Assembly: GCA_964568275.1 (NCBI GenBank)
Contig: CAZMRP010000001.1
Span: forward strand, 8,382-72,381
Origin: an uncultured Myxococcales bacterium
GTDB lineage: Bacteria > Myxococcota_A > Polyangia > DRWM01 > JAAZOP01
Reading direction: 5' to 3'
Length of the DNA stretch: 64,000 bases
Shown: piece after piece, positions 1 to 64,000 of the stretch
How the letters are laid out: each line of letters starts with the position of its first letter
Numbering within the stretch: position 1 is the stretch's first letter
The notes under the pieces: generated by a model
Databases searched by the model: none
Seen by the model: the letters and a program-made list of their open reading frames with translations, nothing else
What the model was told of the DNA's origin: nothing
Position numbers and translations under genes: made by a program

Positions 1-641
1 AGCACCTCTAGCTGACGCCGCAGGTCGTGTTCCGACAGGCGTAGTGGCGGCCGCAGAGTCACCTCCATCTTCGGCTGCCCGTTGGCGAAGACCACGGCGA
101 GGCGCGGGAGCCGGTTCTTCAGCCGCTGCACCTGCTCCCGCAGCTTGCGGTTCTCCACCTCCAGCGGCTCGAGCTCATCGGGGTTCCGCATTTCGTCCGA
201 CGGCTGGAACACGGGAAGTCCTGCGGCGCGGGCGCTGAGCTTCATCCGAAGGTCGCCGGTGACGACCGCCACCTCATTGCGCCCAGGTGCCGAGCGGAAA
301 ACGGTGACAGCGGCGAGCATACGAGCGTCGTTGTCCACGTAGCCCCCGGCAGTCGGGGCCGGAGGAGGCGGCTCTGCTGTCAGAAGCACCGAGACCCCGT
401 CGCGCGGTTGCGGAGCGGATGCGTCACCCGATGCAATCTTCTCCAGCGCTACGATGACTCTCCGGGCGCGCTCCCGCCGCCGAGGACTTCGGCCTTCGTT
501 CTTCTGCTGATCAAGTTCGGCGATGACCGGCTCGCAGACGACGAGCGTGACGTCGCGCTGGCCGACGAGGTTGCACCAGTTCAGTTCGGTGAAGAACGTG
601 TAGTGCAAGAAGACGTTCGTGTCCGGGAAGACGTACCTCAT
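1..641 (-). CDS. PIN-domain protein, N-terminal part, partial (runs off window start); coiled-coil C-terminal region
   Basis: Own translation of the minus strand from ATG at 641: MRYVFPDTNVFLHY...CEPVIAELD...VVTGDLRMK. The D/E/D spacing is PIN-like. No stop before position 1. Not in the ORF track because it is open-ended. Confidence 0.45.
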   Translation of the reverse strand, partial: MRYVFPDTNVFLHYTFFTELNWCNLVGQRDVTLVVCEPVIAELDQQKNEGRSPRRRERARRVIVALEKIASGDASAPQPRDGVSVLLTAEPPPPAPTAGGYVDNDARMLAAVTVFRSAPGRNEVAVVTGDLRMKLSARAAGLPVFQPSDEMRNPDELEPLEVENRKLREQVQRLKNRLPRLAVVFANGQPKMEVTLRPPLRLSEHDLRRQLEV

Positions 642-829
642 GGGTTCTGCCAGCGTGCTCGCAGCGACCGCCCACTGCCGCCAGTCGGCTCAGGCCCGGC
701 GAGGCGCGACGGTGAGCCTACCGCGACCCTCGCGCGCGTCAACATGATCGTCGCGGTGGGGCGGTGGACTGCCATTCACCGGAAGGCCATCACGGCTGCT
801 GAGGGCCGTCCAGATGGCGGGGCGATCGC

Positions 830-1690
830 TTGCCCGGTCCGAGCATGGTAGCCTCGGTGGTGACGGCGGTGGACGACGTGGTGTTGGCTTTGGAACCCGC
901 GCAACGAACGACGCTCTCTGCCCGACGGCCACGGCACCTTCTCGGTCGGCAGCGCGGCCTCCTGTGCACCCTGGCGGCCACCATGCTCGCGGCCTGTGGC
1001 GCTTCGAGCGGCGAATCCGCCGCGTTGCAGTCCAGCCTGGACGACTTGCGGGAGCAGCACGAGGCCGAGATCGTCCGGCTCGACGGGGTCCGCCAGGATG
1101 TCCGGGTCGCGGAGGCGACCCTGCGGGCCCACGACGCCCGCATCGCGTGGACCGGCTGCCTCGCGGTCGAGAAGGACATCGAGGCCTTGGTGGCGGCTAG
1201 CGAGGCGGAGTGCATGCTGCGGGTGGCCGAGCACAGCGGCTGCGTGGCCGAGAACGCCGAGGGCACCATGGACAACGAGGTCATCGGCGGCCTCTTGGGC
1301 CTTGCAGCGGCGGTCGCCACCGGTGGGGTGGCTGCTCCGTTCATTCTCGGCGGGGCGGTCGCCGGCCGTGCGGTGAGCGATTCCGCCGCCGCGGCGTGCG
1401 GCCCGGTGCCTGTCTGTGCCGGCAACTCCGACGCGGACCGCCTCCGCGCAGCCCTCCAGGTACGCGGTCTCGACGATCTGCCGGAGTGCGATGACCTCCA
1501 GCATCCCGCCTGCGTCGCCGAGCACTTCCTGTTCCTGGGCGGCAAGGCCGAGACGGTTGCCGTGGAGTGCCTGGGCGACCGGGAGGCGGAGTGCGAGGCC
1601 CAGGCGCAGCTCGTCGAGCTTGGCGTCCTCGACTCCAGCGACTGCGATCCGCTCCTGGCGGATCCGCCGGCAGGGGCCTCGGCACGATGA
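830..1690 (+). CDS. putative lipoprotein (lipobox LAAC, cysteine-rich, coiled-coil); start uncertain
   Basis: ORF track; basic n-region RRPRH followed by LLCTLAATMLAAC-G. The true start is probably downstream of 830. Confidence 0.4.
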   Translation: MPGPSMVASVVTAVDDVVLALEPAQRTTLSARRPRHLLGRQRGLLCTLAATMLAACGASSGESAALQSSLDDLREQHEAEIVRLDGVRQDVRVAEATLRAHDARIAWTGCLAVEKDIEALVAASEAECMLRVAEHSGCVAENAEGTMDNEVIGGLLGLAAAVATGGVAAPFILGGAVAGRAVSDSAAAACGPVPVCAGNSDADRLRAALQVRGLDDLPECDDLQHPACVAEHFLFLGGKAETVAVECLGDREAECEAQAQLVELGVLDSSDCDPLLADPPAGASAR

Positions 1691-2346
1691 CCGCGCCGGG
1701 CACCGGTCTGCCGCCGGCGGTAGTTGTCGTTGCCGCCCTCGTCGGTTCCGCCTGCGGGGCCGCCGCCACCGGCAACGACGACCTGTCTGCCGAGATTGCC
1801 GACCTCCAGGCCTCCATGGACCAGCAGTCCACGGACCTCGACCAAGTCGAGGCAGATGCCGCCGCCCTGGTCCGCGGCGTCGCGGCGGTCGTCGACCGCT
1901 ACGAGGACGCGGCAGATCGGCTCCGGCGGGCGACGGAGGAGTACGAGCGGGCGACTCAGCAGTTCGACGAGGCGTCAACCGAGTTTCGGGCAGCCGCCGC
2001 GACCTTCGAGGAGGTGGCCGAGGGCTACCGGGTCGCCGCGATCGCCCTGATCGCAATCGCGGGCGCGGACATGGTCGGCAGCGCGATGTGCGGCCACAGG
2101 ATGTCCACGCAGGCCTATCGTGCCGAGCTGCGATCGCAGGGGTACAACCTCGACGGCCTCGATGTGGACCACATCATCCCAAGGTCGCTGGGCGGACCCG
2201 ACAACCCGATGAACTACCAGTTGCTGGATTCGAGCCTGAACCGGAGCCTCGGAGCCGGCGGCCTGCTCGACAAGTTCGTCGCCACGCCGCTGCCGTTTCT
2301 TGCCGCGCTGGCGACGACGGCGGTTAGCGCGTTGGCGTGCCCGTAG
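1687..2346 (+). CDS. lipoprotein with C-terminal HNH endonuclease domain
   Basis: ATG 1687 overlaps the upstream stop (ATGA). Lipobox VGSAC. C-terminal DVDHIIPRSLGGPDNPMNYQLLDSSLNRSLG matches an HNH (DH..N) motif. Confidence 0.5.
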   Translation: MTAPGTGLPPAVVVVAALVGSACGAAATGNDDLSAEIADLQASMDQQSTDLDQVEADAAALVRGVAAVVDRYEDAADRLRRATEEYERATQQFDEASTEFRAAAATFEEVAEGYRVAAIALIAIAGADMVGSAMCGHRMSTQAYRAELRSQGYNLDGLDVDHIIPRSLGGPDNPMNYQLLDSSLNRSLGAGGLLDKFVATPLPFLAALATTAVSALACP

Positions 2347-2367
2347 CTGGAACGATCACCTCTTCTG

Positions 2368-2952
2368 CTAGTTCGGCAACTGCTCAATCGCCGTTATCGA
2401 TCGGAGGCAATCTGCCACCAGTTCACACGCTGGTGCGTCGGCACACGTTTGCAGCAGGCCGGGCACGTCGCCAGCTGGATCCGCGCACCAGTTCCTCGCA
2501 CATACTTCGCAGCCCCAGGCGGCTGCGAGTTCTCCGCGCGCCTCGTGCGTGGAGAGCTTCGGCAGGCACTGCAAGACCAAGTCGTGCATCTTCGCGCAGG
2601 ACGTGCCTGCGGGATACGCCGGCAAGCGGTAGACGGCGTCCGTCAGGTCCGCCTCCCAGACGCACTTCGACATCTTGTGGCAGGGCTCTGACGAGCATTG
2701 GGCCAGAACCGCCACGGCTTCGGGTCTTAGGGCCGTGCACCGGTCCTTCATGCTGATCCGTGGCGTTCCACCGGGTGCCGTCAGTTCGGAACGGTTGTCC
2801 CACTGAGATCCGAGGTAGCTCGGGTCTTCGGCGCCTGGCGGCACGCACTTGTCGACTGCCTGCTGCATGCGCTCGCAGACCGACGGCTCCTTCTTCGCAC
2901 ATCCGCCAAGAGCCAGGAAACACACCAAACCCAGGATGAACAGGCTCCGCAT
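2368..2952 (-). CDS. cysteine-rich lipoprotein
   Basis: Start at MRSLFILGLVCFLALGGC (lipobox); many Cys; unknown family. Confidence 0.4.
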   Translation of the reverse strand: MRSLFILGLVCFLALGGCAKKEPSVCERMQQAVDKCVPPGAEDPSYLGSQWDNRSELTAPGGTPRISMKDRCTALRPEAVAVLAQCSSEPCHKMSKCVWEADLTDAVYRLPAYPAGTSCAKMHDLVLQCLPKLSTHEARGELAAAWGCEVCARNWCADPAGDVPGLLQTCADAPACELVADCLRSITAIEQLPN

Positions 2953-3116
2953 CGCGCTTCTCCCTCCTCTCGTATTTCGGAACACCCCGCCCCTTCGGCA
3001 TTCTCTACCATCCTATCGAGCTGTTGGCTAGATACAGGAAGGGCGCTCGGCTCCTGAGGGTTGCGAGACATGCTTCCTTGACGCTAACCTAGCCTGCGTC
3101 GTCGAAGGGAGGGGAG

Positions 3117-3710
3117 ATGAGCGCCCAACCACCGGGATGGCAGCCGGACCCGACGGAACGTTTCGCCCAGCGCTACTGGAACGGTACCGCCTGGACCGAA
3201 CAGGTGTCCGACGGTCGGAATCCGTCCATCGATCCGTCATGGGCAGGCCAACAGCCTGCCGCCCAACCAGCGGCGACAACAGCCCAAGCTGCAACAAGTC
3301 GCGGACCAGGCTTCTGGATCTGGGGTGCGGCTGGTGCGCTGATCATCTCGACCTTCCTCCCATGGGCGTCGATCAGTCTCGGCATGCTCTCCGTCTCGAA
3401 GAGCGGCATCGAGGGCGACGGCGTGTTCGTGTTGCTCCTGGCTGCCGGCGCGGCGCTGTGCGCCATCGGTGTCGGCAAGCCAGACTTTCCCAGATGGCGT
3501 GCGATCCTCGCCATCGTCTTCTTCCTTCTCGCCGGGCTGATTGCCGTCATCGACATCGGCAGCGTGGCTTCTCGGTTCGGCGAATCGCGCGGACGAATCG
3601 CGGTTTCCGTCAGCGTCGGGATCGGTCTCTGGCTGTGCCTCGCTGCATCCATCGTGGGACTGATCGGCGGACTCCGGGCGCTCCGGCGTCCACCAACGCC
3701 GAAGGCCTGA
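3117..3710 (+). CDS. membrane protein with DUF2510-like N-terminus
   Basis: MSAQPPGWQPDPTERFAQRYWNGTAWTEQV, followed by four hydrophobic helices. Confidence 0.5.
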   Translation: MSAQPPGWQPDPTERFAQRYWNGTAWTEQVSDGRNPSIDPSWAGQQPAAQPAATTAQAATSRGPGFWIWGAAGALIISTFLPWASISLGMLSVSKSGIEGDGVFVLLLAAGAALCAIGVGKPDFPRWRAILAIVFFLLAGLIAVIDIGSVASRFGESRGRIAVSVSVGIGLWLCLAASIVGLIGGLRALRRPPTPKA

Positions 3711-3808
3711 CACCGAACGGCGACGACGGGACCTCCCAAAGCTGCTACACGCCGGTCGCATCCAACGTTGCTCTCACGGCGCAGCTACCCGCGGGCTCGT
3801 GCGAATCG

Positions 3809-4630
3809 CTACCGCAGCAATCGCTGCGCCACCAGATCCATCGCCGCCTGCTGCTCGCGGGCGTCGACGTGGAGGTATTTTTCGGTCGACCTCGACGACG
3901 CGTGACCGAGGGCACGCTGAATCACCGTGAGCCGCTTGCCGCTCTCGTCGAGCAGGGTCGCAACGCCGTGGCGAAACCTGTGCGGGTTGGCGTACGAGAC
4001 GCCCGCCCGGCGGCACAGGTAGGCGAGGAAGCGGCGGCAGCGGTTCGCCGCCGTCGCTGGATGCTTGGCGAACAGGTCCTGCACGCGCTGCCATCGGTCG
4101 TTCTGGAGCAACCGCCCCAGCGAGTCCCGCACCGCCGACGAGGGAGCCCACGTCCGCGTTCTCCCGCCTTTCTGCTCGACGACGACCTCGCCCCGCGCGA
4201 GCACCGCCTCCGCGGCCGCGCGGCTGATGCCCATGAAGTCGCCGATCCTCAGCCCGCTGAGCAGCAGCAGTTCCATCGCCGACCGCTCAGGCTCGCGCAG
4301 TTGCCGCGCCGCGCGGAGAATCGTCCTCCAATCCTGCTCGGGCACCGGCATCGTCTCGCGTGCGGGCTTCGTCGGCTCCGGCACGGACTCGATCAGCGGC
4401 TCGACGTCTCCGAGCCTCGCCGCCTTCGCGTACGCCAGAAGCGCGGCCTTCGCGATCTGGTACGCCGACCGGCTCCTCGCCACCCGCATCGGGGCGAGGA
4501 ACTCGTTGGCGTCGATCGCCGCGGCTAGGCAACCCACGTACGCACGGATCGTGGCCGGCCGCCTCCGGCGTGCGCGGAGTTGATCGGCGAACGTTTCGAG
4601 GTCGATCGGGAAGGCGGTCGAGGACGGCAT
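3809..4630 (-). CDS. tyrosine site-specific recombinase (XerC/D-like, short)
   Basis: C-terminal RFRHGVATLL...RALGHASSRSTEKYLHV gives the R..H..R..Y catalytic tetrad region. Confidence 0.8.
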   Translation of the reverse strand: MPSSTAFPIDLETFADQLRARRRRPATIRAYVGCLAAAIDANEFLAPMRVARSRSAYQIAKAALLAYAKAARLGDVEPLIESVPEPTKPARETMPVPEQDWRTILRAARQLREPERSAMELLLLSGLRIGDFMGISRAAAEAVLARGEVVVEQKGGRTRTWAPSSAVRDSLGRLLQNDRWQRVQDLFAKHPATAANRCRRFLAYLCRRAGVSYANPHRFRHGVATLLDESGKRLTVIQRALGHASSRSTEKYLHVDAREQQAAMDLVAQRLLR

Positions 4631-4890
4631 GCAGCAACGTGGGGACCGATGGACGTGCTGTCAACCGCGCGTGCATAGATTCCACTGGACGCTGTGCTCG
4701 ATTCGCCGACCACGCATACCCTGTCCTCGCGGTTCCTACATCGACACGGCGGGACGGTCATCGCCGGGAGCGTCGAGCGCGGCGTCGTCGAGCTGGAGGC
4801 GGACCATTCCCAGCTGCGTGGCCCCGGAGGCGGCCCCGAGGTCGCCGGCGGAGGCGGGGGCGGGCTGGTGGCTAAGACGCAATACCCCTG

Positions 4891-5802
4891 GTGAGCAATA
4901 GTGAACACGATGGACCGCTGCCATCGACAGCGCCGTTGGACGTCCACAGCAGAACCGTGGTAGGCGAGGAAGATGAAGACGCGATCTCCCAGCACACAGG
5001 CCGGGCGACAACTCCGCCGATTGCGACGCGATTTGCTGCCCCAGGGGCACCGCAGATGATCAAGGACAAGATGACCCCCAAGGACGCGGCGAAGGAGTTC
5101 TGCGACCAGACCAAGATCCCCCTCGGCTCCCCGCCCGGATCGGTTTTCGCGACTACCTACTGGAGAACCAGACCCCTCTCGCCAGCCGAGGGTCCGTCAG
5201 ACGCTAGAACCCAGGCAATCGTTGACGCATACCACTACTACTGGCGCGACTTGGCCGAGGAGCAGGAGCGGTGGGTAAGAGCGCACATCGACTCAGCCGT
5301 ACGGAACTTGGAGCGGACCGCCGATCTGCTTCGAGACATGGCACGCCGCCGCAAGCCCTGGGCGCGGTGCGCCGCAGGACTGATGGACTGCGCGAGCGAA
5401 GATGAGGGGTGGCTCTTCAAGGCGGTGGAGTTCGTTCCTGGTCCGCAAGGTGAGTACGTCTTCGGGTCGGTCCTCGATTCGGTCCAGGGCAGAGACCCCA
5501 CTATCCTGCGCCTCGCAGAGGTGATGCGTCGCGCCGCGAGGATCGCAGGCCATCTGGAGTCCCAAGCTGGCGGACCGATGAAGCTGGCGAAGCGCGGATT
5601 CATCGGCGCGCTTCGGAAGATCTGCGTGAGGGAGAGGCAACTCGGCTACAGGCGCATTGCTCTTCTCTGGGTTGCTGGGGATCTCGATCGCGACTTCGAA
5701 CGGCATCGCGAGCTTCGCCCAACGGTGACGTACCGGATGAAGTCGGTCGAGAGCAGCATTCGAGAACTGATTCGGCACCCTCTGAAGCCTCACGTAGAGT
5801 AG
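4891..5802 (+). CDS. hypothetical protein
   Basis: ORF with normal composition; no recognisable motif. Confidence 0.35.
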   Translation: MSNSEHDGPLPSTAPLDVHSRTVVGEEDEDAISQHTGRATTPPIATRFAAPGAPQMIKDKMTPKDAAKEFCDQTKIPLGSPPGSVFATTYWRTRPLSPAEGPSDARTQAIVDAYHYYWRDLAEEQERWVRAHIDSAVRNLERTADLLRDMARRRKPWARCAAGLMDCASEDEGWLFKAVEFVPGPQGEYVFGSVLDSVQGRDPTILRLAEVMRRAARIAGHLESQAGGPMKLAKRGFIGALRKICVRERQLGYRRIALLWVAGDLDRDFERHRELRPTVTYRMKSVESSIRELIRHPLKPHVE

Positions 5803-6004
5803 CCCCCTCACGCTTCGGCCGAGGTCCGCATCGCCAGCCGTGTCTGGCGGTCGCCGAGTTACCTTCAAGCTAGCGCGCCAATCTTGCCCTGTCTCCGCCT
5901 CCGAAGAGCGTCCATGGGGGGAGATCCCCTCGCAGAAACCGCGGACTCCTACCTATGCGCGACCGTGCTGCGAAACGCATGCTTCCCGCTGCGAGGAGGA
6001 AGCC

Positions 6005-6214
6005 ATGGACGCACCCGCAACGAACTGCCTGACCACCGACGTTGAGACCTCGGCAAGGATCCTCAGCGTCTCGCCCCGGACCGTATGGTCGCTGATCCGG
6101 CGGGGTGTAATCCGACCGGTCCGCATCGGGCGACGCACACTGCTACGGGTCGCTGACCTACGTGCGCTGGCGGCCTCCTACGGTATGTCGTCCGACGGCG
6201 ACCATTGGGGCTAG
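6005..6214 (+). CDS. AlpA/excisionase-type HTH DNA-binding protein
   Basis: ATG 6005 preceded by GAGGAGGAAG. SPRTVWSLIRRGVIRPVRIGRRTLLRVADL is an HTH_17 motif. Confidence 0.5.
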   Translation: MDAPATNCLTTDVETSARILSVSPRTVWSLIRRGVIRPVRIGRRTLLRVADLRALAASYGMSSDGDHWG

Positions 6215-6275
6215 TGCGTGGCGATAGGCGTCCGGATCGCGGGTAGCGAATCACCGGACGCCGAGGAGATGAGTT

Positions 6276-7904
6276 ATGGTGCCATCTCAGACCGACCCTG
6301 TCAACAGCGTTACCTCAGTGTCTGGCACACTGGCGGCCGGGCAAGTCGGGACCTCGGCCAGTACGCCGACCGCCTTCGCCGGTCTTCATTTGCCCGACAT
6401 CGAGGTTGATGCCGACCTCGGGCGCATGTGCGACGAGAACGACGCCGCGCTGGTCGCTTCCGGGCGACTCTATCAACGCGCCGGCCGCATTGTGCGTCCA
6501 GTCGTCATTCGGGGAGCGCCCACGGGCCAAGCCATGCAGCGTACGGCGGGCTCGCCCATCATCGACGCCGTCGATCACTGGGCGCTATTGGAGTGCATGG
6601 CGACCTCGGCGGAATGGTGGCAACAGGGAAAGAAGGGCACGCAGGTCGCGGTCCTGCCCCCGACCGTTGTGGCACACGCCTACATAGCGAGACGCGAGTG
6701 GGCTCTCCCCGTGCTCGCGGACATTATCGAGACGCCGACGCTCCGAGCGGACGGCTCAATCCTCTCGACGCCCGGTTACGATCCGGCGACTGGGTTGCTG
6801 CTGATGCCGTGTGCCCCCATCGCACCTGTGCCCTCGAGCCCCACCCGCGACGACGCGAGATCCGCGCTGCGGTACATCGATAACCTGTTGATCGACTTCC
6901 CCTTCGCCGAACCGGGCGATCGGTCCGGGTGGACTGCGATGGTCATGTCCATCATCGCCCGCGGAGCAATCGCCGGCCCCGTCCCGCTGACGGCGATCGG
7001 CGGCCCGACACCTGGCTTGGGCAAGTCCTTGTTGGCAGACCTCGCGTCTGTGATAGCGCGTGGTCGTCATGCGGGGCGCATGGCACCGATCCGCGAGACC
7101 GCCGAGATGCGTCGTCAGTGCTTGGGCATCGGGATGGCTGGCGACTCCTTCGTCCTGATCGACAACGTTGATGGCGCATTCGGCTCGGAGGTTCTGGCCG
7201 GCGCCATCACGGCCGGCGAGATCGTGGATCGTCCGACAGGCAAGTCTGAGATGGTCCGGGCGCCATTTCGGGCCGTGTGGGCGATTACGGGCAACAACTT
7301 GTCCTTCGTCGGCGATCTGGGACGGCGCGTGATCCTCGCAGACTTGTATACGGAGTTGGAGCATCCGGAGGATCGAACGGACTTTCAGCACGCGAACGTG
7401 CTCGACTACGCGCTGGGGCTCCGAGGACGGATTGTGGCGGCAGCTCTCACCGTCCTGCGTGCATTCCATCTGGCCGGCCGGCCTCCGCATGGGGGTCCGC
7501 AGATGGGATCGTTCGAGCGTTGGGACGCGCTGGTCCGTTCGTCGCTGATCTGGGCGGGAGCGGCGGATCCTCGCGGTACCGTCGGGCGGATCCGCGAGGC
7601 CGCGGACGCCGACGTGCAGCCGCTGCGCGATGCGCTTCTGGCGTGGCGGAAGGCCTTCGGGCACCAGGCCCGGACGGTGGTGGAGGCGATGAAGCAGGCT
7701 AGTAGCGACCCGGATCTCGCGGCCGCCTTGTCCGCCCTGGTCGGCTGCGACTCGAAGTCGTTCGCTAATCAACTCGGGCGGAAGTTGCGGCGAATGGCCG
7801 GGCGCAACGTGGGCGGGTTGCGATTCCAGCGGGAGAACAAGGGCGGGTCGGGCGTGCGGTGGTGCGTGGTTGAGGTCTTGGGGGCGACCCGGACGGATGG
7901 GTAG
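6276..7904 (+). CDS. P-loop NTPase, phage/plasmid primase-associated (D5-like) replicative protein
   Basis: Walker A GGPTPGLGKS; good RBS before ATG 6276; sits with Prim-Pol and xis/int. Confidence 0.5.
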   Translation: MVPSQTDPVNSVTSVSGTLAAGQVGTSASTPTAFAGLHLPDIEVDADLGRMCDENDAALVASGRLYQRAGRIVRPVVIRGAPTGQAMQRTAGSPIIDAVDHWALLECMATSAEWWQQGKKGTQVAVLPPTVVAHAYIARREWALPVLADIIETPTLRADGSILSTPGYDPATGLLLMPCAPIAPVPSSPTRDDARSALRYIDNLLIDFPFAEPGDRSGWTAMVMSIIARGAIAGPVPLTAIGGPTPGLGKSLLADLASVIARGRHAGRMAPIRETAEMRRQCLGIGMAGDSFVLIDNVDGAFGSEVLAGAITAGEIVDRPTGKSEMVRAPFRAVWAITGNNLSFVGDLGRRVILADLYTELEHPEDRTDFQHANVLDYALGLRGRIVAAALTVLRAFHLAGRPPHGGPQMGSFERWDALVRSSLIWAGAADPRGTVGRIREAADADVQPLRDALLAWRKAFGHQARTVVEAMKQASSDPDLAAALSALVGCDSKSFANQLGRKLRRMAGRNVGGLRFQRENKGGSGVRWCVVEVLGATRTDG

Positions 7905-8090
7905 CGCTGTCGCCGCAGACAAAAATGAAGTGTGACGATGGGTGACGACAGTGACGACAATGACGACAATGACGCCAAGGAGCCCCCACCCCCCAGGAGC
8001 GACAGAGATCACTCTTGCACTAGTCAGGGGAGGGGGCCACGCCGGCGTCATCTGCATCACGGTCGTCACGGAGAAGGACAACGAATAGTA

Positions 8091-8099
8091 GAGGAGGAG
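8091..8099 (+). promoter_or_regulatory. Shine-Dalgarno GAGGAGGAG 4 nt upstream of ATG 8103
   Basis: Seen directly. Implies the ORF-track start at 7932 is not the real start. Confidence 0.55.
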
Positions 8100-8102
8100 T
8101 AC

Positions 8103-9503
8103 ATGAACCAGCATGACGAACACGAAGGCGGGAGCGAGACCAACAGCCCCGGCAGGGGACACGCCGGTGGGGGGGCGTGTGTCGAGTTCGTCGAGGCCCT
8201 TTACAGGTTCGGCACCGGTTTCGGCGAGATCCTCGTTGTCCCGTTCGATGGCCCGGTGGAGGAGATCTTCTTCCCGCTGCCGCTGGAGCCCGGGAAGGCG
8301 GAGGAACTCCTGCACCAGTACCGCAACGAAAGCCGGTTGCGCAGGAACATCTCTCTCGCGCTGAACCCCAGGATTCGGCGGCAGGCGGGGAACGTCTACG
8401 TCGAGCACATCGTCGCAGTGGCTGCCGACGTCGACGGCGACGCGCTGCCCGGCCTCCCGGAGAAACTGGCGCTGCTGGAGCAGGTCGGCTGCCCCGCGAC
8501 CGCGCTCATCCACAGCGGCCACGGCTGCCACCCGTACTTCATGTTGACCGAGCCGGTGCGGTACGCGGACCTCCCCGCCGACTCGAGCGAGATGCTGGCC
8601 GACTTCCTCGGCACCGGCCACGCGTTCGATCGCAACCGGCTGCTCGGGCTGCCCGGCACGATCAACTGGGGGACGGCGAAGAAGCCCAAGCAGCCGGCCT
8701 GGCGGACCATCGTCAGTTTCGATCCCAACGCGCGCATCGCGTGGCAGAAGCTGCTGGCTGGCCTCGACGCGCTAGGCGTCCAGCGGAAGCCGATCCGCCT
8801 GTCGCGGCCGAAATCGCCGACGCCTACATCAGCCAACCGACAGGCGTGTCCCCTGCCGCAGGGCCCCAAGCCGGCGTTGCCCGCCGAGGGCCTCTGGGAC
8901 CACGACCGCGAACTCATCGAGTCCGGCCACCAGGAGGCCGACGATTTCGATGGCCGATCCGAGGCGGACGCATCGGCGTCCTTCGCGCTCGTGCGTGCCG
9001 GCCTGGCTGACTTCCAGATCGAGCACGTCTTCGCCCGCTACGCGATCGGGGAGAAGTACCGCGAGAAACAAGCGGATGGTCCGCGGTACTTGGCGAGGAC
9101 GATTGCCGCCGCTCGTAGGCTCGATCTGGAGATGTACCCGCGGGAATGCGTGCCGGCCGTGGTCACGAGGTGCCGCGGCGGATCGCGCGTGAGGCTGAGC
9201 CTACGCCCGGGCGCAGGTCGCTCGGCCGGATTTGCACGTACCGCCGAGGTGCCGCGGGACGGACCGAGTCCGCTGCTCGACGACCTCGCTGCGGTGCTCG
9301 CCGCAGTGCAGGGCGAGGTGGTCAGTGATCCGCGGGCGCAGGGAATCTGGTGGGAGAGACTCGATGGGTGGCCGGTGATGGCCACGCTTGTCGTGCGCCC
9401 GGTGCCCTACCAGCCGAAGCCGAGAACCTTCATCGAGCGGGTCGCGTTGGTGCCCCCGATTGCGTTGCCGACCGGTCCGGCCGGCGGCAAGGCGTCTTCG
9501 TAG
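8103..9503 (+). CDS. Prim-Pol (bifunctional primase/polymerase) domain replication protein
   Basis: Motifs VAVAADVDGD (DxD) and IHSGHGCHPYF (SxH), as in RepSA/pRN1-type Prim-Pol. Confidence 0.55.
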   Translation: MNQHDEHEGGSETNSPGRGHAGGGACVEFVEALYRFGTGFGEILVVPFDGPVEEIFFPLPLEPGKAEELLHQYRNESRLRRNISLALNPRIRRQAGNVYVEHIVAVAADVDGDALPGLPEKLALLEQVGCPATALIHSGHGCHPYFMLTEPVRYADLPADSSEMLADFLGTGHAFDRNRLLGLPGTINWGTAKKPKQPAWRTIVSFDPNARIAWQKLLAGLDALGVQRKPIRLSRPKSPTPTSANRQACPLPQGPKPALPAEGLWDHDRELIESGHQEADDFDGRSEADASASFALVRAGLADFQIEHVFARYAIGEKYREKQADGPRYLARTIAAARRLDLEMYPRECVPAVVTRCRGGSRVRLSLRPGAGRSAGFARTAEVPRDGPSPLLDDLAAVLAAVQGEVVSDPRAQGIWWERLDGWPVMATLVVRPVPYQPKPRTFIERVALVPPIALPTGPAGGKASS

Positions 9504-9518
9504 ACGAAGGAAGAGGAG

Positions 9519-9782
9519 ATGGCGATGATCGAAAACCCTACTGACGAGCAGTTGAAAGAGCTGGAGCGGTTGCGGCGGACGCAGATCTGTCGGGCCGGGC
9601 AGCGCGTCCTGGCGGCGATGGACGACTTCGCGATCAGCCTGCGGTCGCTGCTGGTCACCATCGAGGTCGCGAGCCGACGGGACGCTGGTTTCGTCGACCC
9701 GCCCGACCACGGCCCACACGACGGCGACGTTCCGCTGCCGCACGCAGCCCACGGGACGAAGAAGCCGGGAGGCGGCAGGTAA
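9519..9782 (+). CDS. small hypothetical protein
   Basis: RBS GGAAGAGGAG before ATG. Confidence 0.3.
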   Translation: MAMIENPTDEQLKELERLRRTQICRAGQRVLAAMDDFAISLRSLLVTIEVASRRDAGFVDPPDHGPHDGDVPLPHAAHGTKKPGGGR

Positions 9783-9827
9783 CCGCTCCTGAGCCGGACG
9801 TGGTCCGGCAGAAGGTGGAGAAGAGAA

Positions 9828-10574
9828 ATGGACAACGACACGGACAACACGACGACGACGAAGGCGGCCGAGGCCGAGCCGCAGGGCGACCCGCCCCAGG
9901 CGGAGGGAGGCAGCCAGACCGACGTCGACGGGCCGATTTTCGACGACCCGGCTCTGGAGGCCGCCTTCGAGGCGATCTGGGACGAGGCTGACGAAGACGA
10001 ACGCCAGGCCATCATGGACGGCTGGGCGGCTGCCCGTCAGTTCAACGAGCGACAGCGATTCCTCGATGCGATCACGAAGGGCAAGCAGGCCCTCGTGCAG
10101 ATCGAGGATGACATCTGCGAGGCGAGCGGCGGCCGCTTCGGTCTCTACGAGTTGATGCACGAGATCGAGGCGACGACCGACCCGGATGCTCTGCGCAAGC
10201 GGCTGATGGTCGTTGTCGACAGCCTCACGGGATCGCGATGTGAGACGATCCTGTCGCTCGTCGCCGCGGCGGACGGCTGCGACGCCAGACGCGCGTGCAT
10301 GGCGAGGACGGTCGCCGACTACTACGAGGACCTGCGGTGGTTGCTGGTTGATCGGCCCGATCCCGACTGGCTGCCACGCTCGGAACCCCTGCGCGACTTG
10401 GGAATCGAAGCCTGCGATCTGCTGGCCAACACGATCACCGCGATCTGGGAGTACCTCCGCGAAATCGAGCGGGCGCTCGGCATCGCACAACCGGCCGCCC
10501 GAACGGCCGAGCTGCGGCGGTGCCCGAGGTGCGGCCGTCGGGTTCGTCCGGGTGCGGAGAGCAAAGCGAAGTAG
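9828..10574 (+). CDS. acidic hypothetical protein
   Basis: ORF track; D/E-rich; no motif. Confidence 0.4.
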   Translation: MDNDTDNTTTTKAAEAEPQGDPPQAEGGSQTDVDGPIFDDPALEAAFEAIWDEADEDERQAIMDGWAAARQFNERQRFLDAITKGKQALVQIEDDICEASGGRFGLYELMHEIEATTDPDALRKRLMVVVDSLTGSRCETILSLVAAADGCDARRACMARTVADYYEDLRWLLVDRPDPDWLPRSEPLRDLGIEACDLLANTITAIWEYLREIERALGIAQPAARTAELRRCPRCGRRVRPGAESKAK

Positions 10575-10602
10575 CAACGCAGCGCAGAGGAGCGCTGCCG
10601 GA

Positions 10603-11007
10603 ATGGGAGAAGAAGACATGAGCCAGAACAAGAAGAACGAGACGCAGGAGAGGCAGGCGAAGCGCATCACGCACGAGCAGGTGGTGCAGCCGTCGACCAC
10701 GAAGCCGGCCGCCACGACGGAGGCGACGACCAGCGAGCAGCCGCTCGGGTTGTTCGAGATCGTCGTCCGCCCCGCCAGCCGCTGCGGCTGCGACGCCGAC
10801 GACGGCTTCGGCGGCGACGACGCCGGATGCGACACGTCGTCGCCGTCGCCGTGCGAAGCCGAGGGGAGGCCGGGCCGAGCGGACTGCCCGGCGGGTTGCA
10901 TCCCCGGGAGCACCACCGACGAGAGCGAGAACGAGGTCTGTCGTTGCGAACTCGAGGTCGAAGTCGACTTCGCGTCGCGACGACTGGAGCAGCCCACCCG
11001 ACGATGA
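10603..11007 (+). CDS. Cys-rich hypothetical protein
   Basis: Internal ATG of ORF 10213..11007; CGCDADDGFGGDDAGCD...C...C. Confidence 0.3.
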   Translation: MGEEDMSQNKKNETQERQAKRITHEQVVQPSTTKPAATTEATTSEQPLGLFEIVVRPASRCGCDADDGFGGDDAGCDTSSPSPCEAEGRPGRADCPAGCIPGSTTDESENEVCRCELEVEVDFASRRLEQPTRR

Positions 11008-11303
11008 AGAGGGTGGCGAGGCAGTAGGAGAACAAGATGACGTGCGGAACCAAGAGATCGTGGCGCGAGGACGTCGCGCACCCCCAGAGAATCGACGGCT
11101 TCCTGGAGCCGGCGGGACAGCCGGATGATCTTCCGTGCGACAGAGTCCTGATGCCCCCGTCGCGCCGTGGCCGAGGGCGGACGGCGGGGCGGTCGAGCGC
11201 CCGGGCCAGCTCGCGATCGGGAGATGATGGCGGCGGAGGAGACGGCGACGGGGACGCCGACTCGACCCTGCCGGCCGAGACGCGCGGCGATCCGTCGCCG
11301 CTG

Positions 11304-11483
11304 ATGACCGTACCGGAGGCCGCGGCGTTGCTGCGCACGACGCCCAAGGGGATCTACGCGATGGTCGAGCGCGGGTTCCTCCGCGGGGCGGTCCGGCGGT
11401 TCGGAAAGCGCATCCTCTTGAAGCGCGAAGCCCTTCTGTCGTCTACTCGGTTTGGGCTTGAGCCGTCGTCGGGGAGGTCCTGA
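11304..11483 (+). CDS. xis: excisionase/AlpA-family HTH
   Basis: MTVPEAAALLRTTPKGIYAMVERGFLRGAVRRFGKRILLK. Its stop sits 3 nt before int. Confidence 0.6.
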   Translation: MTVPEAAALLRTTPKGIYAMVERGFLRGAVRRFGKRILLKREALLSSTRFGLEPSSGRS

Positions 11484-11485
11484 CG

Positions 11486-12643
11486 ATGAGCCTCAAGGTT
11501 CGAAGGTACCGAGGGCAGAGCAAGGTGTTCGAGTACGACATCCGACTGACCCTGGCTGGCGGCGGCGAGTTCCGGGAGCGGAAAAGGATCAAGGTCTGCT
11601 CCTCCGAGTCCGCTGCGAGGCGCTGGGCCGAGGCGCGCTACGCCAAGGTCCTCGCCGACGTCTCCAAGGGCAAGTCGGACGGAAAGGAGGTGCAGGAGAA
11701 GGTCGAAGTTCCGACGTTGGCGAAGTTCGCCCCGCGGTTCATCGAACGCTACGCCGAGGTGAACAACAAGCCCTCGGAGGTCGCCGCCAAGCGGTCGATC
11801 ATCGACAACCACCTGAAGAAGCGCTTCGGCAGGAAGCGGCTCGACGAGATCACGACCGAGCAGGCTGAGCGGATGAAGGCCGATCTGCTCAAGGCCAAGC
11901 GCAGCAAGAAAACGATCAACAACGCGCTCGCCGTCCTGCTCAAGATGCTTCGCGTTGCCGTGGACTGGGAGGTGATTCCACGGGTGCGGGTGAAGACCAA
12001 GCCGTTCAAGGTCCCGCGCCGGAAGCCGAGGTTCTACGAACCCGAGCAACTCGACGCGCTGCTCAAGATCGCGCCGGAGGTTGATCCCCGCCTGCCCTTG
12101 TTCATCCTGCTCGGCGTCGACGCCGGCATGAGGCTCGGGGAGATCCTCGCGCTGGAACAGACGTCGGTCGACTTCAGACGCCACAAGATCGACATCGTGA
12201 AGAGCACCTGGCAGGGGTTCGAAGGCACGACGAAGGGCGAAGATGAGGAATCGCTGAAGATGACGCCGCGGCTGGAGGCCGCGTTGCAGGCGCACCGGCA
12301 CCTGCGGGGCAAGTACGTGCTCTGCAACTCCGACGGGACGCCGCTCGACCGCAACGCGATCAAACGCATGATGGCCTCCGCGCAGCGCCGGGTGGGCCTG
12401 CGCGCGACCGGCGGCGTCCACCTGCTGCGGCACACGTTCTGCTCCCGGCTCGGCGCGCGGGAGAAGAACAACCCCTGGGCGATCATGGAAGCGGCCCGGC
12501 ACAAGGACATCGCGACGACGATGCGGTACGTGCACCAGTTTCGGGGCGCGACCGACTCGGTGATCGACTCGTTGAGCGAGCCCGAACCCTCGCAGACTCG
12601 TGGAGAAATGCTGGAGAAGGTTCCCGGCAGATCGGGAACCTGA
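11486..12643 (+). CDS. int: tyrosine integrase (phage integrase family)
   Basis: LLRHTFCSRLG...ARHKDIATTMRYVH; N-terminal SAM-like core-binding region; RBS GGGGAGG. Confidence 0.85.
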   Translation: MSLKVRRYRGQSKVFEYDIRLTLAGGGEFRERKRIKVCSSESAARRWAEARYAKVLADVSKGKSDGKEVQEKVEVPTLAKFAPRFIERYAEVNNKPSEVAAKRSIIDNHLKKRFGRKRLDEITTEQAERMKADLLKAKRSKKTINNALAVLLKMLRVAVDWEVIPRVRVKTKPFKVPRRKPRFYEPEQLDALLKIAPEVDPRLPLFILLGVDAGMRLGEILALEQTSVDFRRHKIDIVKSTWQGFEGTTKGEDEESLKMTPRLEAALQAHRHLRGKYVLCNSDGTPLDRNAIKRMMASAQRRVGLRATGGVHLLRHTFCSRLGAREKNNPWAIMEAARHKDIATTMRYVHQFRGATDSVIDSLSEPEPSQTRGEMLEKVPGRSGT

Positions 12644-12665
12644 CGTAACTACTGGTGGATCGGAG

Positions 12666-12707
12666 AGCGGGAGACGGGATTTGAACCCGCGACGTCCACC
12701 TTGGCAA
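12666..12707 (-). other. tRNA-Gly(GCC) 3'-terminal fragment (anticodon loop through acceptor 3' strand), the att core; not a complete tRNA
   Basis: Minus-strand read TTGCCAAGGTGGACGTCGCGGGTTCAAATCCCGTCTCCCGCT, nearly identical to the 3' two-thirds of tRNA-Gly(GCC). Further 5', no D-arm or acceptor pairing. Confidence 0.6.
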
Positions 12708-12750
12708 TACTCCCATACCCGTCGGAACCATTGACGTATTCTAGCCGTTC

Positions 12751-12800
12751 CGCAGACTTGCTGCAACAGGCCGTCACAGGCTGTCACAGGCTGCAACAGC
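12751..12800. repeat. tandem 10-bp direct repeats CTGCAACAGG / CCGTCACAGG / CTGTCACAGG / CTGCAACAGC beside the att core
   Basis: Seen directly. Confidence 0.5.
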
Positions 12801-12857
12801 TTGGGAGTCCGAAATGGAGTCCGTGATGTGGACGGCGGAGTCCGGTTCCAGGCGACC

Positions 12858-13619
12858 TCACGCACGGCAGATCACCCCCACATCGATGAGCGCCTCCAGA
12901 TGGTCTCGAAGGGTCCGTGGAACCGGTCCGCCAGGAATCGCCACCCCGGCTTCCATGTTCTTCTCCAACGCGTAGCCCGTAAGGTTCGCGCTGGTGATGA
13001 AGGCGCGTGCCCCGTCCACCACCGCCACCTTCGCATGGACCTTGCCATCGACGAACGGCTCCGGCTTTTCCTTCCACGTGTAGATCTCGGCAGAGGGGAC
13101 GCAACCACGCATCGTCGCAGCAGGGTCGACGCTGAGGCTGCCTCCGTGACTCGTCGAGGCTTCTAGCAGTACGCGGATGCGGACGCCGCGCGCGTTCGCC
13201 TCGTTCATCGCCTTCACGACGCTGGGCACGTCGTAGGCGACGAAGCTGACGAGAAAGAGATCCTTGTCAGCACTACGAATCATGTCGATTAGAACCTGCT
13301 CGGTGCGACGTGTCGCAACGAACCGTGTCGTCGGACCCGTCCAGACCAGCTCAACGTTGAGCTCTTCCTCCGTTCGCCTACGCGCCGCGGACGCCCCGAG
13401 AAGCATGCCGGCGACCTCGACTCCGCTGGCGGGCGTACTCGCCCATGCATCCAGGAGACGGACCACAGAAGCGCGGGCGGCCGGGGTTCCTACCAGCGAT
13501 TCGGCGCCCGGTGCGTCGGAGGGACTCGAGATGCCCCGCAACGCTCCGGCGACAGCCCCCACCTTCGTCGGCGATACCAACGCGACGAGATCCACGATGG
13601 CGTCGAGGAGAGCCTGCAT
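12858..13619 (-). CDS. drmC: PLD-family (HxK x4 D) nuclease, DISARM DrmC-like
   Basis: VHAKVAVVDG...ITSANLT; start ATG overlaps drmB stop (TGATG). Confidence 0.65.
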   Translation of the reverse strand: MQALLDAIVDLVALVSPTKVGAVAGALRGISSPSDAPGAESLVGTPAARASVVRLLDAWASTPASGVEVAGMLLGASAARRRTEEELNVELVWTGPTTRFVATRRTEQVLIDMIRSADKDLFLVSFVAYDVPSVVKAMNEANARGVRIRVLLEASTSHGGSLSVDPAATMRGCVPSAEIYTWKEKPEPFVDGKVHAKVAVVDGARAFITSANLTGYALEKNMEAGVAIPGGPVPRTLRDHLEALIDVGVICRA

Positions 13620-15457
13620 CAGATCGCCCCGAAGAACGCGGCGTCGGTCACTTGGAGCGTCGGGATGACGAGGGCTCGGTCGAGATACCGGTTGCCACAC
13701 TCGCACGATGTCTCGGAGACGAACGAGCACGCGTGGCACGAGGCGGCGTGGAGCGACTGGTCCTTCCGAGGGTCGTGCTCGGCGCACAAGGGATCCGAGG
13801 CGCACACCTTCGCACGATCGAGCGCCTGCCTGAGCAGTCGCCCCAAGTTCTCGGGTTTGCCCAGCTCGACGAGCCCGCCGAGCGTTCCGTCCGAGTCGGC
13901 GGCAGCCGTGTAGATCAGGATGCCCGCCTGCGACTTGCCGCCTTCGGTATCGGCGTAGACGCGCTCACGGATGCTCGCCGCGTTGTAGCCGCAGTCGAGC
14001 GCCAGCTCGCGGATGAGCAGATGGGCAATCGTGTGCAGCAGCGCGAAGCGGACACCGGGGAACCCGGGGTCCGGCTCGAGGCCACGTCGAGCACGCCAGC
14101 CACGGTGGCCTCGGCGCAGGATAGACCCCTGCGCCCGGGAACCGGTGCCGGCCTCCCACTTCGCGAGTGCGTCCTCGCAGAATCGCAGGAAGATCCCCTC
14201 GCCATGGACCTGCGTCGCGGGCACCCAGGTCGGAGCACCTCTGCCGATCGGCGCGCGCGGTGCGCGGTCCTCGCCACCTTCCGTCGGTGATTCCACCCGA
14301 GTGAAGCCGAGAAGCGCGTTCACCTCTCTCAGCCGCTCCAAGAGCAACACCCTGGCGATGTACGGCTCGAAACCGGTGGGGACGTCCACCTCCTTGCTCA
14401 TGAAGAACGGGTAGTCGGTCGGCGGCGTCGGCGCCGTCAGCACATCCCATTCTGGACCCTTCAGGTCGAATCCCTGGTCGTCACTGGTGCCGCTCCGATG
14501 CTCCTCGATCGCCGCCCAGACCTGGGCGCCGTCGAACGCTTCGATGCCAGGTAGCTGTGCGGACTTCTTGAGCGTCTTCACGACGGCCGCCGCCTCCACC
14601 TCGCTCTCGACGTCTTCGAAGAAGGTCCAACCGTCGGCGACGACCTGGGCGAGCGGGCTCCCGGTCTGCGGAATCGCCAGCACCGAGAGCGTCAGAGGGA
14701 ACCAACCGTTCGTAGCGCCGAGCAGAATCGCTCTGGGCACCTCGGTGCAGCCATCCTCGAATCGATCGAGGTGCGGGTGCCGCCCGCGGCACCCCGGCAG
14801 GTTGTCCTTGCCCACCTGGCCGAACGCCTGCGCCATGCTCTTGGCCGCGCCACAGGAGTCGCACCGGACCCACAGGTTCTCGGTCTGGAGCGAAGCGCCG
14901 CTCTCGAAGAACCTGAGCGTGCCCTTGCACCCGCTCGCGCCGCCATGGACGAACCAGTGCCATGGGAAGTCGTCGAGGTGTCCAGCTCGGCAGGCGAGCA
15001 AGAAACGCGCGGGAACGGCATCGGCGTCTCGTGGCGGCAGATCCCCCCGCGAACCACGACATCCCTTGTGGACGAATCTCGTGAACTCGGGCCGGAACCG
15101 GTTCGCCTTGAGTTCGAAGAGGCCGGCATCGAACGGCGACAGCAGACCGCACTTCACGCAGCGCATCCAGCGCGGGAACGGCTTCACGGGAACGCCGATG
15201 TATGCCTCCGCAGAGAACGGATCGACGTCGTCCGCGTCCGTCATCGGCGGCATGCGCAAGGATTCGACCTGGTCGCCGAGCGCCCTCCGCACGTTGGCGA
15301 GCAGCCGGGCCTCCTGGATGGGCTGGCACCGATTGCGCTCCCAACGGTCGATGCCCATCGTCACGACGGAGAGGTTCGGCAGGTCGACGAGCGAACCGGG
15401 ACCATAGGTCCACAGGAGCTGGCTGGGCCTGACGTCGCCTACGGGGGTCTTGCTCAT
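13619..15457 (-). CDS. drmB: DUF1998-domain protein, DISARM DrmB-like
   Basis: N-terminal RPSQLLWTYGPGSLVDLP; C-terminal Cys cluster CHACSFVSETSCECGN; 4-nt overlap with drmA. Confidence 0.65.
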   Translation of the reverse strand: MSKTPVGDVRPSQLLWTYGPGSLVDLPNLSVVTMGIDRWERNRCQPIQEARLLANVRRALGDQVESLRMPPMTDADDVDPFSAEAYIGVPVKPFPRWMRCVKCGLLSPFDAGLFELKANRFRPEFTRFVHKGCRGSRGDLPPRDADAVPARFLLACRAGHLDDFPWHWFVHGGASGCKGTLRFFESGASLQTENLWVRCDSCGAAKSMAQAFGQVGKDNLPGCRGRHPHLDRFEDGCTEVPRAILLGATNGWFPLTLSVLAIPQTGSPLAQVVADGWTFFEDVESEVEAAAVVKTLKKSAQLPGIEAFDGAQVWAAIEEHRSGTSDDQGFDLKGPEWDVLTAPTPPTDYPFFMSKEVDVPTGFEPYIARVLLLERLREVNALLGFTRVESPTEGGEDRAPRAPIGRGAPTWVPATQVHGEGIFLRFCEDALAKWEAGTGSRAQGSILRRGHRGWRARRGLEPDPGFPGVRFALLHTIAHLLIRELALDCGYNAASIRERVYADTEGGKSQAGILIYTAAADSDGTLGGLVELGKPENLGRLLRQALDRAKVCASDPLCAEHDPRKDQSLHAASCHACSFVSETSCECGNRYLDRALVIPTLQVTDAAFFGAI

Positions 15458-18400
15458 GGCGCCTCCTCATCGGTCGTCGGGCGGGGCTGCCAGGCAGGGT
15501 CCGTGAGCGAGCGGTCGTCCTCCATGACGAGACGCACGGCGGGCTCGACCTCGCGCATCGAAGTGGGCACGGTCCAGGTCGACCACGGCCGGATCCCCGG
15601 CGATTCGAGCAGGGGGTATGCCGTGGGACCGGCTCGGTACTTCTGATACACGAGGGTGCGCCCTCCGACTCCAGCTTCCTGGGCCCAGGCATCGGCGCGA
15701 CTCTTCAGCTCCGCTTCCGCCAGGGTCTTCTTCACCGAGTCCTCGGTCACGTCCCATCCGCGCGCGCCGAGCGCCTGTATCGTCGAGATCATCTCCGGCC
15801 GGCTCGGGCTGGTCATCGCGCCGGCCCCCGCGTTCGGGGAGAACGGCTCGAAGCGATTGCGCATCAGCGAGAGCATGGTGCCCGTCAGTCCGCGGTCCAT
15901 CGCTCGGGGAGAGAAGGGCGTGACCGATTGGGCCTCGACGTGCTGGTAGAACGTCGCGTGGTAGTGCTCGTACGTCTCGTAGTGGGAGAGGTCGCGCGGC
16001 CGAGCCCATGTCAACACCGACACGACGAGCCCCGGAAACGCACGACCGACTCGACTCGTCGCTTGGATGTACTCGGCGGTCCCCTTGGGCTGGCCGTTGA
16101 CGACCATGACTCCCAGGCGGTTCACGTCGACGCCGACCGACAGCATGTTGGTCGCGAGTACGACATCGATGGGGCGCGGATCGTTCTCACCGCGCCGGAA
16201 CACCCACCTCTGCTCGGCGATGTCGTACACGCCGTCGAAACGGACCTCGAGCTGATCCAGGTACTTGGGGATGTCGGAGTTCGAGACGCGAGAGGTGAGC
16301 TCCACGACGCTGCCGACTCGCCTCTGAGCCAGTCCCGGCCTCTCGACCAGGCTCATCCTCACTCGGAACGAGCGGGTCTGCACATCGTCCTCGGCCAGTC
16401 GCTTCATCCCTCCCAGCTCACGGAGCGAGTTGAAGTACCCGACGAGGGTCATGTACGGGTCGGCGACCGGACCGAAGCTGTCGAACAAGGCCTGCGCCGC
16501 CGTGAGGATCGCGGTGTAGGTCCGGATCAGCACAGCGGGTCGCGAACTGCCAGGTGCGCAGACTCCCACGTAGCATCGGCCGGGCTTGCTCGCGATGGGG
16601 CGCTGCAGCGAGAAGAAGTCGTCCTCGACGTCGAGCGCCTTCGGCGGGAAGAGCGCGAGCCTCCGCATGAAGACGTTCCGCACCTGGTCACCTGCGCGTC
16701 GGGCGGTCGCGGTCGAGGCCACGACCTTGGGACGAACCTTCGTCTCCCCGAAGTCCCAACTGCAGAGGTCGTCGACGGCACTCTCGTATAGACCGACCAT
16801 CGTCCCCAGGGGGCCGCTGATGAGGTGGAACTCGTCCTGGATGATCAGGTCCGGCGGACGCACCGCGCGCACGGGAGTCACCTTCGCCGCCGGATGCGGC
16901 TTTCGCGCCCGGTGACCGGTCCCGCAGTCGTGCCCGGGCCAGAGCAGTCCATGCCGGTCGCACTCCTCTCTCGCTCGGCCGAAGAGCGTGCGGACTTCCG
17001 GTCGCCATGCCATCATCGCGAACTTGTCGACGGTCGCGATCATCATGCTCGGAGGTCGGTAGTAGATCTCCTCGTCCACGACCTCGACGGGAATGCCCGG
17101 ATGGCGACGGTCGGCCGAACGAGCCTTCGAGAACGGACACCGACTCAGCTTGTCTCCGCAGCAGATCGACGTTCTGCAGACGGTCTTGTCCACTTCGATG
17201 TCGCGCCCCGGAGAGATTTCGGCACCGCACCAGGGGCAGCTCGTGAGCTGGGCCGGCGACGCGATCCCGGAGCGATTGCGATCCTTGTCGCGGATCGCCT
17301 CGATCGCCTGGTGAGATTGTTCGGTGGTGCCCGGGGTCACGCGATTGCCGACCCAGAGGCCCAGCGTGAAAGGCTCTCTGCCCCAGGCGGCCTCCTCCTC
17401 CCAGCGGATCGTCTCCATGGCGCAGATCAGGGTCGCCGCCCTCTGGAACTGCTGCAGGGTGAGGAGGCGCAGCGTGTAGCGCATGATCACTGCGAGGCCA
17501 CGCGTGCCATCCAGCTCGGCCACGACGCCCTGGAGGCGTCGGATCCCCATCGCGAAGGCGGCCACCCCGAGATAGGCCTCCGTCTTGCCGCCGCCTGTCG
17601 GGAACCAGAGCAGGTCCGCGAATGCCTCGGCCGGACTGGTCCGGTCCGCGTGCCTCGGATCGGTCAGGGAGGGTATCGAGAGCAGGAGGAACGCCAGCTG
17701 GAACGGCCGCCACGACCGATTCCCGGGAACGTCGAGGTCGTCCAACTCGACAGCTTCTCTTCGCCTTCGCTTCAGGGCGAAGATCGAGTGGATGCGCTGC
17801 AGCGCCATGGCCCGGTTGGTGAACCGGAAGGCGGCCAGCGCGTTGGGATCCGCGAGGAGGACTTCCATTCCCGCCCGGAGACGCTTCAGGGTCGTATCGC
17901 AGCGATCCAGTGCAGCATTCGCCGGCTCGTCGTATTCCACGACATCGGCGCCGACCCGTGCCCGCTGCTCCCCGATCCACGACTCGTAGTCGTCGACGAG
18001 CGTCGAGAGCGCCCGACGGAGGTCGGCAGGTTCCATCTCGGCGAGCGACGACATGTCGAGCCAGCCGCGTTCGACCATCTCGCGCATCGCCGGGCGGTCG
18101 GCCGGGTCGAGCCCTGGAGTCTCCGTGACCGGAACCTCCAGCCGGGGAATGACCACGGTTCGGACCTCCACCGCTCGCGTCGGATCGTCCGGTGCCGTCT
18201 CCGCGTGGACGGCGACCCCGTGCCCGACAGCGAATTCGACACGTCGACGGTAGATGAGGCCGAGGTGGTCCCGCTCGGGATCGTCGACGACGACGTCGTT
18301 GCTAGGTCGCCGCCTGAAGATAGCCGGAGCCTCGTGGTGCCGGCTACGCACGATGATCTCCGGTTGGAACAGCCAGGCCCTGTCCTTGTTCGTTTCGGGC

Positions 18401-19428
18401 TCGAGCCGACCGTTGACGAGGAACAGCGTCACGAGGCGTTCGCCGTTCGCATTCGTGCGGACCGTGCCCTGCATCCGCACTTCTTCCTCGCGGGGATCGG
18501 GAACGAGCGGGCGAACCGGGCCATCGGTCATCGGCAGTGGCGACGTGCCACCACAGGGCACCCGCCGCCACACCTTGACCTTCGCTTCTTCCTGCTCGCC
18601 CGTCTTCCGGTTCTTCCGAGGCTTCGTGTACTCGTGTTCGTCGTTCGGGACCCGCTCGTACCGGCCCCATCGGGCCGTCACTTCGATTTCATCGACATCG
18701 GGAGCGACGCAGAACGTGAGCCCCATGCTCGAAGGGATCAGGGACTGGTTGTTCGAGGTGTCGATCTCGTCGAGGGCATCGTCTTCGGGTTCCACCCGTC
18801 CGCTGGCCCGATTGAATTCCGCGCCGGGCTCGTGGAGCGGAGCCGGGCTCTCGTCTTCGAGAGACACCTCCGTCGCGTCCGCGGCTGCGGCGGGCTCCAC
18901 CTCTACCGTGTCCTCATCGCCCGGACGCCTCGGCGCCAGCTTGCCGACGAGGTACCGGTCGCGAACGCTCATGTCGATGACGAGCTCCTCCGGCCCGTTC
19001 GCCGGGCCGAGCAGGTCGTCCCGTGTCGCGAACTCGAGCAACTCGCGCACGTAAACGGCGTCCTGAATCAGGGGCACGTCCTCCGATGTCGAGACCCCGT
19101 CGCGGGCGAGGACACTCGCGAGGTCCTCGGGGCGCAGCCGCGCGATCGGTCCAGAGGGTGGCGCGAGCCCGACGTCGGCGAGGGAGCCCGCTTTCGCCAC
19201 GGTGTGGAGCTTGTCGAAGTAGAGCGTGGTCCCTTCGAGGTCGACCCGGATCCGGAGGATGCGCCCTACGCGATTCAGCGCCCCGGTCCCATCGACCACG
19301 ACCACCCAGCCGCCAGGGCCCACCGCGCTGCCGAGGCGATCACCGTCGAGCCGAACGACGAACGGGCCGAGCGACGTCTCCTCCTTGACACGCCATGCCT
19401 GTGCGTTCGGTGCGGTGGTCGTCTCCAT
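15454..19428 (-). CDS. drmA: large SF2 helicase, DISARM DrmA-like
   Basis: Motif I PTGGGKTEAY, motif II IIQDEFHLISG, motif VI QATSRVGR; 1324 aa. Confidence 0.7.
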   Translation of the reverse strand: METTTAPNAQAWRVKEETSLGPFVVRLDGDRLGSAVGPGGWVVVVDGTGALNRVGRILRIRVDLEGTTLYFDKLHTVAKAGSLADVGLAPPSGPIARLRPEDLASVLARDGVSTSEDVPLIQDAVYVRELLEFATRDDLLGPANGPEELVIDMSVRDRYLVGKLAPRRPGDEDTVEVEPAAAADATEVSLEDESPAPLHEPGAEFNRASGRVEPEDDALDEIDTSNNQSLIPSSMGLTFCVAPDVDEIEVTARWGRYERVPNDEHEYTKPRKNRKTGEQEEAKVKVWRRVPCGGTSPLPMTDGPVRPLVPDPREEEVRMQGTVRTNANGERLVTLFLVNGRLEPETNKDRAWLFQPEIIVRSRHHEAPAIFRRRPSNDVVVDDPERDHLGLIYRRRVEFAVGHGVAVHAETAPDDPTRAVEVRTVVIPRLEVPVTETPGLDPADRPAMREMVERGWLDMSSLAEMEPADLRRALSTLVDDYESWIGEQRARVGADVVEYDEPANAALDRCDTTLKRLRAGMEVLLADPNALAAFRFTNRAMALQRIHSIFALKRRRREAVELDDLDVPGNRSWRPFQLAFLLLSIPSLTDPRHADRTSPAEAFADLLWFPTGGGKTEAYLGVAAFAMGIRRLQGVVAELDGTRGLAVIMRYTLRLLTLQQFQRAATLICAMETIRWEEEAAWGREPFTLGLWVGNRVTPGTTEQSHQAIEAIRDKDRNRSGIASPAQLTSCPWCGAEISPGRDIEVDKTVCRTSICCGDKLSRCPFSKARSADRRHPGIPVEVVDEEIYYRPPSMMIATVDKFAMMAWRPEVRTLFGRAREECDRHGLLWPGHDCGTGHRARKPHPAAKVTPVRAVRPPDLIIQDEFHLISGPLGTMVGLYESAVDDLCSWDFGETKVRPKVVASTATARRAGDQVRNVFMRRLALFPPKALDVEDDFFSLQRPIASKPGRCYVGVCAPGSSRPAVLIRTYTAILTAAQALFDSFGPVADPYMTLVGYFNSLRELGGMKRLAEDDVQTRSFRVRMSLVERPGLAQRRVGSVVELTSRVSNSDIPKYLDQLEVRFDGVYDIAEQRWVFRRGENDPRPIDVVLATNMLSVGVDVNRLGVMVVNGQPKGTAEYIQATSRVGRAFPGLVVSVLTWARPRDLSHYETYEHYHATFYQHVEAQSVTPFSPRAMDRGLTGTMLSLMRNRFEPFSPNAGAGAMTSPSRPEMISTIQALGARGWDVTEDSVKKTLAEAELKSRADAWAQEAGVGGRTLVYQKYRAGPTAYPLLESPGIRPWSTWTVPTSMREVEPAVRLVMEDDRSLTDPAWQPRPTTDEEAP

Positions 19429-19444
19429 GCATTTGCTCCTCTCG

Positions 19445-20440
19445 CTACAGTTCCACCCGCGAAAAGTGCGGGTAGATCCGGTAGAACTTCTTGAACACCT
19501 CGAAGGGATCGGTCCCCATGTCCGAAGTCGGCAGCTCGAAACCGAGTCTGGTCTTGGCGTCCTCGTTCGACTCCATCGTCAGCCTCTCCAGCGTCGATAG
19601 TGCAGGGAGGTCTAGCCGGTGTGGCGCATCCGTGGTCGTGTAGAACTCCCACCCCTTCACGAGGTCCTCGATGACCGTGTCGTCCGTCGGGACGACCACC
19701 AACGCCGCGGTGACCATCGCCTGGCCGTCGGCATAGTGCGTGGCGAGCGCCCAGACGATGCGGCGTTCACGGAAGCTGAGCGCCTCGTTGTCGACAGCCA
19801 GCTTCACGGCGCGCAGGAGGCTCGGTCCGTACGTCTTGAGGGTCATGCCCTCTGCAGTCAGCCCGCTGGGGAACAACGCGCCCAAACGCTCCCTGAGGCG
19901 CGCGAGGCGCCACTCGTGGATCGTCGGCTTCATGGAGCGGTCCTCCGACGCCTCGCCTTCGAGTTCGACCGAGAGGTCCTTCGGGTCAGGGTTCCCTAGA
20001 GACGCCGGGTTCGCGTTCAGCGTCAAGCGCACGATGCTGCCGAGCGGCACGGTGCCGATGGTGCGTGCGAAGCGCTCGATCTGCGTCGTGATGCCCCGGG
20101 GCTCGGAGTAGTCGAACCAGACGATGACGGGTGTGTCGAAGTCGGTCTCGTCGAGGTGGTCCTCGAGGGTCCTGTGAACGCACTCGATGGAGGCGATCGG
20201 TCGATTGAAAGCCTGGCGCAAGTGCACCTACTCCTCCGTCTCGATGCACGTCATCTTGGCGATGCCCAACCGCCCGTGGACCAACCGGAAATCCTCGAGG
20301 AACGGCCCACCGAGCCCGACGTAGTGGTACTTCTCGAGCCCAAGCGTCGGCGTCAGCCGCATCAAGAGCGACAGGAACAGTTCGCGGTCCACGGCCTTGT
20401 TCGGCCGCAACCTGTACGGAAGTGAAGAGCCGGCGGTCAT
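19445..20440 (-). pseudogene. single ~330-aa reading frame interrupted by in-frame TAG at 20228-20230 (70-aa and 260-aa halves); unknown function
   Basis: The 70-aa ORF ends ...IETEE-TAG and the next codon GTG, in the same frame, opens the 260-aa ORF. Sits between the GHKL ATPase and drmA. Confidence 0.45.
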
Positions 20441-20442
20441 GG

Positions 20443-21864
20443 TCAGCCACCCCGCTTCTTCGCCTTGGCCAGTGCCAGGTCGAAAGCCTTCTCGCCGACG
20501 ACACCGGGCTTCGCGTTCTCGTCGTCGAGCAACGCCTTGCCGACCAGGCGGATCTCCCCGGCAGGCTTCGAGAACGTGACCCGGCGCGAAGACGGCGTCT
20601 TGTTCGGGGGCTCGGGCAGTACCTTGTTCTTCTTCGGGTTGAACTCGACGCCCTCGTCGTCAGACCTCTTCGTGGCCTTTCGTTGAGCCACCGCCTCGAG
20701 CGCCTTGCTGAGCGACATCGGACGAGCGTCCTCCCAGTGTCGCGCCTGCTGCTGCTCGGCCTCCGCCTGGTTCTTCCACTGATTCGTGTAGTCGATCCAG
20801 ACGCGCATGCCCTCCTTCATCTTGACGAGGGACTCGAGCCACACGTTCGACGACGTGTCGAGGGCGCGCTTGGTCGTCGTGACCGGCAGCTTCTCGGCGC
20901 GCTTCGATCGGAACTCGATGATGCCGGTAATGATGGCAAACTGCGGGTGGTAGAGCGGGATGCCGTCGCCCCAGCCCGTGAGGCGCGTCTTGTCGCCGAC
21001 GATCACTGCGCGGTCGTTGCACAGCACCGTCCAACCTGCGGTCGGCGACGAACGATCGCGTTCGAACCCGGCGTCCTCGTCCTCATCGTTCCCGAAGCCT
21101 CGGTTGAGATTCCTGCCGACGGTGATCGAGACGACCACGCCGTCGATCGTCTTGCGAAACACGTAGGGCGCCGGGCCGTCCTCGCGCTGCGAGACGAGGA
21201 CTTCGACCCGAACGGGCTCCACCAATTTCCCGTTGAGTTCGACCTTCAGCCCCCACTGCAGGAAGATCGTGAAGTGCTCGGAGATGGCCTTGCGCACCTT
21301 CTCTACGAACGCGTCGTTCTCGAAGTGCCGCGCGACGCCCTCGTAGAGTTCCTTGACGATGATCGTGGTGCCCGGCTCCGCAAGTTTCTCGCTCGCCTCC
21401 GTCGGTTCGTTGATGGGCAGCGGATCCCAGTTCTTCGCCTCGAGCCACTGCGAGGTGATGGGCACCTCGAACGTGTTGCCACCATGCCGCGTTCGGACGA
21501 GCGACTCCCTCCCCATCTTGAAGATCGCGCGCTTCATGCCGACGCCGTACATGCCGATGGTCTCGGTGTCCGAGTCGCGGTCGTCGTCGGGCTCCCGGCC
21601 CATCTTGAAGGCGTAGTTGATGGCGACATCGCGCGGGATGCCGCCGCAGTTGTCCTCGATCGAGAAGTGGTCCTTCGCGAGAGAGATGTTCACGGAGTGC
21701 TTGGCGTAGTCCACCTTGTCGCCGTTGGCGACGCGCATCGCGCCGTCGAGGCAATTGTCGAGAAGGTCGAGGATGGCGTCGTCGAGGCTGATGTCTCGCG
21801 TCAGCATCGATACGAAGAACTGCTTGGTCGGAGTCGCCTGCGCTTTGTCTGTGCTCTGTTTCAT
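20443..21864 (-). CDS. GHKL (Bergerat-fold, MORC/HATPase_c-like) ATPase
   Basis: N-box ILDLLDNCLDGA, G1 IEDNCGGI, G2 GMYGVGMKRA; start overlaps drmMI stop by 4 nt. Confidence 0.65.
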   Translation of the reverse strand: MKQSTDKAQATPTKQFFVSMLTRDISLDDAILDLLDNCLDGAMRVANGDKVDYAKHSVNISLAKDHFSIEDNCGGIPRDVAINYAFKMGREPDDDRDSDTETIGMYGVGMKRAIFKMGRESLVRTRHGGNTFEVPITSQWLEAKNWDPLPINEPTEASEKLAEPGTTIIVKELYEGVARHFENDAFVEKVRKAISEHFTIFLQWGLKVELNGKLVEPVRVEVLVSQREDGPAPYVFRKTIDGVVVSITVGRNLNRGFGNDEDEDAGFERDRSSPTAGWTVLCNDRAVIVGDKTRLTGWGDGIPLYHPQFAIITGIIEFRSKRAEKLPVTTTKRALDTSSNVWLESLVKMKEGMRVWIDYTNQWKNQAEAEQQQARHWEDARPMSLSKALEAVAQRKATKRSDDEGVEFNPKKNKVLPEPPNKTPSSRRVTFSKPAGEIRLVGKALLDDENAKPGVVGEKAFDLALAKAKKRGG

Positions 21865-24800
21865 CGGCTGGCCCTCCGTTTGCTGGCCTTCTTCGCAGGC
21901 GCCGCGTTCGTCTTGGAATTCCTCGACTCGCTCGGCTCGACCTCAGGCGCCTCAACGCCCCTGCGCGTAGTTGCTGCGACAAATAGATCTTCAACCGAAG
22001 CGTTGAGTTCGCGCTCAAGAGCGGTACGATCCTCGTGCGACAAGCGTCCGTGGAGGCGCCGTGCAAGACTGGCGATCCGCTCGCTCAATTCGAGTCCTTG
22101 GTCAGGGAACACCATCGGCAATCTCCCCAATAGTGTGGGCTTTACCTGCGCCATGACGCGGCCTTCTTCCTGCGAGAAGACGCGGTAAACCCGCGCCATG
22201 AGGTCCGAATTCAATATGCCCGCCAGAAAGTACGGATCGATGTCGTGACGAGGGGCGAGCACGTAGACACCGTCCAGTGCGTAACGTTGCTCTTTGTCGA
22301 CTGCGACCTTCGGGCGGTCAGCGGTGATGACGCCCAAGAGCTTCGGGGTCCGCTCGAAAACGCGCCGCTCTCTCGCTCTGTGAAGCGCATGAAGCTCGTG
22401 TTTTCCGTCCTTCACTTCCTTGCAGGTGATCTTGTGCGCGTTACGCAGAACCCATTTCACGATATTTGGAACCGACTCGGGCTTGGTGCTCTTGTCCGTG
22501 TAGATGAGTAGAGGAAGACCTGCAGCTACTTCGAAGGGGCGCACATGAACGCCGCCTGTAACTACCGGACGGAGCACTTCTTCTTCAAGCCGCTCTTTCC
22601 GCGCTAACGATTCATCGACAACGAACACGTCCTTGTTGTCCGCACTCGCGCCGCGCTGGATCCCGAGGTCGTCGATAAGATTCGCAAGTTTACACTCTGC
22701 CTTCAGGACCAACGCGGCTACTTCCCGGTATTCGCCAACATCAGTCGTTGGAATGACGCATCCCGGGAAGGAGGCGACGGCAGCTGACGAAAGCGACTGT
22801 GTCTCATGGTGGCCTGTTGCCCACTTCTCGATGCTTAGCTCATATTCCGCCGATGGGTCGCGACACGCGGCGAAGACCACAAAGCAGCATGGCCGGACGA
22901 CCTTGAGAAACACGCCCTCGCCCAGGTCGCAGACGGTTACGAGGCGGTGGTGTCGAAGAAGATGCTCTCGGAGAGGCTGTGAATAGCCTTGGTAGAGAAG
23001 CACGTCGGGGACCACCAATCCGGAGAACCCATTGTGCGTGTGGTATCTTGAGGACCCCGAAACCATCAGGTGCCCGGCTCGCAAGATGAATAGATGGAAT
23101 GAATCAACAAGCCGCCCAAGCTTGTCGCCGTCGATCGTTTTCCAGAGCCGCTGCAACTCGTCGGCAAGACGTGCACCCCACGGCGGGTTGGACAACACGG
23201 CATCAAACCCCTGTCGTGCCATGCTGAACACTTCAGGAAACTCGAGCGGCCAGTGCAACGGGCGCAGGTGGTTGGAGACCGTCGCCAACGACCTGCGCTG
23301 GTTGTCACCGTTCACGAGCCGATCCGCACTAACGGCGAACCCCGCAAGTCGCGACTCCAGCACTCGATCGGTCTCCGCTGTCAGTACGGTCGATATGAAT
23401 TCATCGGCCAGTTCCTCCGAGACGCTGATCTTCTCGCGGGCAGCGGCATCGAGCGAGGCCATCGCCTCCACGTCGCGAATGTCACGGATAGGCATCTGGC
23501 GTAGCTGAAGGCGGATCGCCAACGCCTCCTCGACGGCCTGTCTGACGTTCCTCCCGAAGAGTCGTCCTTGCGTCTGCTGCTTCGGAGCCATCGACAGCTC
23601 CGTGAGTTGTTCGAGGCAGGTGATACCGAGCAGGCTGTCGCCACACCGCAGGTTGTGGTCGAGGAATCCGAAGGGGCGGCCCTTCGCGATCGTGACGAGC
23701 CAGAGAGAGAGCTTGGCGAGTTCGACGGCGAGCGGATTCAGGTCGACACCGTACAGGCAGCGCTCCGCGACGAGACGACGAGCCTGCTCAGCCCGCGCCT
23801 CCGCGGTGGCGGGGATCGGTTCCACGTCGGCACCTGCTCCGTGGACTCGGCCCTCGATATTGACCGCGTTGCCGGCGGCCTCGGCGATGCCCCACGCTTC
23901 GACCACCCTCGCGCTGAGACACCGGCACGCCTGGACCAGGAACGCTCCCGAGCCCATCGCCGGATCGCAGACCTTCAGGTCCAGGAGTTCCGCAGGCGAC
24001 TTCAGCGTCCAGGATTCCCTGGGCGCTCCCTTCGCCGGCCCATCGTAGACCAGGGGCGTCAGCGTCTCTTCGACGATCTTCTCGGTCAGGCTCTTCGGGG
24101 TGTAGTGCGTTCCGGTCTCTCGTCGGTCGATTCCCATCACGACGACGAAGGCGCCCTCGGGATGGACGAGCGGGTAGCCCCACGGATCCGTGCGCAGCAG
24201 CCACGCGTAGGGCTCGAGTCGATCTCGCAGCGCGACGTCTCCGCGGCACGCCGTCAGGAGCCGAGCGCCGAGTCGTGCGTCGACCTCGTGCTCAAGCGCA
24301 TTCCGGATGGAGGACTCGGAACGGCGAGTCCTCTCCACGAAGAGAGCGACGACCGCGTCGTCGCCGTCCAGTCGAGCCGACTCCAGCTCTCCGAGAGTCA
24401 CCCGCGGGTCTTTCGCCTGAGCGCCGCTCTCCAGCTCCAGGGTCACGTCGTCGACCCGTTTCACGGTCCTCTCCAGCAGACCCTCGTATACGTGGCCTAT
24501 CTGCTCGACATCGAGAGCGCGATACGAGAGCGTGCGCCCCTCGAAGGTCTGGATGGCGTCGAGGAGGAGGAGCACGGTCCGGTCGTCGATGGGCAGAGGA
24601 GCGGCCGGATGATGTCTCCAGCTCGATCCCTTGGACCGGCCCTCGAGGAACGGGAAGCGGTCGGGATCGAAGAGCGAGCCGCCCATCGCAGGGAGATGGA
24701 GGGTCGGGTGGTCGATGCCCCCGAAGACCGCGCGGAACACCGCCAGCAAACGCGACCACGCAGAGCGTCGCCGTTCGAGGATCTCCTCGCTCTCGACCCT

Positions 24801-25739
24801 CAGCTGCATTCGGAGCGTCGAGACCGCGTAGAACGAATCGTACCTCGGCTCGCCCAGCAGCAGGAGCCCGCGCTCCTCGGCCGCTAGGAGGAAGACGAGC
24901 CGCATCATGACCGTCAAGCCGGCCTCGTAGAGCTCCTGGGGCTTCACATCTCTGAGAAGCTCTCGATTGCGGTCCTGGTCGGCACGGTCGAGGGCCTGGA
25001 CCAGCACCTCGACTGCACGTCGAACGTGCTCGCCGAGGGCGTCTGTCACCTCGTCCTGGTGCTTCAGCGATCTCTCGAAGAGGCTCGGGAGACGGTCCTG
25101 CTCGGGTCCGAAGAGACGGCGCACGCCGAGCAGCGACGCGAACGCGCGGAGCGTCTCCGGCTCCTGACCCCACAGACGAGCGTACCAGCTCGCGAACGTG
25201 GACACCTGGCCCACCGGAGCATGGACGACCATCCAGCGTTCGCCGTTCGTCACGACGCCGAGCGGACAGCCCACCGCTCGCAGATGCATGGCCATGCGAT
25301 CGGCCGGCGAGCACGACAGTCCTCCGAATCGCATCGAAGCGACCAGATCGGTGTCGGGGGAGAAGACGTGCACCGGAACCAGGAGCGCATCCGAGCGAGC
25401 GGGGTCCACCAGAGCCCAGTCCGGCACGATCGCCGTATCGTGTTCGGGCAGATCCGCGCGAGCCGCGGAAGGAACGCGGTCGCCGCGCCGGAGCAGCTCG
25501 TCATCCGCCTCGAGCGCGGTGCGCAGGACCTCCTCGACCCAGGCCTCGTGGAGCCGTCCGAGGTCGCTGTCCTCCGAGTCCACGGCGTCCCGCCACTCTT
25601 CGTAGGCGCTGCGGAGCCGCCTGGCGCGGAGGGCATCCAGTTCCTCCAGTCCCTGCGGGAACGCTTCCCGGAGGACCGGGAGAGCCAGGAAGGGGCCCGA
25701 GACCTCGATGAGCTCCAGCCACTCGTGATTGCGGCTCAT
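21861..25739 (-). CDS. drmMI: large N6-adenine DNA methyltransferase, DISARM DrmMI-like
   Basis: Motif I DPAMGSGAFLV, motif IV VLSNPPWG; 1292 aa; 4-nt overlaps on both sides. Confidence 0.75.
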   Translation of the reverse strand: MSRNHEWLELIEVSGPFLALPVLREAFPQGLEELDALRARRLRSAYEEWRDAVDSEDSDLGRLHEAWVEEVLRTALEADDELLRRGDRVPSAARADLPEHDTAIVPDWALVDPARSDALLVPVHVFSPDTDLVASMRFGGLSCSPADRMAMHLRAVGCPLGVVTNGERWMVVHAPVGQVSTFASWYARLWGQEPETLRAFASLLGVRRLFGPEQDRLPSLFERSLKHQDEVTDALGEHVRRAVEVLVQALDRADQDRNRELLRDVKPQELYEAGLTVMMRLVFLLAAEERGLLLLGEPRYDSFYAVSTLRMQLRVESEEILERRRSAWSRLLAVFRAVFGGIDHPTLHLPAMGGSLFDPDRFPFLEGRSKGSSWRHHPAAPLPIDDRTVLLLLDAIQTFEGRTLSYRALDVEQIGHVYEGLLERTVKRVDDVTLELESGAQAKDPRVTLGELESARLDGDDAVVALFVERTRRSESSIRNALEHEVDARLGARLLTACRGDVALRDRLEPYAWLLRTDPWGYPLVHPEGAFVVVMGIDRRETGTHYTPKSLTEKIVEETLTPLVYDGPAKGAPRESWTLKSPAELLDLKVCDPAMGSGAFLVQACRCLSARVVEAWGIAEAAGNAVNIEGRVHGAGADVEPIPATAEARAEQARRLVAERCLYGVDLNPLAVELAKLSLWLVTIAKGRPFGFLDHNLRCGDSLLGITCLEQLTELSMAPKQQTQGRLFGRNVRQAVEEALAIRLQLRQMPIRDIRDVEAMASLDAAAREKISVSEELADEFISTVLTAETDRVLESRLAGFAVSADRLVNGDNQRRSLATVSNHLRPLHWPLEFPEVFSMARQGFDAVLSNPPWGARLADELQRLWKTIDGDKLGRLVDSFHLFILRAGHLMVSGSSRYHTHNGFSGLVVPDVLLYQGYSQPLREHLLRHHRLVTVCDLGEGVFLKVVRPCCFVVFAACRDPSAEYELSIEKWATGHHETQSLSSAAVASFPGCVIPTTDVGEYREVAALVLKAECKLANLIDDLGIQRGASADNKDVFVVDESLARKERLEEEVLRPVVTGGVHVRPFEVAAGLPLLIYTDKSTKPESVPNIVKWVLRNAHKITCKEVKDGKHELHALHRARERRVFERTPKLLGVITADRPKVAVDKEQRYALDGVYVLAPRHDIDPYFLAGILNSDLMARVYRVFSQEEGRVMAQVKPTLLGRLPMVFPDQGLELSERIASLARRLHGRLSHEDRTALERELNASVEDLFVAATTRRGVEAPEVEPSESRNSKTNAAPAKKASKRRASR

Positions 25740-28700
25740 CGCTTCTTCCCCTCGCTGAGCGACTCGGGCACGAGGAAGACCACGGCCACCGGGAAGGTGT
25801 GCTCCACGAGGTCCGTGTGGCGTTCTTCTATGGCCTTCCGTTCACGTTCCCGCTCGTCCGGTATCCGCGCGAGCCGCGCCTCGAGAGCCGCTCGGTCCCG
25901 CCGGAGCTGGGTCCGCTCGTCCTCGGAGAAGAGCGATAGCTGGCGGGGCTCCTCGTCCTTCTCCAGCTCGGACTCGAGGTTGGCGGCGAGGTCGTCGAGG
26001 AGCTGCATCATGTCCTCGATCTCGCGGCGCTTGCGGATCTCGATGGTGTTGCCGAGCGTGCGGAGCCTCTCTCTCGAGCGTGCCTCGACGGCACCCAGCA
26101 CCGCATCCGTGTGTTTCTCGAAGCGAGCCCTGAGCGCGTCGAAGAGCGACTGCGGCACCTGCCCGGGTCGCGAAGAAGCGAGCCACTCGCGCAGGCTCGT
26201 CACCCGGTCTTCTCGCTTGAAGCTCCCGTCGCGGAGATGGCCACCGGCCTCGGTCAGCTCTTCGTGGAGGCGGTGGTGGTTCCCGCCCGTGATCACCAGA
26301 CGCGAGAGCACGGCGACAGCAGGAGTCTCCAGCTTCGCGTCCGGCACCGTCCGGACGGTCGCGCGATTCAGCTTCTTCACGTCGTCGCGCGCCCAGACCT
26401 CGGCCCGGAGGAGCCGCAGGCTCATCTGGACCAGAGGGTGGTTGAGATGGACGAGAACGACGTCGTCGCGACCCTTGGCGACCTCGTGGTCGAATGTGAT
26501 CGGGCGAATCCGCTTCGTGTAAGGGTGCTCGAGTCCATCGAGACAGCGCGACCACGACCCGGCCAGCGGCGGGAGGTGGAACACCTTGGCTCCGGCGGCT
26601 CCTTCCAAGCCTGTCGGAACGAGGTCCGGCTTGTCCGTCAACCGCAACGCCGTCCTCACCGCTCGCGCGATACGGTCCGGCGTGAGATGCTGCTCGCTCC
26701 GAGTGGTCGTCAGTCGTTCGTGCAGCTTGGCGATCCGCTCGCGGAGATCGCGCTCGGCTCTGATGTACTTGCGAGCGCGCTCCATCCGCTTCTCGGCCAG
26801 GGCGGTGTCCAGCTCTCGCCGCCGGCCTTCGAGCAGAGCGGGAAGCTGCGGTGCGATCACGGGATTCACGCTTCCCATGTCGGCCCGCATCGCGTCGAGC
26901 TTCCTGAGTGCGCGGAGGATGTCGTCCCCGTGGTTGCCGCTTGCGTCGACCGGGTGCCAGATCACGACTTCTCTCTGCTTCTGGCCGTGGCGATCGATGC
27001 GCCCGTTGCGCTGCTCCATCACGTTCGGGTTGTAGGGGATCTCGATGTGAATCAGGAGATTGCAGTGGTTCTGGAGGTCGATGCCTTCCGATGCGGCATC
27101 CGTCGCGAGAAGGATGCGGACCGGAGAATCCTTCGGATCCGCCTGGAACGCCGCCTTGACGGCCTCCCGGTCCTTGGGGTCCATGCCTCCGAAGATCAGC
27201 GCGAGGCGCTCGCCTCCGAAGCCGTGGGTCGCGAGTATCTCGTGGAGCCAGGCCTGCGTCGTGCGGTACTCCGTGAAGAGGATGACGCGGCGGTCCGTCC
27301 AGCGACCGTCGGGGCGGATGTGTTCTCCGAGCCAGGCGATCAGCGCCCCAGCTTTGGAGTCCGGCTGCCGGGAAGCTCGTCGTGCCCAGGAACGCAGCGC
27401 CTCTGCCTGCCGGCGCTCGTCCGCGGACAGGCGTCTCAGTCGCCGACTCGCCTCCTCCACGGCGTCGCCCTCGGCGGATTCGCGGATCTCGTCGTCGGCG
27501 TAGTCCTCCTCGGTCTTCGCGATGGCGCGCCTGAGAATGCGGTCGTCGAGCCGTGACGAACGGCTCGTGCCGACCCGCTGACCTTCGATGGTGGCGATGT
27601 ATCGCTCGAAGGTCGATGCGAAGGCCGCGGGCGACGAGGCCAGTCTCTTGCGGAGCAATCGATGGATGAAATGCGAAGCGGCGCCTTCCTGCTCGTCCTG
27701 CTTCTCGCGGCTGGCGATGTACTCGACTAGCAGCCGACGCGCGTCTCGCTCGTCCTCGGTGTAGTCGACTTCGAGAGCCTCGAGCCGTCTTTCGGGATGG
27801 ATGCGATTGCCCTCGCCGTCGACCAGGTCGCCCTTGAGACGACGGACCATCACTCGTGCCAGTTGCTCCTCGGACGGAAGGACGTTGCGCGAGAATCGCT
27901 GGTCGTCCAGCAGCTCGAGCAACGCGGTGAAGGACTCCGTGTATCCGTCGTGCGGCGTCGCGGTCAGGAAGAGCTTGTGCTGGAAGTGGGGCGCCAGCAG
28001 GCGCACGAGTCGGGTGCGGAGGCTCTCCACCGCGTATCTGCCCACCGTCGGTGCGACGTTGTGCGCCTCGTCCACGATCAGCAGGTCGAAGCGCCTCGGG
28101 AAGCTCGGGTGCGAAGGAAGCGTGTCTCGCAGGAGCCGGATGCCCTCGCCTTGCTTGATCCAGTCGATCGATGCGATGAGCCTCGGAAATGAAGTCCACG
28201 GATTGGCGTGCACGCCGCGATCTCTGCGTAGTCTCTTGACATAGTCGGTGTCGACGATGAGGAAGTCGAGACCGAACTTCTCGATCATCTCGGTGCGCCA
28301 CTTCTCCTGCAGCGACGCCGGGCACAGGACGAGAATCGTGCGAGCCCGATGGCGGAGCAGCATCTCCTGGACTACGAGGCCGGCCTCGATGGTCTTGCCG
28401 AGGCCGACGTCGTCCGCGATCAGCAGGTTGGTCCGAGCCATGTCTATCGCACGGACCAGCGGATCGAGCTGATAGTCCTCGATGCTGACGCCGCTGCGAA
28501 ACGGTGCCTGGAGATAGCCGTGATCCGCATTGGTCGCAGCACCCCATCGGACGGCGTCGAGGAAGGCCTCGAGGTCCTCCGGCGGGTCGAGCGCAGCGAG
28601 GGTCGGAAGACCGGCGCGCTCGATGACATGCGCTCCAGGCTCGAGCTCCCAGAGGACCTCGAGTTCTTCGCCGAGCGCGTCTTCGTCTATGGATGCGAGC

Positions 28701-28819
28701 TTGACGAGACTGCGCTTCGGAAGCTCGGGGGCCGCCGCGGCGGCATCGACGTCCGAGACGATCCACTGTCGGCGTCTAACTTCGACGAGTTGGCCAGGTT
28801 CGGGTGCGGTACCGTTCAT
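25736..28819 (-). CDS. drmD: SNF2-family helicase, DISARM DrmD-like
   Basis: GLGKTIEAG, LLIVDEAHNV, LFLTATPHDG, helicase-C ...NGRIDRHGQ. Start taken at ATG 28819 (MNGTAPEPGQ), not the ORF-track 29065. Confidence 0.75.
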   Translation of the reverse strand: MNGTAPEPGQLVEVRRRQWIVSDVDAAAAAPELPKRSLVKLASIDEDALGEELEVLWELEPGAHVIERAGLPTLAALDPPEDLEAFLDAVRWGAATNADHGYLQAPFRSGVSIEDYQLDPLVRAIDMARTNLLIADDVGLGKTIEAGLVVQEMLLRHRARTILVLCPASLQEKWRTEMIEKFGLDFLIVDTDYVKRLRRDRGVHANPWTSFPRLIASIDWIKQGEGIRLLRDTLPSHPSFPRRFDLLIVDEAHNVAPTVGRYAVESLRTRLVRLLAPHFQHKLFLTATPHDGYTESFTALLELLDDQRFSRNVLPSEEQLARVMVRRLKGDLVDGEGNRIHPERRLEALEVDYTEDERDARRLLVEYIASREKQDEQEGAASHFIHRLLRKRLASSPAAFASTFERYIATIEGQRVGTSRSSRLDDRILRRAIAKTEEDYADDEIRESAEGDAVEEASRRLRRLSADERRQAEALRSWARRASRQPDSKAGALIAWLGEHIRPDGRWTDRRVILFTEYRTTQAWLHEILATHGFGGERLALIFGGMDPKDREAVKAAFQADPKDSPVRILLATDAASEGIDLQNHCNLLIHIEIPYNPNVMEQRNGRIDRHGQKQREVVIWHPVDASGNHGDDILRALRKLDAMRADMGSVNPVIAPQLPALLEGRRRELDTALAEKRMERARKYIRAERDLRERIAKLHERLTTTRSEQHLTPDRIARAVRTALRLTDKPDLVPTGLEGAAGAKVFHLPPLAGSWSRCLDGLEHPYTKRIRPITFDHEVAKGRDDVVLVHLNHPLVQMSLRLLRAEVWARDDVKKLNRATVRTVPDAKLETPAVAVLSRLVITGGNHHRLHEELTEAGGHLRDGSFKREDRVTSLREWLASSRPGQVPQSLFDALRARFEKHTDAVLGAVEARSRERLRTLGNTIEIRKRREIEDMMQLLDDLAANLESELEKDEEPRQLSLFSEDERTQLRRDRAALEARLARIPDERERERKAIEERHTDLVEHTFPVAVVFLVPESLSEGKKR

Positions 28820-29313
28820 CGTCGCCGTCCGTTCTCGCCGGTGTCCGGCGCCAGTCTCCTGCAGGCGCGAGCGATACGTTCCACGATTCGGCGGTTCACT
28901 GGCCGACAGTCGTGCTCCCAGACACGGATTACCGTCCAGCCGGCTCCTTTCAGGCGCGCGGTCTGGCGACGATCGCGTTCCCTGTTCTCCTCCAGCTTGG
29001 GCAGCCAGTAGGAGGTGTTCGTCTTCGGGTATGTCGCATGCGCAGGGCAGCAGTGCCAGAAACATCCATCGACGAGGACTGCGACCTTGGCGCCCGGGAA
29101 CACGATATCGACGGCGATCTTCTCGATGCGGCGGTGCAGGCGAAACCTGAGGCCCTCAGCATGCAAGGCCGAACGAAGCGCGACCTCCGCGCCCGTGTTC
29201 TTCTGCATGACCCGCTTCATGATCTCGGAGCGAGTGAGCGGATCGCGAACCCGTCGAGCAGGCGTCCTTCCGCGTCTCTGCGCTCCGTCTCCACTCTCGG
29301 CGCGTCGAGTCAT
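28816..29313 (-). CDS. vsr: very-short-patch-repair endonuclease
   Basis: VDIVFPGAKVAVLVDGCFWHCC...WTVIRVWEHD; stop overlaps drmD start (ATGA). Confidence 0.8.
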   Translation of the reverse strand: MTRRAESGDGAQRRGRTPARRVRDPLTRSEIMKRVMQKNTGAEVALRSALHAEGLRFRLHRRIEKIAVDIVFPGAKVAVLVDGCFWHCCPAHATYPKTNTSYWLPKLEENRERDRRQTARLKGAGWTVIRVWEHDCRPVNRRIVERIARACRRLAPDTGENGRRR

Positions 29314-29414
29314 GTGCCGGTCTCCGACGACGATTCAGGGTGGAGATCGGGCCCCCTTTGCGGGACTATGCTCGGGAATCGGCTCTTGAATGCCCTCATG
29401 TGCCCCCCCCCAGT

Positions 29415-30494
29415 TCACCCGTGTCGAGAGACGTGCTTCAGGAGAACCTGCCCGAGCGCCTTGGCGAGTTTGGGCGGCACAGCGTTTCCGATCATGCGGC
29501 CGACGGCCTTGCGGTTGAGCCTCTGCTCTCGAGGCCAGAACTCGTAGGTACGCGGGAAGCTCTGGAACAGGGCCGCTTCCCGTAGCGTGATGGCGCGGTC
29601 TTGCTCTGGATGACCGAAGCGCCCGTTGCCGATGCCGGTGCAGAGCGTCGTCATCGTCGGCGACGGTTGCTCCCACCACATCCTCGCGTAGATCGAGCCG
29701 TAGGACCGGCCAGATTCCTTGCGGTGGCAGTCGAGCACGAGGTCGTCGGGCCAGTCTCGACGGGTACCGCCGTCAAGCCGGGTGGCGCGAATTCGCTTGA
29801 GGTTCATCGGCGAGAGGAGCGCAGCCACGTGCAGAGGGTCGTTCGGGTCCTCCTCGCCCGAGGCGAGCGGTGGCAGGTCACCGATCGTCTCTCGCACCGT
29901 CTTCCATTGGCTGGGACACCGATATCGACCCTCGGGGACAGCGATGGGACCGAGGCGCGACGCGAGCAGCACCAGCCTCTGGCGGGCCTGCGGGATACCG
30001 TACTCGACACAGCGGACGAGCTTCCAATCGGTGAAGTAGCCCTGTCGTTCGAGCGTCCGCACGAACCGGTCGAACACCTCGCGTCCGCGGTCTGCGAGCT
30101 CTGGGACGTTCTCCATCGTCACCAGCTCCGGGAGGATGCCCACCACGAAGCGGCCGAAGTTGTCGAGGAGGTCCCACGCCTCGTGTTCGCGTATGCCGTT
30201 CGTCAATCGCGAGAACGGCTGACACGGCGCGCATCCCGCGAGGAGTTTGATCTTGCCGTTGTCGTAGAGCTTCTCGATGCTGGGGTAGTTCTTCCGTGAC
30301 ACGTCCCAGCAGAGAAAGGCAGAACCAGGGTTGTTCTTCACGAAGGCATGCTTGGCCTGCTTGTCGATGTCGATGCCCGCATTGACCTTGATCCCCGCCT
30401 GCAGGAGGCCATGCGTCAGGCCGCCTGCACCGCAGAAGAGGTCCACAGCGCAAATCGGACTGGAAGCGAGCGTCGAGACGGTTCGAGAGGTCAT
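29415..30494 (-). CDS. dcm: DNA cytosine-5 methyltransferase
   Basis: Motif I VDLFCGAGGLTHGL, motif IV PCQPFS, ENV motif; start ATG 30494 (MTSRTVSTL). The 180-aa Arg-rich N-extension in the ORF track is rejected. Confidence 0.85.
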   Translation of the reverse strand: MTSRTVSTLASSPICAVDLFCGAGGLTHGLLQAGIKVNAGIDIDKQAKHAFVKNNPGSAFLCWDVSRKNYPSIEKLYDNGKIKLLAGCAPCQPFSRLTNGIREHEAWDLLDNFGRFVVGILPELVTMENVPELADRGREVFDRFVRTLERQGYFTDWKLVRCVEYGIPQARQRLVLLASRLGPIAVPEGRYRCPSQWKTVRETIGDLPPLASGEEDPNDPLHVAALLSPMNLKRIRATRLDGGTRRDWPDDLVLDCHRKESGRSYGSIYARMWWEQPSPTMTTLCTGIGNGRFGHPEQDRAITLREAALFQSFPRTYEFWPREQRLNRKAVGRMIGNAVPPKLAKALGQVLLKHVSRHG

Positions 30495-30924
30495 CGCACG
30501 ACCTGCCGCTCGGGGCGCAGTCGCCCGCCCGCCTGGCGTCGGTGCGAGGCGCGGAGTAGAAGTGCCCTTCGCCTCCTTCTCGTCCGTCGGGTGATCATTC
30601 TTCTTCCCGCCGCGTCGCCGGATGCTCCCGCGCCATGCACAAGACCCTGGGGTGGGGGGCCTCTGCTTCGCTCCTCGCGGGCCCGCCACGGCCGCACGGC
30701 ACATCACGGCGATGCCAAGCGCCGACACGCTGCACGCTACCACGAGCCGAACCGGGTCCTCAACAGCCGGCCGACGCCGGGCGACACGGTACCTCGCTTC
30801 GCGATGAACGAAGGCGGGGTTCTCCCAAGCACCCGTGACCCGGCTCCGGGTCGACAACGGCCGAAGCCCGTGCCGTCGGTGGCCCGAGCAGCGCAGCAGA
30901 ATTCCCAGCGGGCGCTGGCTGCCT

Positions 30925-31914
30925 CTACGAATTGGCGGCACGGAAGATGCGCTCTCGGTGGTAGCGCAGGTAGCGGTCGGCCGGGGCGACGCCACCGGCG
31001 GGCAGCAAGAGCGACGGCCCGATCGCATCGCCACCGAAGTAGCGACGGTATTGCGCGTCGCGTTCGACGTTCTCCTCGAGAGCGGCTGCGCGGCGGATCC
31101 GCAGTCCGCCGTTCACCGCGAGCAGGCCGGCGTCGAAGGCGGCGTCGTGGATCGGGCACGCCGCAATCCCGTTCCTGCGGTCGAGCCTCTCGCGGTCGCT
31201 CGACTCCGCCCACGGCTTGATGTGGGAGGCGATCAGGAGCCGATGGCCTTGGAGATCCCTCGGCCCGAAGCCACAGAACCCGCATCGGTGGTCGTAGTTC
31301 GCCAGGACATCCCTCGCGAAACGGTGCTGCCCAAGTCGAACTTGTTGCTCCACGAGGCGGCAGGTCTCCTCCTCGCGGAAGTCGAACGTGCGGGACATCT
31401 CGTCCATCCTCTCGCGCCGCTCCTGCAGTGCGAGGCGCAGTTCGCGCTCGCCCAGCTCGTCTTGGCCGAGCATCGGAACGTCTCCGGCATCGATGACACC
31501 GAGGAAGTCCGGCACGCCACTCGCGTCGAATCCGGCGTCCCTCGCAGCGAGCACGATGGTCCGGTAGAGGGCATGGAAACGCGTTGGCTGAGCAGCGAGA
31601 TGCAGGAAGAGCTCGGGCTCGGCGCGGGCCGCGTGGGGAAGTGCTCCCTCCAGGTTCAGCATCTTGTGCGTCAGGGAGTTCGGTGGCCGCCGCAGCGTCG
31701 CGGCGAGAACACGCACGGACGGTGGCAGCCGATGCACATTGCTGCCGCCGAACCCATGCGGATCCACTACGAAGAACAGGCCGTAGCAGAGCAGCGTCTC
31801 CACCGGAAGGAACGGCTCCTGGCGGCTCCGGGCCACGCGACCGCGGATCCTCTGCCATTGCTGTCGTGCCGCGTCGGGCGTCAAATCCAAGTACACGGAA
31901 ATCGACGGCGCCAT
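30925..31914 (-). CDS. HNH_2-type endonuclease (candidate restriction enzyme)
   Basis: RLGQHRFARDVLANYDHRCGFCGF...LIASHIKPW...NGIAACPIHDAAFDAG; start at ATG 31914 (MAPSISVY). Confidence 0.5.
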   Translation of the reverse strand: MAPSISVYLDLTPDAARQQWQRIRGRVARSRQEPFLPVETLLCYGLFFVVDPHGFGGSNVHRLPPSVRVLAATLRRPPNSLTHKMLNLEGALPHAARAEPELFLHLAAQPTRFHALYRTIVLAARDAGFDASGVPDFLGVIDAGDVPMLGQDELGERELRLALQERRERMDEMSRTFDFREEETCRLVEQQVRLGQHRFARDVLANYDHRCGFCGFGPRDLQGHRLLIASHIKPWAESSDRERLDRRNGIAACPIHDAAFDAGLLAVNGGLRIRRAAALEENVERDAQYRRYFGGDAIGPSLLLPAGGVAPADRYLRYHRERIFRAANS

Positions 31915-32050
31915 CGAGCCGATCGTACCAGATCGCAGGGCGGATGTCGGGCGCGAACAGGGGAACACGGGTCCCCACGTGCGCGAACGGCGCACGATCA
32001 CGCGAGTACTGCCGCTTCGTGGGGACCCGATCCTGGCCGATCGAGGGAAC

Positions 32051-32512
32051 CTACTCCGACTCCCTCTCGCCCGGCGACCGTCTTGCCAAACGCTTCCGAG
32101 TCCGTCCCCGGTACGCCTCGCCCGGGTTGCCCTGCCGAGCCTCCGCGATCGCCGCCAGTTCGTCCAGATCGACCAGACGCTCGATCGCACGCTTCGGCTT
32201 CCTGGCTCCCTGCGCGTCGGCCGGGGCCTCCGGCGTCCGGGAGGGGGACGACTCGGCATCCTCACCAGTCGGAGCAGTCGCGACCCACTGGTCACGCAGC
32301 ATCTTCCGCTGCGCGCGAGGCGAGAGGACCTGCCCGCGCTGCACGACGTGCTGTTCGTTGAGCCATGCGCGAATCTCGCCGGGATCGAACCGCAGAACGC
32401 CGCCGACCTTCAGCGCCGGCAGCTTGCCGGCGGTCGCCAAGGCGTACACGGTTGAGCGCCCGACGCGAAGGAGTGCCGCGATCTCGGACACGGTCATCAA
32501 CGGCTCCATCAT
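32051..32512 (-). CDS. AlpA/excisionase-type HTH protein with Pro/Ala-rich tail
   Basis: MTVSEIAALLRVGRSTVYALATAGKLPALKVGGVLRF. Confidence 0.45.
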   Translation of the reverse strand: MMEPLMTVSEIAALLRVGRSTVYALATAGKLPALKVGGVLRFDPGEIRAWLNEQHVVQRGQVLSPRAQRKMLRDQWVATAPTGEDAESSPSRTPEAPADAQGARKPKRAIERLVDLDELAAIAEARQGNPGEAYRGRTRKRLARRSPGERESE

Positions 32513-32815
32513 CCTCGTTCCTCCGAACGCCGGCGCTTCCGGCTCCCGTGCCGCGGACGCCGTCACCGGCGGATACCGCCCAAGGTCGGCCAGAACCAAG
32601 TCCGCCAGGGCCTCTACGAATCGGCGGTAGCTCGCCTCCTGTTGGGCACGTTCCTCAGCCGTTCTGGGCTCCGGCGCAAACTCCAACACGACGATGTCGC
32701 CGCTCGATCCGACGGTCGTCACCCGTTCTCCGGCCGCCGTGTCCGCCATCCTGTCCACCTCTCTCTTGACGATCGCGGCGGAACCGGCGACCGTCCCTCC
32801 ACCGGCTCCCCGTCC

Positions 32816-33027
32816 TCACGGACGGCGTTTCGGCGACGGCACTCGCAAGGTCTCGATCCACGAAACCAGTTCGTCACGGTCGACGAGGAGCCGGCGTCCC
32901 AGCCGAACGATGCCGGGAAGCTGGCCGCGCTCGGCCATCGCGTAGACCTGCTTCTTCGAGGTGCGCAGTGCGGCAGCGACCTCGTCTGGGGTCAAGAGGA
33001 CGGGCATGGTTTGTTCGAGCTTGGGCA
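32816..33027 (-). CDS. AlpA/excisionase-type HTH protein (~70 aa)
   Basis: MPKLEQTMPVLLTPDEVAAALRTSKKQVYAMAERGQLPGIVRLGRRLLV. Confidence 0.5.
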
Positions 33028-33175
33028 TCGCTGCGCTCCGTCCCCGGAGCAGATGCCGAGGATACAGGCATGCGTACCGGCTGATCCAGGGGAGATCCCC
33101 TGTTGGCGTTCGCCGCTGCGACGCGGTCGCATCCGCGGTTGCACGCGACGTCGGGCTGCGGTCCACTCCCGGGCG

Positions 33176-33508
33176 ATGGGCGAGAAACTGCTGAAGGCAA
33201 CTGCGGTCGCGGAGCTGCTCGGCGTCTCCCGGAGCACGGCGTACCGGCTGATGAAGGACATGCGGCACGTCGTGCTCGGCGGCAACATGCTCCGGGTATC
33301 CGAGACCGCCCTGCAGGACTACATCAACCGGAGGACCGTGCACCCGGAGGCCTGTGTTCCCGGGAAACCGCGAAGCCGGAGGCTGCCGAAACCGCCCGAG
33401 GCGGCGGCGCCCGATCGACGACCGGACTCGGCCCTGCCACGCAGGGTCGTGAGGATCGTCTTCCCGCGCACGCGACCGCGACAGGCCGCCGCGCAGGAGC
33501 GGGACTGA
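33176..33508 (+). CDS. AlpA/excisionase-type HTH protein
   Basis: MGEKLLKATAVAELLGVSRSTAYRLMKDMRHVVLGGNMLRV. Confidence 0.45.
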   Translation: MGEKLLKATAVAELLGVSRSTAYRLMKDMRHVVLGGNMLRVSETALQDYINRRTVHPEACVPGKPRSRRLPKPPEAAAPDRRPDSALPRRVVRIVFPRTRPRQAAAQERD

Positions 33509-33572
33509 CGCCCACGCGACCGCGGCGTTCGCCGCCGGCTCCGGCCCGGCGGACCTCGGCAAGCACGTAGGC

Positions 33573-34376
33573 TCAGGTCGGAACGACGATGCCGCCCTGG
33601 TTCGCCGTACCGATCATCTCGACTCGCCCCTGCGGCACGAGCGCCGAGAGGTACGCGCAGAAGAACGCGTCGAGTCGGTCCTTCTTCTTCTTGCACGCTC
33701 TGCCAACCGATCCCTCGGGATCGAGTTCGCCGAGCAGCTCTCGAGGCAGGAGCACCCGTGGCGCATCAAGCCGACGGACGAAGTCGAGGTATCGTCGGAA
33801 CTCGCGTCGGGCGGCCGGCCAGCCCTGCCGCTTCTTCTTGTATCTCAGCGTCCGCGTGAGGCCGAAGAGCACGACCTGGGCCGGGTGAGGGTAGCACTCG
33901 AAGACGGACTTGCCAGCCACCGCGGGAAGCGACATGGTGCTGGGCGCGTCCGGGAAACCGAGGCCCTCCAACCGGCGGGCCAGCACCTCCCCTCGCGGAA
34001 TGCCGCAGTTGTACCGCCCCATGTTGGTGCGGTTCGCAGGATAGGCACCGGCCTCGAAACGACCGAAGCAGCGGTGCGTCTCGCGGTCGCATTCCCGCAT
34101 GCCCTTGGCGTTTGGAACCACCAGCGGCGCGTCGACCATGACGTTCGTCAGGTCGGCGAGGTACTCGGCGACGAACGCCACGACATCGTCGCTGGAGACC
34201 CGCGTTTCGGGGGCGACGACGCGAAGCCCTCCCGGGTCGTCGGACGCAGATCGGTCAGCGGAAGGCGAGAACGAGGCCGACCGCGCTGTCTGATGACGAG
34301 TACCGACCGAGTCAACCGGTCGTGACATCTCGTACAGCTGTGTAATCATGAAACAAACAGTCGCACATGCAAACAT
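33573..34376 (-). CDS. DUF429-like (RNase-H-fold) protein
   Basis: ECYPHPAQV...; weak recollection of the family motif. Confidence 0.35.
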   Translation of the reverse strand: MFACATVCFMITQLYEMSRPVDSVGTRHQTARSASFSPSADRSASDDPGGLRVVAPETRVSSDDVVAFVAEYLADLTNVMVDAPLVVPNAKGMRECDRETHRCFGRFEAGAYPANRTNMGRYNCGIPRGEVLARRLEGLGFPDAPSTMSLPAVAGKSVFECYPHPAQVVLFGLTRTLRYKKKRQGWPAARREFRRYLDFVRRLDAPRVLLPRELLGELDPEGSVGRACKKKKDRLDAFFCAYLSALVPQGRVEMIGTANQGGIVVPT

Positions 34377-34455
34377 TCAATCCACATCTTGACAGATGCG
34401 GTCCGCGTGGCTAACCTGATTGGTGGCTGGTCGAGACCAGCCACGGAGGTGAAAG

Positions 34456-34908
34456 ATGCCGAACGCGAGGGTCCACAAGGTGAGCGGCGGCGTGGCCGGC
34501 GCTGGCTACGCTTTGATCCGGGCGAAGGGACAGTCCGGGGGGCACGTCATCATCGAGACGTTTGGCGGCGCGGTAGGAGGCACTCTCGGAGGTTTGGCGC
34601 CCGACCGACTCGACCCGCCGCTCTGGCCCGGGCACCGAAGCGTCGGCCACGGCCTCGTGCCAGTGGCGGTCGCGGGGGATGCGGTGCGGCGGCGGGTGGA
34701 CGGATGGCAGCAGTCGCTTCGCGCGGAAGCCGAACGGCACGCGCAGACTGCTGCCGCTGCCACGGAGCCTCTCGACCGCCTCCTGCACGGCTTCCTGGAA
34801 CTTCTGTTTCGCTTCCTGGCGGGGCTCGCCGCGGGGTTCGCGGCGGGCTACATCTCCCACGTCGCGCTCGATGCATTCAGCCCGGCGGGCCTGCCGCTGT
34901 TGGCGTAG
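34456..34908 (+). CDS. DUF457/YdjM-like membrane-bound metal-dependent hydrolase
   Basis: Gly/Ala-rich membrane segments with HVALDAFSP at the C-terminus. Confidence 0.35.
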   Translation: MPNARVHKVSGGVAGAGYALIRAKGQSGGHVIIETFGGAVGGTLGGLAPDRLDPPLWPGHRSVGHGLVPVAVAGDAVRRRVDGWQQSLRAEAERHAQTAAAATEPLDRLLHGFLELLFRFLAGLAAGFAAGYISHVALDAFSPAGLPLLA

Positions 34909-34919
34909 GGAGGGCATTC

Positions 34920-36188
34920 ATGGCGGTGACGCAGGAAGAGCTCGGCCGGCGCCTGCGGGAAGCGCGCGAGGCGTGCGGGATGACGCAGGACGATGTCGCG
35001 AAGCACCTCGGCGTGTCCCGTCCGACCGTCACCCAGCTGGAGAACGGCAAGCGCCCGGTGTCGACGCTGGAGCTTGACCGGCTTGCTCGGCTCTTCGGCC
35101 GCGACCTCCGCGAGTTCGTCGGCGAGGAGTTCAGCGCCGAGAAGACCCTGGCCGCGCTGTTCCGGGGGCACGTGGAGGCCACCCAGGAGAGCGCAGTCCA
35201 GGAACGCCTACGGAACACGATCTGGCTCGCCCGCGAGCTAACGAACCTGGAGGAAGTCCTCTCGGTCGACCGGTCGTCGGCCAGCGCGCCCAGCTACCGC
35301 GTCCCGACCCCGAGCACGAAGTGGGATGCCGTCGTGCAGGGGTCGCGCGCGTCGGAGGAGGAGCGACGGCGACTCGGCCTGGGGGCGCTCCCGCTTGCGG
35401 GGATGACCGACCTGCTGGAATCCCAAGGCGTCCACGCGTTCCTCGTCGAGCTCCCCGACGACATCTCGGGCGTGACAATGAACGATCCCCGGATGGGGCT
35501 GATCGTGATCGCCAACACCTGGGATTCGGCGCTCCGTTGCCGCTTCTCGCTGGCCCACGAGTACGCGCATCTCCTCTTCGACCGGGAGCGGTTCGGGATC
35601 CTGAGCAGGACCAGCGACCGCGACGACCTCGCCGAGGTCCGGGCGAACTCCTTCGCGGCTGCGTTCCTCATGCCCGAGGAGGGCGTCCGCGCGTTTCTGG
35701 CCGGGCTCGGGAAGGGCCGGCCCAGCCGCGCCTCCGCGCAGGTGTTCGACGAGCACGGCGCCCTTCCCGCAGAAGGCCGAACGGCACCCGGCTCGCAGGA
35801 CGTGCAACTGGTGGATGTGGTGCGTCTGGCGCACAACTTCGGTGTCAGCCGTCTCGCCGCGCTCTACCGGCTGCTGAACCTCAAGCTGGTCACGCGGCCC
35901 GAGTTCGATGCCCTGAAGACCGAGGAGGAGCAGAAGGGCGCGCAGGCGGCCAAGCTGCTTGGAATCGACAAGCCGACCCACGACGACATCCAGGCCCAGC
36001 TCCGTCAGCGGGTCCTGAATCTCGGCCTGGAGGCGCTTCGGCGACAGCTCATCACCAGGGCCAAGCTCCTCGAGTTGGCGGACGCGATGTCCTTCTCAGG
36101 GAGTTCTGCCGCCGAGTTGGCGCGCTGGGTCGTCGGTAACGAGGGGGACCGCGACGGCGACGTGTTGCTCCCCGAAGGAGAAGCGTGA
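34920..36188 (+). CDS. XRE-family HTH fused to ImmA/IrrE (COG2856) zinc metallopeptidase
   Basis: LREAREACGMTQDDVAKHLGVSRPTVTQLENGKR (HTH) and SLAHEYAHLLFD (HExxH). Confidence 0.7.
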   Translation: MAVTQEELGRRLREAREACGMTQDDVAKHLGVSRPTVTQLENGKRPVSTLELDRLARLFGRDLREFVGEEFSAEKTLAALFRGHVEATQESAVQERLRNTIWLARELTNLEEVLSVDRSSASAPSYRVPTPSTKWDAVVQGSRASEEERRRLGLGALPLAGMTDLLESQGVHAFLVELPDDISGVTMNDPRMGLIVIANTWDSALRCRFSLAHEYAHLLFDRERFGILSRTSDRDDLAEVRANSFAAAFLMPEEGVRAFLAGLGKGRPSRASAQVFDEHGALPAEGRTAPGSQDVQLVDVVRLAHNFGVSRLAALYRLLNLKLVTRPEFDALKTEEEQKGAQAAKLLGIDKPTHDDIQAQLRQRVLNLGLEALRRQLITRAKLLELADAMSFSGSSAAELARWVVGNEGDRDGDVLLPEGEA

Positions 36189-36745
36189 CAGCACCCGCTG
36201 CTCCGGCCCGCGTCGTCGTGACCGACGCGAACGTGCTGATCAACTTGCTCCACGCAGGCATGGTTGACCTGCTCGGTCGACTGCCCGGCTACGAGTTTGT
36301 CGCGCCTGACCATGTGATCGAGGAGGTGACGGATCCCGCGCAGCGCCCGATGCTCGACGATGCCATCGTGCGCGACATCATCAAGAGGGAGTCGATCACG
36401 GACATCACCGGCATCGAGTTGTATGCGGAACTCCGCAGCCGGATGGGCAGCGGGGAGGCGGCTTGCATCGCGCTGGCGTCCACCAAGCGATGGATCGTCG
36501 CCTCGGACGAGAAGGGCGCGTTTCGCCGCGAAGCCGTGCGCCTTCTTGGGCCGGGCTCCGTGATCACGACGGCCGGCCTCTTCGTGCTCGCGATCCGTGC
36601 CGGACTCCTGAACGTCGCGCAGGCTGACGAGGCGAAGTCACTGCTCGAGCAGCACCGTTTCCGGATGACGTTCCGGTCGTTCCGAGAACTGGCCGATGTC
36701 GCGCGGCCGGGCAAGCCGCAGCCGGTCGGCCGCAGGAAGAGGTGA
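36185..36745 (+). CDS. PIN-like domain protein
   Basis: VVVTDANVLINLLH...D...; 4-nt overlap with the upstream gene. Confidence 0.5.
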   Translation: MTAPAAPARVVVTDANVLINLLHAGMVDLLGRLPGYEFVAPDHVIEEVTDPAQRPMLDDAIVRDIIKRESITDITGIELYAELRSRMGSGEAACIALASTKRWIVASDEKGAFRREAVRLLGPGSVITTAGLFVLAIRAGLLNVAQADEAKSLLEQHRFRMTFRSFRELADVARPGKPQPVGRRKR

Positions 36746-36750
36746 GAAGC

Positions 36751-36984
36751 ATGTCGAAACGAAGAACGTATCACGTGACCCGGTCCAGCGAGGGCGCTTG
36801 GCGGGTGAAGGCCGCCGGGGGCGAGAAGGCGTCCGCCGTCTGCGACACGAAGGCTGAGGCCGTTGATCGGGCGAAGGAACTGGCCAAGAACCAGGCCCTC
36901 GGCCAGGTCGTGGTGCATGGCCGCGACAACGAGATCCAGGCCGAGTACACCTACGGCAAGGACCCGTGTCCGCCGAAGGGGTAG
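36751..36984 (+). CDS. DUF2188 family small protein
   Basis: RRTYHVTRSSEGAWRVKAAGGEKASAVCDTKAEAVDRAKELAKNQ...VVHGRDNEIQAEYTYGKDP. Confidence 0.55.
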   Translation: MSKRRTYHVTRSSEGAWRVKAAGGEKASAVCDTKAEAVDRAKELAKNQALGQVVVHGRDNEIQAEYTYGKDPCPPKG

Positions 36985-37013
36985 AGCCCGCGCGGGCGGG
37001 AGGGAGTCGGCCA

Positions 37014-37309
37014 TGGCGAGGAAGCGCAAGACGTGCTCGTGCCTGTACAAGCTGAAGAAGGGGCGGAAGGTCCAGCGCATCGGGAAGGGACCGTGCTTCG
37101 ATCGGCCCGGGGCGGCCGAGCGGTACCTGGAGCAGAGGTACGGCAAGAAGAAGTGGTGGGATGGGTACGACACCGGGCCGTGCTACTCCGACGAAGAGAA
37201 GGCATATGAAGCGGAGCGCAAGGCAATCGATCGCTACCGGCGATCGCACGGCGGTCGTCTCCCTCCCCACAACGCGGTCGGCGGCGGCGGAGGTGCACGT
37301 TCGAACTGA
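37014..37309 (+). CDS. small basic hypothetical protein
   Basis: Internal ATG of ORF 36863..37309. Confidence 0.3.
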
Positions 37310-37392
37310 GGCTTCCAGCGATCGGAAGCACGCTCCGGCGACGATGGGCAACGCGGCACCGAGAAGGCGGAGCCCAACCGCGAGGAGGCACC

Positions 37393-38181
37393 GTGAGCGA
37401 CAAGAGCAAGATCGAGTGGACGGATGCTACGTGGAACCCCGTGCGCGGGTGCAGGAAGATCGGTCCGGGCTGCCTCCACTGCTACGCTGAGACGTTCGCC
37501 GAGCGGTTCCGCGGGGTGCCGGGCCACCCGTACGAGCAGGGATTCGACCTGCGCCTGGTCCCGCACAAGCTCGAGGAGCCGCTGCGCTGGCGTCGGCCGA
37601 GGATGGTGTTCGTCAACTCGATGAGCGACCTATTCCAGAACGGCGTGGATGACGCGTACATCGGACAGGTGTTCGAAGTAATGCGGCGCGCCGACTGGCA
37701 CACCTACCAGGTGTTGACGAAGCGCGCCGACCGTCTTCGCGACGTCCTCTCGCGCCCGGAATACTCGTGGGTCCTGGCGTCTCGGCACATCTGGATCGGC
37801 GTCAGCGTGGAGGACCAGAGGCACGGGATTCCGCGCGTCGCTCGGCTTCGCGAGACACCGGCCGCCGTTCGCTTCCTATCCCTCGAGCCTCTGCTCGAGG
37901 ATCCCGGGGATGTGGATCTCCGAGACATCCACTGGGTCATCGTGGGGGGCGAGAGCGGCCCCGGGGCACGGCCGATGCAGAAGGACTGGGTCATCTCCGT
38001 GCGCCGGCAATGCCGTGCTGCCGGCGTTCCCTTCTTCTTCAAGCAGTGGGGCGGTATCAACAAGGCCAAGGCGGGCCGACTGCTGCAGGGCCGCACGTAT
38101 GACGAGTACCCCGCCTTCCCCCACCTCGGAGCGGGCACGTGCAGTCGGCGCGGTTCGCCGCGACGCCAGGCTTCGCGGTGA
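37393..38181 (+). CDS. phage Gp37/Gp68 (DUF5131) family three-Cys-motif protein
   Basis: SKIEWTDATWNPVRGCRKIGPGCLHCYAE is a C-x5-C-x2-C motif. Confidence 0.6.
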   Translation: MSDKSKIEWTDATWNPVRGCRKIGPGCLHCYAETFAERFRGVPGHPYEQGFDLRLVPHKLEEPLRWRRPRMVFVNSMSDLFQNGVDDAYIGQVFEVMRRADWHTYQVLTKRADRLRDVLSRPEYSWVLASRHIWIGVSVEDQRHGIPRVARLRETPAAVRFLSLEPLLEDPGDVDLRDIHWVIVGGESGPGARPMQKDWVISVRRQCRAAGVPFFFKQWGGINKAKAGRLLQGRTYDEYPAFPHLGAGTCSRRGSPRRQASR

Positions 38182-38186
38182 CGCCG

Positions 38187-39305
38187 ATGGCAGACGAGTC
38201 GTCCACGACTTGGCCGATCGAACCCCACACCGAAGCCAAGCTCCGCATCCTGCGCACCTACCTCAACGCGTGGTTGCCGATCTTGGCCCGCTCCCCCAAG
38301 ACGCGTCGTGTCCTCTATGTTGACGGGTTCGCCGGCCCCGGGGAGTACTCCGGCGGCGAGGCCGGCAGTCCCGTCGTCGCGGTCAAGGCCTTCGTTGAGC
38401 ATGCCCTGACGATCCCCTCGCCCGTCCACATGCGGTTCATCGAGTCGAACCGGGACTGCCACGATCATCTCTGCCGGATCCTCGCCGGACTGCAGACGGA
38501 CATTGCGACCGCGACCGCCGACGGCACGAAGCGCCTTGACGTCCGCACGTTCTGCGACGACTGCGCCACAGTCCTCGCGAAGGCGGTCGACCAGATCGAG
38601 TTGCGCCAAGACGACCTCGGCCCCGCCCTGTTCTTCCTCGACCAATTCGGCTACTCGGACGTTCCGCTCGACCTGATTGCCCGCATCATGCGGCATCCGA
38701 GATGCGAGGTTCTCTCCTACCTGAGCGCCGACGGTCTGCATCGCTTCCTCGCCGACGAAACCAAGTGGCCAGCGATCACCCGTGCCTTCGGCGGGGAGTC
38801 GTGGCGGTCTGCGTTGTCGTGTCCGCTTGCGGGCCGCAATCTCGCCCTGGCGACCGAATTCGAACGCTCCCTTCGCCAGCAGGCCAACACCCGATTCGTC
38901 TGGCGTTTCTCGATGCACGGCAAGGACGACCGCCTTCTGTACTGGCTCTTCTTCTGTACCAACAGCGACCGCGGCTTGGAGGTCATGAAGGGGGCCATGA
39001 GGAAGGCGGATACGTCCGGCGGGTCGTTCAGGTTCTCGGACAGCACCTGCCCAGATCAGTTGGTTCTTCTTGATTCATTCTCCTCCGACTCGTTGAAGCG
39101 CCACCTTGTCGACTTCTTCGCCGGGCGCGACGTCACCCTCGAAGAGGTGCGCCTGCACGTCCTCGAGCACACGCCGGCCGTCGTGTACAAGAGGGAGTTG
39201 GCCGCCCTGGAGCGAGACGGCTTGCTCTGGCCCGCAGGCGGCAGCAAGCGCGCACGACCGGCGTTCAACGACCCGCAGCTGGTGCTGCGATTCAGGCAGA
39301 AATGA
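38187..39305 (+). CDS. three-Cys-motif partner protein TcmP-like
   Basis: WPIEPHTEAKLRILRTYLNAW...YVDGFAGPGEY; immediately downstream of Gp37/Gp68. Confidence 0.5.
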   Translation: MADESSTTWPIEPHTEAKLRILRTYLNAWLPILARSPKTRRVLYVDGFAGPGEYSGGEAGSPVVAVKAFVEHALTIPSPVHMRFIESNRDCHDHLCRILAGLQTDIATATADGTKRLDVRTFCDDCATVLAKAVDQIELRQDDLGPALFFLDQFGYSDVPLDLIARIMRHPRCEVLSYLSADGLHRFLADETKWPAITRAFGGESWRSALSCPLAGRNLALATEFERSLRQQANTRFVWRFSMHGKDDRLLYWLFFCTNSDRGLEVMKGAMRKADTSGGSFRFSDSTCPDQLVLLDSFSSDSLKRHLVDFFAGRDVTLEEVRLHVLEHTPAVVYKRELAALERDGLLWPAGGSKRARPAFNDPQLVLRFRQK

Positions 39306-39609
39306 GCAGGTCATTCACGCGCCCAGTCCGCAACAGCCGCCGATCCAGGCGGCAGGTCGTGTCGATCGCCGCCCCCGTCAAACCATGGGAGCAGTCCCGA
39401 GAAGCGAGTCCTTCGAGAGGCCCTCGTCGTCGGTGCCGGCGGCACCTGGACCGCGTCGACCTGGCCGTTCCGGCGGCCCGCCGCCCCGGCGTTTCTGTTG
39501 CACTCGACGGGTTTGACGTGGACGCGGCTGAGGCCGTACTCGATGCGGCGCCGCGACTCGTCACGCGTCAGCGGCCCTCTCGGTAGGAACGTGCACGGCG
39601 GGAGTTGGG

Positions 39610-40857
39610 TTGAGAGCGAAGATCCACCGGGGCGCGCACGAAGTCGGCGGCAACTGCATCGAGGTGGAGGCTGCCGGCAGCCGGATCCTGCTCGACCTCG
39701 GATGGCCGCTCGACTTGCCGCTCGACGCCGACCTCCCCCTCCCCGACGTGGCCGGTCTTGCCGGCGCTGACCCGTCCCTGTTGGGCGTGATCGTCTCCCA
39801 CCCACACTTCGACCACTTCGGGCTGGCGCGCAAGGTCGGGGTCCCCCTGCCCGTCTTCATCGGCGAGGCCGCGCATCGCATCCTGCGGGAGGCCGCGTTC
39901 TTCACCGGGACCGGGCTGGCGGTCGAGCCGGCCGGGTACTTGCGTCACCGCGAGCTGTTGACGCTCGGCCCGTTCACGATCACGCCGTACCTGATCGACC
40001 ACAGCGCGTTCGACTCGTACTGCCTGCTCGTCGAGGCGGAGGGCCGCCGGTTGTTCTACAGCGGCGACATCCGGGCCCACGGGCGCAAGCCCGGCACGTT
40101 CCAGGAACTGCTCCGGGATCCGCCCGCGAAGGTGGACGTGCTCGTCCTGGAGGGAACGAACATCCGTCCCGGCGTGGACGGCACCGAGCGCGTGGTCTCC
40201 GAGACCGACGTCGAGAACGCCTGCGTCGAGACGTTCAAGGCCGCGACCGGCATCGTGCTCGCGCTCTTCTCCCCGCAGAACATCGATCGGCTGGTCACGG
40301 TGTACCGGGCGGCCATCCGCTCCGGCCGCGACCTGGTGCTCGACCTGTACGGGGCCGCCGTCGCCGCTGCCACGGGTCGCGACACGATCCCCCAGGCCAG
40401 CTGGGATCGGGTGCGCATCTACCTGCCGAACAGCCAGCGGACCAAGGTGATCGAGTCCGGCGCGTTCCACCGGACGGATGCGGTGCGGCCGCGGAGGATC
40501 TACCCGGAGGAGTTGAGCGAGCGACCCGGCAACTTGGTCATGATCTTCCGCACGAGCATGGCCCGGGAGATGGAGAGAATCGGCTGCCTAGACGGCGCGC
40601 ACGCGGTGTGGTCGATGTGGCCAGGGTACCTCGAGGAGCCGTCGGGCGAGAAGCTGAAGGCGTTCCTCGACCGGCTCGGAATCGGGATGAGCATCCACCA
40701 CGCGAGCGGCCACGCCGCGATCCCCGACCTGCAGCGACTCGTCGCTGCTCTCGCCCCCGGGAAGGTGGTGCCGATCCACTGCTCGGCCGGTGATCGCTTC
40801 CACGAGTTCGTGGCTGGCGTCGAGCAGCATGCCGACAGCGAGTGGTGGGAGGCGTGA
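39610..40857 (+). CDS. MBL-fold metallo-hydrolase
   Basis: VSHPHFDHFGLA (HxHxDH); TTG start as in the ORF track. Confidence 0.6.
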   Translation: MRAKIHRGAHEVGGNCIEVEAAGSRILLDLGWPLDLPLDADLPLPDVAGLAGADPSLLGVIVSHPHFDHFGLARKVGVPLPVFIGEAAHRILREAAFFTGTGLAVEPAGYLRHRELLTLGPFTITPYLIDHSAFDSYCLLVEAEGRRLFYSGDIRAHGRKPGTFQELLRDPPAKVDVLVLEGTNIRPGVDGTERVVSETDVENACVETFKAATGIVLALFSPQNIDRLVTVYRAAIRSGRDLVLDLYGAAVAAATGRDTIPQASWDRVRIYLPNSQRTKVIESGAFHRTDAVRPRRIYPEELSERPGNLVMIFRTSMAREMERIGCLDGAHAVWSMWPGYLEEPSGEKLKAFLDRLGIGMSIHHASGHAAIPDLQRLVAALAPGKVVPIHCSAGDRFHEFVAGVEQHADSEWWEA

Positions 40858-41564
40858 TGGGCAAGCCGAGCGTTCCGACCGACGAGCTCCGCTGGAAGGT
40901 CGATGGCGCCGTGGCGGACCTGTGCCAGGAAGTAGCCGAGGAGCCGCTCTGCTTCTTCTCGGAGGCCGACCTCCAGGCGATGATGTACATGCGGCTTCGC
41001 CAGATCTTCCCCCGGTCCGTGCCTCTGCGGGAGGCGCGCGGTCCCGGGGCCAAGACGCGGTTCACGACCTCGCAGGTCCACCGCGAGTACGGGGCCGGCG
41101 AGCGGCGGAGGCTGGACCTTGCCGTGCTTGCCGCCGCGCAGTTCGCGCTGGCTGACCGCTTCTACAAGGACGGTGCCGACTACCTCGTCCCCGCCTTCGG
41201 CTTCGAGTTCGGCACGGAGAAGATCGGTGACGCTACTTCGGAGCACATCCGAAGCGACGTTGGAAAGTTGCAGCGCTGTGACCGCGGATACCTGGTCCAC
41301 ATCTTCCGCGATATGGCCGTTGCCGACGAGGGAACGGATCTGCGAGCCGCGGCCGAGCAGAGGATTGATAGGATCTTCCGCAGGGTCGCCGGCGCGATCA
41401 CTCCTCCGAACAACGTGCGCGCCGTGCTGCTCGTTGTCGGGGTCACCCACAGCCGGAAGAACCTCCGCGGGCGGTGTCAACTGCTCGATCCTCGCACGGG
41501 GGAGTGGCAAAGGATCAACGCCCGCCACGTTGGGCGAAGGGTTCTGAAGCTGCTGTCCGCCTGA
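40857..41564 (+). CDS. hypothetical protein, translationally coupled to the MBL hydrolase
   Basis: ATG overlaps the TGA of the MBL gene (TGATG). Confidence 0.35.
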   Translation: MGKPSVPTDELRWKVDGAVADLCQEVAEEPLCFFSEADLQAMMYMRLRQIFPRSVPLREARGPGAKTRFTTSQVHREYGAGERRRLDLAVLAAAQFALADRFYKDGADYLVPAFGFEFGTEKIGDATSEHIRSDVGKLQRCDRGYLVHIFRDMAVADEGTDLRAAAEQRIDRIFRRVAGAITPPNNVRAVLLVVGVTHSRKNLRGRCQLLDPRTGEWQRINARHVGRRVLKLLSA

Positions 41565-41718
41565 GCAGAGCCAAGAAGGCGTCGCCACCGGTCCTCGTCC
41601 CGTCCTGCGGGGCGAGTGGTTGGTCGCCTTCGACGTCCTTCGCGAGCGACCCTGCCCGCCGATGACGGCGCCGCGGTCGTCGACGCCACCTGCCCGCCGA
41701 TGGGCGGTTCCGCGCGGA

Positions 41719-44709
41719 TCATTTCGGCTGTGGACTGCGCTTCCGTAGCCGATGCCCCTCGCCCGCCCGCGCGTCCGCCGTCCCATCCACATCCGACCGC
41801 AGCACGAGCCGATGGGCGCGCTCAGCCAACCCGCCACCTTCCAGGATCCGACGCCGAAGCCAGAGGATGGCCCAGGAAGGCAACGGGACGGACGGCTGCT
41901 CAAGCGAATCGAGTAGGGTCCCGTGCAACGATTCGGGTGCCGCGAAGTACCAACCCGATTCGCCCTCACGACCCTCGACCGCCTCGCGGGCATGGGCCAG
42001 CGCAAGGTCGGGGGCCAAGCGCCACACGATCCGCTGGAAGCCCCCCGGGGCTCGGCTGTCGCGCGCAAGCAGTTCGATCCACCGGACGTCTTCGCCGTCG
42101 ACGTGGGCGTCGACGCGACGCTCGTCCCCGCGGAAGGCGAGGTCGACCGCGATGCCGGCCAGGGCGGCCGCGCCGGGCTGGTGCTCGGTCGCGTATTGGA
42201 CGAGCGGCAGACGGAACCGGGGCGGAAGGTCGAGGACGCGGGCCACCGCCTCGGCGTCCTTGGGCACCAGTTCCGCCGCGAAACGCTCGGGAGGCACGTT
42301 GTCTTCGACCAGCACGGCCAAGCGTGCATCCATCTCAAGGCGGCCAAGCGCCGCAACCGCTCCGCCGCCCGCGCTCGCAGCCGCGGTCCAGAGAGTTTCC
42401 ACAACCGCCGCGCGCTGGTCCGGCGTAAGCTGGCAGACCTGCTGCGCGATGAACGCGCCTCCCCACGCGGTCCCGATGATGCGATCGATCTGTTCGTGCG
42501 TCAGCACCCATCGCGGATGGCGTCGGTGAGCCGCGAGCAGGACCGCAGGAAGCAGGATCGCCGGCGGTGGCGTAGTCACGCTCTCGTCCCGGCAAGCGTC
42601 GACGACGTCGGGGGCCATCCCAAGCAGTCGGTCGAAGGCCGGGGGGAGCGGCGGCACGTGGGCCAGACCCTCGTGCATCCAGCGACTCCACGACCGCCGA
42701 GGGAGCGTTCCGGGGGGACGGCGGGAGTCCTGATGCGGTTCGCTCGGCAGTCCCGGTTCGCCGAGCCCCTGGTGCGCCAACGGCGCCAACTTCCCGAGCG
42801 TCGGCCCCCCAGCGACCCATCCGGGAAAGAGCCATGCCCGGCCGTCGTCGATCTCGCAGCGCGGACCGTAGAGGCTCCAGGCCCAACAGCACGCGACCCA
42901 CGCGCCGTCGCCCTCGCCACCGCCCGGCCGCGTCAGCGGCGCGACGCCCGCCAAGCCTGTGAACCGCGAGGTCAGCAGCCCCCGCTGCAACTGCCAGAGA
43001 GGCGCCAGATCGTCCGCCAGCCGACGGCCCGGACCGAGCCGGCGCCCGACTTCAGCAAACAGGGCCTCGATGGCGCCGACCGCTCCAAGATCGGAGACGT
43101 CGAACTTCGCGACAGCCTCCCGGATGACGCGGAGCAGGTCCGCCTCCGGCACGTCAGCCAGTTCGGCGTCCACGAACGCCCGCCGATCGGCGTTCGCCGC
43201 CCAGCGGCCCCAGATGTGCGGATCTCCCCTGAGGATCTCGTCCCGTACTCGGATTCTGTGGAAACGCGTCGAGACCCAGTGCGGGTGCATGATGAGGCCG
43301 TTGCCGGCCGGACGGAGCAGTCGCAGCGGCAACAAGCACTCGATCGCCTCGGCCGACGGACGGCGCTGCACGATGCGCATCGCCTCCGCCTTGCGCGCCT
43401 TCTTCTCCCGGGGGCCGCGTGCCGCACTGACAGAATCCAGGGCGGCCTCGACGTCCTGCAACGACGGAGCCGGCGAGACGGTGCCCGTCGGTGCGAGCGA
43501 TGCCCATGCCTCCCGCGACAGCGGGCCCTGGAGCGGCGACTCGACGTGCGCCAAGCGGGAGACGGCAAGCGCCCGGACGAGATCGACGGCCCATGCGCGC
43601 AGCCAGACGCTCTGCTCGGTCCCGTCCGAGGCTTCGCGATCCACGCGCTGACGCAGGTACCTCTCGGCGACGTCCCGCTTGAACGACGGAACCCCGGCGT
43701 CGTTGGCGAACGCGCACAACGGCACCACGTCGCCCGGCGTCGCGAACATCTCGTGGCGGGGATCCACGTCGTCCATCCACCCGATGAGTTGCTCGGCATC
43801 CAGCAGGGACTCGCGGTCATCGACCCGGCCGGCAAGCCAGCGCACCAAGCGGGGCCTCCATCCCTCCGCAGGCCGCCAGCGCTCCTCGAGCCATCTCACG
43901 TTCTGGACGGAGGCGCCACGCGGGTCCTTTCCGGCTGACACGCGCGGCATCGGGAAAGGGGCAATTACGATGACGTCCTCGCGACGGTCGAGCCGTGCCA
44001 GGATGCTCAGGTCCGTGTCGGGGTCGGGTGCGTCGACGCCCAGCAGGATCGGCCTCCTTTCGTCGAACAGCGCGCCAGCATCGGCAAGGTGCAGCACCTC
44101 CTTGATGGATGCCGTTCCCCGAACGCGATGCCAGTGCAGCACGAAGCTGCGCCCTGCGCCCGGCGGCGCGATGATCCACTGGCGGTAGTTCACCCATTTC
44201 GGGTCGAACCACTCCGGGGTGCAGAGCGCCAGGGGATCCTCCGTACCCGGGTTGAAAGGACGCAGCCGAGGGAAGTCCGGCGAGGGAAGCAGGTCGCGAG
44301 GAAGCGGCAGTTCGGCGTAGCGAAGTCTGCCAGCCTGTTCCAGAGCACGGATCGCGGTCCGTTCGCGGGCGTCCCACCAGCCGGCACGGCCTTTTTCCAG
44401 ATCGCCGAGACGGTTGCTGATCGCGACGGCCTTCGGTGGGGGGTCGCGGGGCGCGATCTTCCGCCACTCCTTCTCGATGCGGCCGGCAAGTTGCAGCTTC
44501 GACATCTTGGTGAGTTCGGCGAATCGGAATAGCGGGGTTGTGCTCATGGAGCAAGCCTGGCACGGACCACCCCATGCGTCAACTGCGTATTCACCAGTGA
44601 ACATGGTGAATGGTTCGGTGGCACCGACCAGGGAAACGGACCATGCTTTCTGGCAGGAGGTGGCTGATGCCAGAAGCACACGAACCGGGCCCGAACCGTC
44701 GCGATCCAT
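41719..44709 (-). CDS. large hypothetical protein (~940-996 aa); start uncertain, 44547 or 44709
   Basis: Long ORF of ordinary composition; no motif recognised. Confidence 0.4.
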   Translation of the reverse strand: MDRDGSGPVRVLLASATSCQKAWSVSLVGATEPFTMFTGEYAVDAWGGPCQACSMSTTPLFRFAELTKMSKLQLAGRIEKEWRKIAPRDPPPKAVAISNRLGDLEKGRAGWWDARERTAIRALEQAGRLRYAELPLPRDLLPSPDFPRLRPFNPGTEDPLALCTPEWFDPKWVNYRQWIIAPPGAGRSFVLHWHRVRGTASIKEVLHLADAGALFDERRPILLGVDAPDPDTDLSILARLDRREDVIVIAPFPMPRVSAGKDPRGASVQNVRWLEERWRPAEGWRPRLVRWLAGRVDDRESLLDAEQLIGWMDDVDPRHEMFATPGDVVPLCAFANDAGVPSFKRDVAERYLRQRVDREASDGTEQSVWLRAWAVDLVRALAVSRLAHVESPLQGPLSREAWASLAPTGTVSPAPSLQDVEAALDSVSAARGPREKKARKAEAMRIVQRRPSAEAIECLLPLRLLRPAGNGLIMHPHWVSTRFHRIRVRDEILRGDPHIWGRWAANADRRAFVDAELADVPEADLLRVIREAVAKFDVSDLGAVGAIEALFAEVGRRLGPGRRLADDLAPLWQLQRGLLTSRFTGLAGVAPLTRPGGGEGDGAWVACCWAWSLYGPRCEIDDGRAWLFPGWVAGGPTLGKLAPLAHQGLGEPGLPSEPHQDSRRPPGTLPRRSWSRWMHEGLAHVPPLPPAFDRLLGMAPDVVDACRDESVTTPPPAILLPAVLLAAHRRHPRWVLTHEQIDRIIGTAWGGAFIAQQVCQLTPDQRAAVVETLWTAAASAGGGAVAALGRLEMDARLAVLVEDNVPPERFAAELVPKDAEAVARVLDLPPRFRLPLVQYATEHQPGAAALAGIAVDLAFRGDERRVDAHVDGEDVRWIELLARDSRAPGGFQRIVWRLAPDLALAHAREAVEGREGESGWYFAAPESLHGTLLDSLEQPSVPLPSWAILWLRRRILEGGGLAERAHRLVLRSDVDGTADARAGEGHRLRKRSPQPK

Positions 44710-46091
44710 CGGCGGCCGTCAAGGCGGCGCTATCGCGTCCCCTGGGACGCCGTCGTCACGTCGTCCTCGTGGCTCTGGACTGGACGCGCCCCAAGGACCC
44801 TCGCTCCCCCCTGGGACACGCGTCCCTGGTGGCGGCCCTGAACCAGGCACGCGCCGTCGAGGTCAGCGAGTTGTCCTTCGCCGTCAACGAATCGACCGCG
44901 CGCCCTGATGACATCGCGCGGCAGATCCTCGCTCGGGCCAACGGAGTCCCGAGCCGCCAGGTCGACGTGGCCATCGGAGTCTACGTCTGGAACGAACCGC
45001 TCGTGGTCGAGGTTCTGCGGGCGCTCCGGCAGTCCGGCTTCGCAGGTCGCATCGGCCTCGGCGGCCCGCAGATCACCTACGCTGGCCCGGACCTGGAAGC
45101 CCGGTACCCGGAGGCGGACTTCTTCATCCGCGGCACCGCAGAGTCGGCCCTTGCCTCCGTCGCCGCCGCCGACCGGCGCGTCGACGTCCCCGGCGTGCAC
45201 TGGGCCGGAGACGCCGATGATGGTGTCGTTGCCCAGGTCGACCCGTCGACCTTGCCATCGCCCTTCCTCTCCGGCGTGATCGACGTCCGGGGGCAGCGCT
45301 TCCTTCGCTGGGAGACGCAGCGCGGCTGCCCCTACAGCTGTTCGTTCTGCCAGCATCGCGCGGCCAAGGAACGGTTCGCGTGCCAAGCGTTCGCCCTGGA
45401 TCGGCTCCGCCGCGAGATCGCGCTGTTCGTCGAAGCGGGCGTCGAGGACATCGCCGTGCTCGACCCCGTGTTCAACCTGGGCAAGACCGACCTTCCCGTT
45501 CTGGAGGAGTTCCGCCGCCTGGGGTTCCGCGGGCGGCTATCCCTGCAATGCAGAGCCGAACGCGTGCAGCCGGCGTTTCTCGACGCGTGCGCCGGCATGG
45601 ATGTGCGCCTGGAGTTCGGTCTTCAGACGATCCATGCCGCTGAGGCGGACGCGGTGCTGCGGCGGAACGACCTGGACAGGATCGACGGCGTGCTCGCCGA
45701 GGTACGCCGACGCGGAATCAAGCACGAGGTATCCCTGATCTACGGGCTGCCGGAGCAGACGTTGGGCTCCTTCCTGGCGTCCGTAGAGTGGTGCCTTGCG
45801 CGACGTGTTCCGGTCGTCAAGGCCTTCCCGCTGCTGCTCCTGCGAGGGACACAACTGGCCCAGACCAGCGATCGATGGGCGCTGCGCGTGCAGCAGGGGG
45901 GCATGCCAGCCGTGGTCGCCTCCGACAGCTTCGATGAGCACTCCTGGCGTCAGATGGCGCGTGTCGCCGATGCGCTTGCAGCGACCGAGGGGCGACACCC
46001 GGCTAACGTCGAGGAGTTGCTGCGCAGAGCCGAGTCCTGCACTCCCGCACAGGAAAGCATGCAGCAGGCACGGCATGGGTGGCTGGCATGA
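44667..46091 (+). CDS. B12-binding-domain radical SAM protein
   Basis: IGLGGPQITY (B12-domain GGPH-like) and RGCPYSCSFCQH (CxxxCxxC); RBS AGGAGG before ATG 44667. Confidence 0.75.
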   Translation: MPEAHEPGPNRRDPSAAVKAALSRPLGRRRHVVLVALDWTRPKDPRSPLGHASLVAALNQARAVEVSELSFAVNESTARPDDIARQILARANGVPSRQVDVAIGVYVWNEPLVVEVLRALRQSGFAGRIGLGGPQITYAGPDLEARYPEADFFIRGTAESALASVAAADRRVDVPGVHWAGDADDGVVAQVDPSTLPSPFLSGVIDVRGQRFLRWETQRGCPYSCSFCQHRAAKERFACQAFALDRLRREIALFVEAGVEDIAVLDPVFNLGKTDLPVLEEFRRLGFRGRLSLQCRAERVQPAFLDACAGMDVRLEFGLQTIHAAEADAVLRRNDLDRIDGVLAEVRRRGIKHEVSLIYGLPEQTLGSFLASVEWCLARRVPVVKAFPLLLLRGTQLAQTSDRWALRVQQGGMPAVVASDSFDEHSWRQMARVADALAATEGRHPANVEELLRRAESCTPAQESMQQARHGWLA

Positions 46092-46702
46092 GCATCGAGA
46101 AGCCGGTCTTCGTCGTCTTCGAAGGGCTTGATGGTTCCGGGAAGAGCACCGTCGCCAAGCTGGTCGCCGACGCCCTGGATGCGATCTTGATGACGACGCC
46201 ATCCGTCCGCGTCCGGGAATTCCGCGATGACATCATCGCCGACTTCGGAGGTTCGCAAGAGGCGGCGCAGCTGTTCTACCTCGCGACCGTGTTCGCCGCG
46301 TCAAGGGCCGCGGACGGGCACATCGCCGCGGGTCGAAGCGCGGTGCTCGACCGGTACTTCCTGTCCACGCAAGCCTACGCGAGCTTCCGGGGCTCCGTCC
46401 TCCGCGACGACGACGTCCAGCGGCATCTGCTGCCTGCTGACTTGACCGTCTTCCTGCAGGCGCCTCTGGATGTCCGCCGGGTCCGCGTTTCCGAACGTGG
46501 CGGGTCCGCCGCCGACCGGGAGACTCTGCTTCCCTCCGGCGACTCGGCGTTGCGGCGAGAGTACGAGACCAGATTCGACCTACCGGTCGTCGGACGGCTT
46601 CTGATCCTCGATTCGGCCACAGCGAGTCCCGATGAGCTTGCCGTGCAGGTGATGCAGGAACTCGACGGCGCCTCGCGACGACGGCGCGCCGGTTCGACTT
46701 GA
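46088..46702 (+). CDS. thymidylate (dTMP) kinase-like P-loop kinase
   Basis: VVFEGLDGSGKST and DRYFLST; ATG overlaps rSAM TGA (ATGA). Confidence 0.7.
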   Translation: MSIEKPVFVVFEGLDGSGKSTVAKLVADALDAILMTTPSVRVREFRDDIIADFGGSQEAAQLFYLATVFAASRAADGHIAAGRSAVLDRYFLSTQAYASFRGSVLRDDDVQRHLLPADLTVFLQAPLDVRRVRVSERGGSAADRETLLPSGDSALRREYETRFDLPVVGRLLILDSATASPDELAVQVMQELDGASRRRRAGST

Positions 46703-46722
46703 CAGGCGGCGGGAGGCCCAAG

Positions 46723-48540
46723 ATGCTGAGCAAGGCGATGCGCGGAACGGTGACGAGGTGGGGGACGCGCGGCTACGGTTTCGTCCGCCCGGACGATACC
46801 GACATCGACGCGTGGGTGCACTTCCGTTTCCTGGCCGAACCCAACTGGGTGCCCTCCACCGGCGAACGCGTCGAGTTCGAGCTGAAGGAACTGCCCGACG
46901 GCCGCTACCAAGCCTGGTTTCTACGACCCGCCAGGCAGACCCTCCCGCCGGGGCCACCGGTGGAAGGAACAGGCGACGCCGGGACTGCCACGCCAGGGTC
47001 CGGACTCGGTCCGCCGGCCGGCAGCCGCAGCCTGGGCACCCTGGGCGAGGCCCTTGTACGTGCCGGCATCGCGCGCGTCGAGGCCAGCGACGCGGCGTCG
47101 GCGGCACCAACCGCCGAACCGGCTACCGCGCCGCCTGCCGTTCTTCCCGCTCCGGTCACGAAGCTCCAGGATCGGCTGGCGTTGCACCGGGCCGCCGCCG
47201 AGCAGAAGTCTGCCACCCTGCGCGCCGAGGCCGAGACCTTCCGCCAGCGCATCGCGGAACTGGAGGCGAAGGCGGGGCAGGTCGCGCTGCGGCTGGAAGA
47301 GCACCAGGCTCAGGTTCTCCAGGAGGAATCCTCCCTCGTCGCGTCGGCCGTCTCTACCGTCGCGGACGAGTTCGAACGCGCGCTTGGCGAACGACGACGA
47401 CTGCTGGATTCGATCCGTCCGTTGCGCGAGGACGCCGTTGCCCGGCTCGGGCGGCAGCCCGTGGAGGAGTACGAAGCCATCCGCCGACGCCTTGGGCCAG
47501 ACGTCGAGGGTCGAGACGAACTCGAGCGGCGAGCATATCAGGCGCTTGAGCGGGAGATGAGGCCAAGCCTAGTAGAGTTGGCCGCCGGCATGGACGCGCT
47601 TGACGCTCTGGCTCCGCCGAACGTCCGGTTCACCCTGTTCGTGGCCGGGACAGATGCCCCCTCTGCCATCTTCGTGAGCCCTCTCCACGGGCGGCGGGCG
47701 CCGACCGAGGACAACCTGGACGACGTTGTCGATGACATTCGCTGGCGCGTCGGCTGCGTGTTCTGGCAGACGGTGGAACGCGCCGCGTGCGAGCTCGGCG
47801 CCGGGGGCGGTGCGACCGAGTACGGCACCGTCGCCGGCTCGCTGGCCGCGCGCCTCGGCGGGTGCGACCCCGATCTGTTCGGCATCCTGCTCGACGAGGC
47901 GTGGGCCTGCCGACCCTTCCTCGAACAGGCGAACGTGGACTTCGGGTTCGATGTCGTCTCCGGGCTCGCGCCCCGGTTCGAGCCGGAGGCGCCGAACTCG
48001 GCCGAGGCGGAACGGGCGCCATGCGCCGAGAAGAACTGCAAAGGTGGGGCGTTGCCGGAGGTCGCGCTCCGGCTCGGGCTGTCGATTCGTGACCTCGTGG
48101 TAGCCTTGCAGCACTTCGGCCTGCCGCCGGCCGACGACACTGTGGAGCCCGGAGCGGAAGCGTCTCTGCGGCTGCTCGTTGGGGTTGCCGATCAACTCGC
48201 CCTGCCCGAGGCGGGAGCGGAGCCGGCGGAACCGGCGCCTGCCGGTGAGCCGCCTTCGGGTCCGCGCGCGGCGGCGGGTCGGTTGCTGGCCAAGCTCCTG
48301 CGCGACCGTCGCATCGGCGGCAGGCACACCGGCATCGAGCACGTCTACGGGCACCACTTCGCGGACGAGGAGAAGCACGTGGCGCGGCGCATCGTCGAGT
48401 TCTTCGAGCGCGACGGGCTCCTGATCACGAAGTACAACGAGGGAGCCCATCACGTGTCGGTCAACCCACGCCGGCTGCGCGAGGTCGGGGAGATCATCGG
48501 CCGAACCTGGAGCCGGATGGCGGAGATCGACGCGCTGTAG
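46723..48540 (+). CDS. cold-shock-domain (OB-fold) N-terminus protein with long Ala/Glu-rich coiled-coil and C-terminal globular region
   Basis: GTVTRWGTRGYGFVRPDD...VHFRF. Confidence 0.5.
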   Translation: MLSKAMRGTVTRWGTRGYGFVRPDDTDIDAWVHFRFLAEPNWVPSTGERVEFELKELPDGRYQAWFLRPARQTLPPGPPVEGTGDAGTATPGSGLGPPAGSRSLGTLGEALVRAGIARVEASDAASAAPTAEPATAPPAVLPAPVTKLQDRLALHRAAAEQKSATLRAEAETFRQRIAELEAKAGQVALRLEEHQAQVLQEESSLVASAVSTVADEFERALGERRRLLDSIRPLREDAVARLGRQPVEEYEAIRRRLGPDVEGRDELERRAYQALEREMRPSLVELAAGMDALDALAPPNVRFTLFVAGTDAPSAIFVSPLHGRRAPTEDNLDDVVDDIRWRVGCVFWQTVERAACELGAGGGATEYGTVAGSLAARLGGCDPDLFGILLDEAWACRPFLEQANVDFGFDVVSGLAPRFEPEAPNSAEAERAPCAEKNCKGGALPEVALRLGLSIRDLVVALQHFGLPPADDTVEPGAEASLRLLVGVADQLALPEAGAEPAEPAPAGEPPSGPRAAAGRLLAKLLRDRRIGGRHTGIEHVYGHHFADEEKHVARRIVEFFERDGLLITKYNEGAHHVSVNPRRLREVGEIIGRTWSRMAEIDAL

Positions 48541-48627
48541 CTCCGGGAGAGCGACGGTCTCCCGCCTTCCCGATCCCGCCGCCATCTCCGACACGCCGCC
48601 TTCGCCGCCGCAACGTCTCATCCAACG

Positions 48628-49485
48628 TCATCGGCCCGGAGGAAGCCGCGGCGGCCGGGTTGGTCGGGCCGGCGCGCACCGCGCGAGAATGCGCTTCCAC
48701 CCGTTCCGGGCCGCCACGGCCTCGCGCAGAATGTCGAGGTGCTCGTCGGCGGAGACCGTGTCGTCGTTGTGCAACGGGCCGGCCTCGAGTTCGACCAGCA
48801 GCGCCCGGCGAGCGGCCGCAGTCGCACCCAACTCCAGGATACGGCTGTACGCCTCGCACGCGTACGCGAACGTCTCCCGCTTCCGGAACTCGATGTCGAG
48901 CAGCCACTCCTTGGTCCGCGTCTCCGGGAGCCCGATAGTCCCGCGCTTGCAGTTATGGAACACGTGGGCGACCTCGTGGACGACGAAGTCGGCGAACCGG
49001 TGCTTGTGGACGAAGTACTCCATCGAGACGTAGCAGGTTCTCTCCTCGCTCATCCCCACCACGTGCGGGGCGGTGAAACCGAGGAGCTTGAGACCGAGAC
49101 TGCCGAGGTAAATGTTCGCCAAGTCCCAGGCCGAGTGGGGCCACGCCCGTTGCCCGCGAAGGATCTCCTCAATGCGGTCGGGGGTGAGGAAGACGACGGA
49201 CCGCTCCAGCGCGGCGAGCACGGTCTCCTGTTCGACCCGGGGGAAGAGGCCGCGGATCATCGGTCCGATCTTCCGGCGGGTGAACGAGGCCAAGTCCAGA
49301 TCCAGTGGGTCGTGGGTCGGGCGCTTCCCACTCGCGCGTCGCTGCACCTCGGCCACAAGGGCGTCGGACAGTGCCGTCTCGCCGTTCTGGCTGCTCTCGA
49401 CGACGTTGTCGCCGGGCCAGCCGAAGAGCAGGTCGTCGTGCTGGCCGGTGCGGAGGTAGCGGCGGATGGCTTGCTTCGGGGTCAT
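48628..49485 (-). CDS. hypothetical protein with HExxH motif (VHEVAHVFH)
   Basis: ORF track plus motif. Confidence 0.35.
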   Translation of the reverse strand: MTPKQAIRRYLRTGQHDDLLFGWPGDNVVESSQNGETALSDALVAEVQRRASGKRPTHDPLDLDLASFTRRKIGPMIRGLFPRVEQETVLAALERSVVFLTPDRIEEILRGQRAWPHSAWDLANIYLGSLGLKLLGFTAPHVVGMSEERTCYVSMEYFVHKHRFADFVVHEVAHVFHNCKRGTIGLPETRTKEWLLDIEFRKRETFAYACEAYSRILELGATAAARRALLVELEAGPLHNDDTVSADEHLDILREAVAARNGWKRILARCAPARPTRPPRLPPGR

Positions 49486-49784
49486 CGTCGTCGGGACGCC
49501 GGGGATGGAGGCGGCGCCGCAGCAGCAGGATCAAGCACGGTCGGCGGCAGCAGGGCAAGGGCGGAGGCGTGCGACGGTCCCGGGCCGCCTCCGTCGCCCG
49601 CGCCGCCCTTCGCTGCCTGCGCCGAGTGCCCCGCCACGATGCCCACGACGCTCCCGCTGTTCGCCGCATCGCCGCCCCGACGCTCACGACGTTCTCGACG
49701 TCCGCGAGCCGCTCGACGTGGACGACGCGGACGAGGCGGCGCCGTCCGCGACGCTGCGCCGCCGGGATCGCGACCCGCCGCCCC

Positions 49785-50642
49785 TCAACGTCGGCGACGT
49801 GCACGCGGGGAGCCGGACACGGTGCGGTCGCCGCCTTGGGTGCCTTCGCCATCACGCCGTGTCGACGCACGCGCCGCCGCTGCTGCCGCCCTCTGGTGCC
49901 TCACGCAGATCGCTGCCACCCGCTCCGCCATCAGGTGCCCCTTCCGGAACAACTCTTCCCCCACTCTCCGAACTTCGGCCTCGTGGTCAGCCACCAGCTT
50001 CGCGGCCCTGCGACTGCAAGACCGAAGAAGGCGCTCCCGGGCTTCGCGTCCCCGGCACAGGACGGCCGCGAGTTCCCGGGCTCGCTTGAGGTCGGGGCCG
50101 CATCCGGTGGCGGTGTGGAGGATTCGCCGTGACGCCGCACCTCCGGCAAGGCAGGCCGTGAGCTCGTTGATGACGGCCTCGCGCCCCCGCTCCTTCGCAC
50201 CCTCCACGTGGCCGGCTTCGTCGAGCAAGAGCACCTTGCCTCCCCCGCTCCGGCGCAGGGTGATGCCATAGAAGGGAACGCCGAGGTAGTGGAAGGCCAC
50301 GCCGTGACCGGCCTCGTGCATGGCGGTCTGCAACTCGGAAGTCAGCCGCTTCTCCCGCTCCACCGTCGTCTCCAGGCCATGAGGATCGCGGATCCCGCGG
50401 GCGATCCCCGCCCTCACGTCCGCGGCGTAGTCGAGGCACCCAAGCAGCTTCTGCGCCCGGAACATAGCCTCCAACGTCCGGTTGAACTCGACCATCTCGA
50501 AGAACGTGAACTCCTCGGGAAGCGGCCCCCACCCGTCCTTCTGCGGATCCGGGTGCGCCTCCAGCCACGCCCATCGTGCCTTGGCGGCATCGAGCACCTT
50601 CGCGCTGCCCGCGATCCCCATCAGCACATTGTCGAGATTCAC
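49785..50642 (-). CDS. zinc-metalloprotease-like domain protein (HEAGHGVAFH, FtsH/M41-like motif); start estimated
   Basis: Motif lies in the C-terminal half of ORF 49785..51323. The N-terminal 220 aa of that ORF is Arg-rich and rejected. Confidence 0.35.
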   Translation of the reverse strand: MNLDNVLMGIAGSAKVLDAAKARWAWLEAHPDPQKDGWGPLPEEFTFFEMVEFNRTLEAMFRAQKLLGCLDYAADVRAGIARGIRDPHGLETTVEREKRLTSELQTAMHEAGHGVAFHYLGVPFYGITLRRSGGGKVLLLDEAGHVEGAKERGREAVINELTACLAGGAASRRILHTATGCGPDLKRARELAAVLCRGREARERLLRSCSRRAAKLVADHEAEVRRVGEELFRKGHLMAERVAAICVRHQRAAAAAARASTRRDGEGTQGGDRTVSGSPRARRRR

Positions 50643-50807
50643 GATCTTCTCCGTCACCGACGTCGACGCGCCCCGGAACTGTGCATCGGGCTTCGACGTT
50701 CCTCGCTTGCGAGGATACCACGCACGGGGAGGCACTCCGCCGCGTCGCCGCTTGGCCCTCGGGACTTCGCCGCTGCACCGCCGCGCCTTCCCGTGGCCGG
50801 CGCCGAT

Positions 50808-50839
50808 TCGAACCTGCGACGCCGCGTCGCACCTTGAAG
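50808..50839. repeat. REP-like 31-bp palindromic element, copy 1 (inverted relative to copies 2 and 3)
   Basis: TCGAACCTGCGACGCCGCGTCGCACCTTGAAG. Confidence 0.55.
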
Positions 50840-51142
50840 CGGCGGCTACGTCGAGCACCACGGCCCACGTCCCTCGCCGCCGCCACGCCGGTCGGGTGCG
50901 TCGCCGGCCTCGACTGCCATGCGCACGACGCCGCTCGACGTCCACCGCCTCGCCGTCCACGTCGTCCTCGATCCAGAGATTGAGCACACCGAACGTCGCG
51001 ACGTTCCCACCCCGGCTGCGCGGCGCGGTGCAGGAACGACACGTCGCCCCGAGACCCTCGCGTCGGCGCGGCGTGCTATGCTCCGGTCTGGGGTGGTCGC
51101 CGACGCCATGACGGTCGTTGCCAGGGCCGCCGAGGAGCAGGC

Positions 51143-52258
51143 GTGAGTCCATCGAAGCGCCGCGCCGGCGAATTCCCGAAGGCAGTGCGGGATCGTGTCG
51201 CCCTGCGCGCCGCGTATCGGTGCTCCAACCCAGTCTGCGGCCGCCAGACGGTTGGTCCAAGTGCTGAAGCAGACGATGCCGTCGCCAACGTGGGCGAGGC
51301 TGCGCACATCTGCGCCGCCTCATCCGATGGCTCGCGATTCGATCCCCGAATGACCGATGATGAACGCCGCGCGATCACGAACGCGATCTGGCTGTGTGGG
51401 TCCTGCCACACCCTGGTGGACCGTGACGTCGTCACCTACCCCGCCGAGCTCTTGCGCGGTTGGAAGCAGGTGCATGAGAGGGCGATGGCGGACACGCTTG
51501 CCGGACGGCGGGCGGACAGCGACCGACGGGTGATCGTGGCAGTTGCGCACGTGCTGGGGACTTCGCCGACTCGTCTTGAGAACTTCATGTCCCCATCGGT
51601 CCCTGGCGCGTCGCCCGGAGGGGTCGGCATGTCACCAGCCGAGGCGATCGAGCTTGTTGCATCCGCAATGTACTCGGAGGAGAAGGACGCGGTGATCGTC
51701 GTCGCCGAGTTCGGCAATTCGGCCCGCCAGCAGGTGACACTCCGTGATGCCCAGCTGACGGTGACGAGCTTCGGCCGGTTCTCGCCCGACGGCATGGTCG
51801 GCGGACTCGTCGTGCCCGGTCACCAATGGCTCGCGGACGATCCTCTCACCGTCGAAGCCGGGAGCTTGGTGAAACTCGCTTGGCTCTTCCGCGTGGCAGG
51901 CAGCGGCATCGGACCACGACTGCAGGTCGCACAACCGATCGGCTGTTCCATCGAGATTCGCTGTTTTCCGGCCAGCACGGTGCGCCAGGGGATGGACCTG
52001 TATTCGATCAGGCGACTCCAGGCCCCGTCGCCCGTGGATCCAAGCCCGGAACAGCGGACGTGGGACGTGCTCCTCGCTGGCGTTGAGACCGGTTCCCGCA
52101 ACTTCCTCTGGGACATGCTCCAGCCCAACCCCTGCGCCAAGTGCGGGCAGCCGTTCGAGCGAGATTCAGCGAAGTTCGCATGGGGAGAGCGCCGCGGGAT
52201 CGTCGCGGAGTGCCCACATTGTGGCCAGCGAGTCGGAATGGGGTGGCGTCGGAAGTAG
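51143..52258 (+). CDS. HNH endonuclease-domain protein with C-terminal zinc ribbon
   Basis: CSNPVCG...AHICAASSDG...NAIWLCGSCH...; CAKCG...CPHCG. Confidence 0.45.
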   Translation: MSPSKRRAGEFPKAVRDRVALRAAYRCSNPVCGRQTVGPSAEADDAVANVGEAAHICAASSDGSRFDPRMTDDERRAITNAIWLCGSCHTLVDRDVVTYPAELLRGWKQVHERAMADTLAGRRADSDRRVIVAVAHVLGTSPTRLENFMSPSVPGASPGGVGMSPAEAIELVASAMYSEEKDAVIVVAEFGNSARQQVTLRDAQLTVTSFGRFSPDGMVGGLVVPGHQWLADDPLTVEAGSLVKLAWLFRVAGSGIGPRLQVAQPIGCSIEIRCFPASTVRQGMDLYSIRRLQAPSPVDPSPEQRTWDVLLAGVETGSRNFLWDMLQPNPCAKCGQPFERDSAKFAWGERRGIVAECPHCGQRVGMGWRRK

Positions 52259-52267
52259 CGTCTCCGC

Positions 52268-54004
52268 GTGATCGATACCTCCGCTCTCCTCTTCTCGATC
52301 CGTGATCGATCCGACGGCAACCATCGCCGCCCTCGCCGCCCCCACGCCCGTCGGGCATCGGGTCAACGGAACGACGCGAACGGCGCCGCCACGTCGACCA
52401 CCTCGTCCGGCGTCGCCTCATCACCACCACGCCCGGCGTGGGCATCGCAGCCAGCTCGACGAACTCGGTGTCCTCAACGGCCCCGATGCCGACGAGGAGC
52501 AAACCGGACGAGGTCCGGGGGCGACGAGCCGACAGCGCTGCTCGCCGGAAGCGACAGGCACATCGAGGGGCTGACGGCCCGCGCCTCACGACATGCTATC
52601 GTCTTGCTGCGTCCCGGCTCGGCCCCGTGGAAGCCTCCGATAGCGTGGCCGAGTGCCCAAGTGGCCAGCGGCCAGCGAGTTGGTCGGGGCAGGAGGGATG
52701 CGGGTGGGGCGGGAGACGTGGAGGCGATGCGTTTCGCAGGAGACCGCTGGATCGACTCCGCAGACGGGCAGCGCGCACGGCAACGCAAGCGTGACGCTGT
52801 CCGTGTGTTCGTCCGATCGCTGGGTGAGCCACGAAGCAAGGGCGCGATCAAGGCCGGGGAGAAGGACGCCTTCCGACGCGCCCTGGCCGAAGGCCTTGGT
52901 CATCGTCAGCGCTTTCGCGCGCCAGTGATGCTCGAGCTCGATCTCTATCCAACGGCCAGCAACCCGCCGGAGATCCACACGGTCGCGAAGAACTACATCG
53001 ACCTCCTGTACACCGGAGACGCGTCCGAACCCAAGCTCCTGGGCGACGATCGTCAAGTGCAGTATCTCGCCGTCAGGTACATCGCGGGTGCGGCCTCGGA
53101 ACCCTCCATCTTCCTCCGCGCCAATCGGATGTCGTGCTTTCGCGAAGAGGTTCGACTCGTTCAACGAATCCGGAGCGACAGACACGACTCGTGGCACGAC
53201 GAGGACGACGAGGAGAAGGAGGACGAGGAGAACCCCATCGACGAATTGCGGAGGTGGGAGCGACTCCGGCCTCGGATGGCGTCGGCGTCGGAAAGGGAGC
53301 TCTTCGATCTCAACAGGCGCTTCCTGCTCGCGCAAGTCCAACAGCGGCGGTTGGCCTCAACCGAGCGCTTCGTGCACTCGATTCTCGTCGATCTTCTCGG
53401 TCTGGATCAGGCCACCGTGCTCCCCGCGTTCTCCGTCCGCGGCGCTCGGTTCCCGGCGCTGCATCTCGGCGAGGCGTTCCGAAGCATGCTCTTCTCGTCC
53501 ACCGTTTCGTTGCGGCTTGGCGACCTGCCGGCCGAACATGGTGACGGCGACGCATTTCAAGAAGCGATGCGGGTGGCGTTGCGCACGTTGCGCGCTTCGC
53601 AGCCGTCGCTGTTCCCGCTCTTCGTGCAACTGGCCGTCGTGATCCTCGTGGTCCCGCCCGACCCGAGGATGCCTGGGCACCCTCCGGACCTCGACAACCT
53701 CGCCCGCCACGTGATCCCCCTGGTCCACTCGGTGCTGCAGCCACCAGGCACGACGCCGCTGCTGGTGGACCCGCAGACCGTGGCCGAGCCGCGTCTTCGC
53801 GAGTTCTTCGAACGCGAGGTCAGGTTGGCCCGCCGGCTGCCGAAACACCACGTCACGCGCTTCGAGGTCGTTCGGCTGCCGCGGATGCCCGGCGACCCTC
53901 GATCGGGATCCGTTCGTCTCGCGTTGTGCGACGGGACCGAAGGGCGCAGCTTCGCCGAGTTCGTGGCGAAGACGATCGACAACTGGATCGAGGCCGACGA
54001 CTAG
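52268..54004 (+). CDS. hypothetical protein (578 aa), downstream of the HNH gene
   Basis: Long ORF of ordinary composition. Confidence 0.4.
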   Translation: MIDTSALLFSIRDRSDGNHRRPRRPHARRASGQRNDANGAATSTTSSGVASSPPRPAWASQPARRTRCPQRPRCRRGANRTRSGGDEPTALLAGSDRHIEGLTARASRHAIVLLRPGSAPWKPPIAWPSAQVASGQRVGRGRRDAGGAGDVEAMRFAGDRWIDSADGQRARQRKRDAVRVFVRSLGEPRSKGAIKAGEKDAFRRALAEGLGHRQRFRAPVMLELDLYPTASNPPEIHTVAKNYIDLLYTGDASEPKLLGDDRQVQYLAVRYIAGAASEPSIFLRANRMSCFREEVRLVQRIRSDRHDSWHDEDDEEKEDEENPIDELRRWERLRPRMASASERELFDLNRRFLLAQVQQRRLASTERFVHSILVDLLGLDQATVLPAFSVRGARFPALHLGEAFRSMLFSSTVSLRLGDLPAEHGDGDAFQEAMRVALRTLRASQPSLFPLFVQLAVVILVVPPDPRMPGHPPDLDNLARHVIPLVHSVLQPPGTTPLLVDPQTVAEPRLREFFEREVRLARRLPKHHVTRFEVVRLPRMPGDPRSGSVRLALCDGTEGRSFAEFVAKTIDNWIEADD

Positions 54005-54043
54005 CGTCCGGCCTGGGCCTGCTGGGTCGCCCGGCCCAGCCGA

Positions 54044-54376
54044 CTATCCCTCCTCGTTCGCGTACCAGACCGCCACGTAGACGTAGCTCGAGTATTCCGG
54101 CGACACGCCGCCACCCGCATGGTCCGCCTCGTTGCTGCACTTCTCGCGGTCGATGAACTCGGTGATCAACGCCTCCTCGACGGCAAGGGCGTACTCGTCG
54201 CTGTCCGTCCGGTAGAGCGCCAGGATGTCGTCAGCCCCGTGTTCCGCCCTCCGCTTGTCGAGATCGCTCGTCCTGCCGACGTAGAACTCGACGACATCCT
54301 CGTCGGCATCGACCGCCTCGACACGGTCGATGATCTCGTCCAGGACGTCGTCGGGCCGCCCGGTCAGGGCCTTCAT
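54044..54376 (-). CDS. GIY-YIG nuclease-like small protein
   Basis: VEFYVGRTSDLDKRRAEHG. Confidence 0.35.
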   Translation of the reverse strand: MKALTGRPDDVLDEIIDRVEAVDADEDVVEFYVGRTSDLDKRRAEHGADDILALYRTDSDEYALAVEEALITEFIDREKCSNEADHAGGGVSPEYSSYVYVAVWYANEEG

Positions 54377-55134
54377 GTCGTCATCGCCGTCGCACGGACC
54401 GTCAAGCCGGTCAACATGAGGAGGATCCGAACGGGCTTCGAATCCGCTGTCGGCGGGTGCGGCAGGGGCCCGCCGCCCCCTTGCAGTCGACCTCGATCCG
54501 CCACCACCGGCCGTTCGCGTCGCGCACGATGCGGTCGGGAATGCACGACCGCTTGTTGCGCCGCTTGTCCGGACAGCGGCACTTCGGAAGCCGGGTTCCT
54601 TTCGGCAAAGCCAGCGGGTACTTGGCGGACTCGCGGTCAATGATCTTCTCGTGCAGGCGTCCCGGCATGATGCCCTCCTCGCCCCGGCGGTTGTCCCGCC
54701 ACCCCACCTTCAAGGTCCCATGCGGGAGGTCGATCGTCAAGATCGCGCCGGGACTTGCGGTGACAGGGACCTGCGGGTTGCGCTTCACGTCGCGCGGGTC
54801 GCGATCGCCACGCCGCTGAGGGCGACGAGGCCGTTCGGCGAGGGGATCTGCCCGACGAGGCGCCTCTGCGTAGGGCCGGCGTTCCGTGGGCTCGGGGGCG
54901 GACGGCGGCTGGCGGGGGAGGACATCGAAGCGGCGCTGAGGGAGGGCTACGCGAAGATGCACCGGGATGCCGTGCCGGGGATGGTCAAGTCGAACACGGT
55001 GGAACGGACGCGGGGGGCGCACAGGTCGCGGCGTGCGGGCGTGCGGGGGTAGCACTTGACGCCCGACCGCTCTTCGTGCGCGGATCGGTTGGCGGATCAA
55101 TTGCCGCGCCAGGGTCCTGCGGGGAGGTGACACC

Positions 55135-56730
55135 ATGGCCAGCGACATCTTGAACTCGGAGGAGATGTCCACGCTGTTGACGCTCGTCGAGGAGGCAGCG
55201 CGTTCAACGCCGGAAGGGGTCAAGTACTTCGTTGAGCCAGCCGAGGGGGCACTGCGCCGCGCGACGAGCCGCCGACACCACATCGTCTTCGGCCGGCGCG
55301 GATCTGGCAAGTCCAGCCTTCTTCGCAAGGCCGCAGCAGACCTCACCGTCGATCGCCGTCCAATAGCGTGGATCGACCTGGAGCCTTTCAAGAACCACAG
55401 CTACCCGGATCTGCTCCTCAGCATTCTCATCGCGACCTTCAGGGAGTTCCGTCTCTGGCTCGAAACCGCCGCTGTCATGCCGGCGACCAAGCTGAGCTTC
55501 TGGAAGAAGCTGTTCGGGAAGAAGCCCACGCGGAAGGCGTTCGACAAGCCAGGCTGCGCGACGTTGGTGGGACGCCTCGCCGCACAACTCGTCGAACTCG
55601 AGCAACAGCTTCACGCCGCGGATGCCGCCAGTGTCTCGACGGAGGCCACCGTGCTTCGAGGAGTGGAGCGGTCGGATACCGTCGGCGTCTCGGCAGCTGC
55701 GAGCGTTCCGGGGGGGACGCTTGCGGCCAGAGGCGAACGGTGTTCGAAAAGCGCAGAGTCCGCCAAGCAAGTCGAACACGAGGAGTTCCGCCGCTCCAAG
55801 GTGGAGTTCCTGCAACATCATGTCCTCGACTACCAGAGCATCTTCGACGAAATGGCGAGGATCTCGGATGGCGATTCGTACTTGTTCTTGGATGACCTCT
55901 ACCACATCCGCAAGAGCGACCAGCCGCGGGTCCTCGACTACTTCCACTCCGTCGCGAAGGGCCACAGACTGTGGCTGAAGACAGGGACGATCCGCCACCG
56001 GACGGAATGGTACGTCCACGGCAATCCCCCTCTCGGCGTGAAGCTCGGGGACGACGCTGATGACATCGATCTGGACCTGACGCTCGAGAAGTACGCGCTG
56101 GCCAAGGAGTTCCTCACCAAGATCCTGGCGAACTTCGCGAGAACCGCCGGCCTCTCGGATCTCGGCGACTTCCTGACCGACGGCGCCGTTGACCGGCTGG
56201 TGCTCGCGAGCGGCGGAGTGGCCAGGGACTTCCTCTCGGTGTTCCGGCGGGCTGTCACGGTGGCCCGAGAACGGGGTGATGGCCCACGGGGTCCGAAGGT
56301 CGGCGCTGAGGATATCAACATGGCCGCTGGCGAATACGATTCGACCAAGCGCGACGAGTTCAAGCGGGATGTACACAGCGAGGACGAGGCCTCGCTGGAC
56401 GCCGTGTTCCGCGAGGTGCGCGCTTTCTGCCTGGACGAGATCGAAACCAACTGCTTCCTTCTGGCAAAAGACGCCAAGGGAGCGACGGTCGAGGCAATCC
56501 ACGAACTCGTTGATCTCAAGTTGCTTCACCTGATCCGCTCGCGCGTCACCGTGAACACGCGGCAGGGTCAGTTGTTCGAGGCGTACATGCTGGATCTCAG
56601 CCAATACGCCGGGGAACGGAAGCGCCGCGGGTTGAACATGATTGAGTTCTGGCATGCCACCTCGAAGGACGACCTGCGCAAGGCGTCGTTCATTCTGGAC
56701 GCGGAGAAGAGGGCAAGCACGGTGGAGTGA
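55135..56730 (+). CDS. P-loop NTPase (AAA/ORC-like ATPase)
   Basis: Walker A IVFGRRGSGKSSLL; Walker B-like LFLDDLYHI; RBS GGGGAGG. Confidence 0.6.
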   Translation: MASDILNSEEMSTLLTLVEEAARSTPEGVKYFVEPAEGALRRATSRRHHIVFGRRGSGKSSLLRKAAADLTVDRRPIAWIDLEPFKNHSYPDLLLSILIATFREFRLWLETAAVMPATKLSFWKKLFGKKPTRKAFDKPGCATLVGRLAAQLVELEQQLHAADAASVSTEATVLRGVERSDTVGVSAAASVPGGTLAARGERCSKSAESAKQVEHEEFRRSKVEFLQHHVLDYQSIFDEMARISDGDSYLFLDDLYHIRKSDQPRVLDYFHSVAKGHRLWLKTGTIRHRTEWYVHGNPPLGVKLGDDADDIDLDLTLEKYALAKEFLTKILANFARTAGLSDLGDFLTDGAVDRLVLASGGVARDFLSVFRRAVTVARERGDGPRGPKVGAEDINMAAGEYDSTKRDEFKRDVHSEDEASLDAVFREVRAFCLDEIETNCFLLAKDAKGATVEAIHELVDLKLLHLIRSRVTVNTRQGQLFEAYMLDLSQYAGERKRRGLNMIEFWHATSKDDLRKASFILDAEKRASTVE

Positions 56731-56911
56731 ATGCCGAAGGCGCGTCGGTCTTGCTCGACGGGAGAGCCACCAACTGGGACCGGCGTCCCTTCGCACGTCC
56801 GCCTTGGCTTCTCCCGGTGCTTCACCCCGCTCGCGTCACCCACGCCGCTTGTCGAGCATTGACCTCTTCCACCCACTCCCCCTATCGTCCCTGCCGTAGG
56901 AGGAGACCACC

Positions 56912-57865
56912 ATGCATCACGGCACGCTCACCAAGCCGATCGCCCAGGGGCTGAAGATCCTGCGGCAGCGCATCGTCGCCGCCGAGATCCCGCCCTCGAA
57001 GCTCGACGAGACGCTCAACCTCGCGACCTGGAACGTCCGCGAATTCGGCAAGAAGCCGCGGCTCGAGGCGTCGCTACACTTCATCGCCGAGATCATCGGA
57101 CAGTTCGACCTCGTCGCCCTTGTCGAGGTCCGCGACAACGTCGGCGACCTCGCCCAGGTGATGCGCTTCCTCGGGCCGTACTGGCGCGTCGTGTTCTCGG
57201 ACTACCTCACCGACGCCGGCGGCAACCGCGAGCGCATCGCCTACGTCTACGACCACCGCGCCGTCACGTTCACCGGCCTCGCGTCGTTCGCCTTGCCGTT
57301 CCGCAAGAAGGCCGGCGACGAGTACCTCTCGAAGATCAGCTGGTGGCGCAACCCCTACATCGCCTCGTTCCGCGCCGGCAGTTTCGACTTCATCCTGGTG
57401 ACCGCGCACATCCGCTGGGGCACGACCGAGAAGGGGCGCATTCCCGAGCTCCAGATGCTCGCCGACTGGGTAGCCACTCGGAGCGACGAACAGTACCTCG
57501 GAGACAAGGACATCGTCGTCATGGGCGACTTCAACATCCCCGACGACCAAGGGGCCCTCTACCAAGCGATCACGAGCCGCGGCTTGCGGATGCCGGCAGC
57601 CCTGATGGGCCTGCACGGCTCGAACCTGGCGAAGGACAAGCGGTACGACCAGATCCTCCACGACCCGACGTACGTGAAGTGCTTCACCGGCGTCGGCGGA
57701 GTGCTCGACTTCTACCAGGGCGACCACGAACCGCTGTTCCCGGGGACGACGCTCACCAGGCAGAAGTTCACCTACGAGCTCAGCGACCACCTGCCGCTCT
57801 GGATTCACCTCGACACGGACACCGAGGACGAGAAGCTCGACCAGATCCTGAACCCGAAGAGGTAG
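56912..57865 (+). CDS. endonuclease/exonuclease/phosphatase (EEP, DNase I-like) family protein
   Basis: LNLATWNVREFG...DLVALVEV...VMGDFNIPDD...SDHLPLW. Confidence 0.7.
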   Translation: MHHGTLTKPIAQGLKILRQRIVAAEIPPSKLDETLNLATWNVREFGKKPRLEASLHFIAEIIGQFDLVALVEVRDNVGDLAQVMRFLGPYWRVVFSDYLTDAGGNRERIAYVYDHRAVTFTGLASFALPFRKKAGDEYLSKISWWRNPYIASFRAGSFDFILVTAHIRWGTTEKGRIPELQMLADWVATRSDEQYLGDKDIVVMGDFNIPDDQGALYQAITSRGLRMPAALMGLHGSNLAKDKRYDQILHDPTYVKCFTGVGGVLDFYQGDHEPLFPGTTLTRQKFTYELSDHLPLWIHLDTDTEDEKLDQILNPKR

Positions 57866-57967
57866 CGGGCGACCGGAACGCGAGGCCGGCAGCCCTGGAC
57901 CGTCCGAGCCGTTGGCGCCGCCTCGACTTGCACGCAGCCCCCACCGTGCGATACGTCTCCCGGCCGG

Positions 57968-58513
57968 TTGGACGCGCGGGGGGCACCGCAGGAGAAGAGC
58001 AACATGCCGAAGACGAGCACGAAGGGAATCGAGAACATCGCCGGGCTGGACCTCGCCTACGCCGTCCGCTGCCTCATCGCCGCCGGCAAGACGTCGGCCG
58101 CCGAGGTCTCGCGGCTGGCAGCGGAACGCGGCGAGCGCATCAAGGCGCTCCAGGCCGAGCTGGCCCAGCTCAAGGGCGGGAGGGCTCCGGCCGCGACAAC
58201 GCCCGCCAAGCCGCCGAAGACCGCCAAGACCAGGAAGCTGGCCGCCCGGCCGGCACGGTCGCCGAAGCGGACGGCGGCGAAGGCGACGGCGAAGGCCGCC
58301 ACCGGCAAGGCCCTCCTGGTCACGACGCGTAAGGACGGGCGGACGTTCACCGTCACGCAGAAGGTCGTCGATGCCCGCCGCGTGCAGGGGCAGTACCTCG
58401 GTTACCTGGCCCAGTTGCCGGCGAAGGAGAAGGACCGCTTCAAGACGATCGCCCGCGAGAAGGGCGTGCCGGTCGCGATCGTCGAGATCAAGAAGCGGCT
58501 CGGGAAGGCGTAG
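57968..58513 (+). CDS. Lys/Ala-rich histone-like putative DNA-binding protein
   Basis: Central KPPKTAKTRKLAARPARSPKRTAAKATAKAATGKA tract. Confidence 0.35.
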   Translation: MDARGAPQEKSNMPKTSTKGIENIAGLDLAYAVRCLIAAGKTSAAEVSRLAAERGERIKALQAELAQLKGGRAPAATTPAKPPKTAKTRKLAARPARSPKRTAAKATAKAATGKALLVTTRKDGRTFTVTQKVVDARRVQGQYLGYLAQLPAKEKDRFKTIAREKGVPVAIVEIKKRLGKA

Positions 58514-58577
58514 GCGGGGGACGGCCGCAGCGGGCCGCGCTGCGTCAGCGTTGTCCCGGCGCGGGCCTCCTCCTGCG

Positions 58578-60350
58578 CTACCGCCGCGAAGGTCCCCGGT
58601 CCGCGCCGTCCTCGCGGCGGCATTCGACCTGGGTCTCCGGAGACGCGTCGGACGGCGCTTGGGGCTCCGCAACTGGCGGGGCTCCCGCGGCATCTGCCGA
58701 AGGCTCATCGTCCGAAGCCGGAAACTCCGCCGCGAACCACCGCTCGACGGCCGCGCTCCGGCTCCCGCCTCTCCCAGCCACGCGCGCGACGATCTCGTAG
58801 CAGTCGGCGTACATGCGGACGGCGCTTGCCGTCATCTCCGGACGAAGCGGCCGGGGGGAAGCGGCTGGAAGCCGATGGACACCGTGGAGCGGACTCCCGC
58901 ACGGGACCAGGTTCTCGCGCTCCAGGCAGTTCCAGTGCCCGTGGACCACCGCCGAGAACGGCTGGAAGATGAGCGCCCTCTCGTCGGCGCAACCCGCGTC
59001 CTCGGCCATCTTTCGCAGGTCCTTGTCGTTCGTGCCGCTGCCGACGTCGACGGCCTGGAGGAAGCCGTACCGCTGCACGTCGAGCCAGCGACCCCTGTCC
59101 TTGATCTCGGTTTCGACGAAGGAGTGATCGGGCCGCTCCGGATTCTCCTCGAGCAACCGCTTCAGATGCTCGATGTGCAGCTTCTCCTGGCCGAGTCCGT
59201 AGTCGACGAACCAGTCGTAATCGTCGGCCGAGTCGCGCTTGGCGAACCACGATAGGCGGATGAGCGTTTCGCACATCGCCCGTAGAGCCATCTCGCCCCA
59301 GGGAAAGGTGGAAAGGAACGGAAGGGCCGCCAGGTCGGAGGCCATTTCGGCCTGTCGCTGGAGGAGACCGAGAAGAACCTCGGGGCGGCGCGGCGCCGCG
59401 AGGTCGGAAGGAAACGCCTCCGCGAGGTCAGCGACCTCCCGCATCGCCTCCTGGCGAAACTTGGCCCCGACGAGGGCCGCCGCGGTCACCGTCGCGCGGT
59501 CGAACGCCGGCGTCTCCCACGTCGGGATCCTGCATGCGGTGAGCGAGCGCCCATGCTTCCAGAACACCTTCGACCATTCGGATCCCGTCGCGAGCGGCAT
59601 GACCGTGCCGTTCAGCGACGCGCGCACGAACGCCGCCGCTTTCTTGCCCTCGTCGGAGTCCGGCTGCTCCAGGATCACGTTGATGTCCGGCGGCGGGCAC
59701 GACGTCGAGAACTTGATCCGTCCCGACTGCACGAAGCCGTAGAACGCGGTGGTCTGGACGAACATCGCCTTCCTCCCGCGGCGATCGAACAGGCCCTGGA
59801 CGCAGGAGGCGATCACGTCGAGCGCCTCCATGCCGGCGGAAGCCGTTTCCAGTGAGCCTCGCCCGACGAGCCAGGCCATCGGGAAGGCCGGGTAGAACTT
59901 CACGAACGGGGCGAGCGCCTCGCTGATTCGCCGACGGACATCGTCTGCGAGTTCGCGCGTGATGGTGTCGCGAACCGCGCCTTCGAGGTCGCGGTAGTCG
60001 GATGCCAGGCAGAACGTGCGCTGGTTCAACTCGGGAGACGCCGCCTTCGCGGCCGCCGAGATCAACGCCTCGGTGGTCGCCGCGGCGTCATGCGGCCCGA
60101 ACCGGTCGGCCAGCAATCCGATCCACAGCAGTTCGGGCAGCGCCCATCGGATCCAGTCGATCTCGGGAGCGCCGCGGTTGATGCCCTCGAAGAACGGGAG
60201 CATCGGCGGCACGAAGCGCTTGCCTTGCCGGAGGTGGTCCTGAAGCACACGCTGGGGCGCCGGTCCACTTCCACGTTTCGCGCGGCCACGGCGATGCGCA
60301 CGCCGCTCTCCCTTCTTGCCCTTGCTCATCTTCCGGGTCCTTCCCCTCAC
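58578..60350 (-). CDS. hypothetical protein (590 aa)
   Basis: ORF track; basic N-terminus; no motif. Confidence 0.35.
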   Translation of the reverse strand: MRGRTRKMSKGKKGERRAHRRGRAKRGSGPAPQRVLQDHLRQGKRFVPPMLPFFEGINRGAPEIDWIRWALPELLWIGLLADRFGPHDAAATTEALISAAAKAASPELNQRTFCLASDYRDLEGAVRDTITRELADDVRRRISEALAPFVKFYPAFPMAWLVGRGSLETASAGMEALDVIASCVQGLFDRRGRKAMFVQTTAFYGFVQSGRIKFSTSCPPPDINVILEQPDSDEGKKAAAFVRASLNGTVMPLATGSEWSKVFWKHGRSLTACRIPTWETPAFDRATVTAAALVGAKFRQEAMREVADLAEAFPSDLAAPRRPEVLLGLLQRQAEMASDLAALPFLSTFPWGEMALRAMCETLIRLSWFAKRDSADDYDWFVDYGLGQEKLHIEHLKRLLEENPERPDHSFVETEIKDRGRWLDVQRYGFLQAVDVGSGTNDKDLRKMAEDAGCADERALIFQPFSAVVHGHWNCLERENLVPCGSPLHGVHRLPAASPRPLRPEMTASAVRMYADCYEIVARVAGRGGSRSAAVERWFAAEFPASDDEPSADAAGAPPVAEPQAPSDASPETQVECRREDGADRGPSRR

Positions 60351-60723
60351 GGCCGTCCAAGACGGATTCTCAACAGCGCTTCCTCCGCGGACCTACCTAC
60401 CTACCAACGCTCGCCACGAACCACGCGTCCCACTTGGAGTGTACCCCGTTGCCGGTACGGGCCGTAGGCGAGACGATCCCGTCCGAACACCGGCTCGGTC
60501 CGTCTGGCGGGACGGCCGCGTCGGAATCGCGCCAAGGTCCTCGGCGGCCTCGACACCGCCGTCGTCCGGCGGGAGTTGGGCGACGGCGCGATCCTGCTCT
60601 GCTGGAAGACCCGGGGCCGCCGTGCCATCGGAGGATCGTGGAGGGATGGCTGGATCATGTGCTGGAGATCGAGGTGGATGAGGTGGAGTGGAGGGAGCCG
60701 CACGGTTCGGCGCCGGCGACGGC

Positions 60724-60754
60724 TCGAACCTGCGACGCGGCGTCGCACCTTCGA
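60724..60754. repeat. REP-like palindromic element, copy 2
   Basis: TCGAACCTGCGACGCGGCGTCGCACCTTCGA. Confidence 0.55.
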
Positions 60755-60802
60755 CTCACTGCTCCGCAGCCACCGGCGCTCGGACGGTGCATCACGTCCA
60801 CT

Positions 60803-62317
60803 TCACGGAGGCCCGGAGTCGTCCCCGTTCGCGTCCTCCTCGGTGAGCCAGCGCAGAAGGCGCTCCAACTGTGGGGCATCATCGGCGCCGCATGTCGTGC
60901 GCCGGATTACTACGTTCGGGAGTTCCCGTCGAAGACCCGACAGGTGTAGGTCGATCGAATGCGCCGTCAGCCACGACACCAGCGCCAGCGACTGCTCGTT
61001 GTCCGCGATGCACTTCCTCAAGGCACGGTCCCCGACGACGTAGACCGGTGCCGCCGCCTGCTTCCGTCGTGGGCGAGGGTTGGCAACGAGGTTGACGGAG
61101 ACGCTCGACGCCGATGCCTGAGCAAGGGTGGGAAGGACGCGCAGTATCGAGAGCTCGCCCAGCAACGCCCCTCGCTCCGCCGGCGTCAGGGAATCGGTGG
61201 CTACGAGCGCAGCAATGCCGGTGGCTGCGACCGCGCACTCCTGCGAACGTGCCCGAGCGATGAATCCGGCCAGCAGCTTGGCAGCCTCGCCAGGACGGCC
61301 AGCCCGGAGTCGTCGCCGTGCTCCAACGAGGACTTCGTCGATCCTGCGCCCGAAGCGCGGCCGCGTGCGATCCAGCCAGTCGACGAACTTGGGGTTCGTC
61401 AGGGGCGAACAAGGCACGGCCAAACACGGGCGCCCCAGTCGGGCAGCCACCGCCGGGACGGTGCTCCAGCGTTCGGCGGGGAGGTCCAAGGCACGGAAGT
61501 CCACGCTGCCGGCATCGCCGAAGGCGTCAAGAACCGCCAGCGCCGGGAAGCGTCCGCAGAAGGCACGGAGGCTGCGGCCGTACAGCCCCTCCGAGATGCC
61601 GCACAGGTGCCTGAGCGTCGGGCGCGGTTCGTCCGGGGACTGCTCCAGGACGAGCGACGCTGATTCCGGGAAACGCCACCATGCGAGGGCGGCGTAGGCA
61701 GCGGACGAGAAGAAGTCGGTGGTTCCCGCCGGCAGGGACTCCAACGCCAAGCGCATCTGGCGATCCGAGAAGCGGGGCCTCGGGAGCCGTCCGCCGAGAA
61801 CGTGTGGGAGTGCCGAGTTGAGCACAACGAGGAGTTCGATCGGTTCCAGGTGGCAACAGGCAGCAAGGACCTCGTCGACGTCGGTCGACTGGTGAAACCC
61901 CTGCAACCAGGCGCCCACCAGCCAGAACGCGCCCCGATCACGCGAGCGCGCCAACCGGAGAGCCATGCGGTACGGGACGTCATAGTCGTGAACGGTGAAG
62001 CCGTGTCGGCGACCGGCCTGATGCGCGGGCACATCCGCCCACGCGACGACTTCCTCGCCCGTGGCCGCCACGGATGCGGGGGGCGGTGAGATACCGAGTT
62101 GCTCGGCCGCCTCCGTCATCAGTTCGATCATCGTCGAACGGCACCCGATCAGCCGTGCAGGCCTTCTTGGCGCCGAGCCTGCGAGGCTCGGGATGTCGGA
62201 ATCGCAAGCCCCTGGCCCGAACGAGAAGGAGTCGCGCGCCGCGGCTAGCGGAAACAGCCGGATGGTACCCCTGCGGTCGACTACGAAGCGCATGTTTCCA
62301 CCTCCTGTTTGGGACAT
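60803..62317 (-). CDS. hypothetical protein (504 aa)
   Basis: ORF track. Confidence 0.35.
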   Translation of the reverse strand: MSQTGGGNMRFVVDRRGTIRLFPLAAARDSFSFGPGACDSDIPSLAGSAPRRPARLIGCRSTMIELMTEAAEQLGISPPPASVAATGEEVVAWADVPAHQAGRRHGFTVHDYDVPYRMALRLARSRDRGAFWLVGAWLQGFHQSTDVDEVLAACCHLEPIELLVVLNSALPHVLGGRLPRPRFSDRQMRLALESLPAGTTDFFSSAAYAALAWWRFPESASLVLEQSPDEPRPTLRHLCGISEGLYGRSLRAFCGRFPALAVLDAFGDAGSVDFRALDLPAERWSTVPAVAARLGRPCLAVPCSPLTNPKFVDWLDRTRPRFGRRIDEVLVGARRRLRAGRPGEAAKLLAGFIARARSQECAVAATGIAALVATDSLTPAERGALLGELSILRVLPTLAQASASSVSVNLVANPRPRRKQAAAPVYVVGDRALRKCIADNEQSLALVSWLTAHSIDLHLSGLRRELPNVVIRRTTCGADDAPQLERLLRWLTEEDANGDDSGPP

Positions 62318-62540
62318 CTACCACAGAGATCGACCGATCCCGCTCGCTTCGTCTGCACGACCGCTCCGAACAAAGAGGAACGACAGCGCCATGGGACGAG
62401 GGTGAGCTGCGAATCAACTGCCCCCCACGTCCCACAACTCGACCCTTCGCAGGCCGTCGGACCTCGCCTCGAAGAAGAGCGAGCAGTCGTTCCCGGCACT
62501 TGACGATGCGTGACGGATGCTCCCTCCCCCCGACACCATT

Positions 62541-62571
62541 TCGAGCCTGCGACGCGGCGTCGCACCTTCGA
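62541..62571. repeat. REP-like palindromic element, copy 3
   Basis: TCGAGCCTGCGACGCGGCGTCGCACCTTCGA. Confidence 0.55.
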
Positions 62572-62709
62572 CCGGATGGGTTGCCGCTACGGCACCGAGC
62601 CGGTGGCTCGCGGCGCACGAGCCCATCACGCCGCTGCCGCTCGGCGCTTCGCCGGTCCTTGACGCACGCCCCACCGGGGCGAAACCTATAGGGCCGTGGC
62701 GGCGATGGC

Positions 62710-63429
62710 ATGGGAAGGAGTGGCGGGATGGCGGCGAGAGCGACACGGCAACCGAGACTTGGGCAGGCCGAGGTACGAGGTGACCGCGTGGCGAGCCGTG
62801 CCGGGACCCGCTCGGACGTTCCCCGTCCGTTCACGGTGATCGTTGCGGATCCGCCGTGGCGCTTCCACGACAAGCTCCGCATGGGGAAGACCAGGCGCGG
62901 CTCCGACGATCAGTACCAGACGCTGTCCGTCCGCGAGCTCTGCGCCCTCCGCGTCAAGGACGTGGCCGCCGGCGACGCCGTCGTGGCCCTGTGGACGCCG
63001 GGGGCCCTCGTCGAGCAGGGTCTCCAGGTCGTGAGGGCCTGGGGCTTCACGCAGAAGCAGGTCTGGGTCTGGGTGAAGACGACGCGGCGCAGGAAGCTGC
63101 ACTTCGGAATGGGCAACACCATCCGGTCGGCCTGCGAAGTGGCGCTGATCGGCACCCGGGGAAGCCCAAAGGTCCGAAGCCGCTCGGAGAGGAACGTGTG
63201 GTGCGGGTTGGCCACTCGCCACAGCGCCAAGCCAGAGGCCTTGCAGGAAGCGCTCGAGAGGATGCTGCGGGGACCCAGGCTCGAGCTCTTCGCCCGCCGG
63301 CGTCGCCCGAACTGGGAGTGTACCGGGCTGGAACTCGACGGCATCGATGTGCGGCGCAAGCTCGATGCCCTCGCGGCCGCGATCAGGCGCGGGGATCGCC
63401 CGCGAAGCCGGGGAACGAAGCCGCGGTGA
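62710..63429 (+). CDS. MT-A70-family N6-adenine DNA methyltransferase
   Basis: VIVADPPWRF...LWTPGAL...; catalytic DPPW. Confidence 0.7.
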   Translation: MGRSGGMAARATRQPRLGQAEVRGDRVASRAGTRSDVPRPFTVIVADPPWRFHDKLRMGKTRRGSDDQYQTLSVRELCALRVKDVAAGDAVVALWTPGALVEQGLQVVRAWGFTQKQVWVWVKTTRRRKLHFGMGNTIRSACEVALIGTRGSPKVRSRSERNVWCGLATRHSAKPEALQEALERMLRGPRLELFARRRRPNWECTGLELDGIDVRRKLDALAAAIRRGDRPRSRGTKPR

Positions 63430-63527
63430 TCGGCGGTCCGGAGGACGGCGTCGTCAACTGGGCCAACCGGCGGCGTGAACGAGGACGAGCGGCCGACCCG
63501 CGGCACGGAACCGACTGCGTCCCCCGG

Positions 63528-64000
63528 TCACCACCCGGCACCGCATCGATGGAGGATGGTCCCGACGCCGCCCACCGCGAAGACGTTGGTCCCGGAACTG
63601 CCCCAGACGCCGAGCAGGTTCTCCGTCGTGGCGCGCGGGATCGTGGTCCATGAGGTCCCGCCGAAACGCGTGACAGTTCCTGCCCAGCCAACGGCAAACA
63701 CGTTGGTCGCTGAACTACCCCAAACATCGTACAGGCTGGTGCCGGGGAACGAGGCGACCGTCGACCAGCTTCCGCCGTCGAAGTGGAGTACCGAACCGTT
63801 GGAACCGGAGAACGAGTAGCCGGCGGCGAAGACGTTCGTCGGCGAGGAGCCCCAAACCCCCCTCAACCAGTCCGTCGTCCCGGACGACATGTCCGACCAC
63901 GTGGCGCCGTCGAAGCGGAGAAGAGTGCCGCCGGCACCGACGGCAAAGACGTCCGTAGCACCGCTTCCCCAGACACCGTCTAGTTGGGCAATCGTTGTCG
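63528..64000 (-). CDS. beta-propeller-type repeat protein, C-terminal part, partial; N-terminus beyond window end
   Basis: Four or more repeats of about 40 aa (GVWGSSxTNVFAVG...G.I..DG..W). My back-translation shows the frame open to position 64000. Confidence 0.5.
   Translation of the reverse strand, partial: TTIAQLDGVWGSGATDVFAVGAGGTLLRFDGATWSDMSSGTTDWLRGVWGSSPTNVFAAGYSFSGSNGSVLHFDGGSWSTVASFPGTSLYDVWGSSATNVFAVGWAGTVTRFGGTSWTTIPRATTENLLGVWGSSGTNVFAVGGVGTILHRCGAGW

Follow-up and report, generated by a model that had tools for sequence, protein, structure and literature searches.

On the minus strand of the analysed window, a stretch of 64,000 nucleotides from an uncultured Myxococcales bacterium, lies a run of ten genes (Table 1). 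It holds five DISARM genes in the order drmD-drmMI-drmA-drmB-drmC, preceded by genes for an HNH_2 nuclease, a C5 cytosine methylase (Dcm) and a Vsr endonuclease, but two further genes, encoding a GHKL ATPase and a PF20553 protein, intervene between drmMI and drmA, confirming the layout given in a preliminary description of this DNA. That description counted eleven genes, a number reached only when the PF20553 gene is split at an internal stop codon into two open reading frames. Beyond drmC, a convergent gene region matches Pfam Phage_integrase (E 2.6e-19) and HTH_17 (E 2.6e-8), and another HTH_17 gene lies upstream of the cluster, its coordinates running from stop to stop; HTH_17 genes are found immediately 5' of dcm in three related loci (L001, L005 and L018). 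The predicted integrase and excisionase-like genes mark a mobile-element context, and the neighbouring integrase is consistent with acquisition of the cassette on an integrative element.

Table 1. Predicted genes of the locus and its flanks, with coordinates counted from the first letter of the window
Feature	Coordinates	Strand	Product length	Basis
HTH_17 (MerR/excisionase-type) DNA-binding protein, upstream of cluster	32051..32815	-		Pfam HTH_17 E 9.8e-15
HNH_2 nuclease gene	30925..31914	-	329 aa	Pfam HNH_2, PADLOC HNH
dcm, C5 cytosine DNA methyltransferase, DrmMII-like	29415..30494	-	359 aa	Pfam, PADLOC
vsr, very-short-patch repair endonuclease	28816..29313	-	165 aa	NCBIfam TIGR00632, Pfam Vsr
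drmD, SNF2-like helicase	25736..28819	-	1027 aa	NCBIfam DISARM_DrmD
drmMI, N6-adenine methyltransferase, type IIG/MmeI kind	21861..25739	-	1292 aa	PADLOC, Pfam
GHKL ATPase, HATPase_c_3, MORC/paraMORC-like, first accessory gene	20443..21864	-	473 aa	Pfam
PF20553 (Methyltransf_35), second accessory gene	19445..20440	-	331 codons	Pfam
drmA, DExH (YprA-type) helicase	15454..19428	-	1324 aa	NCBIfam DISARM_DrmAS
drmB, DUF1998/MZB zinc-binding protein	13619..15457	-	612 aa	NCBIfam DrmB_fam
drmC, PLD-family nuclease, last cassette gene	12858..13619	-	253 aa	NCBIfam DISARM_DrmC_I
HTH_17 excisionase-like gene and tyrosine integrase, convergent with drmC	11028..12643	+		Pfam

The exact coordinates show only overlaps or gaps below 20 nt at the junctions between vsr and drmC, and the five motifs reported earlier are all present on the minus strand: ATGA overlaps (-4) at 28816-28819 (vsr/drmD), 25736-25739 (drmD/drmMI), 21861-21864 (drmMI/GHKL) and 15454-15457 (drmA/drmB), and TGATG at 13617-13621 (drmB/drmC, -1). 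The spacing is +2 between GHKL and PF20553, which requires the PF20553 start at ATG 20440 and thus a frame holding an in-frame TAG, and +16 between PF20553 and drmA. Tight joining applies from vsr to drmC, as described earlier, but not further upstream, where gaps of 430 nt (HNH_2 to dcm) and 101 nt (dcm to vsr) occur. The start calls behind these overlaps are supported, as tblastn alignments to homologues in 13 or more other loci begin at residues 1-6 for most cassette genes, those of DrmA starting as late as residue 20 in some loci. No terminator-like site was found on the coding strand between 12600 and 32500, which is compatible with, though no proof of, a single long transcript.

The assignment of the five core genes to class 1 DISARM, proposed earlier from gene order, agrees with both NCBIfam and PADLOC profiles. 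DrmD (NF038317, 1365 bits against a cut-off of 610), DrmA (NF038325, DISARM_DrmAS, 1431 against 950), DrmB (NF038324, DrmB_fam, 731 against 240) and DrmC (NF038319, DISARM_DrmC_I, 252.7 against 133) all exceed the curated NCBIfam cut-offs, and all five proteins score very highly with PADLOC, including DrmA (1507 bits) and DrmMI (1285 bits), the latter also matching Pfam Eco57I, N6_Mtase and TaqI_C; DrmB additionally matches Pfam MZB (E 6.1e-12). The expected motifs are retained, namely GLGKT and DEAH in DrmD, DPAMGSG and NPPW in DrmMI, GGGKT and DEFH in DrmA, and the HKD motif of DrmC, HAKVAVVDGARAFITSAN, following HxK(x)4D(x)6TSxN. Because the curated models are passed, the PADLOC scores are very high and the motifs are intact, these genes are assigned to class 1 DISARM. 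Neither BREX nor Dnd models outscore the DISARM models for them; PglX models of BREX score just 57 bits where their cut-off is 500.

Upstream of this core, Dcm is recognized by Pfam DNA_methylase (E 6.9e-49) and by the PADLOC models MTase_II (263 bits) and DrmMII (262 bits), with FCGAGG, PCQ and ENV motifs, and Vsr by TIGR00632 (129.9 bits, cut-off 97.85) and Pfam Vsr (E 6.8e-18), with LVDG and FWH motifs. The HNH_2 product matches Pfam HNH_2 (E 1.2e-8), PADLOC HNH PDLC04132 (E 1.3e-28) and, at residues 181-267 only, the 'HNH endonuclease' of PDB 6yex (E 6.8e-9), while its N-terminal part of about 180 aa has no recognisable domain in a Pfam search of the first 183 aa. No homologue of this gene was detected in the 13 relatives first checked (L001-L017) nor in the closest relative; one of 80 metagenome loci (L097) has an HNH_2 gene, 37% identical and at another position, and a prophage locus (L025) carries an unrelated one between dcm and GHKL, with 27% identity over the HNH domain only. 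The HNH_2 gene is an addition particular to this window, placed 5' of the conserved cassette and outside the shared unit. A type II restriction-modification pair of HNH_2 and Dcm is not supported, as the two are not neighbours in related cassettes and lie 430 nt apart here.

The first accessory gene codes for a GHKL protein recognized by Pfam HATPase_c_3 (E 2.9e-9; 37.5 bits, cut-off 25), bearing the Bergerat motifs DLLDNCLDG, DNCGG and GMYGVGMK, and its N-box, G1 and G2 motifs are invariant among 17 sequences from two clades. Foldseek matches are GHKL proteins without exception, and neither PADLOC nor NCBIfam models match. The structure model is poor (pLDDT 51, below 50 at residues 231-377), and the motifs that are conserved, among them an invariant lysine (TTK, K332), would fit an S5-fold transducer domain without proving it. 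In the loci surveyed, the neighbourhoods of this gene hold SF2 helicases, DNA methylases, Vsr or nucleases.

The second accessory gene follows GHKL in 82 of 83 evaluable loci and encodes a protein of the class I SAM-methyltransferase fold; Pfam names the family 'putative O-methyltransferase', in which the 'O-' has no support in the present analysis, and no paper of the literature searched names PF20553. The Pfam match (159.8 bits, cut-off 27) covers profile positions 73-308 only, corresponding to the frame downstream of a stop codon, and the N-terminal part that this match lacks lies in the same frame, 5' of the stop. This nonsense codon, a TAG at 20230-20228 (codon 71) where homologues have CAG, was overlooked in the preliminary description, and an uninterrupted frame was not found in the window. 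Since TAG replaces the CAG of the homologues, the gene is probably inactive in this genome, as a putative recent pseudogene, although the TAG could also be a sequencing error.

The stop raises the alternative that the entire cluster is a decaying, inactive remnant, PF20553 being its first visible sign of decay. Such decay would fit the 17 unique changes among 252 otherwise invariant positions of the PF20553 protein, compared with 8 among 374 for GHKL, and the nonsense codons at differing positions of this gene in three other loci. However, the remaining nine genes are not truncated and keep their catalytic motifs, DrmA, DrmB and DrmC carry no stop in any locus compared, and dN/dS against relatives ranges from 0.06 to 0.23 across all genes, being 0.17-0.19 for PF20553 itself; any inactivation would therefore be recent and limited to one gene, and decay of the whole cluster is very unlikely.

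The gene order Dcm–Vsr–DrmD–DrmMI–GHKL–PF20553–DrmA–DrmB–DrmC recurs in 40 of the 51 related loci evaluable for DISARM embedding (those flanked by 5 kb or more on each side), from several phyla, a sample drawn by GHKL-protein similarity from which the share of class 1 DISARM carrying the pair is not derivable. The same order is present in 13 genome or plasmid loci of Myxococcota, Planctomycetota and Alpha-, Beta- and Gammaproteobacteria and in most of the 80 metagenome loci. Because the tight order is shared by dozens of unrelated genomes, the arrangement is not due to chance. The closest relative (L036) shares nucleotide homology with the window only across the cassette, beginning at 30461, at the dcm start, and ending exactly at the drmC stop (12858), with a break at the C-terminal part of drmMI (about 21856-23331), which is replaced in comparison with that relative. 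The earlier suggestion that the composite acts as one unit is accordingly supported for the nine genes from dcm to drmC, whose order is kept across phyla, but not for the HNH_2 gene, absent in relatives and set apart by its gap.

The accessory pair also occurs away from DISARM. Ten loci lack any DISARM gene, nine of them with a C5 methylase close by, six of which have a detectable Vsr homologue, and one (L027) where the pair adjoins a dnd phosphorothioation cluster; the examples include a prophage, and a GHKL-PF20553-Dcm trio lies in the accessory region of the Pseudomonas Pf filamentous phage PfAC20. Thus, Dcm, with or without Vsr, together with GHKL and PF20553 would form a module that also exists separately from DISARM. 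That the two extra genes, Dcm and Vsr belong to such a module had likewise gone unseen before. Since the two modules exist separately, the nine-gene cassette can be read as their interleaving, and the locus is very probably a functional-looking class 1 DISARM system within a conserved, horizontally mobile cassette of nine genes that interleaves two separable modules.

Mere adjacency in a defence island, with a type II restriction-modification set (HNH_2, Dcm and Vsr), class 1 DISARM and GHKL-PF20553 uncoupled from one another, is a rather unlikely reading, even though the modules are found apart in other loci, HNH_2 is not conserved, and relatives carry other inserted genes (Mrr_cat and an extra SNF2 gene in L001, HNH in L097). 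The six-gene class 1 DISARM of Serratia likewise has no GHKL pair (bioRxiv 10.1101/2021.12.28.474362). Module histories are also discordant, as one locus (L034) has a GHKL protein 89% identical to that of the window with a DrmA of just 52%, and another (L071) has 73% and 81%, respectively, suggesting that the two modules recombine independently and could merely share an address. Against adjacency, the modules are interleaved rather than juxtaposed (dcm-vsr / drmD-drmMI / GHKL-PF20553 / drmABC), exactly so in the 40 loci across phyla, with the ATGA overlap of drmMI and GHKL, the PF20553 stop 16 nt before drmA and a coding strand lacking terminator-like sites.

Another rival explanation regards GHKL-PF20553 as a genome-maintenance helper of a mobile cytosine methylase and not a defence effector, whereby the MutL-like ATPase would stimulate Vsr, boosting its nicking at T:G mismatches and limiting the mutational cost of 5-methylcytosine. 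The prevalence of C5 methylases and Vsr in the DISARM-free loci fits this proposal, as do the ATPase motifs, all kept in the GHKL protein, and the established interaction of E. coli MutL, itself a GHKL ATPase, with Vsr, which it stimulates (cited in PMC2292703). However, several loci (L023, L026, L102 and PfAC20) have the pair and a methylase without Vsr, L027 has the dnd cluster instead, the methyltransferase-fold partner is left without a role, and the position of the pair in Pf phage is a defence-gene hotspot (PMC11878078), so that the helper role is improbable.

Under the interleaved-module reading, module A would be canonical class 1 DISARM, and module B would comprise the C5 cytosine methylase (usually with Vsr), the MORC/MutL-like GHKL ATPase and the PF20553 methyltransferase-fold protein. 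Vsr presumably mends T:G mismatches arising from 5-methylcytosine deamination, while the GHKL-PF20553 pair, judged from gene context, may be a modification-linked accessory cooperating with the cytosine-methylation mark, and would most likely act as an ATP-driven clamp or sensor on DNA that is linked to a second step of methyl transfer. In this genome, an HNH_2 nuclease gene would have been gained upstream, and PF20553 would have acquired a CAG to TAG nonsense mutation; as the TAG cuts off the predicted SAM-binding motifs (residues 42-67) from what follows, module B has probably been crippled, DISARM proper seeming intact. DISARM activity does not require the pair, since the six-gene Serratia system works without it. 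A bolder version, of somewhat less than even probability, is that Dcm (with or without Vsr), GHKL and PF20553 constitute an autonomous, unnamed epigenetic defence or restriction-like system captured by a large class 1 DISARM branch; if true, the set would spread on prophages, plasmids and islands, and DISARM in that branch would rely on, or have its activity modulated by, an ATPase of the MORC type and a second kind of methyl transfer.

Regarding known systems, type II m5C restriction-modification of the Dcm-Vsr kind shares the adjoining C5 methylase and Vsr, and the HNH_2 protein is a candidate nuclease nearby; however, HNH_2 is not conserved with the methylase, and relatives have DISARM genes and GHKL-PF20553 where a restriction gene would sit. 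The MORC/paraMORC proteins (Iyer, Abhiman & Aravind 2008, PMC2292703) share a GHKL ATPase with intact ATP-binding motifs and the theme of such genes beside SF2/SNF2 helicases, cytosine methylases, Vsr and sometimes HNH, whereas that paper does not mention the constant partner PF20553, and the GHKL protein of the window is not assignable to any named paraMORC family. ARMADA and other YprA-helicase systems (bioRxiv 10.1101/2025.09.15.676423; PMC13463889) have in common the SNF2-like protein, large methylase and YprA/DUF1998 helicase, as well as the occurrence of Vsr-type nuclease domains, and the searched portions of both texts do not mention GHKL/MORC proteins. In the window, by contrast, Vsr is a free-standing gene beside Dcm. 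DrmA and DrmB are encoded as two proteins and the nuclease as a PLD protein of its own, features that define DISARM and not ARMADA.

Class 1 DISARM is constituted by drmD-drmMI-drmA-drmB-drmC (Ofir et al. 2018; Serratia sp. SCBI: bioRxiv 10.1101/2021.12.28.474362, PMC9142583). In Serratia, host DNA is methylated by DrmMI, together with DrmMII if present, whose host mark is complemented by a helicase complex of DrmA and DrmB that loads onto incoming DNA bearing 5' single-stranded overhangs and whose ATPase activity methylated DNA damps; DrmC is dispensable, the role of DrmD being unclear there (PMC9142583; bioRxiv 10.1101/2021.12.28.474362). The window has all five signature proteins in canonical order, four of them above curated NCBIfam thresholds, and, as in Serratia, an additional DrmMII-like C5 methylase accompanies the locus. 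It differs in that this methylase heads the operon, vsr lies between dcm and drmD, GHKL and PF20553 separate drmMI from drmA, and an HNH_2 gene stands upstream, GHKL, PF20553, Vsr and HNH_2 all being extras to the Serratia set of six genes. From its sequence, the locus thus appears to be an authentic class 1 DISARM operon against phages, belonging to a variant that is widespread yet undescribed.

The cluster is a real class 1 DISARM system, of a common yet undescribed extended type. Its products pass the curated NCBIfam models of DrmD (1365 bits against a cut-off of 610), DrmA (1431 against 950), DrmB (731 against 240) and Vsr (130 against 98), as well as the class 1 DrmC model (253 against 133), and with PADLOC DrmMI reaches 1285 bits and the C5 methylase scores almost equally as MTase_II and DrmMII. 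The sequences carry every one of the Walker A, DExH, HKD, NPPW, PCQ/ENV and Vsr motifs. A BREX or Dnd identity of the helicase and methylase genes was checked against NCBIfam and rejected, as the models stayed far under threshold: the PglX models gave 57 bits where 500 are required, and the model for dnd restriction 22 bits (E 7e-5) where 600 are. From these scores, the motifs and the sub-threshold BREX and Dnd matches, the class 1 DISARM reading of the preliminary description, which was largely right, is correct.

Ten genes, and not the eleven previously counted, lie on the minus strand within 12858-31914. From vsr to drmC the junctions measure, in order, -4, -4, -4, +2, +16, -4 and -1 nt, so the proposed tight packing holds for this stretch, and the five junction motifs quoted for it were all found in place; meanwhile, the HNH_2/dcm (430 nt) and dcm/vsr (101 nt) junctions are loose. 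The starts are backed by homologue alignments, most of which begin no later than residue 6 (at some loci as late as residue 20 for DrmA). The GHKL/PF20553 junction is tight only when PF20553 starts at ATG 20440, in a frame that carries an in-frame TAG. Between 12600 and 32500 no terminator-like hairpins were found on the coding strand and four on the opposite strand, fewer than in shuffles, and no sigma-70-type promoters were seen inside the cluster in a scan that is low-powered at 67% G+C.

Coordinates and strands of the cluster genes and of neighbouring features in the window
Feature	Coordinates	Strand
PIN-domain gene	3-689	minus
Second tyrosine integrase	3809-4660	minus
Excisionase-like HTH_17 gene and tyrosine integrase	11028-12643	plus
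drmC	12858-13619	minus
drmB	13619-15457	minus
drmA	15454-19428	minus
PF20553	19445-20440	minus
GHKL ATPase	20443-21864	minus
drmMI	21861-25739	minus
drmD	25736-28819	minus
vsr	28816-29313	minus
dcm (C5 methylase)	29415-30494	minus
HNH_2	30925-31914	minus
Further HTH_17 gene	32051-32815	
HTH_XRE and Peptidase_M78 (ImmA/IrrE-type) fusion	34389-36188	plus
DUF5131 gene (phage Gp37/Gp68 family)	37210-38181	
Metallo-beta-lactamase/RMMBL nuclease-like	39532-40857	
ORF of 999 aa	41719-44718	
B12-binding radical SAM	44610-46091	
ORC/CDC6-like ATPase (weak match)	55060-56730	
40-nt element, three copies	50796-50835; 60712-60751; 62529-62568	

The two genes between drmMI and drmA have no model in PADLOC 2.0 or NCBIfam, and both fall in PHROG families without an assigned function. 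The first encodes a GHKL ATPase of 473 aa matching Pfam HATPase_c_3, whose Bergerat N-box, G1 and G2 motifs do not vary across two distant clades, nor does the lysine of a TTK motif. Its Foldseek matches are exclusively GHKL proteins (Hsp90/TRAP1, SMCHD1 and GyrB), although the underlying AF2 model is poor (pLDDT 51), too poor to resolve the C-terminal half, and its profile gives only marginal matches in the PDB, to MORC3/4 and Grp94 (E 0.04-0.5). The product of the second is a member of Pfam PF20553 (Methyltransf_35); at E ≤ 0.001 its relatives amount to 1644 cluster representatives, almost all of them stand-alone proteins of about 330 aa. In the model made for a homologue with 90% identity (pLDDT 69), strands and helices alternate and there is a terminal hairpin, as in class I SAM methyltransferases, and the conserved features comprise a glycine-rich GLGGP loop at residues 42-46, an acidic residue following strand 2 (CIE, 65-67) and, past strand 4, a FDYxEP motif. 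The PF20553 profile found no match in the PDB, and the literature search found no paper naming the family.

This arrangement is widely conserved. Homologues of the GHKL protein 75-92% identical to it occur in Myxococcota, Planctomycetota, Steroidobacteraceae, Burkholderia, Cupriavidus, Thauera and others, in loci ordered HTH_17, dcm, vsr, drmD, drmMI, GHKL, PF20553, drmA, drmB, drmC, with an uninterrupted PF20553 of 331 aa; the RefSeq annotation of the Microvirga terrae plasmid pR24_2 has the identical gene order, and the picture is no different in eighty further metagenome loci. PF20553 follows GHKL in 82 of the 83 evaluable loci, and in the remaining one (L025) it is present but too divergent for the tblastn threshold. 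Of the 51 loci in which both flanks of the pair reach at least 5 kb, 40 hold it between drmMI and drmA, one (L012) after drmC, and ten lack any DISARM gene.

The closest relative, locus L036, has about 88% nucleotide identity to the window, and as this homology is confined to 30461-12858, the mobile unit runs from dcm to drmC. The alignment has one break without nucleotide similarity, in the C-terminal third of drmMI (23331-21856), which looks like a swapped target-recognition region and would imply a different methylation motif. The HNH_2 region lies outside the mobile unit; no HNH_2 homologue turned up among the 13 relatives examined first, no domain could be matched to the N-terminal half of the protein, and one further locus (L097) carries a 37%-identical HNH_2 between drmD and drmMI. 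Identities to the window are discordant between modules, with GHKL at 89% and DrmA at 52% in L034, the reverse trend in L071 (73% and 81%), and the window's PF20553 nearer to L031 and L010 than to L036, to which the rest of the cassette is nearest. Such discordance makes the cassette a mosaic of exchangeable modules that yet keep one interleaved order. In L001, a Mrr_cat nuclease (4895-5533) is inserted between drmD and drmMI, and a second SNF2 helicase with a 444-aa protein (12420-17203) between PF20553 and drmA; the insertion points in L001 and L097 look like slots for accessory nucleases.

The GHKL-PF20553 pair also occurs apart from DISARM. In a second GHKL clade, about 30% identical to that of the window, PF20553 always comes after GHKL, a C5 methylase is adjacent and Vsr is often present; its members come from Sinorhizobium meliloti pSymA (where an IS66 splits the pair), Methylobacterium sp. 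Leaf100, Youhaiella tibetensis, M. nodulans, a Brevundimonas-related contig and two further contigs. The order is dcm, HNH_2, GHKL, PF20553 in a prophage (L025, 5509-10305), and in L027 (8001-16525) the pair adjoins a dndA-E phosphorothioation cluster. At L026 (8001-17182) it adjoins a PD-(D/E)xK/RNase_H_2 protein, with a Dcm and HhH-GPD glycosylase pair close by. The Pseudomonas filamentous phage PfAC20 (L108, PP058144.1) carries GHKL, PF20553 (26% identical) and a cytosine methyltransferase tightly packed in its accessory region (280-3711), where its authors listed only an 'incomplete' restriction-modification system, the methylase; the accessory genomes of other Pf phages carry defence systems (PMC11878078). 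Within the window's own GHKL clade, L039 and L102 are free of DISARM with both flanks evaluable, while L064, L068, L069, L075, L103 and L107 are apparently so, their flanks being too short for certainty. The genes that seemed to interrupt the operon can thus be recognized, from their gene neighbourhoods, as parts of a separate methylase-linked module with a wide distribution of its own.

In the window, codon 71 of PF20553 (20230-20228, minus strand) is TAG, where 11 of 13 homologues have CAG and the other two GAG or GAA, so one C-to-T change explains the stop, because of which a mechanical ORF list shows only a 260-aa ORF from GTG 20227. Truncation is essentially absent from the 120 best homologues in the database, whose lengths are 315-332 aa and in nearly every case 331 aa, and the stop cuts the predicted SAM-binding motifs off from the 260 residues that remain. 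A frameshift was rejected as the source of the 215-nt 'gap' that separates GHKL from this ORF, the missing N-terminus being in the same frame with a single TAG. A programmed or conserved stop is rejected as well, as homologues have CAG or GAG and three other interrupted copies stop at different codons. Long-standing pseudogene decay is unsupported by the dN/dS against relatives (0.17-0.19), which is about 1.4 to 2 times the GHKL value and far below 1; unique changes at conserved positions affect 17 of 252 sites in the window's PF20553 versus 8 of 374 in its GHKL. We read the stop as a recent inactivation, a base-call error being less likely. As GGAGGAG lies directly before the TAG site and GTG directly after, translational re-initiation is conceivable; a working split enzyme seems unlikely. 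The next conserved lysine after the stop is also altered in the window, from AAG to TTG.

Single in-frame stops are found in three other metagenomic PF20553 copies, L082 (codon ~157), L094 (~259) and L099 (~177), and none in DrmA, DrmB and DrmC of the same loci over ~111,000 aligned codons. This hints at recurrent gene loss, in small numbers, and these stops may instead be assembly errors. In the source genome, the methylase-GHKL-PF20553 module appears broken through the knock-out of one accessory gene, and its DISARM is ordinary-looking, probably active and on a mobile element.

As for the surroundings, the HTH_17-integrase pair is convergent with and abuts drmC, a further HTH_17 gene is situated upstream of the cluster, and the first 13 kb of the window have the look of mobile elements stacked together; neither a tRNA nor attachment-site or flanking direct repeats marking island ends were found. 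The region upstream of the cluster (33573-38181), which holds a DUF429 gene (minus strand) as well as the HTH_XRE fusion and DUF5131 genes, suggests more mobile-element or defence-related content. The 40-nt element, whose copies are 83-100% identical, holds the palindrome TGCGACGC(C/G)GCGTCGCA and could represent either an intergenic repeat of the REP kind or a site for protein binding. Several large ORFs neighbouring the RMMBL nuclease-like, radical SAM and ORC/CDC6-like ORFs, such as that of 999 aa, have no Pfam match.

In the class 1 system of Serratia, DrmMI and DrmMII methylate motifs in host DNA, the autoinhibited DrmAB helicase complex loads on 5'-overhang single-stranded DNA and has its ATPase reduced by methylated DNA, and DrmC is dispensable (bioRxiv 10.1101/2021.12.28.474362; PMC9142583). 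In the extended type, Vsr would offset the mutagenic cost of the C5 methylase, PF20553 would transfer a methyl group to some substrate, and the GHKL ATPase may act as an ATP-driven DNA clamp or matchmaker in the manner of MutL and MORC, an idea proposed for restriction-modification-linked MORC and paraMORC proteins (PMC2292703). Since the pair accompanies C5 methylases (or dnd) everywhere, we think that its role is to read or to complement a DNA modification.

Of the major defence systems, DISARM is one of the less well understood, with debate continuing over its effector step and self/non-self discrimination, and a MORC/MutL-like ATPase and a methyltransferase-fold protein in a widespread branch offer two new handles on its mechanism. 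The pairs found with cytosine methylases alone, as in the Pf phage, point to a compact system missed by current defence finders. In addition, bacterial relatives of MORC are the ancestors of the eukaryotic MORC chromatin ATPases.

What the first reader, a model, noticed from the sequence alone, without database searches (positions are those of the whole stretch)
19445..21864. GHKL/MORC-like ATPase plus an unknown partner inserted between drmMI and drmA
Canonical DISARM has no Bergerat-fold ATPase. The 473-aa protein here carries N-box, G1 and G2 motifs and is coupled to drmMI by a 4-nt overlap. It is followed by a ~330-aa unknown. MORC-type ATPases have been reported linked to R-M loci in comparative genomics, but an insertion inside a DISARM core may be an undescribed variant or accessory module.
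Basis: partly seen in the sequence, partly recalled or inferred. Interest (0 to 1): 0.8.

Follow-up and report, generated by a model that had tools for sequence, protein, structure and literature searches.

The report
ATPase–methyltransferase gene pair inside DISARM
Two extra genes inside this DISARM phage-defence operon (a MORC/MutL-like ATPase and a methyltransferase-fold partner, the latter broken here by a stop codon) belong to a widespread, uncharacterised three-gene cassette that always travels with a cytosine DNA methylase and only sometimes sits inside DISARM.

Summary
A 473-aa GHKL ATPase (20443-21864, minus strand) overlaps drmMI by ATGA and lies inside an otherwise complete class-1 DISARM operon.

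The "~330-aa unknown" is not unknown. It is a PF20553 (Methyltransf_35) class-I SAM-methyltransferase-fold protein. In this window it carries an in-frame TAG at codon 71, where 118 close homologues have mostly Gln or Glu and none has a stop.

The pair is not DISARM-specific.
- In 86/86 fetched loci anchored on the ATPase, the partner is encoded nearby; it directly follows the ATPase in all but L005.
- In 74/80 viral contigs the partner directly follows the ATPase.
- Outside DISARM the only conserved neighbours are a C5 cytosine methylase (43/46 genomic loci, 79/80 viral contigs) and sometimes Vsr.
- DISARM-embedded copies form one derived clade.
- Only 22 of 63 informative DrmA-anchored DISARM loci carry the pair.

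Best reading: an optional, mobile, Dcm-linked GHKL/methyltransferase-fold module of restriction-modification-like logic, plugged into DISARM. No nuclease was found and the mechanism is unknown. In this genome it is probably disabled.

I found no paper, PADLOC model or NCBIfam model describing it. I file it as a new variant of known kinds (paraMORC R-M modules, DISARM). Interest is moderate to high.

The parts
20443..21864 (-). GHKL (MORC/MutL-like, HATPase_c_3) ATPase, 473 aa. N-terminal Bergerat domain, conserved middle region with an invariant TTTK332R motif, and a C-terminal extension.
19445..20440 (-). PF20553 (Methyltransf_35) class-I SAM-methyltransferase-fold partner gene, 331 codons, interrupted by a nonsense codon (probable pseudogene or split gene).
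20228..20230 (-). In-frame TAG at codon 71 of the partner gene. Aligned orthologues have CAG. It is followed directly by an in-frame GTG (20225-20227), with GGAGG 5 nt upstream.
   Evidence: Sequence. DNA alignment. Column 71 in 118 homologues: Q 83, E 33, G 1, A 1.
21861..25739 (-). DrmMI (N6-adenine methylase, MmeI/Eco57I-like), 1292 aa. Its stop overlaps the GHKL start (ATGA).
   Evidence: PADLOC DrmMI E = 0 and Pfam Eco57I/N6_Mtase/TaqI_C. The C-terminal ~440 aa do not align to the closest homologues.
25736..28819 (-). DrmD (SNF2 helicase). True start at 28819, overlapping the vsr stop (ATGA).
   Evidence: PADLOC DrmD E = 0. Sequence at 28816-28819. Full-length alignment to orthologues.
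28816..29313 (-). Vsr very-short-patch repair endonuclease, 165 aa.
   Evidence: Pfam PF03852 E 6.8e-18.
29415..31034 (-). C5 cytosine DNA methylase (DrmMII-like). This is the maximal ORF; the real start is probably near 30450-30700.
   Evidence: Pfam PF00145 E 2.5e-48 over residues 197-531 of the maximal ORF. Orthologue alignments start at residues 113-194.
15454..19428 (-). DrmA helicase, 1324 aa, 16 nt downstream of the partner gene.
   Evidence: PADLOC DrmA E = 0. 1712 bits to Serratia DrmA, PDB 7S9V_A.
13619..15457 (-). DrmB (DUF1998/MZB), 612 aa.
   Evidence: PADLOC DrmB and Pfam MZB. PDB 7S9V_B 1012 bits.
12858..13805 (-). DrmC (PLD nuclease), 315 aa.
   Evidence: PADLOC DrmC E 3.6e-102 and Pfam PLDc_2. 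Aligns over its full length with L009.

Best explanation
The two genes are the non-methylase half of a mobile three- or four-gene cassette: a C5 cytosine methylase (Dcm), sometimes Vsr, a GHKL ATPase, and a PF20553 methyltransferase-fold protein. In one derived lineage this cassette became interleaved with class-1 DISARM.

Shown:
- The ATPase and its partner are an obligate, usually translationally coupled pair.
- The pair is almost always next to a C5 methylase.
- ATP-binding motifs in the ATPase are conserved. So are motif I (G44-G45), the motif II acid (E67) and the post-beta4 D110-Y111 in the partner.
- The cassette occurs as cargo of prophages, plasmids and defence islands.

Inferred: the cassette follows restriction-modification-like logic.
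- Dcm marks self DNA.
- The ATPase is an ATP-driven dimerising DNA clamp, as in MORC, MutL and topoisomerase ATPases.
- The ATPase acts with its SAM-binding partner on DNA lacking the mark. It may block or compact that DNA. In the DISARM-embedded form it may hand the DNA to DrmAB/DrmC.
- The pair stays 66-98% identical while the linked methylases diverge to 24%. So it probably reads methylation state or DNA structure, not the methylase's target sequence.

In this window the partner gene carries a very recent CAG-to-TAG change. The module is therefore probably inactive here, or expressed as two fragments, while the DISARM core is intact.
For: Pairing:
- The partner is encoded near the ATPase in 86/86 genomic, plasmid and phage loci, directly downstream in all but L005, and directly follows it in 74/80 viral contigs.
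- 25 of 46 stand-alone pairs overlap by 4 nt.
- Pairwise identity of the ATPase tracks that of the partner (r = 0.79), but not DrmA (0.38) or the C5 methylase (0.39).

Methylase linkage:
- A C5 methylase lies next to the pair in 43/46 non-DISARM genomic loci and 79/80 viral contigs.
- Vsr is present in 16/46 and 10/80.
- No other neighbour is conserved.

Mobility and defence context:
- Accessory (moron) region of Pf prophage PfAC20.
- Microvirga plasmid.
- 95 IMG/VR contigs.
- PHROG families for both proteins.
- Here the island holds an integrase, an HNH_2 gene, an ImmA/IrrE-like gene and a TcmP pair.

Derived capture by DISARM: neighbour-joining tree. The pair also occurs with DISARM cores only 45% identical to each other (L012, L013).

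Folds and motifs.

Precedent: GHKL/paraMORC ATPases linked to Dcm, Vsr, helicases and nucleases in R-M systems (PMC2292703). C5-methylase + paraMORC-derived GHKL + small partner (PMC8011034). VcSduA, where the GHKL ATPase is required for defence (PMC12137116).

Recency of the stop: the window copy differs at none of the columns that are invariant in its 118 close homologues, of which 91 are invariant across all 119 sequences.
Against: - No experiment exists.
- No nuclease or other known effector domain was found in the core cassette, so 'restriction' has no identified executor.
- PADLOC (2023) and NCBIfam have no model for either protein.
- C5 methylase + Vsr also head DISARM operons that lack the pair (for example L189-L194, L206, L208, L212). 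The methylase therefore does not need the pair in that context.
- 40 of 63 related DISARM loci work, presumably, without the pair.
- The Serratia class-1 system protects when reconstituted from six genes (bioRxiv 10.1101/2021.12.28.474362).
- The pair's high conservation against divergent methylases does not fit a classical cognate R-M pair.
- The C-terminal half of the ATPase model has pLDDT below 50. The S5/transducer domain and any DNA-binding part are therefore inferred from motifs only.
Confidence: 0.5

Rival explanations
1. The cassette is purely a modification or anti-restriction cargo. The PF20553 protein would be an active second nucleic-acid methyltransferase, loaded or regulated by the ATPase. 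Together with Dcm it would protect the carrying element (prophage, plasmid, island) from restriction. Inside DISARM it would add a further self-mark.
For: - The SAM-binding and catalytic-position residues are conserved across 25-90% identical members.
- The closest folds are RNA/DNA base methyltransferases.
- No nuclease was found in the cassette.
- It is frequent on prophages and viral contigs, where orphan methylases are common.
Against: - Methyltransferases do not normally need a MORC/MutL-type clamp ATPase.
- GHKL/paraMORC proteins in R-M contexts are associated with the restriction side (PMC2292703, PMC12137116).
- The strict link to a C5 methylase is not explained.
- Recurrent nonsense or frameshift copies fit a costly activity better than a harmless mark.
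Confidence: 0.2
2. The pair is a regulatory or sensor module. Like the paraMORC-derived HK-like/RR-like pair next to C5 methylases (now part of 'Ambrosia'), the ATPase would sense infection or DNA state. It would then control the activity or expression of neighbouring methylase and defence genes through its partner.
For: - The architecture is analogous: C5 methylase, then a HATPase_c_3 protein, then a small partner, with or without Vsr and HNH_2 (PMC8011034).
- Ambrosia requires its HATPase (bioRxiv 10.1101/2025.09.30.679545).
- An HNH_2 gene lies next to the methylase in this window and in a few other loci.
Against: - No receiver, DHp or HTH domain was detected in either protein.
- The partner is a full methyltransferase fold with conserved cofactor residues.
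- The fold of the ATPase is far from histidine kinases.
- The stand-alone cassette has nothing obvious to regulate except Dcm.
Confidence: 0.1
3. The pair is a DISARM-specific accessory subunit pair. The ATPase and partner would have evolved as parts of a DISARM variant and would act only with DrmD, DrmMI and DrmAB.
For: - ATGA coupling to drmMI, and a fixed position between drmMI and drmA, in 35 species-level loci across several phyla.
- The pair is present in 14 of 16 informative loci whose DrmA is at least 73% identical to the window's.
Against: - Deep and basal branches of the family are all outside DISARM.
- 45/80 genomic and 80/80 viral loci have no DISARM gene.
- 40/63 related DISARM loci lack the pair.
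- In L012 the pair sits after drmC, next to its methylase.
Confidence: 0.1
4. The pair is a very-short-patch repair helper. The MutL-like ATPase would stimulate Vsr, as E. coli MutL does, to limit C-to-T mutation caused by the linked C5 methylase.
For: - The MutL-Vsr interaction is established knowledge (cited in PMC2292703).
- Vsr is present in this operon and in the DISARM-embedded loci.
Against: - Vsr is absent from 30/46 stand-alone genomic loci and 70/80 viral loci that keep the pair.
- The methyltransferase-fold partner has no role in this scheme.
Confidence: 0.05

Closest known systems
MORC / paraMORC GHKL+S5 ATPases of prokaryotic restriction-modification systems (Iyer, Abhiman and Aravind 2008, PMC2292703)
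   Same: - N-terminal Bergerat ATPase with intact motifs.
- A conserved region after it with an invariant Lys, and a C-terminal extension.
- Sporadic, laterally mobile distribution.
- Neighbourhoods with cytosine methylases, Vsr, SF2 helicases and occasionally HNH.
   Different: - The described families pair with, or are fused to, nucleases, helicases or TIR domains.
- Here the obligate partner is a SAM-methyltransferase fold and no nuclease is conserved.
- Which paraMORC family this is, if any, could not be decided. The family-defining motifs were not available to test.
Class-1 DISARM (drmD, drmMI, drmA, drmB, drmC, with or without drmMII; Ofir 2018 from memory; bioRxiv 10.1101/2021.12.28.474362; PMC9142583)
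   Same: All five core genes are present, intact and in canonical order. A C5 methylase (drmMII-like) and Vsr sit at the head of the operon.
   Different: - Two extra genes lie between drmMI and drmA.
- They are not in PADLOC's DISARM models.
- The DISARM papers I read do not mention them.
- They are absent from 40/63 related loci.
C5-methylase-linked paraMORC-derived HK-like + RR-like pair (PMC8011034) and the Ambrosia system (bioRxiv 10.1101/2025.09.30.679545)
   Same: A methylase next to a HATPase_c_3-type GHKL protein plus one dedicated small partner gene, often with Vsr or HNH_2 nearby.
   Different: The partner there is a receiver-like domain and the GHKL protein carries HK-like domains. 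In Ambrosia the effector is an HNH nuclease. Here the partner is a methyltransferase fold.
Shedu type I-D / paraMORC3 (VcSduA, PMC12137116)
   Same: A GHKL ATPase used in a validated anti-phage system. The ATPase is thought to gate an effector.
   Different: VcSduA is a single protein with a fused PD-(D/E)xK nuclease and has no methylase linkage.
BREX (from general knowledge)
   Same: A methylase-based self/non-self system with ATPases and no identified nuclease.
   Different: The two share no homologous components apart from generic methyltransferase folds. This is an analogy of logic only.

Membership tests
GHKL (Bergerat-fold) ATPase superfamily | Motifs I-IV (N box, G1 DxGxG, G2 GxxGxG, G3 GT) | tested here: met
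   D33-x3-N37-x2-D40, D71NCGG75, G104-Y-G-G109-K-R, G165T166. These are invariant or near-invariant in 40 sequences of 32-66% identity. An Asp takes the place of the usual motif-I Glu.
GHKL (Bergerat-fold) ATPase superfamily | Profile match above the curated threshold | tested here: met
   PF13589 HATPase_c_3, 37.5 bits against a cut-off of 25.
GHKL (Bergerat-fold) ATPase superfamily | Bergerat fold in a structure model | tested here: met
MORC family sensu stricto | GHKL plus S5-fold transducer with a Lys contacting ATP, and the MORC-specific motif | tested here: inconclusive
   An invariant TTTK332(R) and conserved W298-G299 and Q308 follow the ATPase domain. That half of the model has pLDDT below 50. 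The best PDB sequence hits are MORC3/MORC4 but weak (E 0.012-0.28, G1-G2 region only). The MORC signature motif was not tested.
Class-1 DISARM | drmA + drmB + drmC core with drmD and drmMI | tested here: met
   PADLOC models hit all five (E = 0 to 3.6e-102). All align over full length to orthologues.
Class-1 DISARM | The two extra genes belong to the defined gene set | tested here: not met
   No PADLOC hit for either protein. Absent from 40/63 DrmA-anchored loci. Most family members lie outside DISARM.
Class I SAM-dependent methyltransferase (partner protein) | Rossmann-like seven-strand fold | tested here: met
Class I SAM-dependent methyltransferase (partner protein) | Cofactor-binding motif I (Gly-rich loop after beta1) and an acidic residue at the end of beta2 | tested here: met
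   G44 47/47, G45 40/47, E67 46/47, and post-beta4 D110 47/47 and Y111 42/47, across 25-90% identical members.
Class I SAM-dependent methyltransferase (partner protein) | Methyl-transfer activity and substrate | not testable with these tools
   No biochemical data exist. The Pfam and RefSeq name 'O-methyltransferase' is a prediction.
Cation-dependent O-methyltransferase (the name given by Pfam/RefSeq) | Conserved metal-binding acid/amide residues after beta4 and beta5 | tested here: inconclusive
   D110 is invariant. N142/N144 (LNANP after beta5) are conserved only among close homologues, not across the family. The top fold matches are nucleic-acid base methyltransferases, not O-methyltransferases.
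Restriction-modification system | A cognate methylase linked to the candidate restriction genes | tested here: met
   A PF00145 methylase is adjacent in 43/46 and 79/80 loci. In this window it is at 29415-31034.
Restriction-modification system | An endonuclease | tested here: not met
   No nuclease domain was found in either protein. The only other conserved neighbour is Vsr, in a minority of loci.

The most novel reading that the evidence does not exclude
The C5-methylase + MORC-like ATPase + methyltransferase-fold triad is a self-sufficient, nuclease-free immune system. It occurs in at least 559 stretches of species-representative genomes and 95 viral contigs. In this reading a bacterial MORC-type clamp with a SAM-binding partner recognises DNA lacking 5-methylcytosine and silences, compacts or chemically marks it. 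It can also be bolted onto DISARM to couple the 5mC mark to the DrmAB helicase. That would make it a prokaryotic counterpart of eukaryotic MORC/DNA-methylation silencing.
Probability: 0.2. Interest if true: 0.85.

Novelty: new variant of a known kind. Interest (0 to 1): 0.6.

Why it matters
- **A candidate defence module that current tools miss.** The pair is abundant: 1868 clusters at 50% identity, spread over many phyla, prophages and plasmids. PADLOC has no model for it, and one phage study called the cassette an 'incomplete R-M' (PMC11878078).
- **DISARM is modular.** About a third of the sampled relatives of this class-1 operon carry the pair. The pair is the best-conserved part of those loci and evolves independently of the DISARM core. 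This bears on how DISARM uses the 5mC mark.
- **An unusual partnership.** A MORC/MutL-like ATPase obligatorily partnered with a methyltransferase fold, keyed to cytosine methylation and lacking a nuclease, has no worked-out mechanism. It offers a tractable bacterial model for links between MORC proteins and DNA methylation.
- **For this genome.** The partner gene should be annotated as a nonsense-interrupted gene, not as an intact 330-aa protein.

Tried and rejected
1. **Serratia guess withdrawn.** I suspected that the experimentally studied Serratia sp. SCBI DISARM natively contains the pair. The reasons were that the system was cloned as three separate pieces and that its DrmB is 82-86% identical to loci carrying the pair. 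An unbiased DrmA-anchored survey showed that most loci of that sub-lineage lack the pair. The native locus could not be fetched.
2. **DrmMII as the triad's methylase: weakened.** I considered that DrmMII is simply the methylase of the embedded triad. C5 methylase + Vsr also head DISARM operons without the pair.
3. **No hits for either protein** in PADLOC or NCBIfam. PDB sequence searches gave only marginal hits.
4. **ATPase structure model is poor.** With a shallow alignment the mean pLDDT was 47.6, so the C-terminal half is uninterpretable.
5. **Unavailable or empty resources.** The afdb50 fold library was unavailable. E. coli genomes hold no relative at DNA level. The plasmid collection holds only two relatives.
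6. **The original DISARM paper** (PMC5739279) is not held. I could not check whether its figures show these genes.
7. **The 503-aa minus-strand ORF after drmC** (11354-12865) is probably spurious. It has no homologues, and an integrase gene occupies the opposite strand.
8. **Test for relaxed selection on the interrupted gene.** No excess substitutions were found. The stop is therefore recent or a sequencing error; reads would be needed to tell.
Full report
**What is in the window**

On the minus strand, genes run head to tail with 4-nt overlaps or very short gaps:

| Gene | Coordinates | Junction with the next gene |
|---|---|---|
| C5 cytosine methylase | 29415-31034 (maximal ORF) | 101-nt gap to vsr (97 nt as I counted it) |
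| Vsr | 28816-29313 | ATGA overlap with drmD |
| DrmD | 25736-28819 | 4-nt overlap |
| DrmMI | 21861-25739 | ATGA overlap |
| GHKL protein, 473 aa | 20443-21864 | 2-nt gap |
| 331-codon frame | 19445-20440 | 16-nt gap |
| DrmA | 15454-19428 | 4-nt overlap |
| DrmB | 13619-15457 | overlaps drmC |
| DrmC | 12858-13805 | end of operon |

PADLOC models identify all five class-1 DISARM proteins with E-values from 0 to 3.6e-102. They give nothing for the two inserted proteins. All DISARM proteins align over their full length to orthologues. Only the C-terminal target-recognition part of DrmMI is divergent.

**Checking the observation**

The 473-aa protein is a genuine GHKL ATPase.
- It matches HATPase_c_3 above Pfam's threshold.
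- The N box, G1, G2 and G3 motifs are conserved across homologues down to 32% identity. An Asp (D33) takes the place of the usual motif-I Glu.
- The best sequence-level PDB matches are MORC3 and MORC4, but they are weak.
- After the ATPase domain come invariant W298-G299, Q308 and TTTK332R. I read these, by analogy with the QTK loop of GyrB and the S5-domain lysine of MutL/MORC, as a transducer domain. That part of the model is unreliable, so this is inference.

- It matches Pfam PF20553 (Methyltransf_35, 'putative O-methyltransferase') end to end, E 5e-79.
- It contains an in-frame TAG at codon 71, at 20228-20230.

Orthologues in Archangium, Burkholderia and Bauldia have CAG there. The 120 best database homologues are essentially all 331 aa. 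In 118 close homologues the position is Gln (83), Glu (33), Gly (1) or Ala (1).

Otherwise the window copy differs at none of the columns that are invariant among those 118 homologues, of which 91 are invariant across all 119 sequences. The change is therefore very recent, or a sequencing error.

An in-frame GTG directly follows the TAG, with GGAGG 5 nt upstream. A 260-aa C-terminal fragment could therefore be made. The 70-aa N-terminal piece carries beta1 and the Gly-rich cofactor loop, so an intact enzyme is unlikely.

**What the partner is**

Across members 25-90% identical, these residues are nearly invariant:
- the Gly-rich loop (G44, G45);
- the acid at the end of beta2 (E67);
- D110-Y111 after beta4;
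- an N-terminal basic motif (Y9, R12, N14, K15, R19).

This looks like a cofactor-binding, probably active, enzyme. The label 'O-methyltransferase' is not supported by anything I could test.

**Context survey anchored on the ATPase**

The family is large:
- 4026 clusters at 90% identity with E of 1e-5 or better;
- 1868 clusters at 50% identity;
- at least 559 matching stretches in species-representative genomes.

I scanned the 80 best genomic loci, plus plasmid and phage hits, with the window's proteins.
- The PF20553 gene is present in every locus, directly after the ATPase in all but L005. There, on S. meliloti pSymA, the two genes lie 3 kb apart.
- 35 of the 80 loci are class-1 DISARM operons with the same layout as the window. 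They come from Myxococcota, Planctomycetota, Alpha-, Beta- and Gammaproteobacteria, Fibrobacteria and Rhodothermales, and include a Microvirga plasmid. RefSeq calls the two genes there 'ATP-binding protein' and 'O-methyltransferase'.
- The other 45 loci have no DISARM gene.

I clustered all neighbours within 6 kb in the 46 non-DISARM loci (these 45 plus L005). Only two further conserved families emerged: a C5 cytosine methylase (43/46) and Vsr (16/46). Most ATPase-partner pairs overlap by 4 nt (25/46).

IMG/VR holds 95 relatives. Among the best 80 viral contigs:
- 79 have a C5 methylase next door;
- 74 have the partner directly after the ATPase;
- none has DISARM.

Pseudomonas filamentous prophage PfAC20 carries ATPase, partner and C5 methylase as its first three accessory genes. 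The paper describing that phage listed only an 'incomplete' R-M system (PMC11878078).

A neighbour-joining tree places all DISARM-embedded ATPases in one derived clade. Stand-alone triads lie at its base and on all deeper branches.

**Context survey anchored on DISARM**

This avoids the bias of anchoring on the ATPase. I fetched 80 metagenomic loci by DrmA (61-91% identical to the window's). Of the 63 with enough upstream sequence:
- 22 have the pair between drmMI and drmA;
- 40 have drmMI directly followed by drmA;
- 1 has a remnant.

The pair is common among the window's closest relatives: 14 of 16 loci with DrmA at least 73% identical. It is rare in the sub-lineage that includes the structurally studied Serratia system. 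Plasmids of Deinococcus and Nocardia show the canonical five-gene operon.

Several operons without the pair still begin with C5 methylase + Vsr.

Within 31 pair-bearing DISARM loci the pair is the most conserved component:

| Protein | Median pairwise identity (%) |
|---|---|
| GHKL ATPase | 77 |
| PF20553 partner | 76 |
| DrmB | 72 |
| DrmD | 68 |
| DrmA | 63.5 |
| C5 methylase | 60 (minimum 24) |

ATPase identity tracks partner identity (r = 0.79). It does not track DrmA (0.38) or the methylase (0.39).

Loci L012 and L013 combine an 82-88% identical pair with DISARM proteins only about 45% identical. In L012 the pair sits after drmC, next to its methylase. The pair is thus a module that moves between DISARM backbones.

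**Interpretation**

The data show an obligate two-gene unit whose one constant companion is a C5 DNA methylase. It is carried by mobile elements and defence islands, and it is optionally nested in DISARM.

This matches the general picture drawn by Iyer, Abhiman and Aravind (PMC2292703) for MORC/paraMORC ATPases in R-M systems. It also parallels the C5-methylase + paraMORC-derived GHKL + small-partner architecture of PMC8011034, and Ambrosia (bioRxiv 10.1101/2025.09.30.679545). The partner here, a methyltransferase fold, is different, and no nuclease is conserved.

My best-supported reading (confidence about 0.5) is an R-M-like self/non-self module. Dcm marks self. The ATP-driven clamp and its SAM-binding partner act on unmarked DNA. 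In DISARM they would link the 5mC mark to the helicase/nuclease core.

Because the pair stays highly conserved while methylases diverge, it is unlikely to read the methylase's sequence motif.

All functional steps are inferred. Only linkage, folds and motif conservation are shown. The rivals are a second modification or anti-restriction function, a regulatory module, a DISARM-only accessory, and a Vsr helper. They are weighed in the rival-explanations section.

Single stops or frameshifts in the pair occur in several other loci: L019, L029, L064 and L066, and L203 and L205. That would fit a costly activity, but many of these are metagenome assemblies, so errors cannot be excluded.

**Literature and novelty**

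I found no mention of PF20553 or Methyltransf_35 in the searchable library. I found no mention of a GHKL protein in DISARM in the DISARM, ARMADA or YprA papers. The original DISARM paper could not be read.

I therefore rate the feature as a new variant of known kinds, not a new category. Interest is about 0.6. It is a well-defined, abundant, untested candidate defence module and a modular DISARM accessory. In this particular genome it is probably inactivated.

Noticed in passing
window 37393-39305 (+): A DUF5131/Gp37Gp68-family protein (Pfam E 3.5e-98) is followed, with overlap, by a 'three-Cys-motif partner protein' TcmP (TIGR04474, E 5e-53). This is another uncharacterised mobile two-gene pair in the same island.
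   Followed up: partly
window 11486-12643 (+) and 3809-4630 (-): Two tyrosine recombinase/integrase genes. The first converges on the end of drmC, which suggests the DISARM island is, or was, an integrative element. The overlapping 503-aa minus-strand ORF (11354-12865) is probably spurious. No tRNA gene was found in the window.
   Followed up: partly
window 30925-32295 (-): A 456-aa HNH_2 endonuclease gene lies directly upstream of the C5 methylase. It has a sub-threshold match to phosphorothioate-DNA-binding restriction endonucleases (NF045808). Relatives sit near the cassette in a few other loci: L013, L034, L053, L058.
   Followed up: partly
window 32816-33562 (-), 33573-34376 (-), 34389-36188 (+): An HTH_17 domain occupies the end of a long TTG ORF; the real gene is probably short, as in other loci where a 64-83-aa HTH_17 gene precedes the methylase. 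Next to it are a DUF429 protein and a fused HTH_3 + Peptidase_M78 (ImmA/IrrE-like) protein.
   Followed up: no
window 29403-29411: A run of nine G lies in the 101-nt spacer (97 nt as counted) between the C5 methylase stop and the vsr start, upstream of the whole DISARM operon. It could be a slippage-prone tract.
   Followed up: no
window 20228-20230: The disabling change is a C-to-T transition (CAG to TAG) in a genome that encodes a C5 cytosine methylase. Deamination of 5-methylcytosine produces exactly this kind of change. Whether this C lies in the methylase's target site is unknown.
   Followed up: no
window 21861-23180 approx. (DrmMI residues 855-1292): The C-terminal ~440 residues of DrmMI do not align with the closest orthologues, while the first 854 residues are 74-78% identical. 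This is consistent with a swapped target-recognition domain and a different methylation motif.
   Followed up: partly
L088 (Deinococcus sp. AJ005 plasmid p96k) 19431-23140: A canonical five-gene class-1 DISARM without the pair is followed by Vsr, a C5 methylase and a different 664-aa HATPase_c_3 protein. This is another Dcm-linked GHKL module parked beside DISARM.
   Followed up: partly
L012; L072 and L075; L017, L024, L033, L037: Variant architectures. In L012 the pair sits after drmC and is followed by the methylase. L072 and L075 each carry two copies of the pair. In L017, L024, L033 and L037, 1-5 kb are inserted between the partner gene and drmA.
   Followed up: no
L163-L165, L168, L169 (viral contigs): More distant GHKL relatives (28-30% identity, matching only residues 1 to about 365) keep the C5 methylase neighbour but lack the PF20553 partner. 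They are probably a sister family with a different C-terminus or partner.
   Followed up: no

Follow-up and report, generated by a model that had tools for sequence, protein, structure and literature searches.

Gene content of the locus

The window analysed here, a stretch of 64,000 nucleotides from an uncultured Myxococcales bacterium, carries on its minus strand between 33 and 12.8 kb an array of genes in the order HTH_17, HNH_2, DrmMII (Dcm), Vsr, DrmD, DrmMI, GHKL ATPase, PF20553, DrmA, DrmB and DrmC. The class 1 DISARM set of drmD, drmMI, drmA, drmB and drmC is complete and intact as judged by Pfam, PADLOC and NCBIfam, and the HNH gene, dcm, vsr and the overlap into drmD that had been singled out in the initial annotation were all found on the minus strand, with the coordinates given below:

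32051..32758, minus strand: gene of an HTH_17 (excisionase-type) DNA-binding protein (Pfam HTH_17, E=8e-15 / 2.5e-15)
30925..31914, minus strand: HNH_2 nuclease, 329 aa (Pfam HNH_2, E=1.2e-8)
30495..30924, no strand: non-coding spacer between HNH gene and dcm, 430 bp (frame reading, blastn)
29415..30494, minus strand: dcm = DrmMII, C5 cytosine DNA methyltransferase, 359 aa (PF00145, E=6.9e-49)
28816..29313, minus strand: vsr, T:G mismatch endonuclease, 165 aa (TIGR00632, Pfam Vsr)
28816..28819, minus strand: ATGA shared between the stop of vsr (TGA) and the start of drmD (ATG), read in the sequence
25736..28819, minus strand: drmD, SNF2-like helicase of class 1 DISARM (NF038317, PADLOC DrmD)
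21861..25739, minus strand: drmMI, N6-adenine methyltransferase, type IIG/MmeI-like (Pfam Eco57I, N6_Mtase, TaqI_C; PADLOC DrmMI, 1285 bits)
20443..21864, minus strand: GHKL-type ATPase (HATPase_c_3, Pfam E=2.9e-9)
19445..20440, minus strand: PF20553 "putative O-methyltransferase" gene (PF20553, E=1.3e-46, C-terminal 260 aa)
15454..19428, minus strand: drmA helicase (PADLOC DrmA, 1507 bits; Helicase_C)
13619..15457, minus strand: drmB (DUF1998/MZB; Pfam MZB, PADLOC DrmB)
12858..13619, minus strand: drmC, PLD nuclease (PLDc_2, PADLOC DrmC)
11486..12643, plus strand: tyrosine recombinase/integrase (Pfam Phage_integrase, E=2.5e-19)

The integrase gene directly beyond drmC is listed as context only; the DISARM locus is placed in a mobile island.

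Many of the gene junctions are overlaps. The drmD reading frame starts with the ATG at 28819, and its NF038317 alignment (1365 bits, cutoff 610) begins at residue 6 of the frame; together with the sequence ...CGACGATGAACGG... at the junction, this start gives a 4-nt ATGA overlap with vsr. An in-frame ATGA joins the two genes in 8 of the 13 related loci that have vsr upstream of drmD and is also found in locus L006, and because it recurs in this way we do not regard it as a chance feature. Further ATGA overlaps connect the drmD stop with the drmMI start, drmMI with the GHKL gene and drmA with drmB, and the stop of drmB and the start of drmC (set by alignment to the Microvirga DrmC and reading of the junction) share a TGATG, while dcm and vsr are separated by a gap of 101 bp. 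These overlaps suggest that the genes concerned are carried on one mRNA and coupled by termination-reinitiation. The linked expression of vsr and drmD that had been proposed earlier is therefore borne out as far as the overlap goes, with translational coupling itself being what the overlap would predict.

The first gene upstream of the HNH gene encodes a 235-aa HTH_17 protein with its HTH at residues 87-136, although the protein may start later, at 32512, and be shorter, and its coding on the minus strand is supported by GC content at third codon positions. It is 28-39% identical to small HTH_17 genes that lie directly upstream of dcm in four DISARM loci (L006, L007, L013 and L014) and on a Microvirga plasmid. 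In the spacer between the HNH gene and dcm, reading of all six frames gave stops or no HTH remnants, and we found neither a sigma-70-like promoter nor a coding-strand terminator.

Two genes lie between drmMI and drmA. The GHKL ATPase, which shares 76% identity with the protein annotated as "ATP-binding protein" in the Microvirga DISARM locus, is an optional insert at this place that occurs in some relatives and not in others. The PF20553 gene is broken by a TAG stop in its reading frame, at 20228-20230, and its full-length alignment to the Microvirga orthologue (76% identity) runs through this stop; at codon 71, where the window has TAG, Microvirga has CAG and L006 encodes Glu. Given this nonsense codon, the function of the locus may be impaired.

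Dcm and Vsr at the head of a class 1 DISARM clade

The dcm translation has the motifs DLFCGAGG, PCQ, ENV, QxRxR and GNAVPP, and PADLOC scores it about equally as DrmMII (E=1.8e-78) and as MTase_II (8.9e-79). With a C5 methylase (PF00145) and an N6 methylase (DrmMI; Eco57I/N6_Mtase/TaqI_C), the locus does hold both methylase types, as had been claimed. The vsr product likewise proved to be a bona fide member of its family: it scores 129.9 bits on TIGR00632 (cutoff 97.85) and aligns with E. coli Vsr (1CW0) along its whole length, retaining the D, GCFWH, W and ERDRR motifs.

The Dcms most similar to that of the window (84-89% identity) are encoded in L006 and L007, where the gene order is HTH_17-Dcm-Vsr-SNF2-MmeI-like-HATPase_c_3-PF20553. 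By blastn, these two loci match the window at around 80% DNA identity between 30461, inside dcm, and around 19.3 kb, and this homology does not extend upstream of dcm. For 70 DrmD loci, the sequence reached far enough upstream to see what precedes drmD. The gene directly before it is a dcm in 21 of the 23 loci with a DrmD identity to the window of 55% or more and in 2 of the 47 others (Fisher p=1.5e-13), so that the position of Dcm-Vsr beside DISARM is not a matter of chance. In 13 of the 23 loci of this clade, a vsr gene separates dcm from drmD. Dcm and Vsr accompany DISARM without the HNH gene in more than 25 loci, including those with the 84-89% identical Dcm. We conclude that Dcm-Vsr is very probably integral to DISARM and not a neighbouring restriction-modification (RM) cassette, and that the pair forms the conserved front part of a clade of class 1 DISARM systems with two self-marking methylases. 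The initial annotation had treated Dcm, Vsr and HNH as one module, a grouping that does not hold since Dcm-Vsr occurs with drmD but without HNH in the clade, as in L006-L008 and on the Microvirga plasmid.

One could instead view the Vsr-family protein as a nuclease effector of DISARM that is coupled to DrmD, not as a repair enzyme for deaminated m5C. Vsr-type nuclease domains are predicted effectors in relatives of DISARM such as ARMADA and Druantia, with domains predicted to be active fused to YprA-family helicases in ARMADA and some Druantia systems, and the ATGA of vsr is shared with drmD and not with dcm, which lies 101 bp away. We nevertheless consider such a role very improbable, as the protein passes the cutoff of a curated Vsr subfamily and matches the whole of E. 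coli Vsr. Moreover, across 80 DISARM loci Vsr was seen only alongside a Dcm match, while Dcm occurs without Vsr in 8 loci of the clade, and in Deinococcus p96k vsr and dcm sit together as a pair on the far side of the operon from drmD. A Dcm-Vsr pair is also the classical arrangement, as known from E. coli dcm-vsr. There, too, a C5 methylase gene is followed on the same strand by an endonuclease gene of the same Vsr family, and the logic is the one that we favour here, repair of the T:G mismatches that arise from m5C deamination. However, vsr overlaps dcm in E. coli and follows it after 101 bp in the window, where it overlaps drmD instead.

The combination of m5C and m6A methylation in one DISARM locus, which the initial annotation had implied to be new, is already in the literature: class 1 DISARM with an additional drmMII has been published and characterised in Serratia sp. 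SCBI (Aparicio-Maldonado et al., 10.1101/2021.12.28.474362; Bravo et al., PMC9142583), so that the two-methylase headline of our locus is not new. The Serratia locus likewise combines drmD, drmMI, drmA, drmB, drmC and drmMII and sets m6A marks at ACACAG and m5C marks at MTCGAK, and methylated DNA lowers the ATPase rate of DrmAB (10.1101/2021.12.28.474362; PMC9142583). It is described as having six genes, with no mention of Vsr in the available text, whereas the window has Vsr between drmMII and drmD, an extra HNH_2 gene, and the GHKL ATPase and PF20553 genes between drmMI and drmA. A closer match in layout is plasmid pR24_2 of Microvirga terrae (NZ_CP102847.1), on which RefSeq annotates HTH, C5 methylase, Vsr, drmD, MmeI-like drmMI, ATP-binding protein, O-methyltransferase, drmA, DUF1998 and drmC in the same order, with a protein identity of 50-77% to the window. 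Unlike the window, the plasmid has no HNH gene, its HTH gene is 20 bp from dcm and its PF20553 gene is uninterrupted; the two Dcms share only 49% identity overall and 53% in the target-recognition domain (TRD).

By analogy to the Serratia homologue, DrmMI would set m6A and DrmMII m5C on host DNA, and these self marks would damp activation of the DrmAB helicase complex so that unmethylated incoming DNA is targeted. Because m5C deaminates to T, Vsr would nick 5' of the mismatched T in T:G mismatches at DrmMII sites and start very-short-patch repair, a role suggested by its family membership and its occurrence only together with Dcm. Such repair would offset the mutational cost of having DrmMII.

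The HNH_2 nuclease and its genomic contexts

The start of the HNH gene is supported by full-length homologues, of which there are more than 1000. Its product combines an N-terminal domain (residues 1-206) that is all-helical in an AF2 model (pLDDT 91) with a C-terminal CCCH-zinc HNH domain (C211, C214, H231, N248, C253, H256). For this catalytic domain, the only significant matches of both sequence and fold among solved structures are VcaM4I (EVE-HNH, 6YEX) and TagI (SRA-HNH, 6GHS), two modification-dependent HNH endonucleases with which it shares the HNH_2 type. The N-terminal domain gave no match in Pfam, PDB or BFVD, and we found it in no other domain combination and as no known modification reader; its all-helical structure is not the PUA/SRA/EVE fold. 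Most members of the HNH family have no methylase nearby, much like modification-dependent enzymes (among PUA-HNH enzymes, a DNA methylase occurs within 3 kb in fewer than 6%), but unlike for these, about a third of the independent contexts contain a C5 methylase or T:G-repair gene. The HNH protein is thus possibly a modification-dependent, Type IV-like nuclease, a tentative assignment that draws on the kinship of its nuclease domain and on its mostly methylase-free contexts.

No match to the HNH gene was found in 80 DISARM loci, and L006-L008 and the Microvirga plasmid lack it as well. For most close homologues, no methylase gene lies within 6-8 kb, and eight independent contexts are free of methylase genes (among them L002, L004, L090, L091, a conserved meaB-HNH-darTG synteny and an HD_assoc_2...HNH operon). 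The family is nonetheless clearly enriched beside Dcm or T:G-repair genes, in 5 of 13 independent contexts including the window: the gene order of the window recurs in L094 (HNH, 330 bp, then Dcm), HNH is followed by HhH-GPD and Dcm in L097, and Dcm or Vsr lies within 3 kb in L095 (Vsr near the HNH homologue) and L100 (Vsr-Dcm-IS-HNH). In a more remote subfamily, HNH and Vsr are tightly coupled within a cassette of CglI/NgoFVII type that also contains Dcm (metagenome loci L110-L112, L117 and L119). This cassette resembles our locus in bringing together Dcm, Vsr and a full-length HNH_2 relative of 25-30% identity.

Place of the HNH nuclease in the operon

The initial annotation had suggested that HNH could be the cognate restriction enzyme of Dcm. 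HNH, Dcm and Vsr would then form a Type II RM cassette transcriptionally fused to DISARM, with HNH cleaving the unmethylated Dcm target as an m5C-sensitive enzyme. The repeated HNH-then-Dcm order (L094, L097) and the proximity of Dcm or Vsr in L095 and L100 would fit, as would the second-best PADLOC model of HNH, labelled Type II restriction enzyme (E=1.2e-14), and its co-direction with dcm without a detected terminator between them. We still judge this unlikely. A classical restriction enzyme could not tolerate the absence of a methylase within 6-8 kb that is the rule among close homologues, and Dcm and Vsr serve DISARM without HNH in more than 25 loci. Furthermore, the Dcms beside HNH homologues have unrelated target-recognition regions (9-23% identity), while these homologues keep 24-28 of 28 invariant N-domain residues, and in the L112 cassette a CglI/NgoFVII-type restriction enzyme is already present as candidate partner of Dcm. 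Considering also the absence of HNH from all 80 DISARM loci and the kinship of its nuclease domain to modification-dependent enzymes, it is probably not a sequence-matched cognate enzyme of Dcm.

Recruitment of HNH as an accessory effector of this DISARM, for example for cleavage downstream of DrmAB/DrmD, seems less likely again. Its gene does sit within the operon-like series of genes, with the HTH gene on one side and drmMII on the other, and it could provide the DNA cleavage that DrmC, reported to be dispensable for DISARM activity (10.1101/2021.12.28.474362; PMC9142583), does not. In L112, moreover, the drmE-drmA genes of a class 2 DISARM are directly preceded by a gene for a distant HNH_2 relative. 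Yet this adjacency is not conserved, since in L110, L111 and L119 the block with HNH extends only to Vsr and the genes next to it are different ones. Members of the family are also common where there is no DISARM, and HNH is absent from 80/80 class 1 DISARM loci and the closest relatives.

We therefore favour, with a probability of roughly 70%, a single long defence operon in which Dcm-Vsr is DISARM's own and HNH a separate acquisition. A comparable arrangement is the BREX system with the Type IV enzyme BrxU on the pEFER island (PMC8565348), where, as far as the available text goes, a methylation-based system directed against unmodified DNA is joined by a stand-alone nuclease possibly covering modified phages, though BrxU belongs to the GmrSD family and has demonstrated activity while the predicted nuclease of the window is of another family. 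The locus is thus largely an ordinary example of the known two-methylase DISARM type. Its HNH gene, found between the HTH gene and drmMII, is an acquisition specific to this locus. It most likely encodes an independent stand-alone nuclease that would complement DISARM and not act as the restriction partner of Dcm, and the enrichment of its family beside C5 methylases and T:G-repair genes makes a functional tie to m5C modules possible.

Gene content and surroundings of the DISARM locus

Lists of open reading frames are noisy because of the window's G+C content of around 67%, and the gene array was therefore located by third-position GC together with domain searches, with positions 32100-28700 read on the minus strand and the products scanned against Pfam, PADLOC and NCBIfam. 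The coding signal of the region forms one single minus-strand array.

Genes of the minus-strand array, from upstream to downstream
31914-30925, minus: HNH_2 protein, 329 aa
430 bp: spacer between the HNH_2 gene and dcm
30494-29415, minus: dcm, C5 methylase, 359 aa (PF00145, E=6.9e-49)
29313-28816, minus: vsr, 101 bp after dcm (TIGR00632, 129.9 bits, cutoff 97.85)
ATG at 28819, minus: drmD, SNF2-like helicase (NF038317, 1365 bits, cutoff 610; alignment from residue 6)
25739-21861, minus: drmMI, N6-adenine methylase (PADLOC DrmMI, 1285 bits; Pfam Eco57I/N6_Mtase)
21864-20443, minus: GHKL ATPase (HATPase_c_3)
20440-19445, minus: PF20553 gene
19428-15454, minus: drmA, helicase (PADLOC DrmA, 1507 bits; Pfam Helicase_C)
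15457-13619, minus: drmB, DUF1998/MZB (PADLOC DrmB, E=3.5e-77; Pfam MZB)
13619-12858, minus: drmC, PLD (PADLOC DrmC, E=3.6e-102; Pfam PLDc_2)

The initial annotation had described a Dcm-Vsr-HNH module whose vsr stop overlaps the drmD start, and gene order, profile scores and overlaps read in the window bear out the genes, their coordinates and this junction in all particulars. The TGA of vsr overlaps the ATG of drmD at 28819 as ATGA, and the gene junctions downstream are ATGA or TGATG overlaps. The core triplet drmA, drmB and drmC is present (PADLOC, Pfam) and preceded by drmD and drmMI (NF038317, PADLOC, Pfam), which makes the locus a class 1 representative of the anti-phage system DISARM.

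The GHKL ATPase (HATPase_c_3) and PF20553 genes between drmMI and drmA (21864-19445, minus strand) matched no PADLOC or NCBIfam model, and a literature search found nothing that ties this pair to DISARM. It is an optional insert of the DISARM locus that is found in the Microvirga plasmid and in L006, L007, L013, L014, L026 and L028 (L handles denote loci or contigs with homologues, fetched for comparison) and is missing from L009-L012 and from Deinococcus plasmid p96k. In the PF20553 gene of the window, which is O-methyltransferase-like, codon 71 is an in-frame TAG (20228-20230, minus strand), as against CAG in the Microvirga orthologue and a Glu codon in L006; the remainder of the gene keeps 76% identity through the TAG, and a GTG follows directly after it. 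This TAG may stem from a nonsense mutation or a sequencing error, or may mark a site of re-initiation. For DrmMI as a tblastn query, around 66% of the protein is covered in nearly all relatives, and the DNA homology to L006, L007, L013 and L009 ends near 23.3-23.4 kb, with the C-terminal third of the gene at 21861-23050; the specificity (TRD) end of DrmMI therefore seems to have been swapped among otherwise similar loci.

A tyrosine integrase gene (11486-12643) lies right after drmC, and the upstream flank (33573-38181) encodes DUF429, an Xre-HTH/Peptidase_M78 protein and DUF5131; no tRNA gene was found in the 64-kb window. A neighbouring recombinase or a plasmid location is also seen in two relatives, L006 and the Microvirga locus. 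Since genes of mobile-element type flank the operon, these surroundings suggest that it sits in an integrative island. Three HTH_17-type genes are clustered at 32051-33508 (minus 32758-32051, minus ~33010-32816 and plus ~33100-33508), and a scan of 28.7-33.2 kb for promoters and terminators returned no promoter-like sites and terminator-like sites at the level of shuffled sequence.

Dcm and Vsr as parts of class 1 DISARM

The translated dcm gene displays the motifs DLFCGAGG, PCQ, ENV, QxRxR and GNAVPP, and among PADLOC models its product matches DrmMII (E=1.8e-78) and the generic MTase_II equally well. Its partner 101 bp downstream belongs to the Vsr subfamily of very-short-patch repair endonucleases by its TIGR00632 score and keeps the catalytic and intercalating motifs of E. 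coli Vsr (D, GCFWH, W and ERDRR in an alignment with 1CW0). The spacer between the two genes shows no conservation in L006 or L007 and contains a nine-G run (29403-29411, minus strand) four bases past the dcm stop, possibly a slippage-prone tract.

Such a methylase and repair gene could be adjacent to drmD merely by chance. We therefore turn to the conservation of this arrangement, for which DrmD representatives were collected, 31 of them aligned and one genome per GTDB species scanned, giving 80 loci with 10-kb flanks that were searched by tblastn with the window proteins. A Dcm is encoded directly upstream on the same strand in 21 of 23 loci with at least 1.3 kb of upstream sequence and a DrmD at least 55% identical to that of the window (hereafter clade loci), whereas only 2 of 47 more distant loci have one (Fisher p=1.5e-13), which argues strongly against chance adjacency. 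With its catalytic motifs intact and this conserved position, the window Dcm qualifies as DrmMII. Vsr is found between Dcm and drmD in 13 of those 21 clade loci, and the vsr stop and the in-frame ATG of drmD form an ATGA in 8 of the 13, while the others have overlaps of 8-29 nt or gaps of 8-21 nt. None of the 80 related loci has a Vsr without a Dcm match (tblastn).

The Dcm homologues nearest to that of the window in the protein collection are 84-89% identical and come from L006 and L007, where the order is HTH_17, Dcm, Vsr, SNF2 helicase, MmeI-like methylase, HATPase_c_3 and PF20553, and a Botrimarina homologue (72% identical) stands in the order HTH_17, Dcm, SNF2. In nucleotide sequence, identity of around 80% to L006/L007 runs from 30461, just inside dcm, to about 19.3 kb of the window, and no match to these two loci was found upstream of dcm. 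The nearest relatives of the window DrmD are from Alphaproteobacteria. The same architecture is annotated on the complete RefSeq plasmid pR24_2 of Microvirga terrae, with a "very short patch repair endonuclease" beside drmD. Plasmid p96k of Deinococcus sp. AJ005 (L093) carries a class 1 DISARM locus with a DrmD 58% identical to that of the window and, just downstream of drmC, vsr and a C5 methylase gene on opposite strands (26160-27048 of L093). Because this pair lies beyond drmC, the association of Dcm-Vsr with class 1 DISARM is not tied to a single position. Judging from the synteny counts, pR24_2 and p96k, Dcm-Vsr is very probably an integral and conserved module of this class 1 DISARM clade that consists of DrmMII and its repair helper, and its coupling to drmD appears to be an ancestral feature of the operon.

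The initial annotation had also pointed out the combination of both methylase types in one DISARM locus, which has already been published: a class 1 locus of Serratia sp. with m6A and m5C methylases has been characterised, in which DrmMI methylates ACACAG (m6A) and DrmMII methylates MTCGAK (m5C; bioRxiv 10.1101/2021.12.28.474362). Similarly, the study of the DrmAB structure describes DISARM operons as typically encoding "DrmMI and/or DrmMII" and reports a lower ATPase rate of DrmAB on DNA that contains 5mC (PMC9142583). The architecture of the window minus the HNH gene is already in public genomes and correctly annotated there. Vsr-type nuclease domains fused to ARMADA and Druantia helicases have been discussed in the literature, and the searchable literature yielded no account of Vsr as a separate gene belonging to DISARM. 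The new points are modest and comprise Vsr as a recurrent DISARM accessory with presumed translational coupling, the optional GHKL/PF20553 insert and the uncharacterised HNH family.

The HNH protein ahead of the operon

No homologue of the HNH protein was found in any of the 80 DISARM loci (tblastn) or in L006-L008 and the Microvirga plasmid, so the gene is specific to the window locus; the same arrangement occurs on one Logan contig. In loci without HNH (L006-L008, the Microvirga plasmid and DISARM loci), a small HTH_17 gene abuts dcm directly, and in the window the HTH_17 gene at 32758-32051 is followed by HNH and then the 430-bp spacer. Neither an HTH_17 remnant nor an HNH fragment was found in this spacer or upstream. 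An 18-nt direct repeat with 17/18 matching positions (30921-30938 and 32610-32627, 1689 bp apart) brackets the HTH and HNH genes, and we considered it as the insertion scar of an HTH-HNH cassette. HNH homologues elsewhere are without an upstream HTH_17, and the repeat is probably due to chance, given that there is no homology past the 18 nt and that the HTH ORF, in its long form, includes the second copy.

Full-length homologues of the protein number more than 1000; they are about 326 aa long and 50-60% identical, and the cluster representatives of the family, again above 1000, come from several phyla that include Actinomycetota, Chloroflexota, Planctomycetota and Myxococcota. Close full-length homologues were absent from IMG/VR, and we accordingly dropped a phage origin of the family. 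Conservation among homologues is strong in both the N- and the C-terminal half, and the AlphaFold model (pLDDT 91) predicts an all-helical N-terminal domain (residues 1-206) followed by a CCCH-zinc HNH domain. By sequence and by fold, the only significant matches among solved structures are VcaM4I (6yex; hmmsearch E=1.5e-14, Foldseek E=1e-4) and TagI (6ghs; E=0.03, prob 1.0), each to the HNH domain alone, which is thus homologous to the HNH domains of characterised modification-dependent restriction enzymes (MDREs) such as these two. A match to the NCBIfam model PT-DNA_restrict (phosphorothioate-dependent HNH) is weak and sub-threshold (53 bits, cutoff 180). The N-terminal 205 aa have no Pfam match at E up to 10 and no PUA/SRA/EVE, winged-helix or SBD reader, and Foldseek returned no acceptable match for this domain (best PDB E=1.8, best BFVD E=0.93). 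It was also looked for in other architectures, where a modular sensor would be expected, and all 152 matches have the same two-domain layout of about 326 aa.

The first six contexts of HNH homologues were all free of methylases (L002, L004, L005, L089, L090 and a Euzebya plasmid), and we initially took the gene to be always solitary. This verdict was revised because a metagenome scan with the family alignment turned up homologues linked to Dcm or Vsr: a 51% identical one 330 bp ahead of the start of a Dcm (L094), a 50% identical one with a convergent Vsr nearby (L095), a 44% identical one followed by an HhH-GPD glycosylase and C5 methylase (L097) and a 40% identical one in the order Vsr, Dcm, IS element, HNH (L100). 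The L097 glycosylase and methylase are domains of one long ORF (2667-4454), which may be one fused gene or two, and the glycosylase would be an alternative T:G-repair partner that replaces Vsr. Methylase-free homologues occupy, for example, a fixed chromosomal position between meaB and a convergent darG-darT-uvrD in L005 and L254-L258 (three protein clusters). Others (L089, L259-L261) form part of a co-directional array of HD_assoc_2, MBL-fold/NUDIX, three proteins without Pfam match and HNH_2 as the last gene. The HNH homologues at the end of this conserved array (L089 1989-7996, L259 984-6996, L260 and L261) are 57-58% identical, and the array is a possible uncharacterised multi-gene system. 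An HNH-Vsr pair upstream of drmE-drmA in L112 hinted at a recurrent link of HNH to DISARM, which we discarded as a conserved association, since in L110, L111 and L119 the 7-kb block with HNH stops at Vsr and is followed by different genes.

Among the roughly 13 independent contexts sampled for close homologues, eight are methylase-free versus five, the window included, with Dcm and/or a T:G-repair gene within about 3 kb. This is far above chance, and also well above PUA-HNH modification-dependent enzymes, fewer than 6% of which are reported to have a DNA methylase within 3 kb, yet it falls far short of the strict pairing with a methylase that a Type II restriction enzyme requires.

The initial annotation had proposed the HNH protein as a possible cognate restriction enzyme of Dcm. 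Co-inheritance does not support such a pair: the Dcm lineage occurs without HNH in more than 25 loci, and the HNH lineage occurs without any methylase in eight independent contexts. Furthermore, the recognition determinants of a cognate enzyme should vary with the neighbouring methylase. TRDs of the Dcms beside HNH homologues are 9-34% identical (window, L097, L100 and L112), or 9-23% beside close homologues (window, L097 and L100), while the TRD of the window Dcm is 92% identical to that of L006 and 53-59% to those of other DISARM-clade Dcms. HNH proteins beside these unrelated Dcms nonetheless keep 24-28 of 28 invariant N-domain residues, the same as solitary ones, and co-variation with methylase specificity is thus not seen. 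Given this unvarying N-domain and the absence of HNH from other members of the DISARM clade, we consider a sequence-matched cognate enzyme improbable. The N-domain invariants kept beside unrelated TRDs instead argue for a generic recognition target of the family, for example a modification, a DNA state or a partner, and not for a methylase-matched site.

Proposed division of labour and significance

Gene content, order, overlaps and family memberships, the conservation of Dcm-Vsr-DrmD and the published behaviour of the Serratia system are the observations from which the following model starts. DrmMI (m6A) and DrmMII (m5C) would mark host DNA and thereby restrain DrmAB and DrmD on self DNA, while Vsr would repair T:G mismatches arising from deamination at DrmMII sites. 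The operon would be expressed from one mRNA with termination-reinitiation translation at the ATGA junctions. The HNH protein may be a separately acquired, stand-alone nuclease that acts in parallel and may target modified DNA escaping DISARM, similar to BrxU, which is described as acting on modified DNA beside BREX (PMC8565348).

An upstream cytosine methylase and Vsr of drmD should consequently be annotated as DISARM parts (DrmMII plus repair helper) and not as a separate RM system, a reading that extends to the whole class 1 DISARM clade, and tools that detect defence systems could list Vsr, along with the optional GHKL/PF20553 pair, among the accessory genes of the clade. The presence of a Vsr within the operon suggests that an m5C self-mark has a mutational cost big enough to be selected against.

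The only unexplained part of the locus is the HNH protein, whose family is enriched beside C5-methylase/T:G-repair modules of unrelated specificity and also thrives without any methylase. We give a probability of roughly 30% to the possibility that it is a stand-alone defence nuclease of a new kind, which would either have a novel sensor of modification or DNA state or be generally held in check by m5C, based on a large uncharacterised family in which a strongly conserved all-helical N-domain, of a fold unseen in solved structures, is fused to an MDRE-type HNH domain. If true, HNH ahead of DISARM would provide a second, independent restriction layer, and a family that forms a new class of stand-alone restriction nucleases would be moderately interesting for research on restriction enzymes and phage defence.
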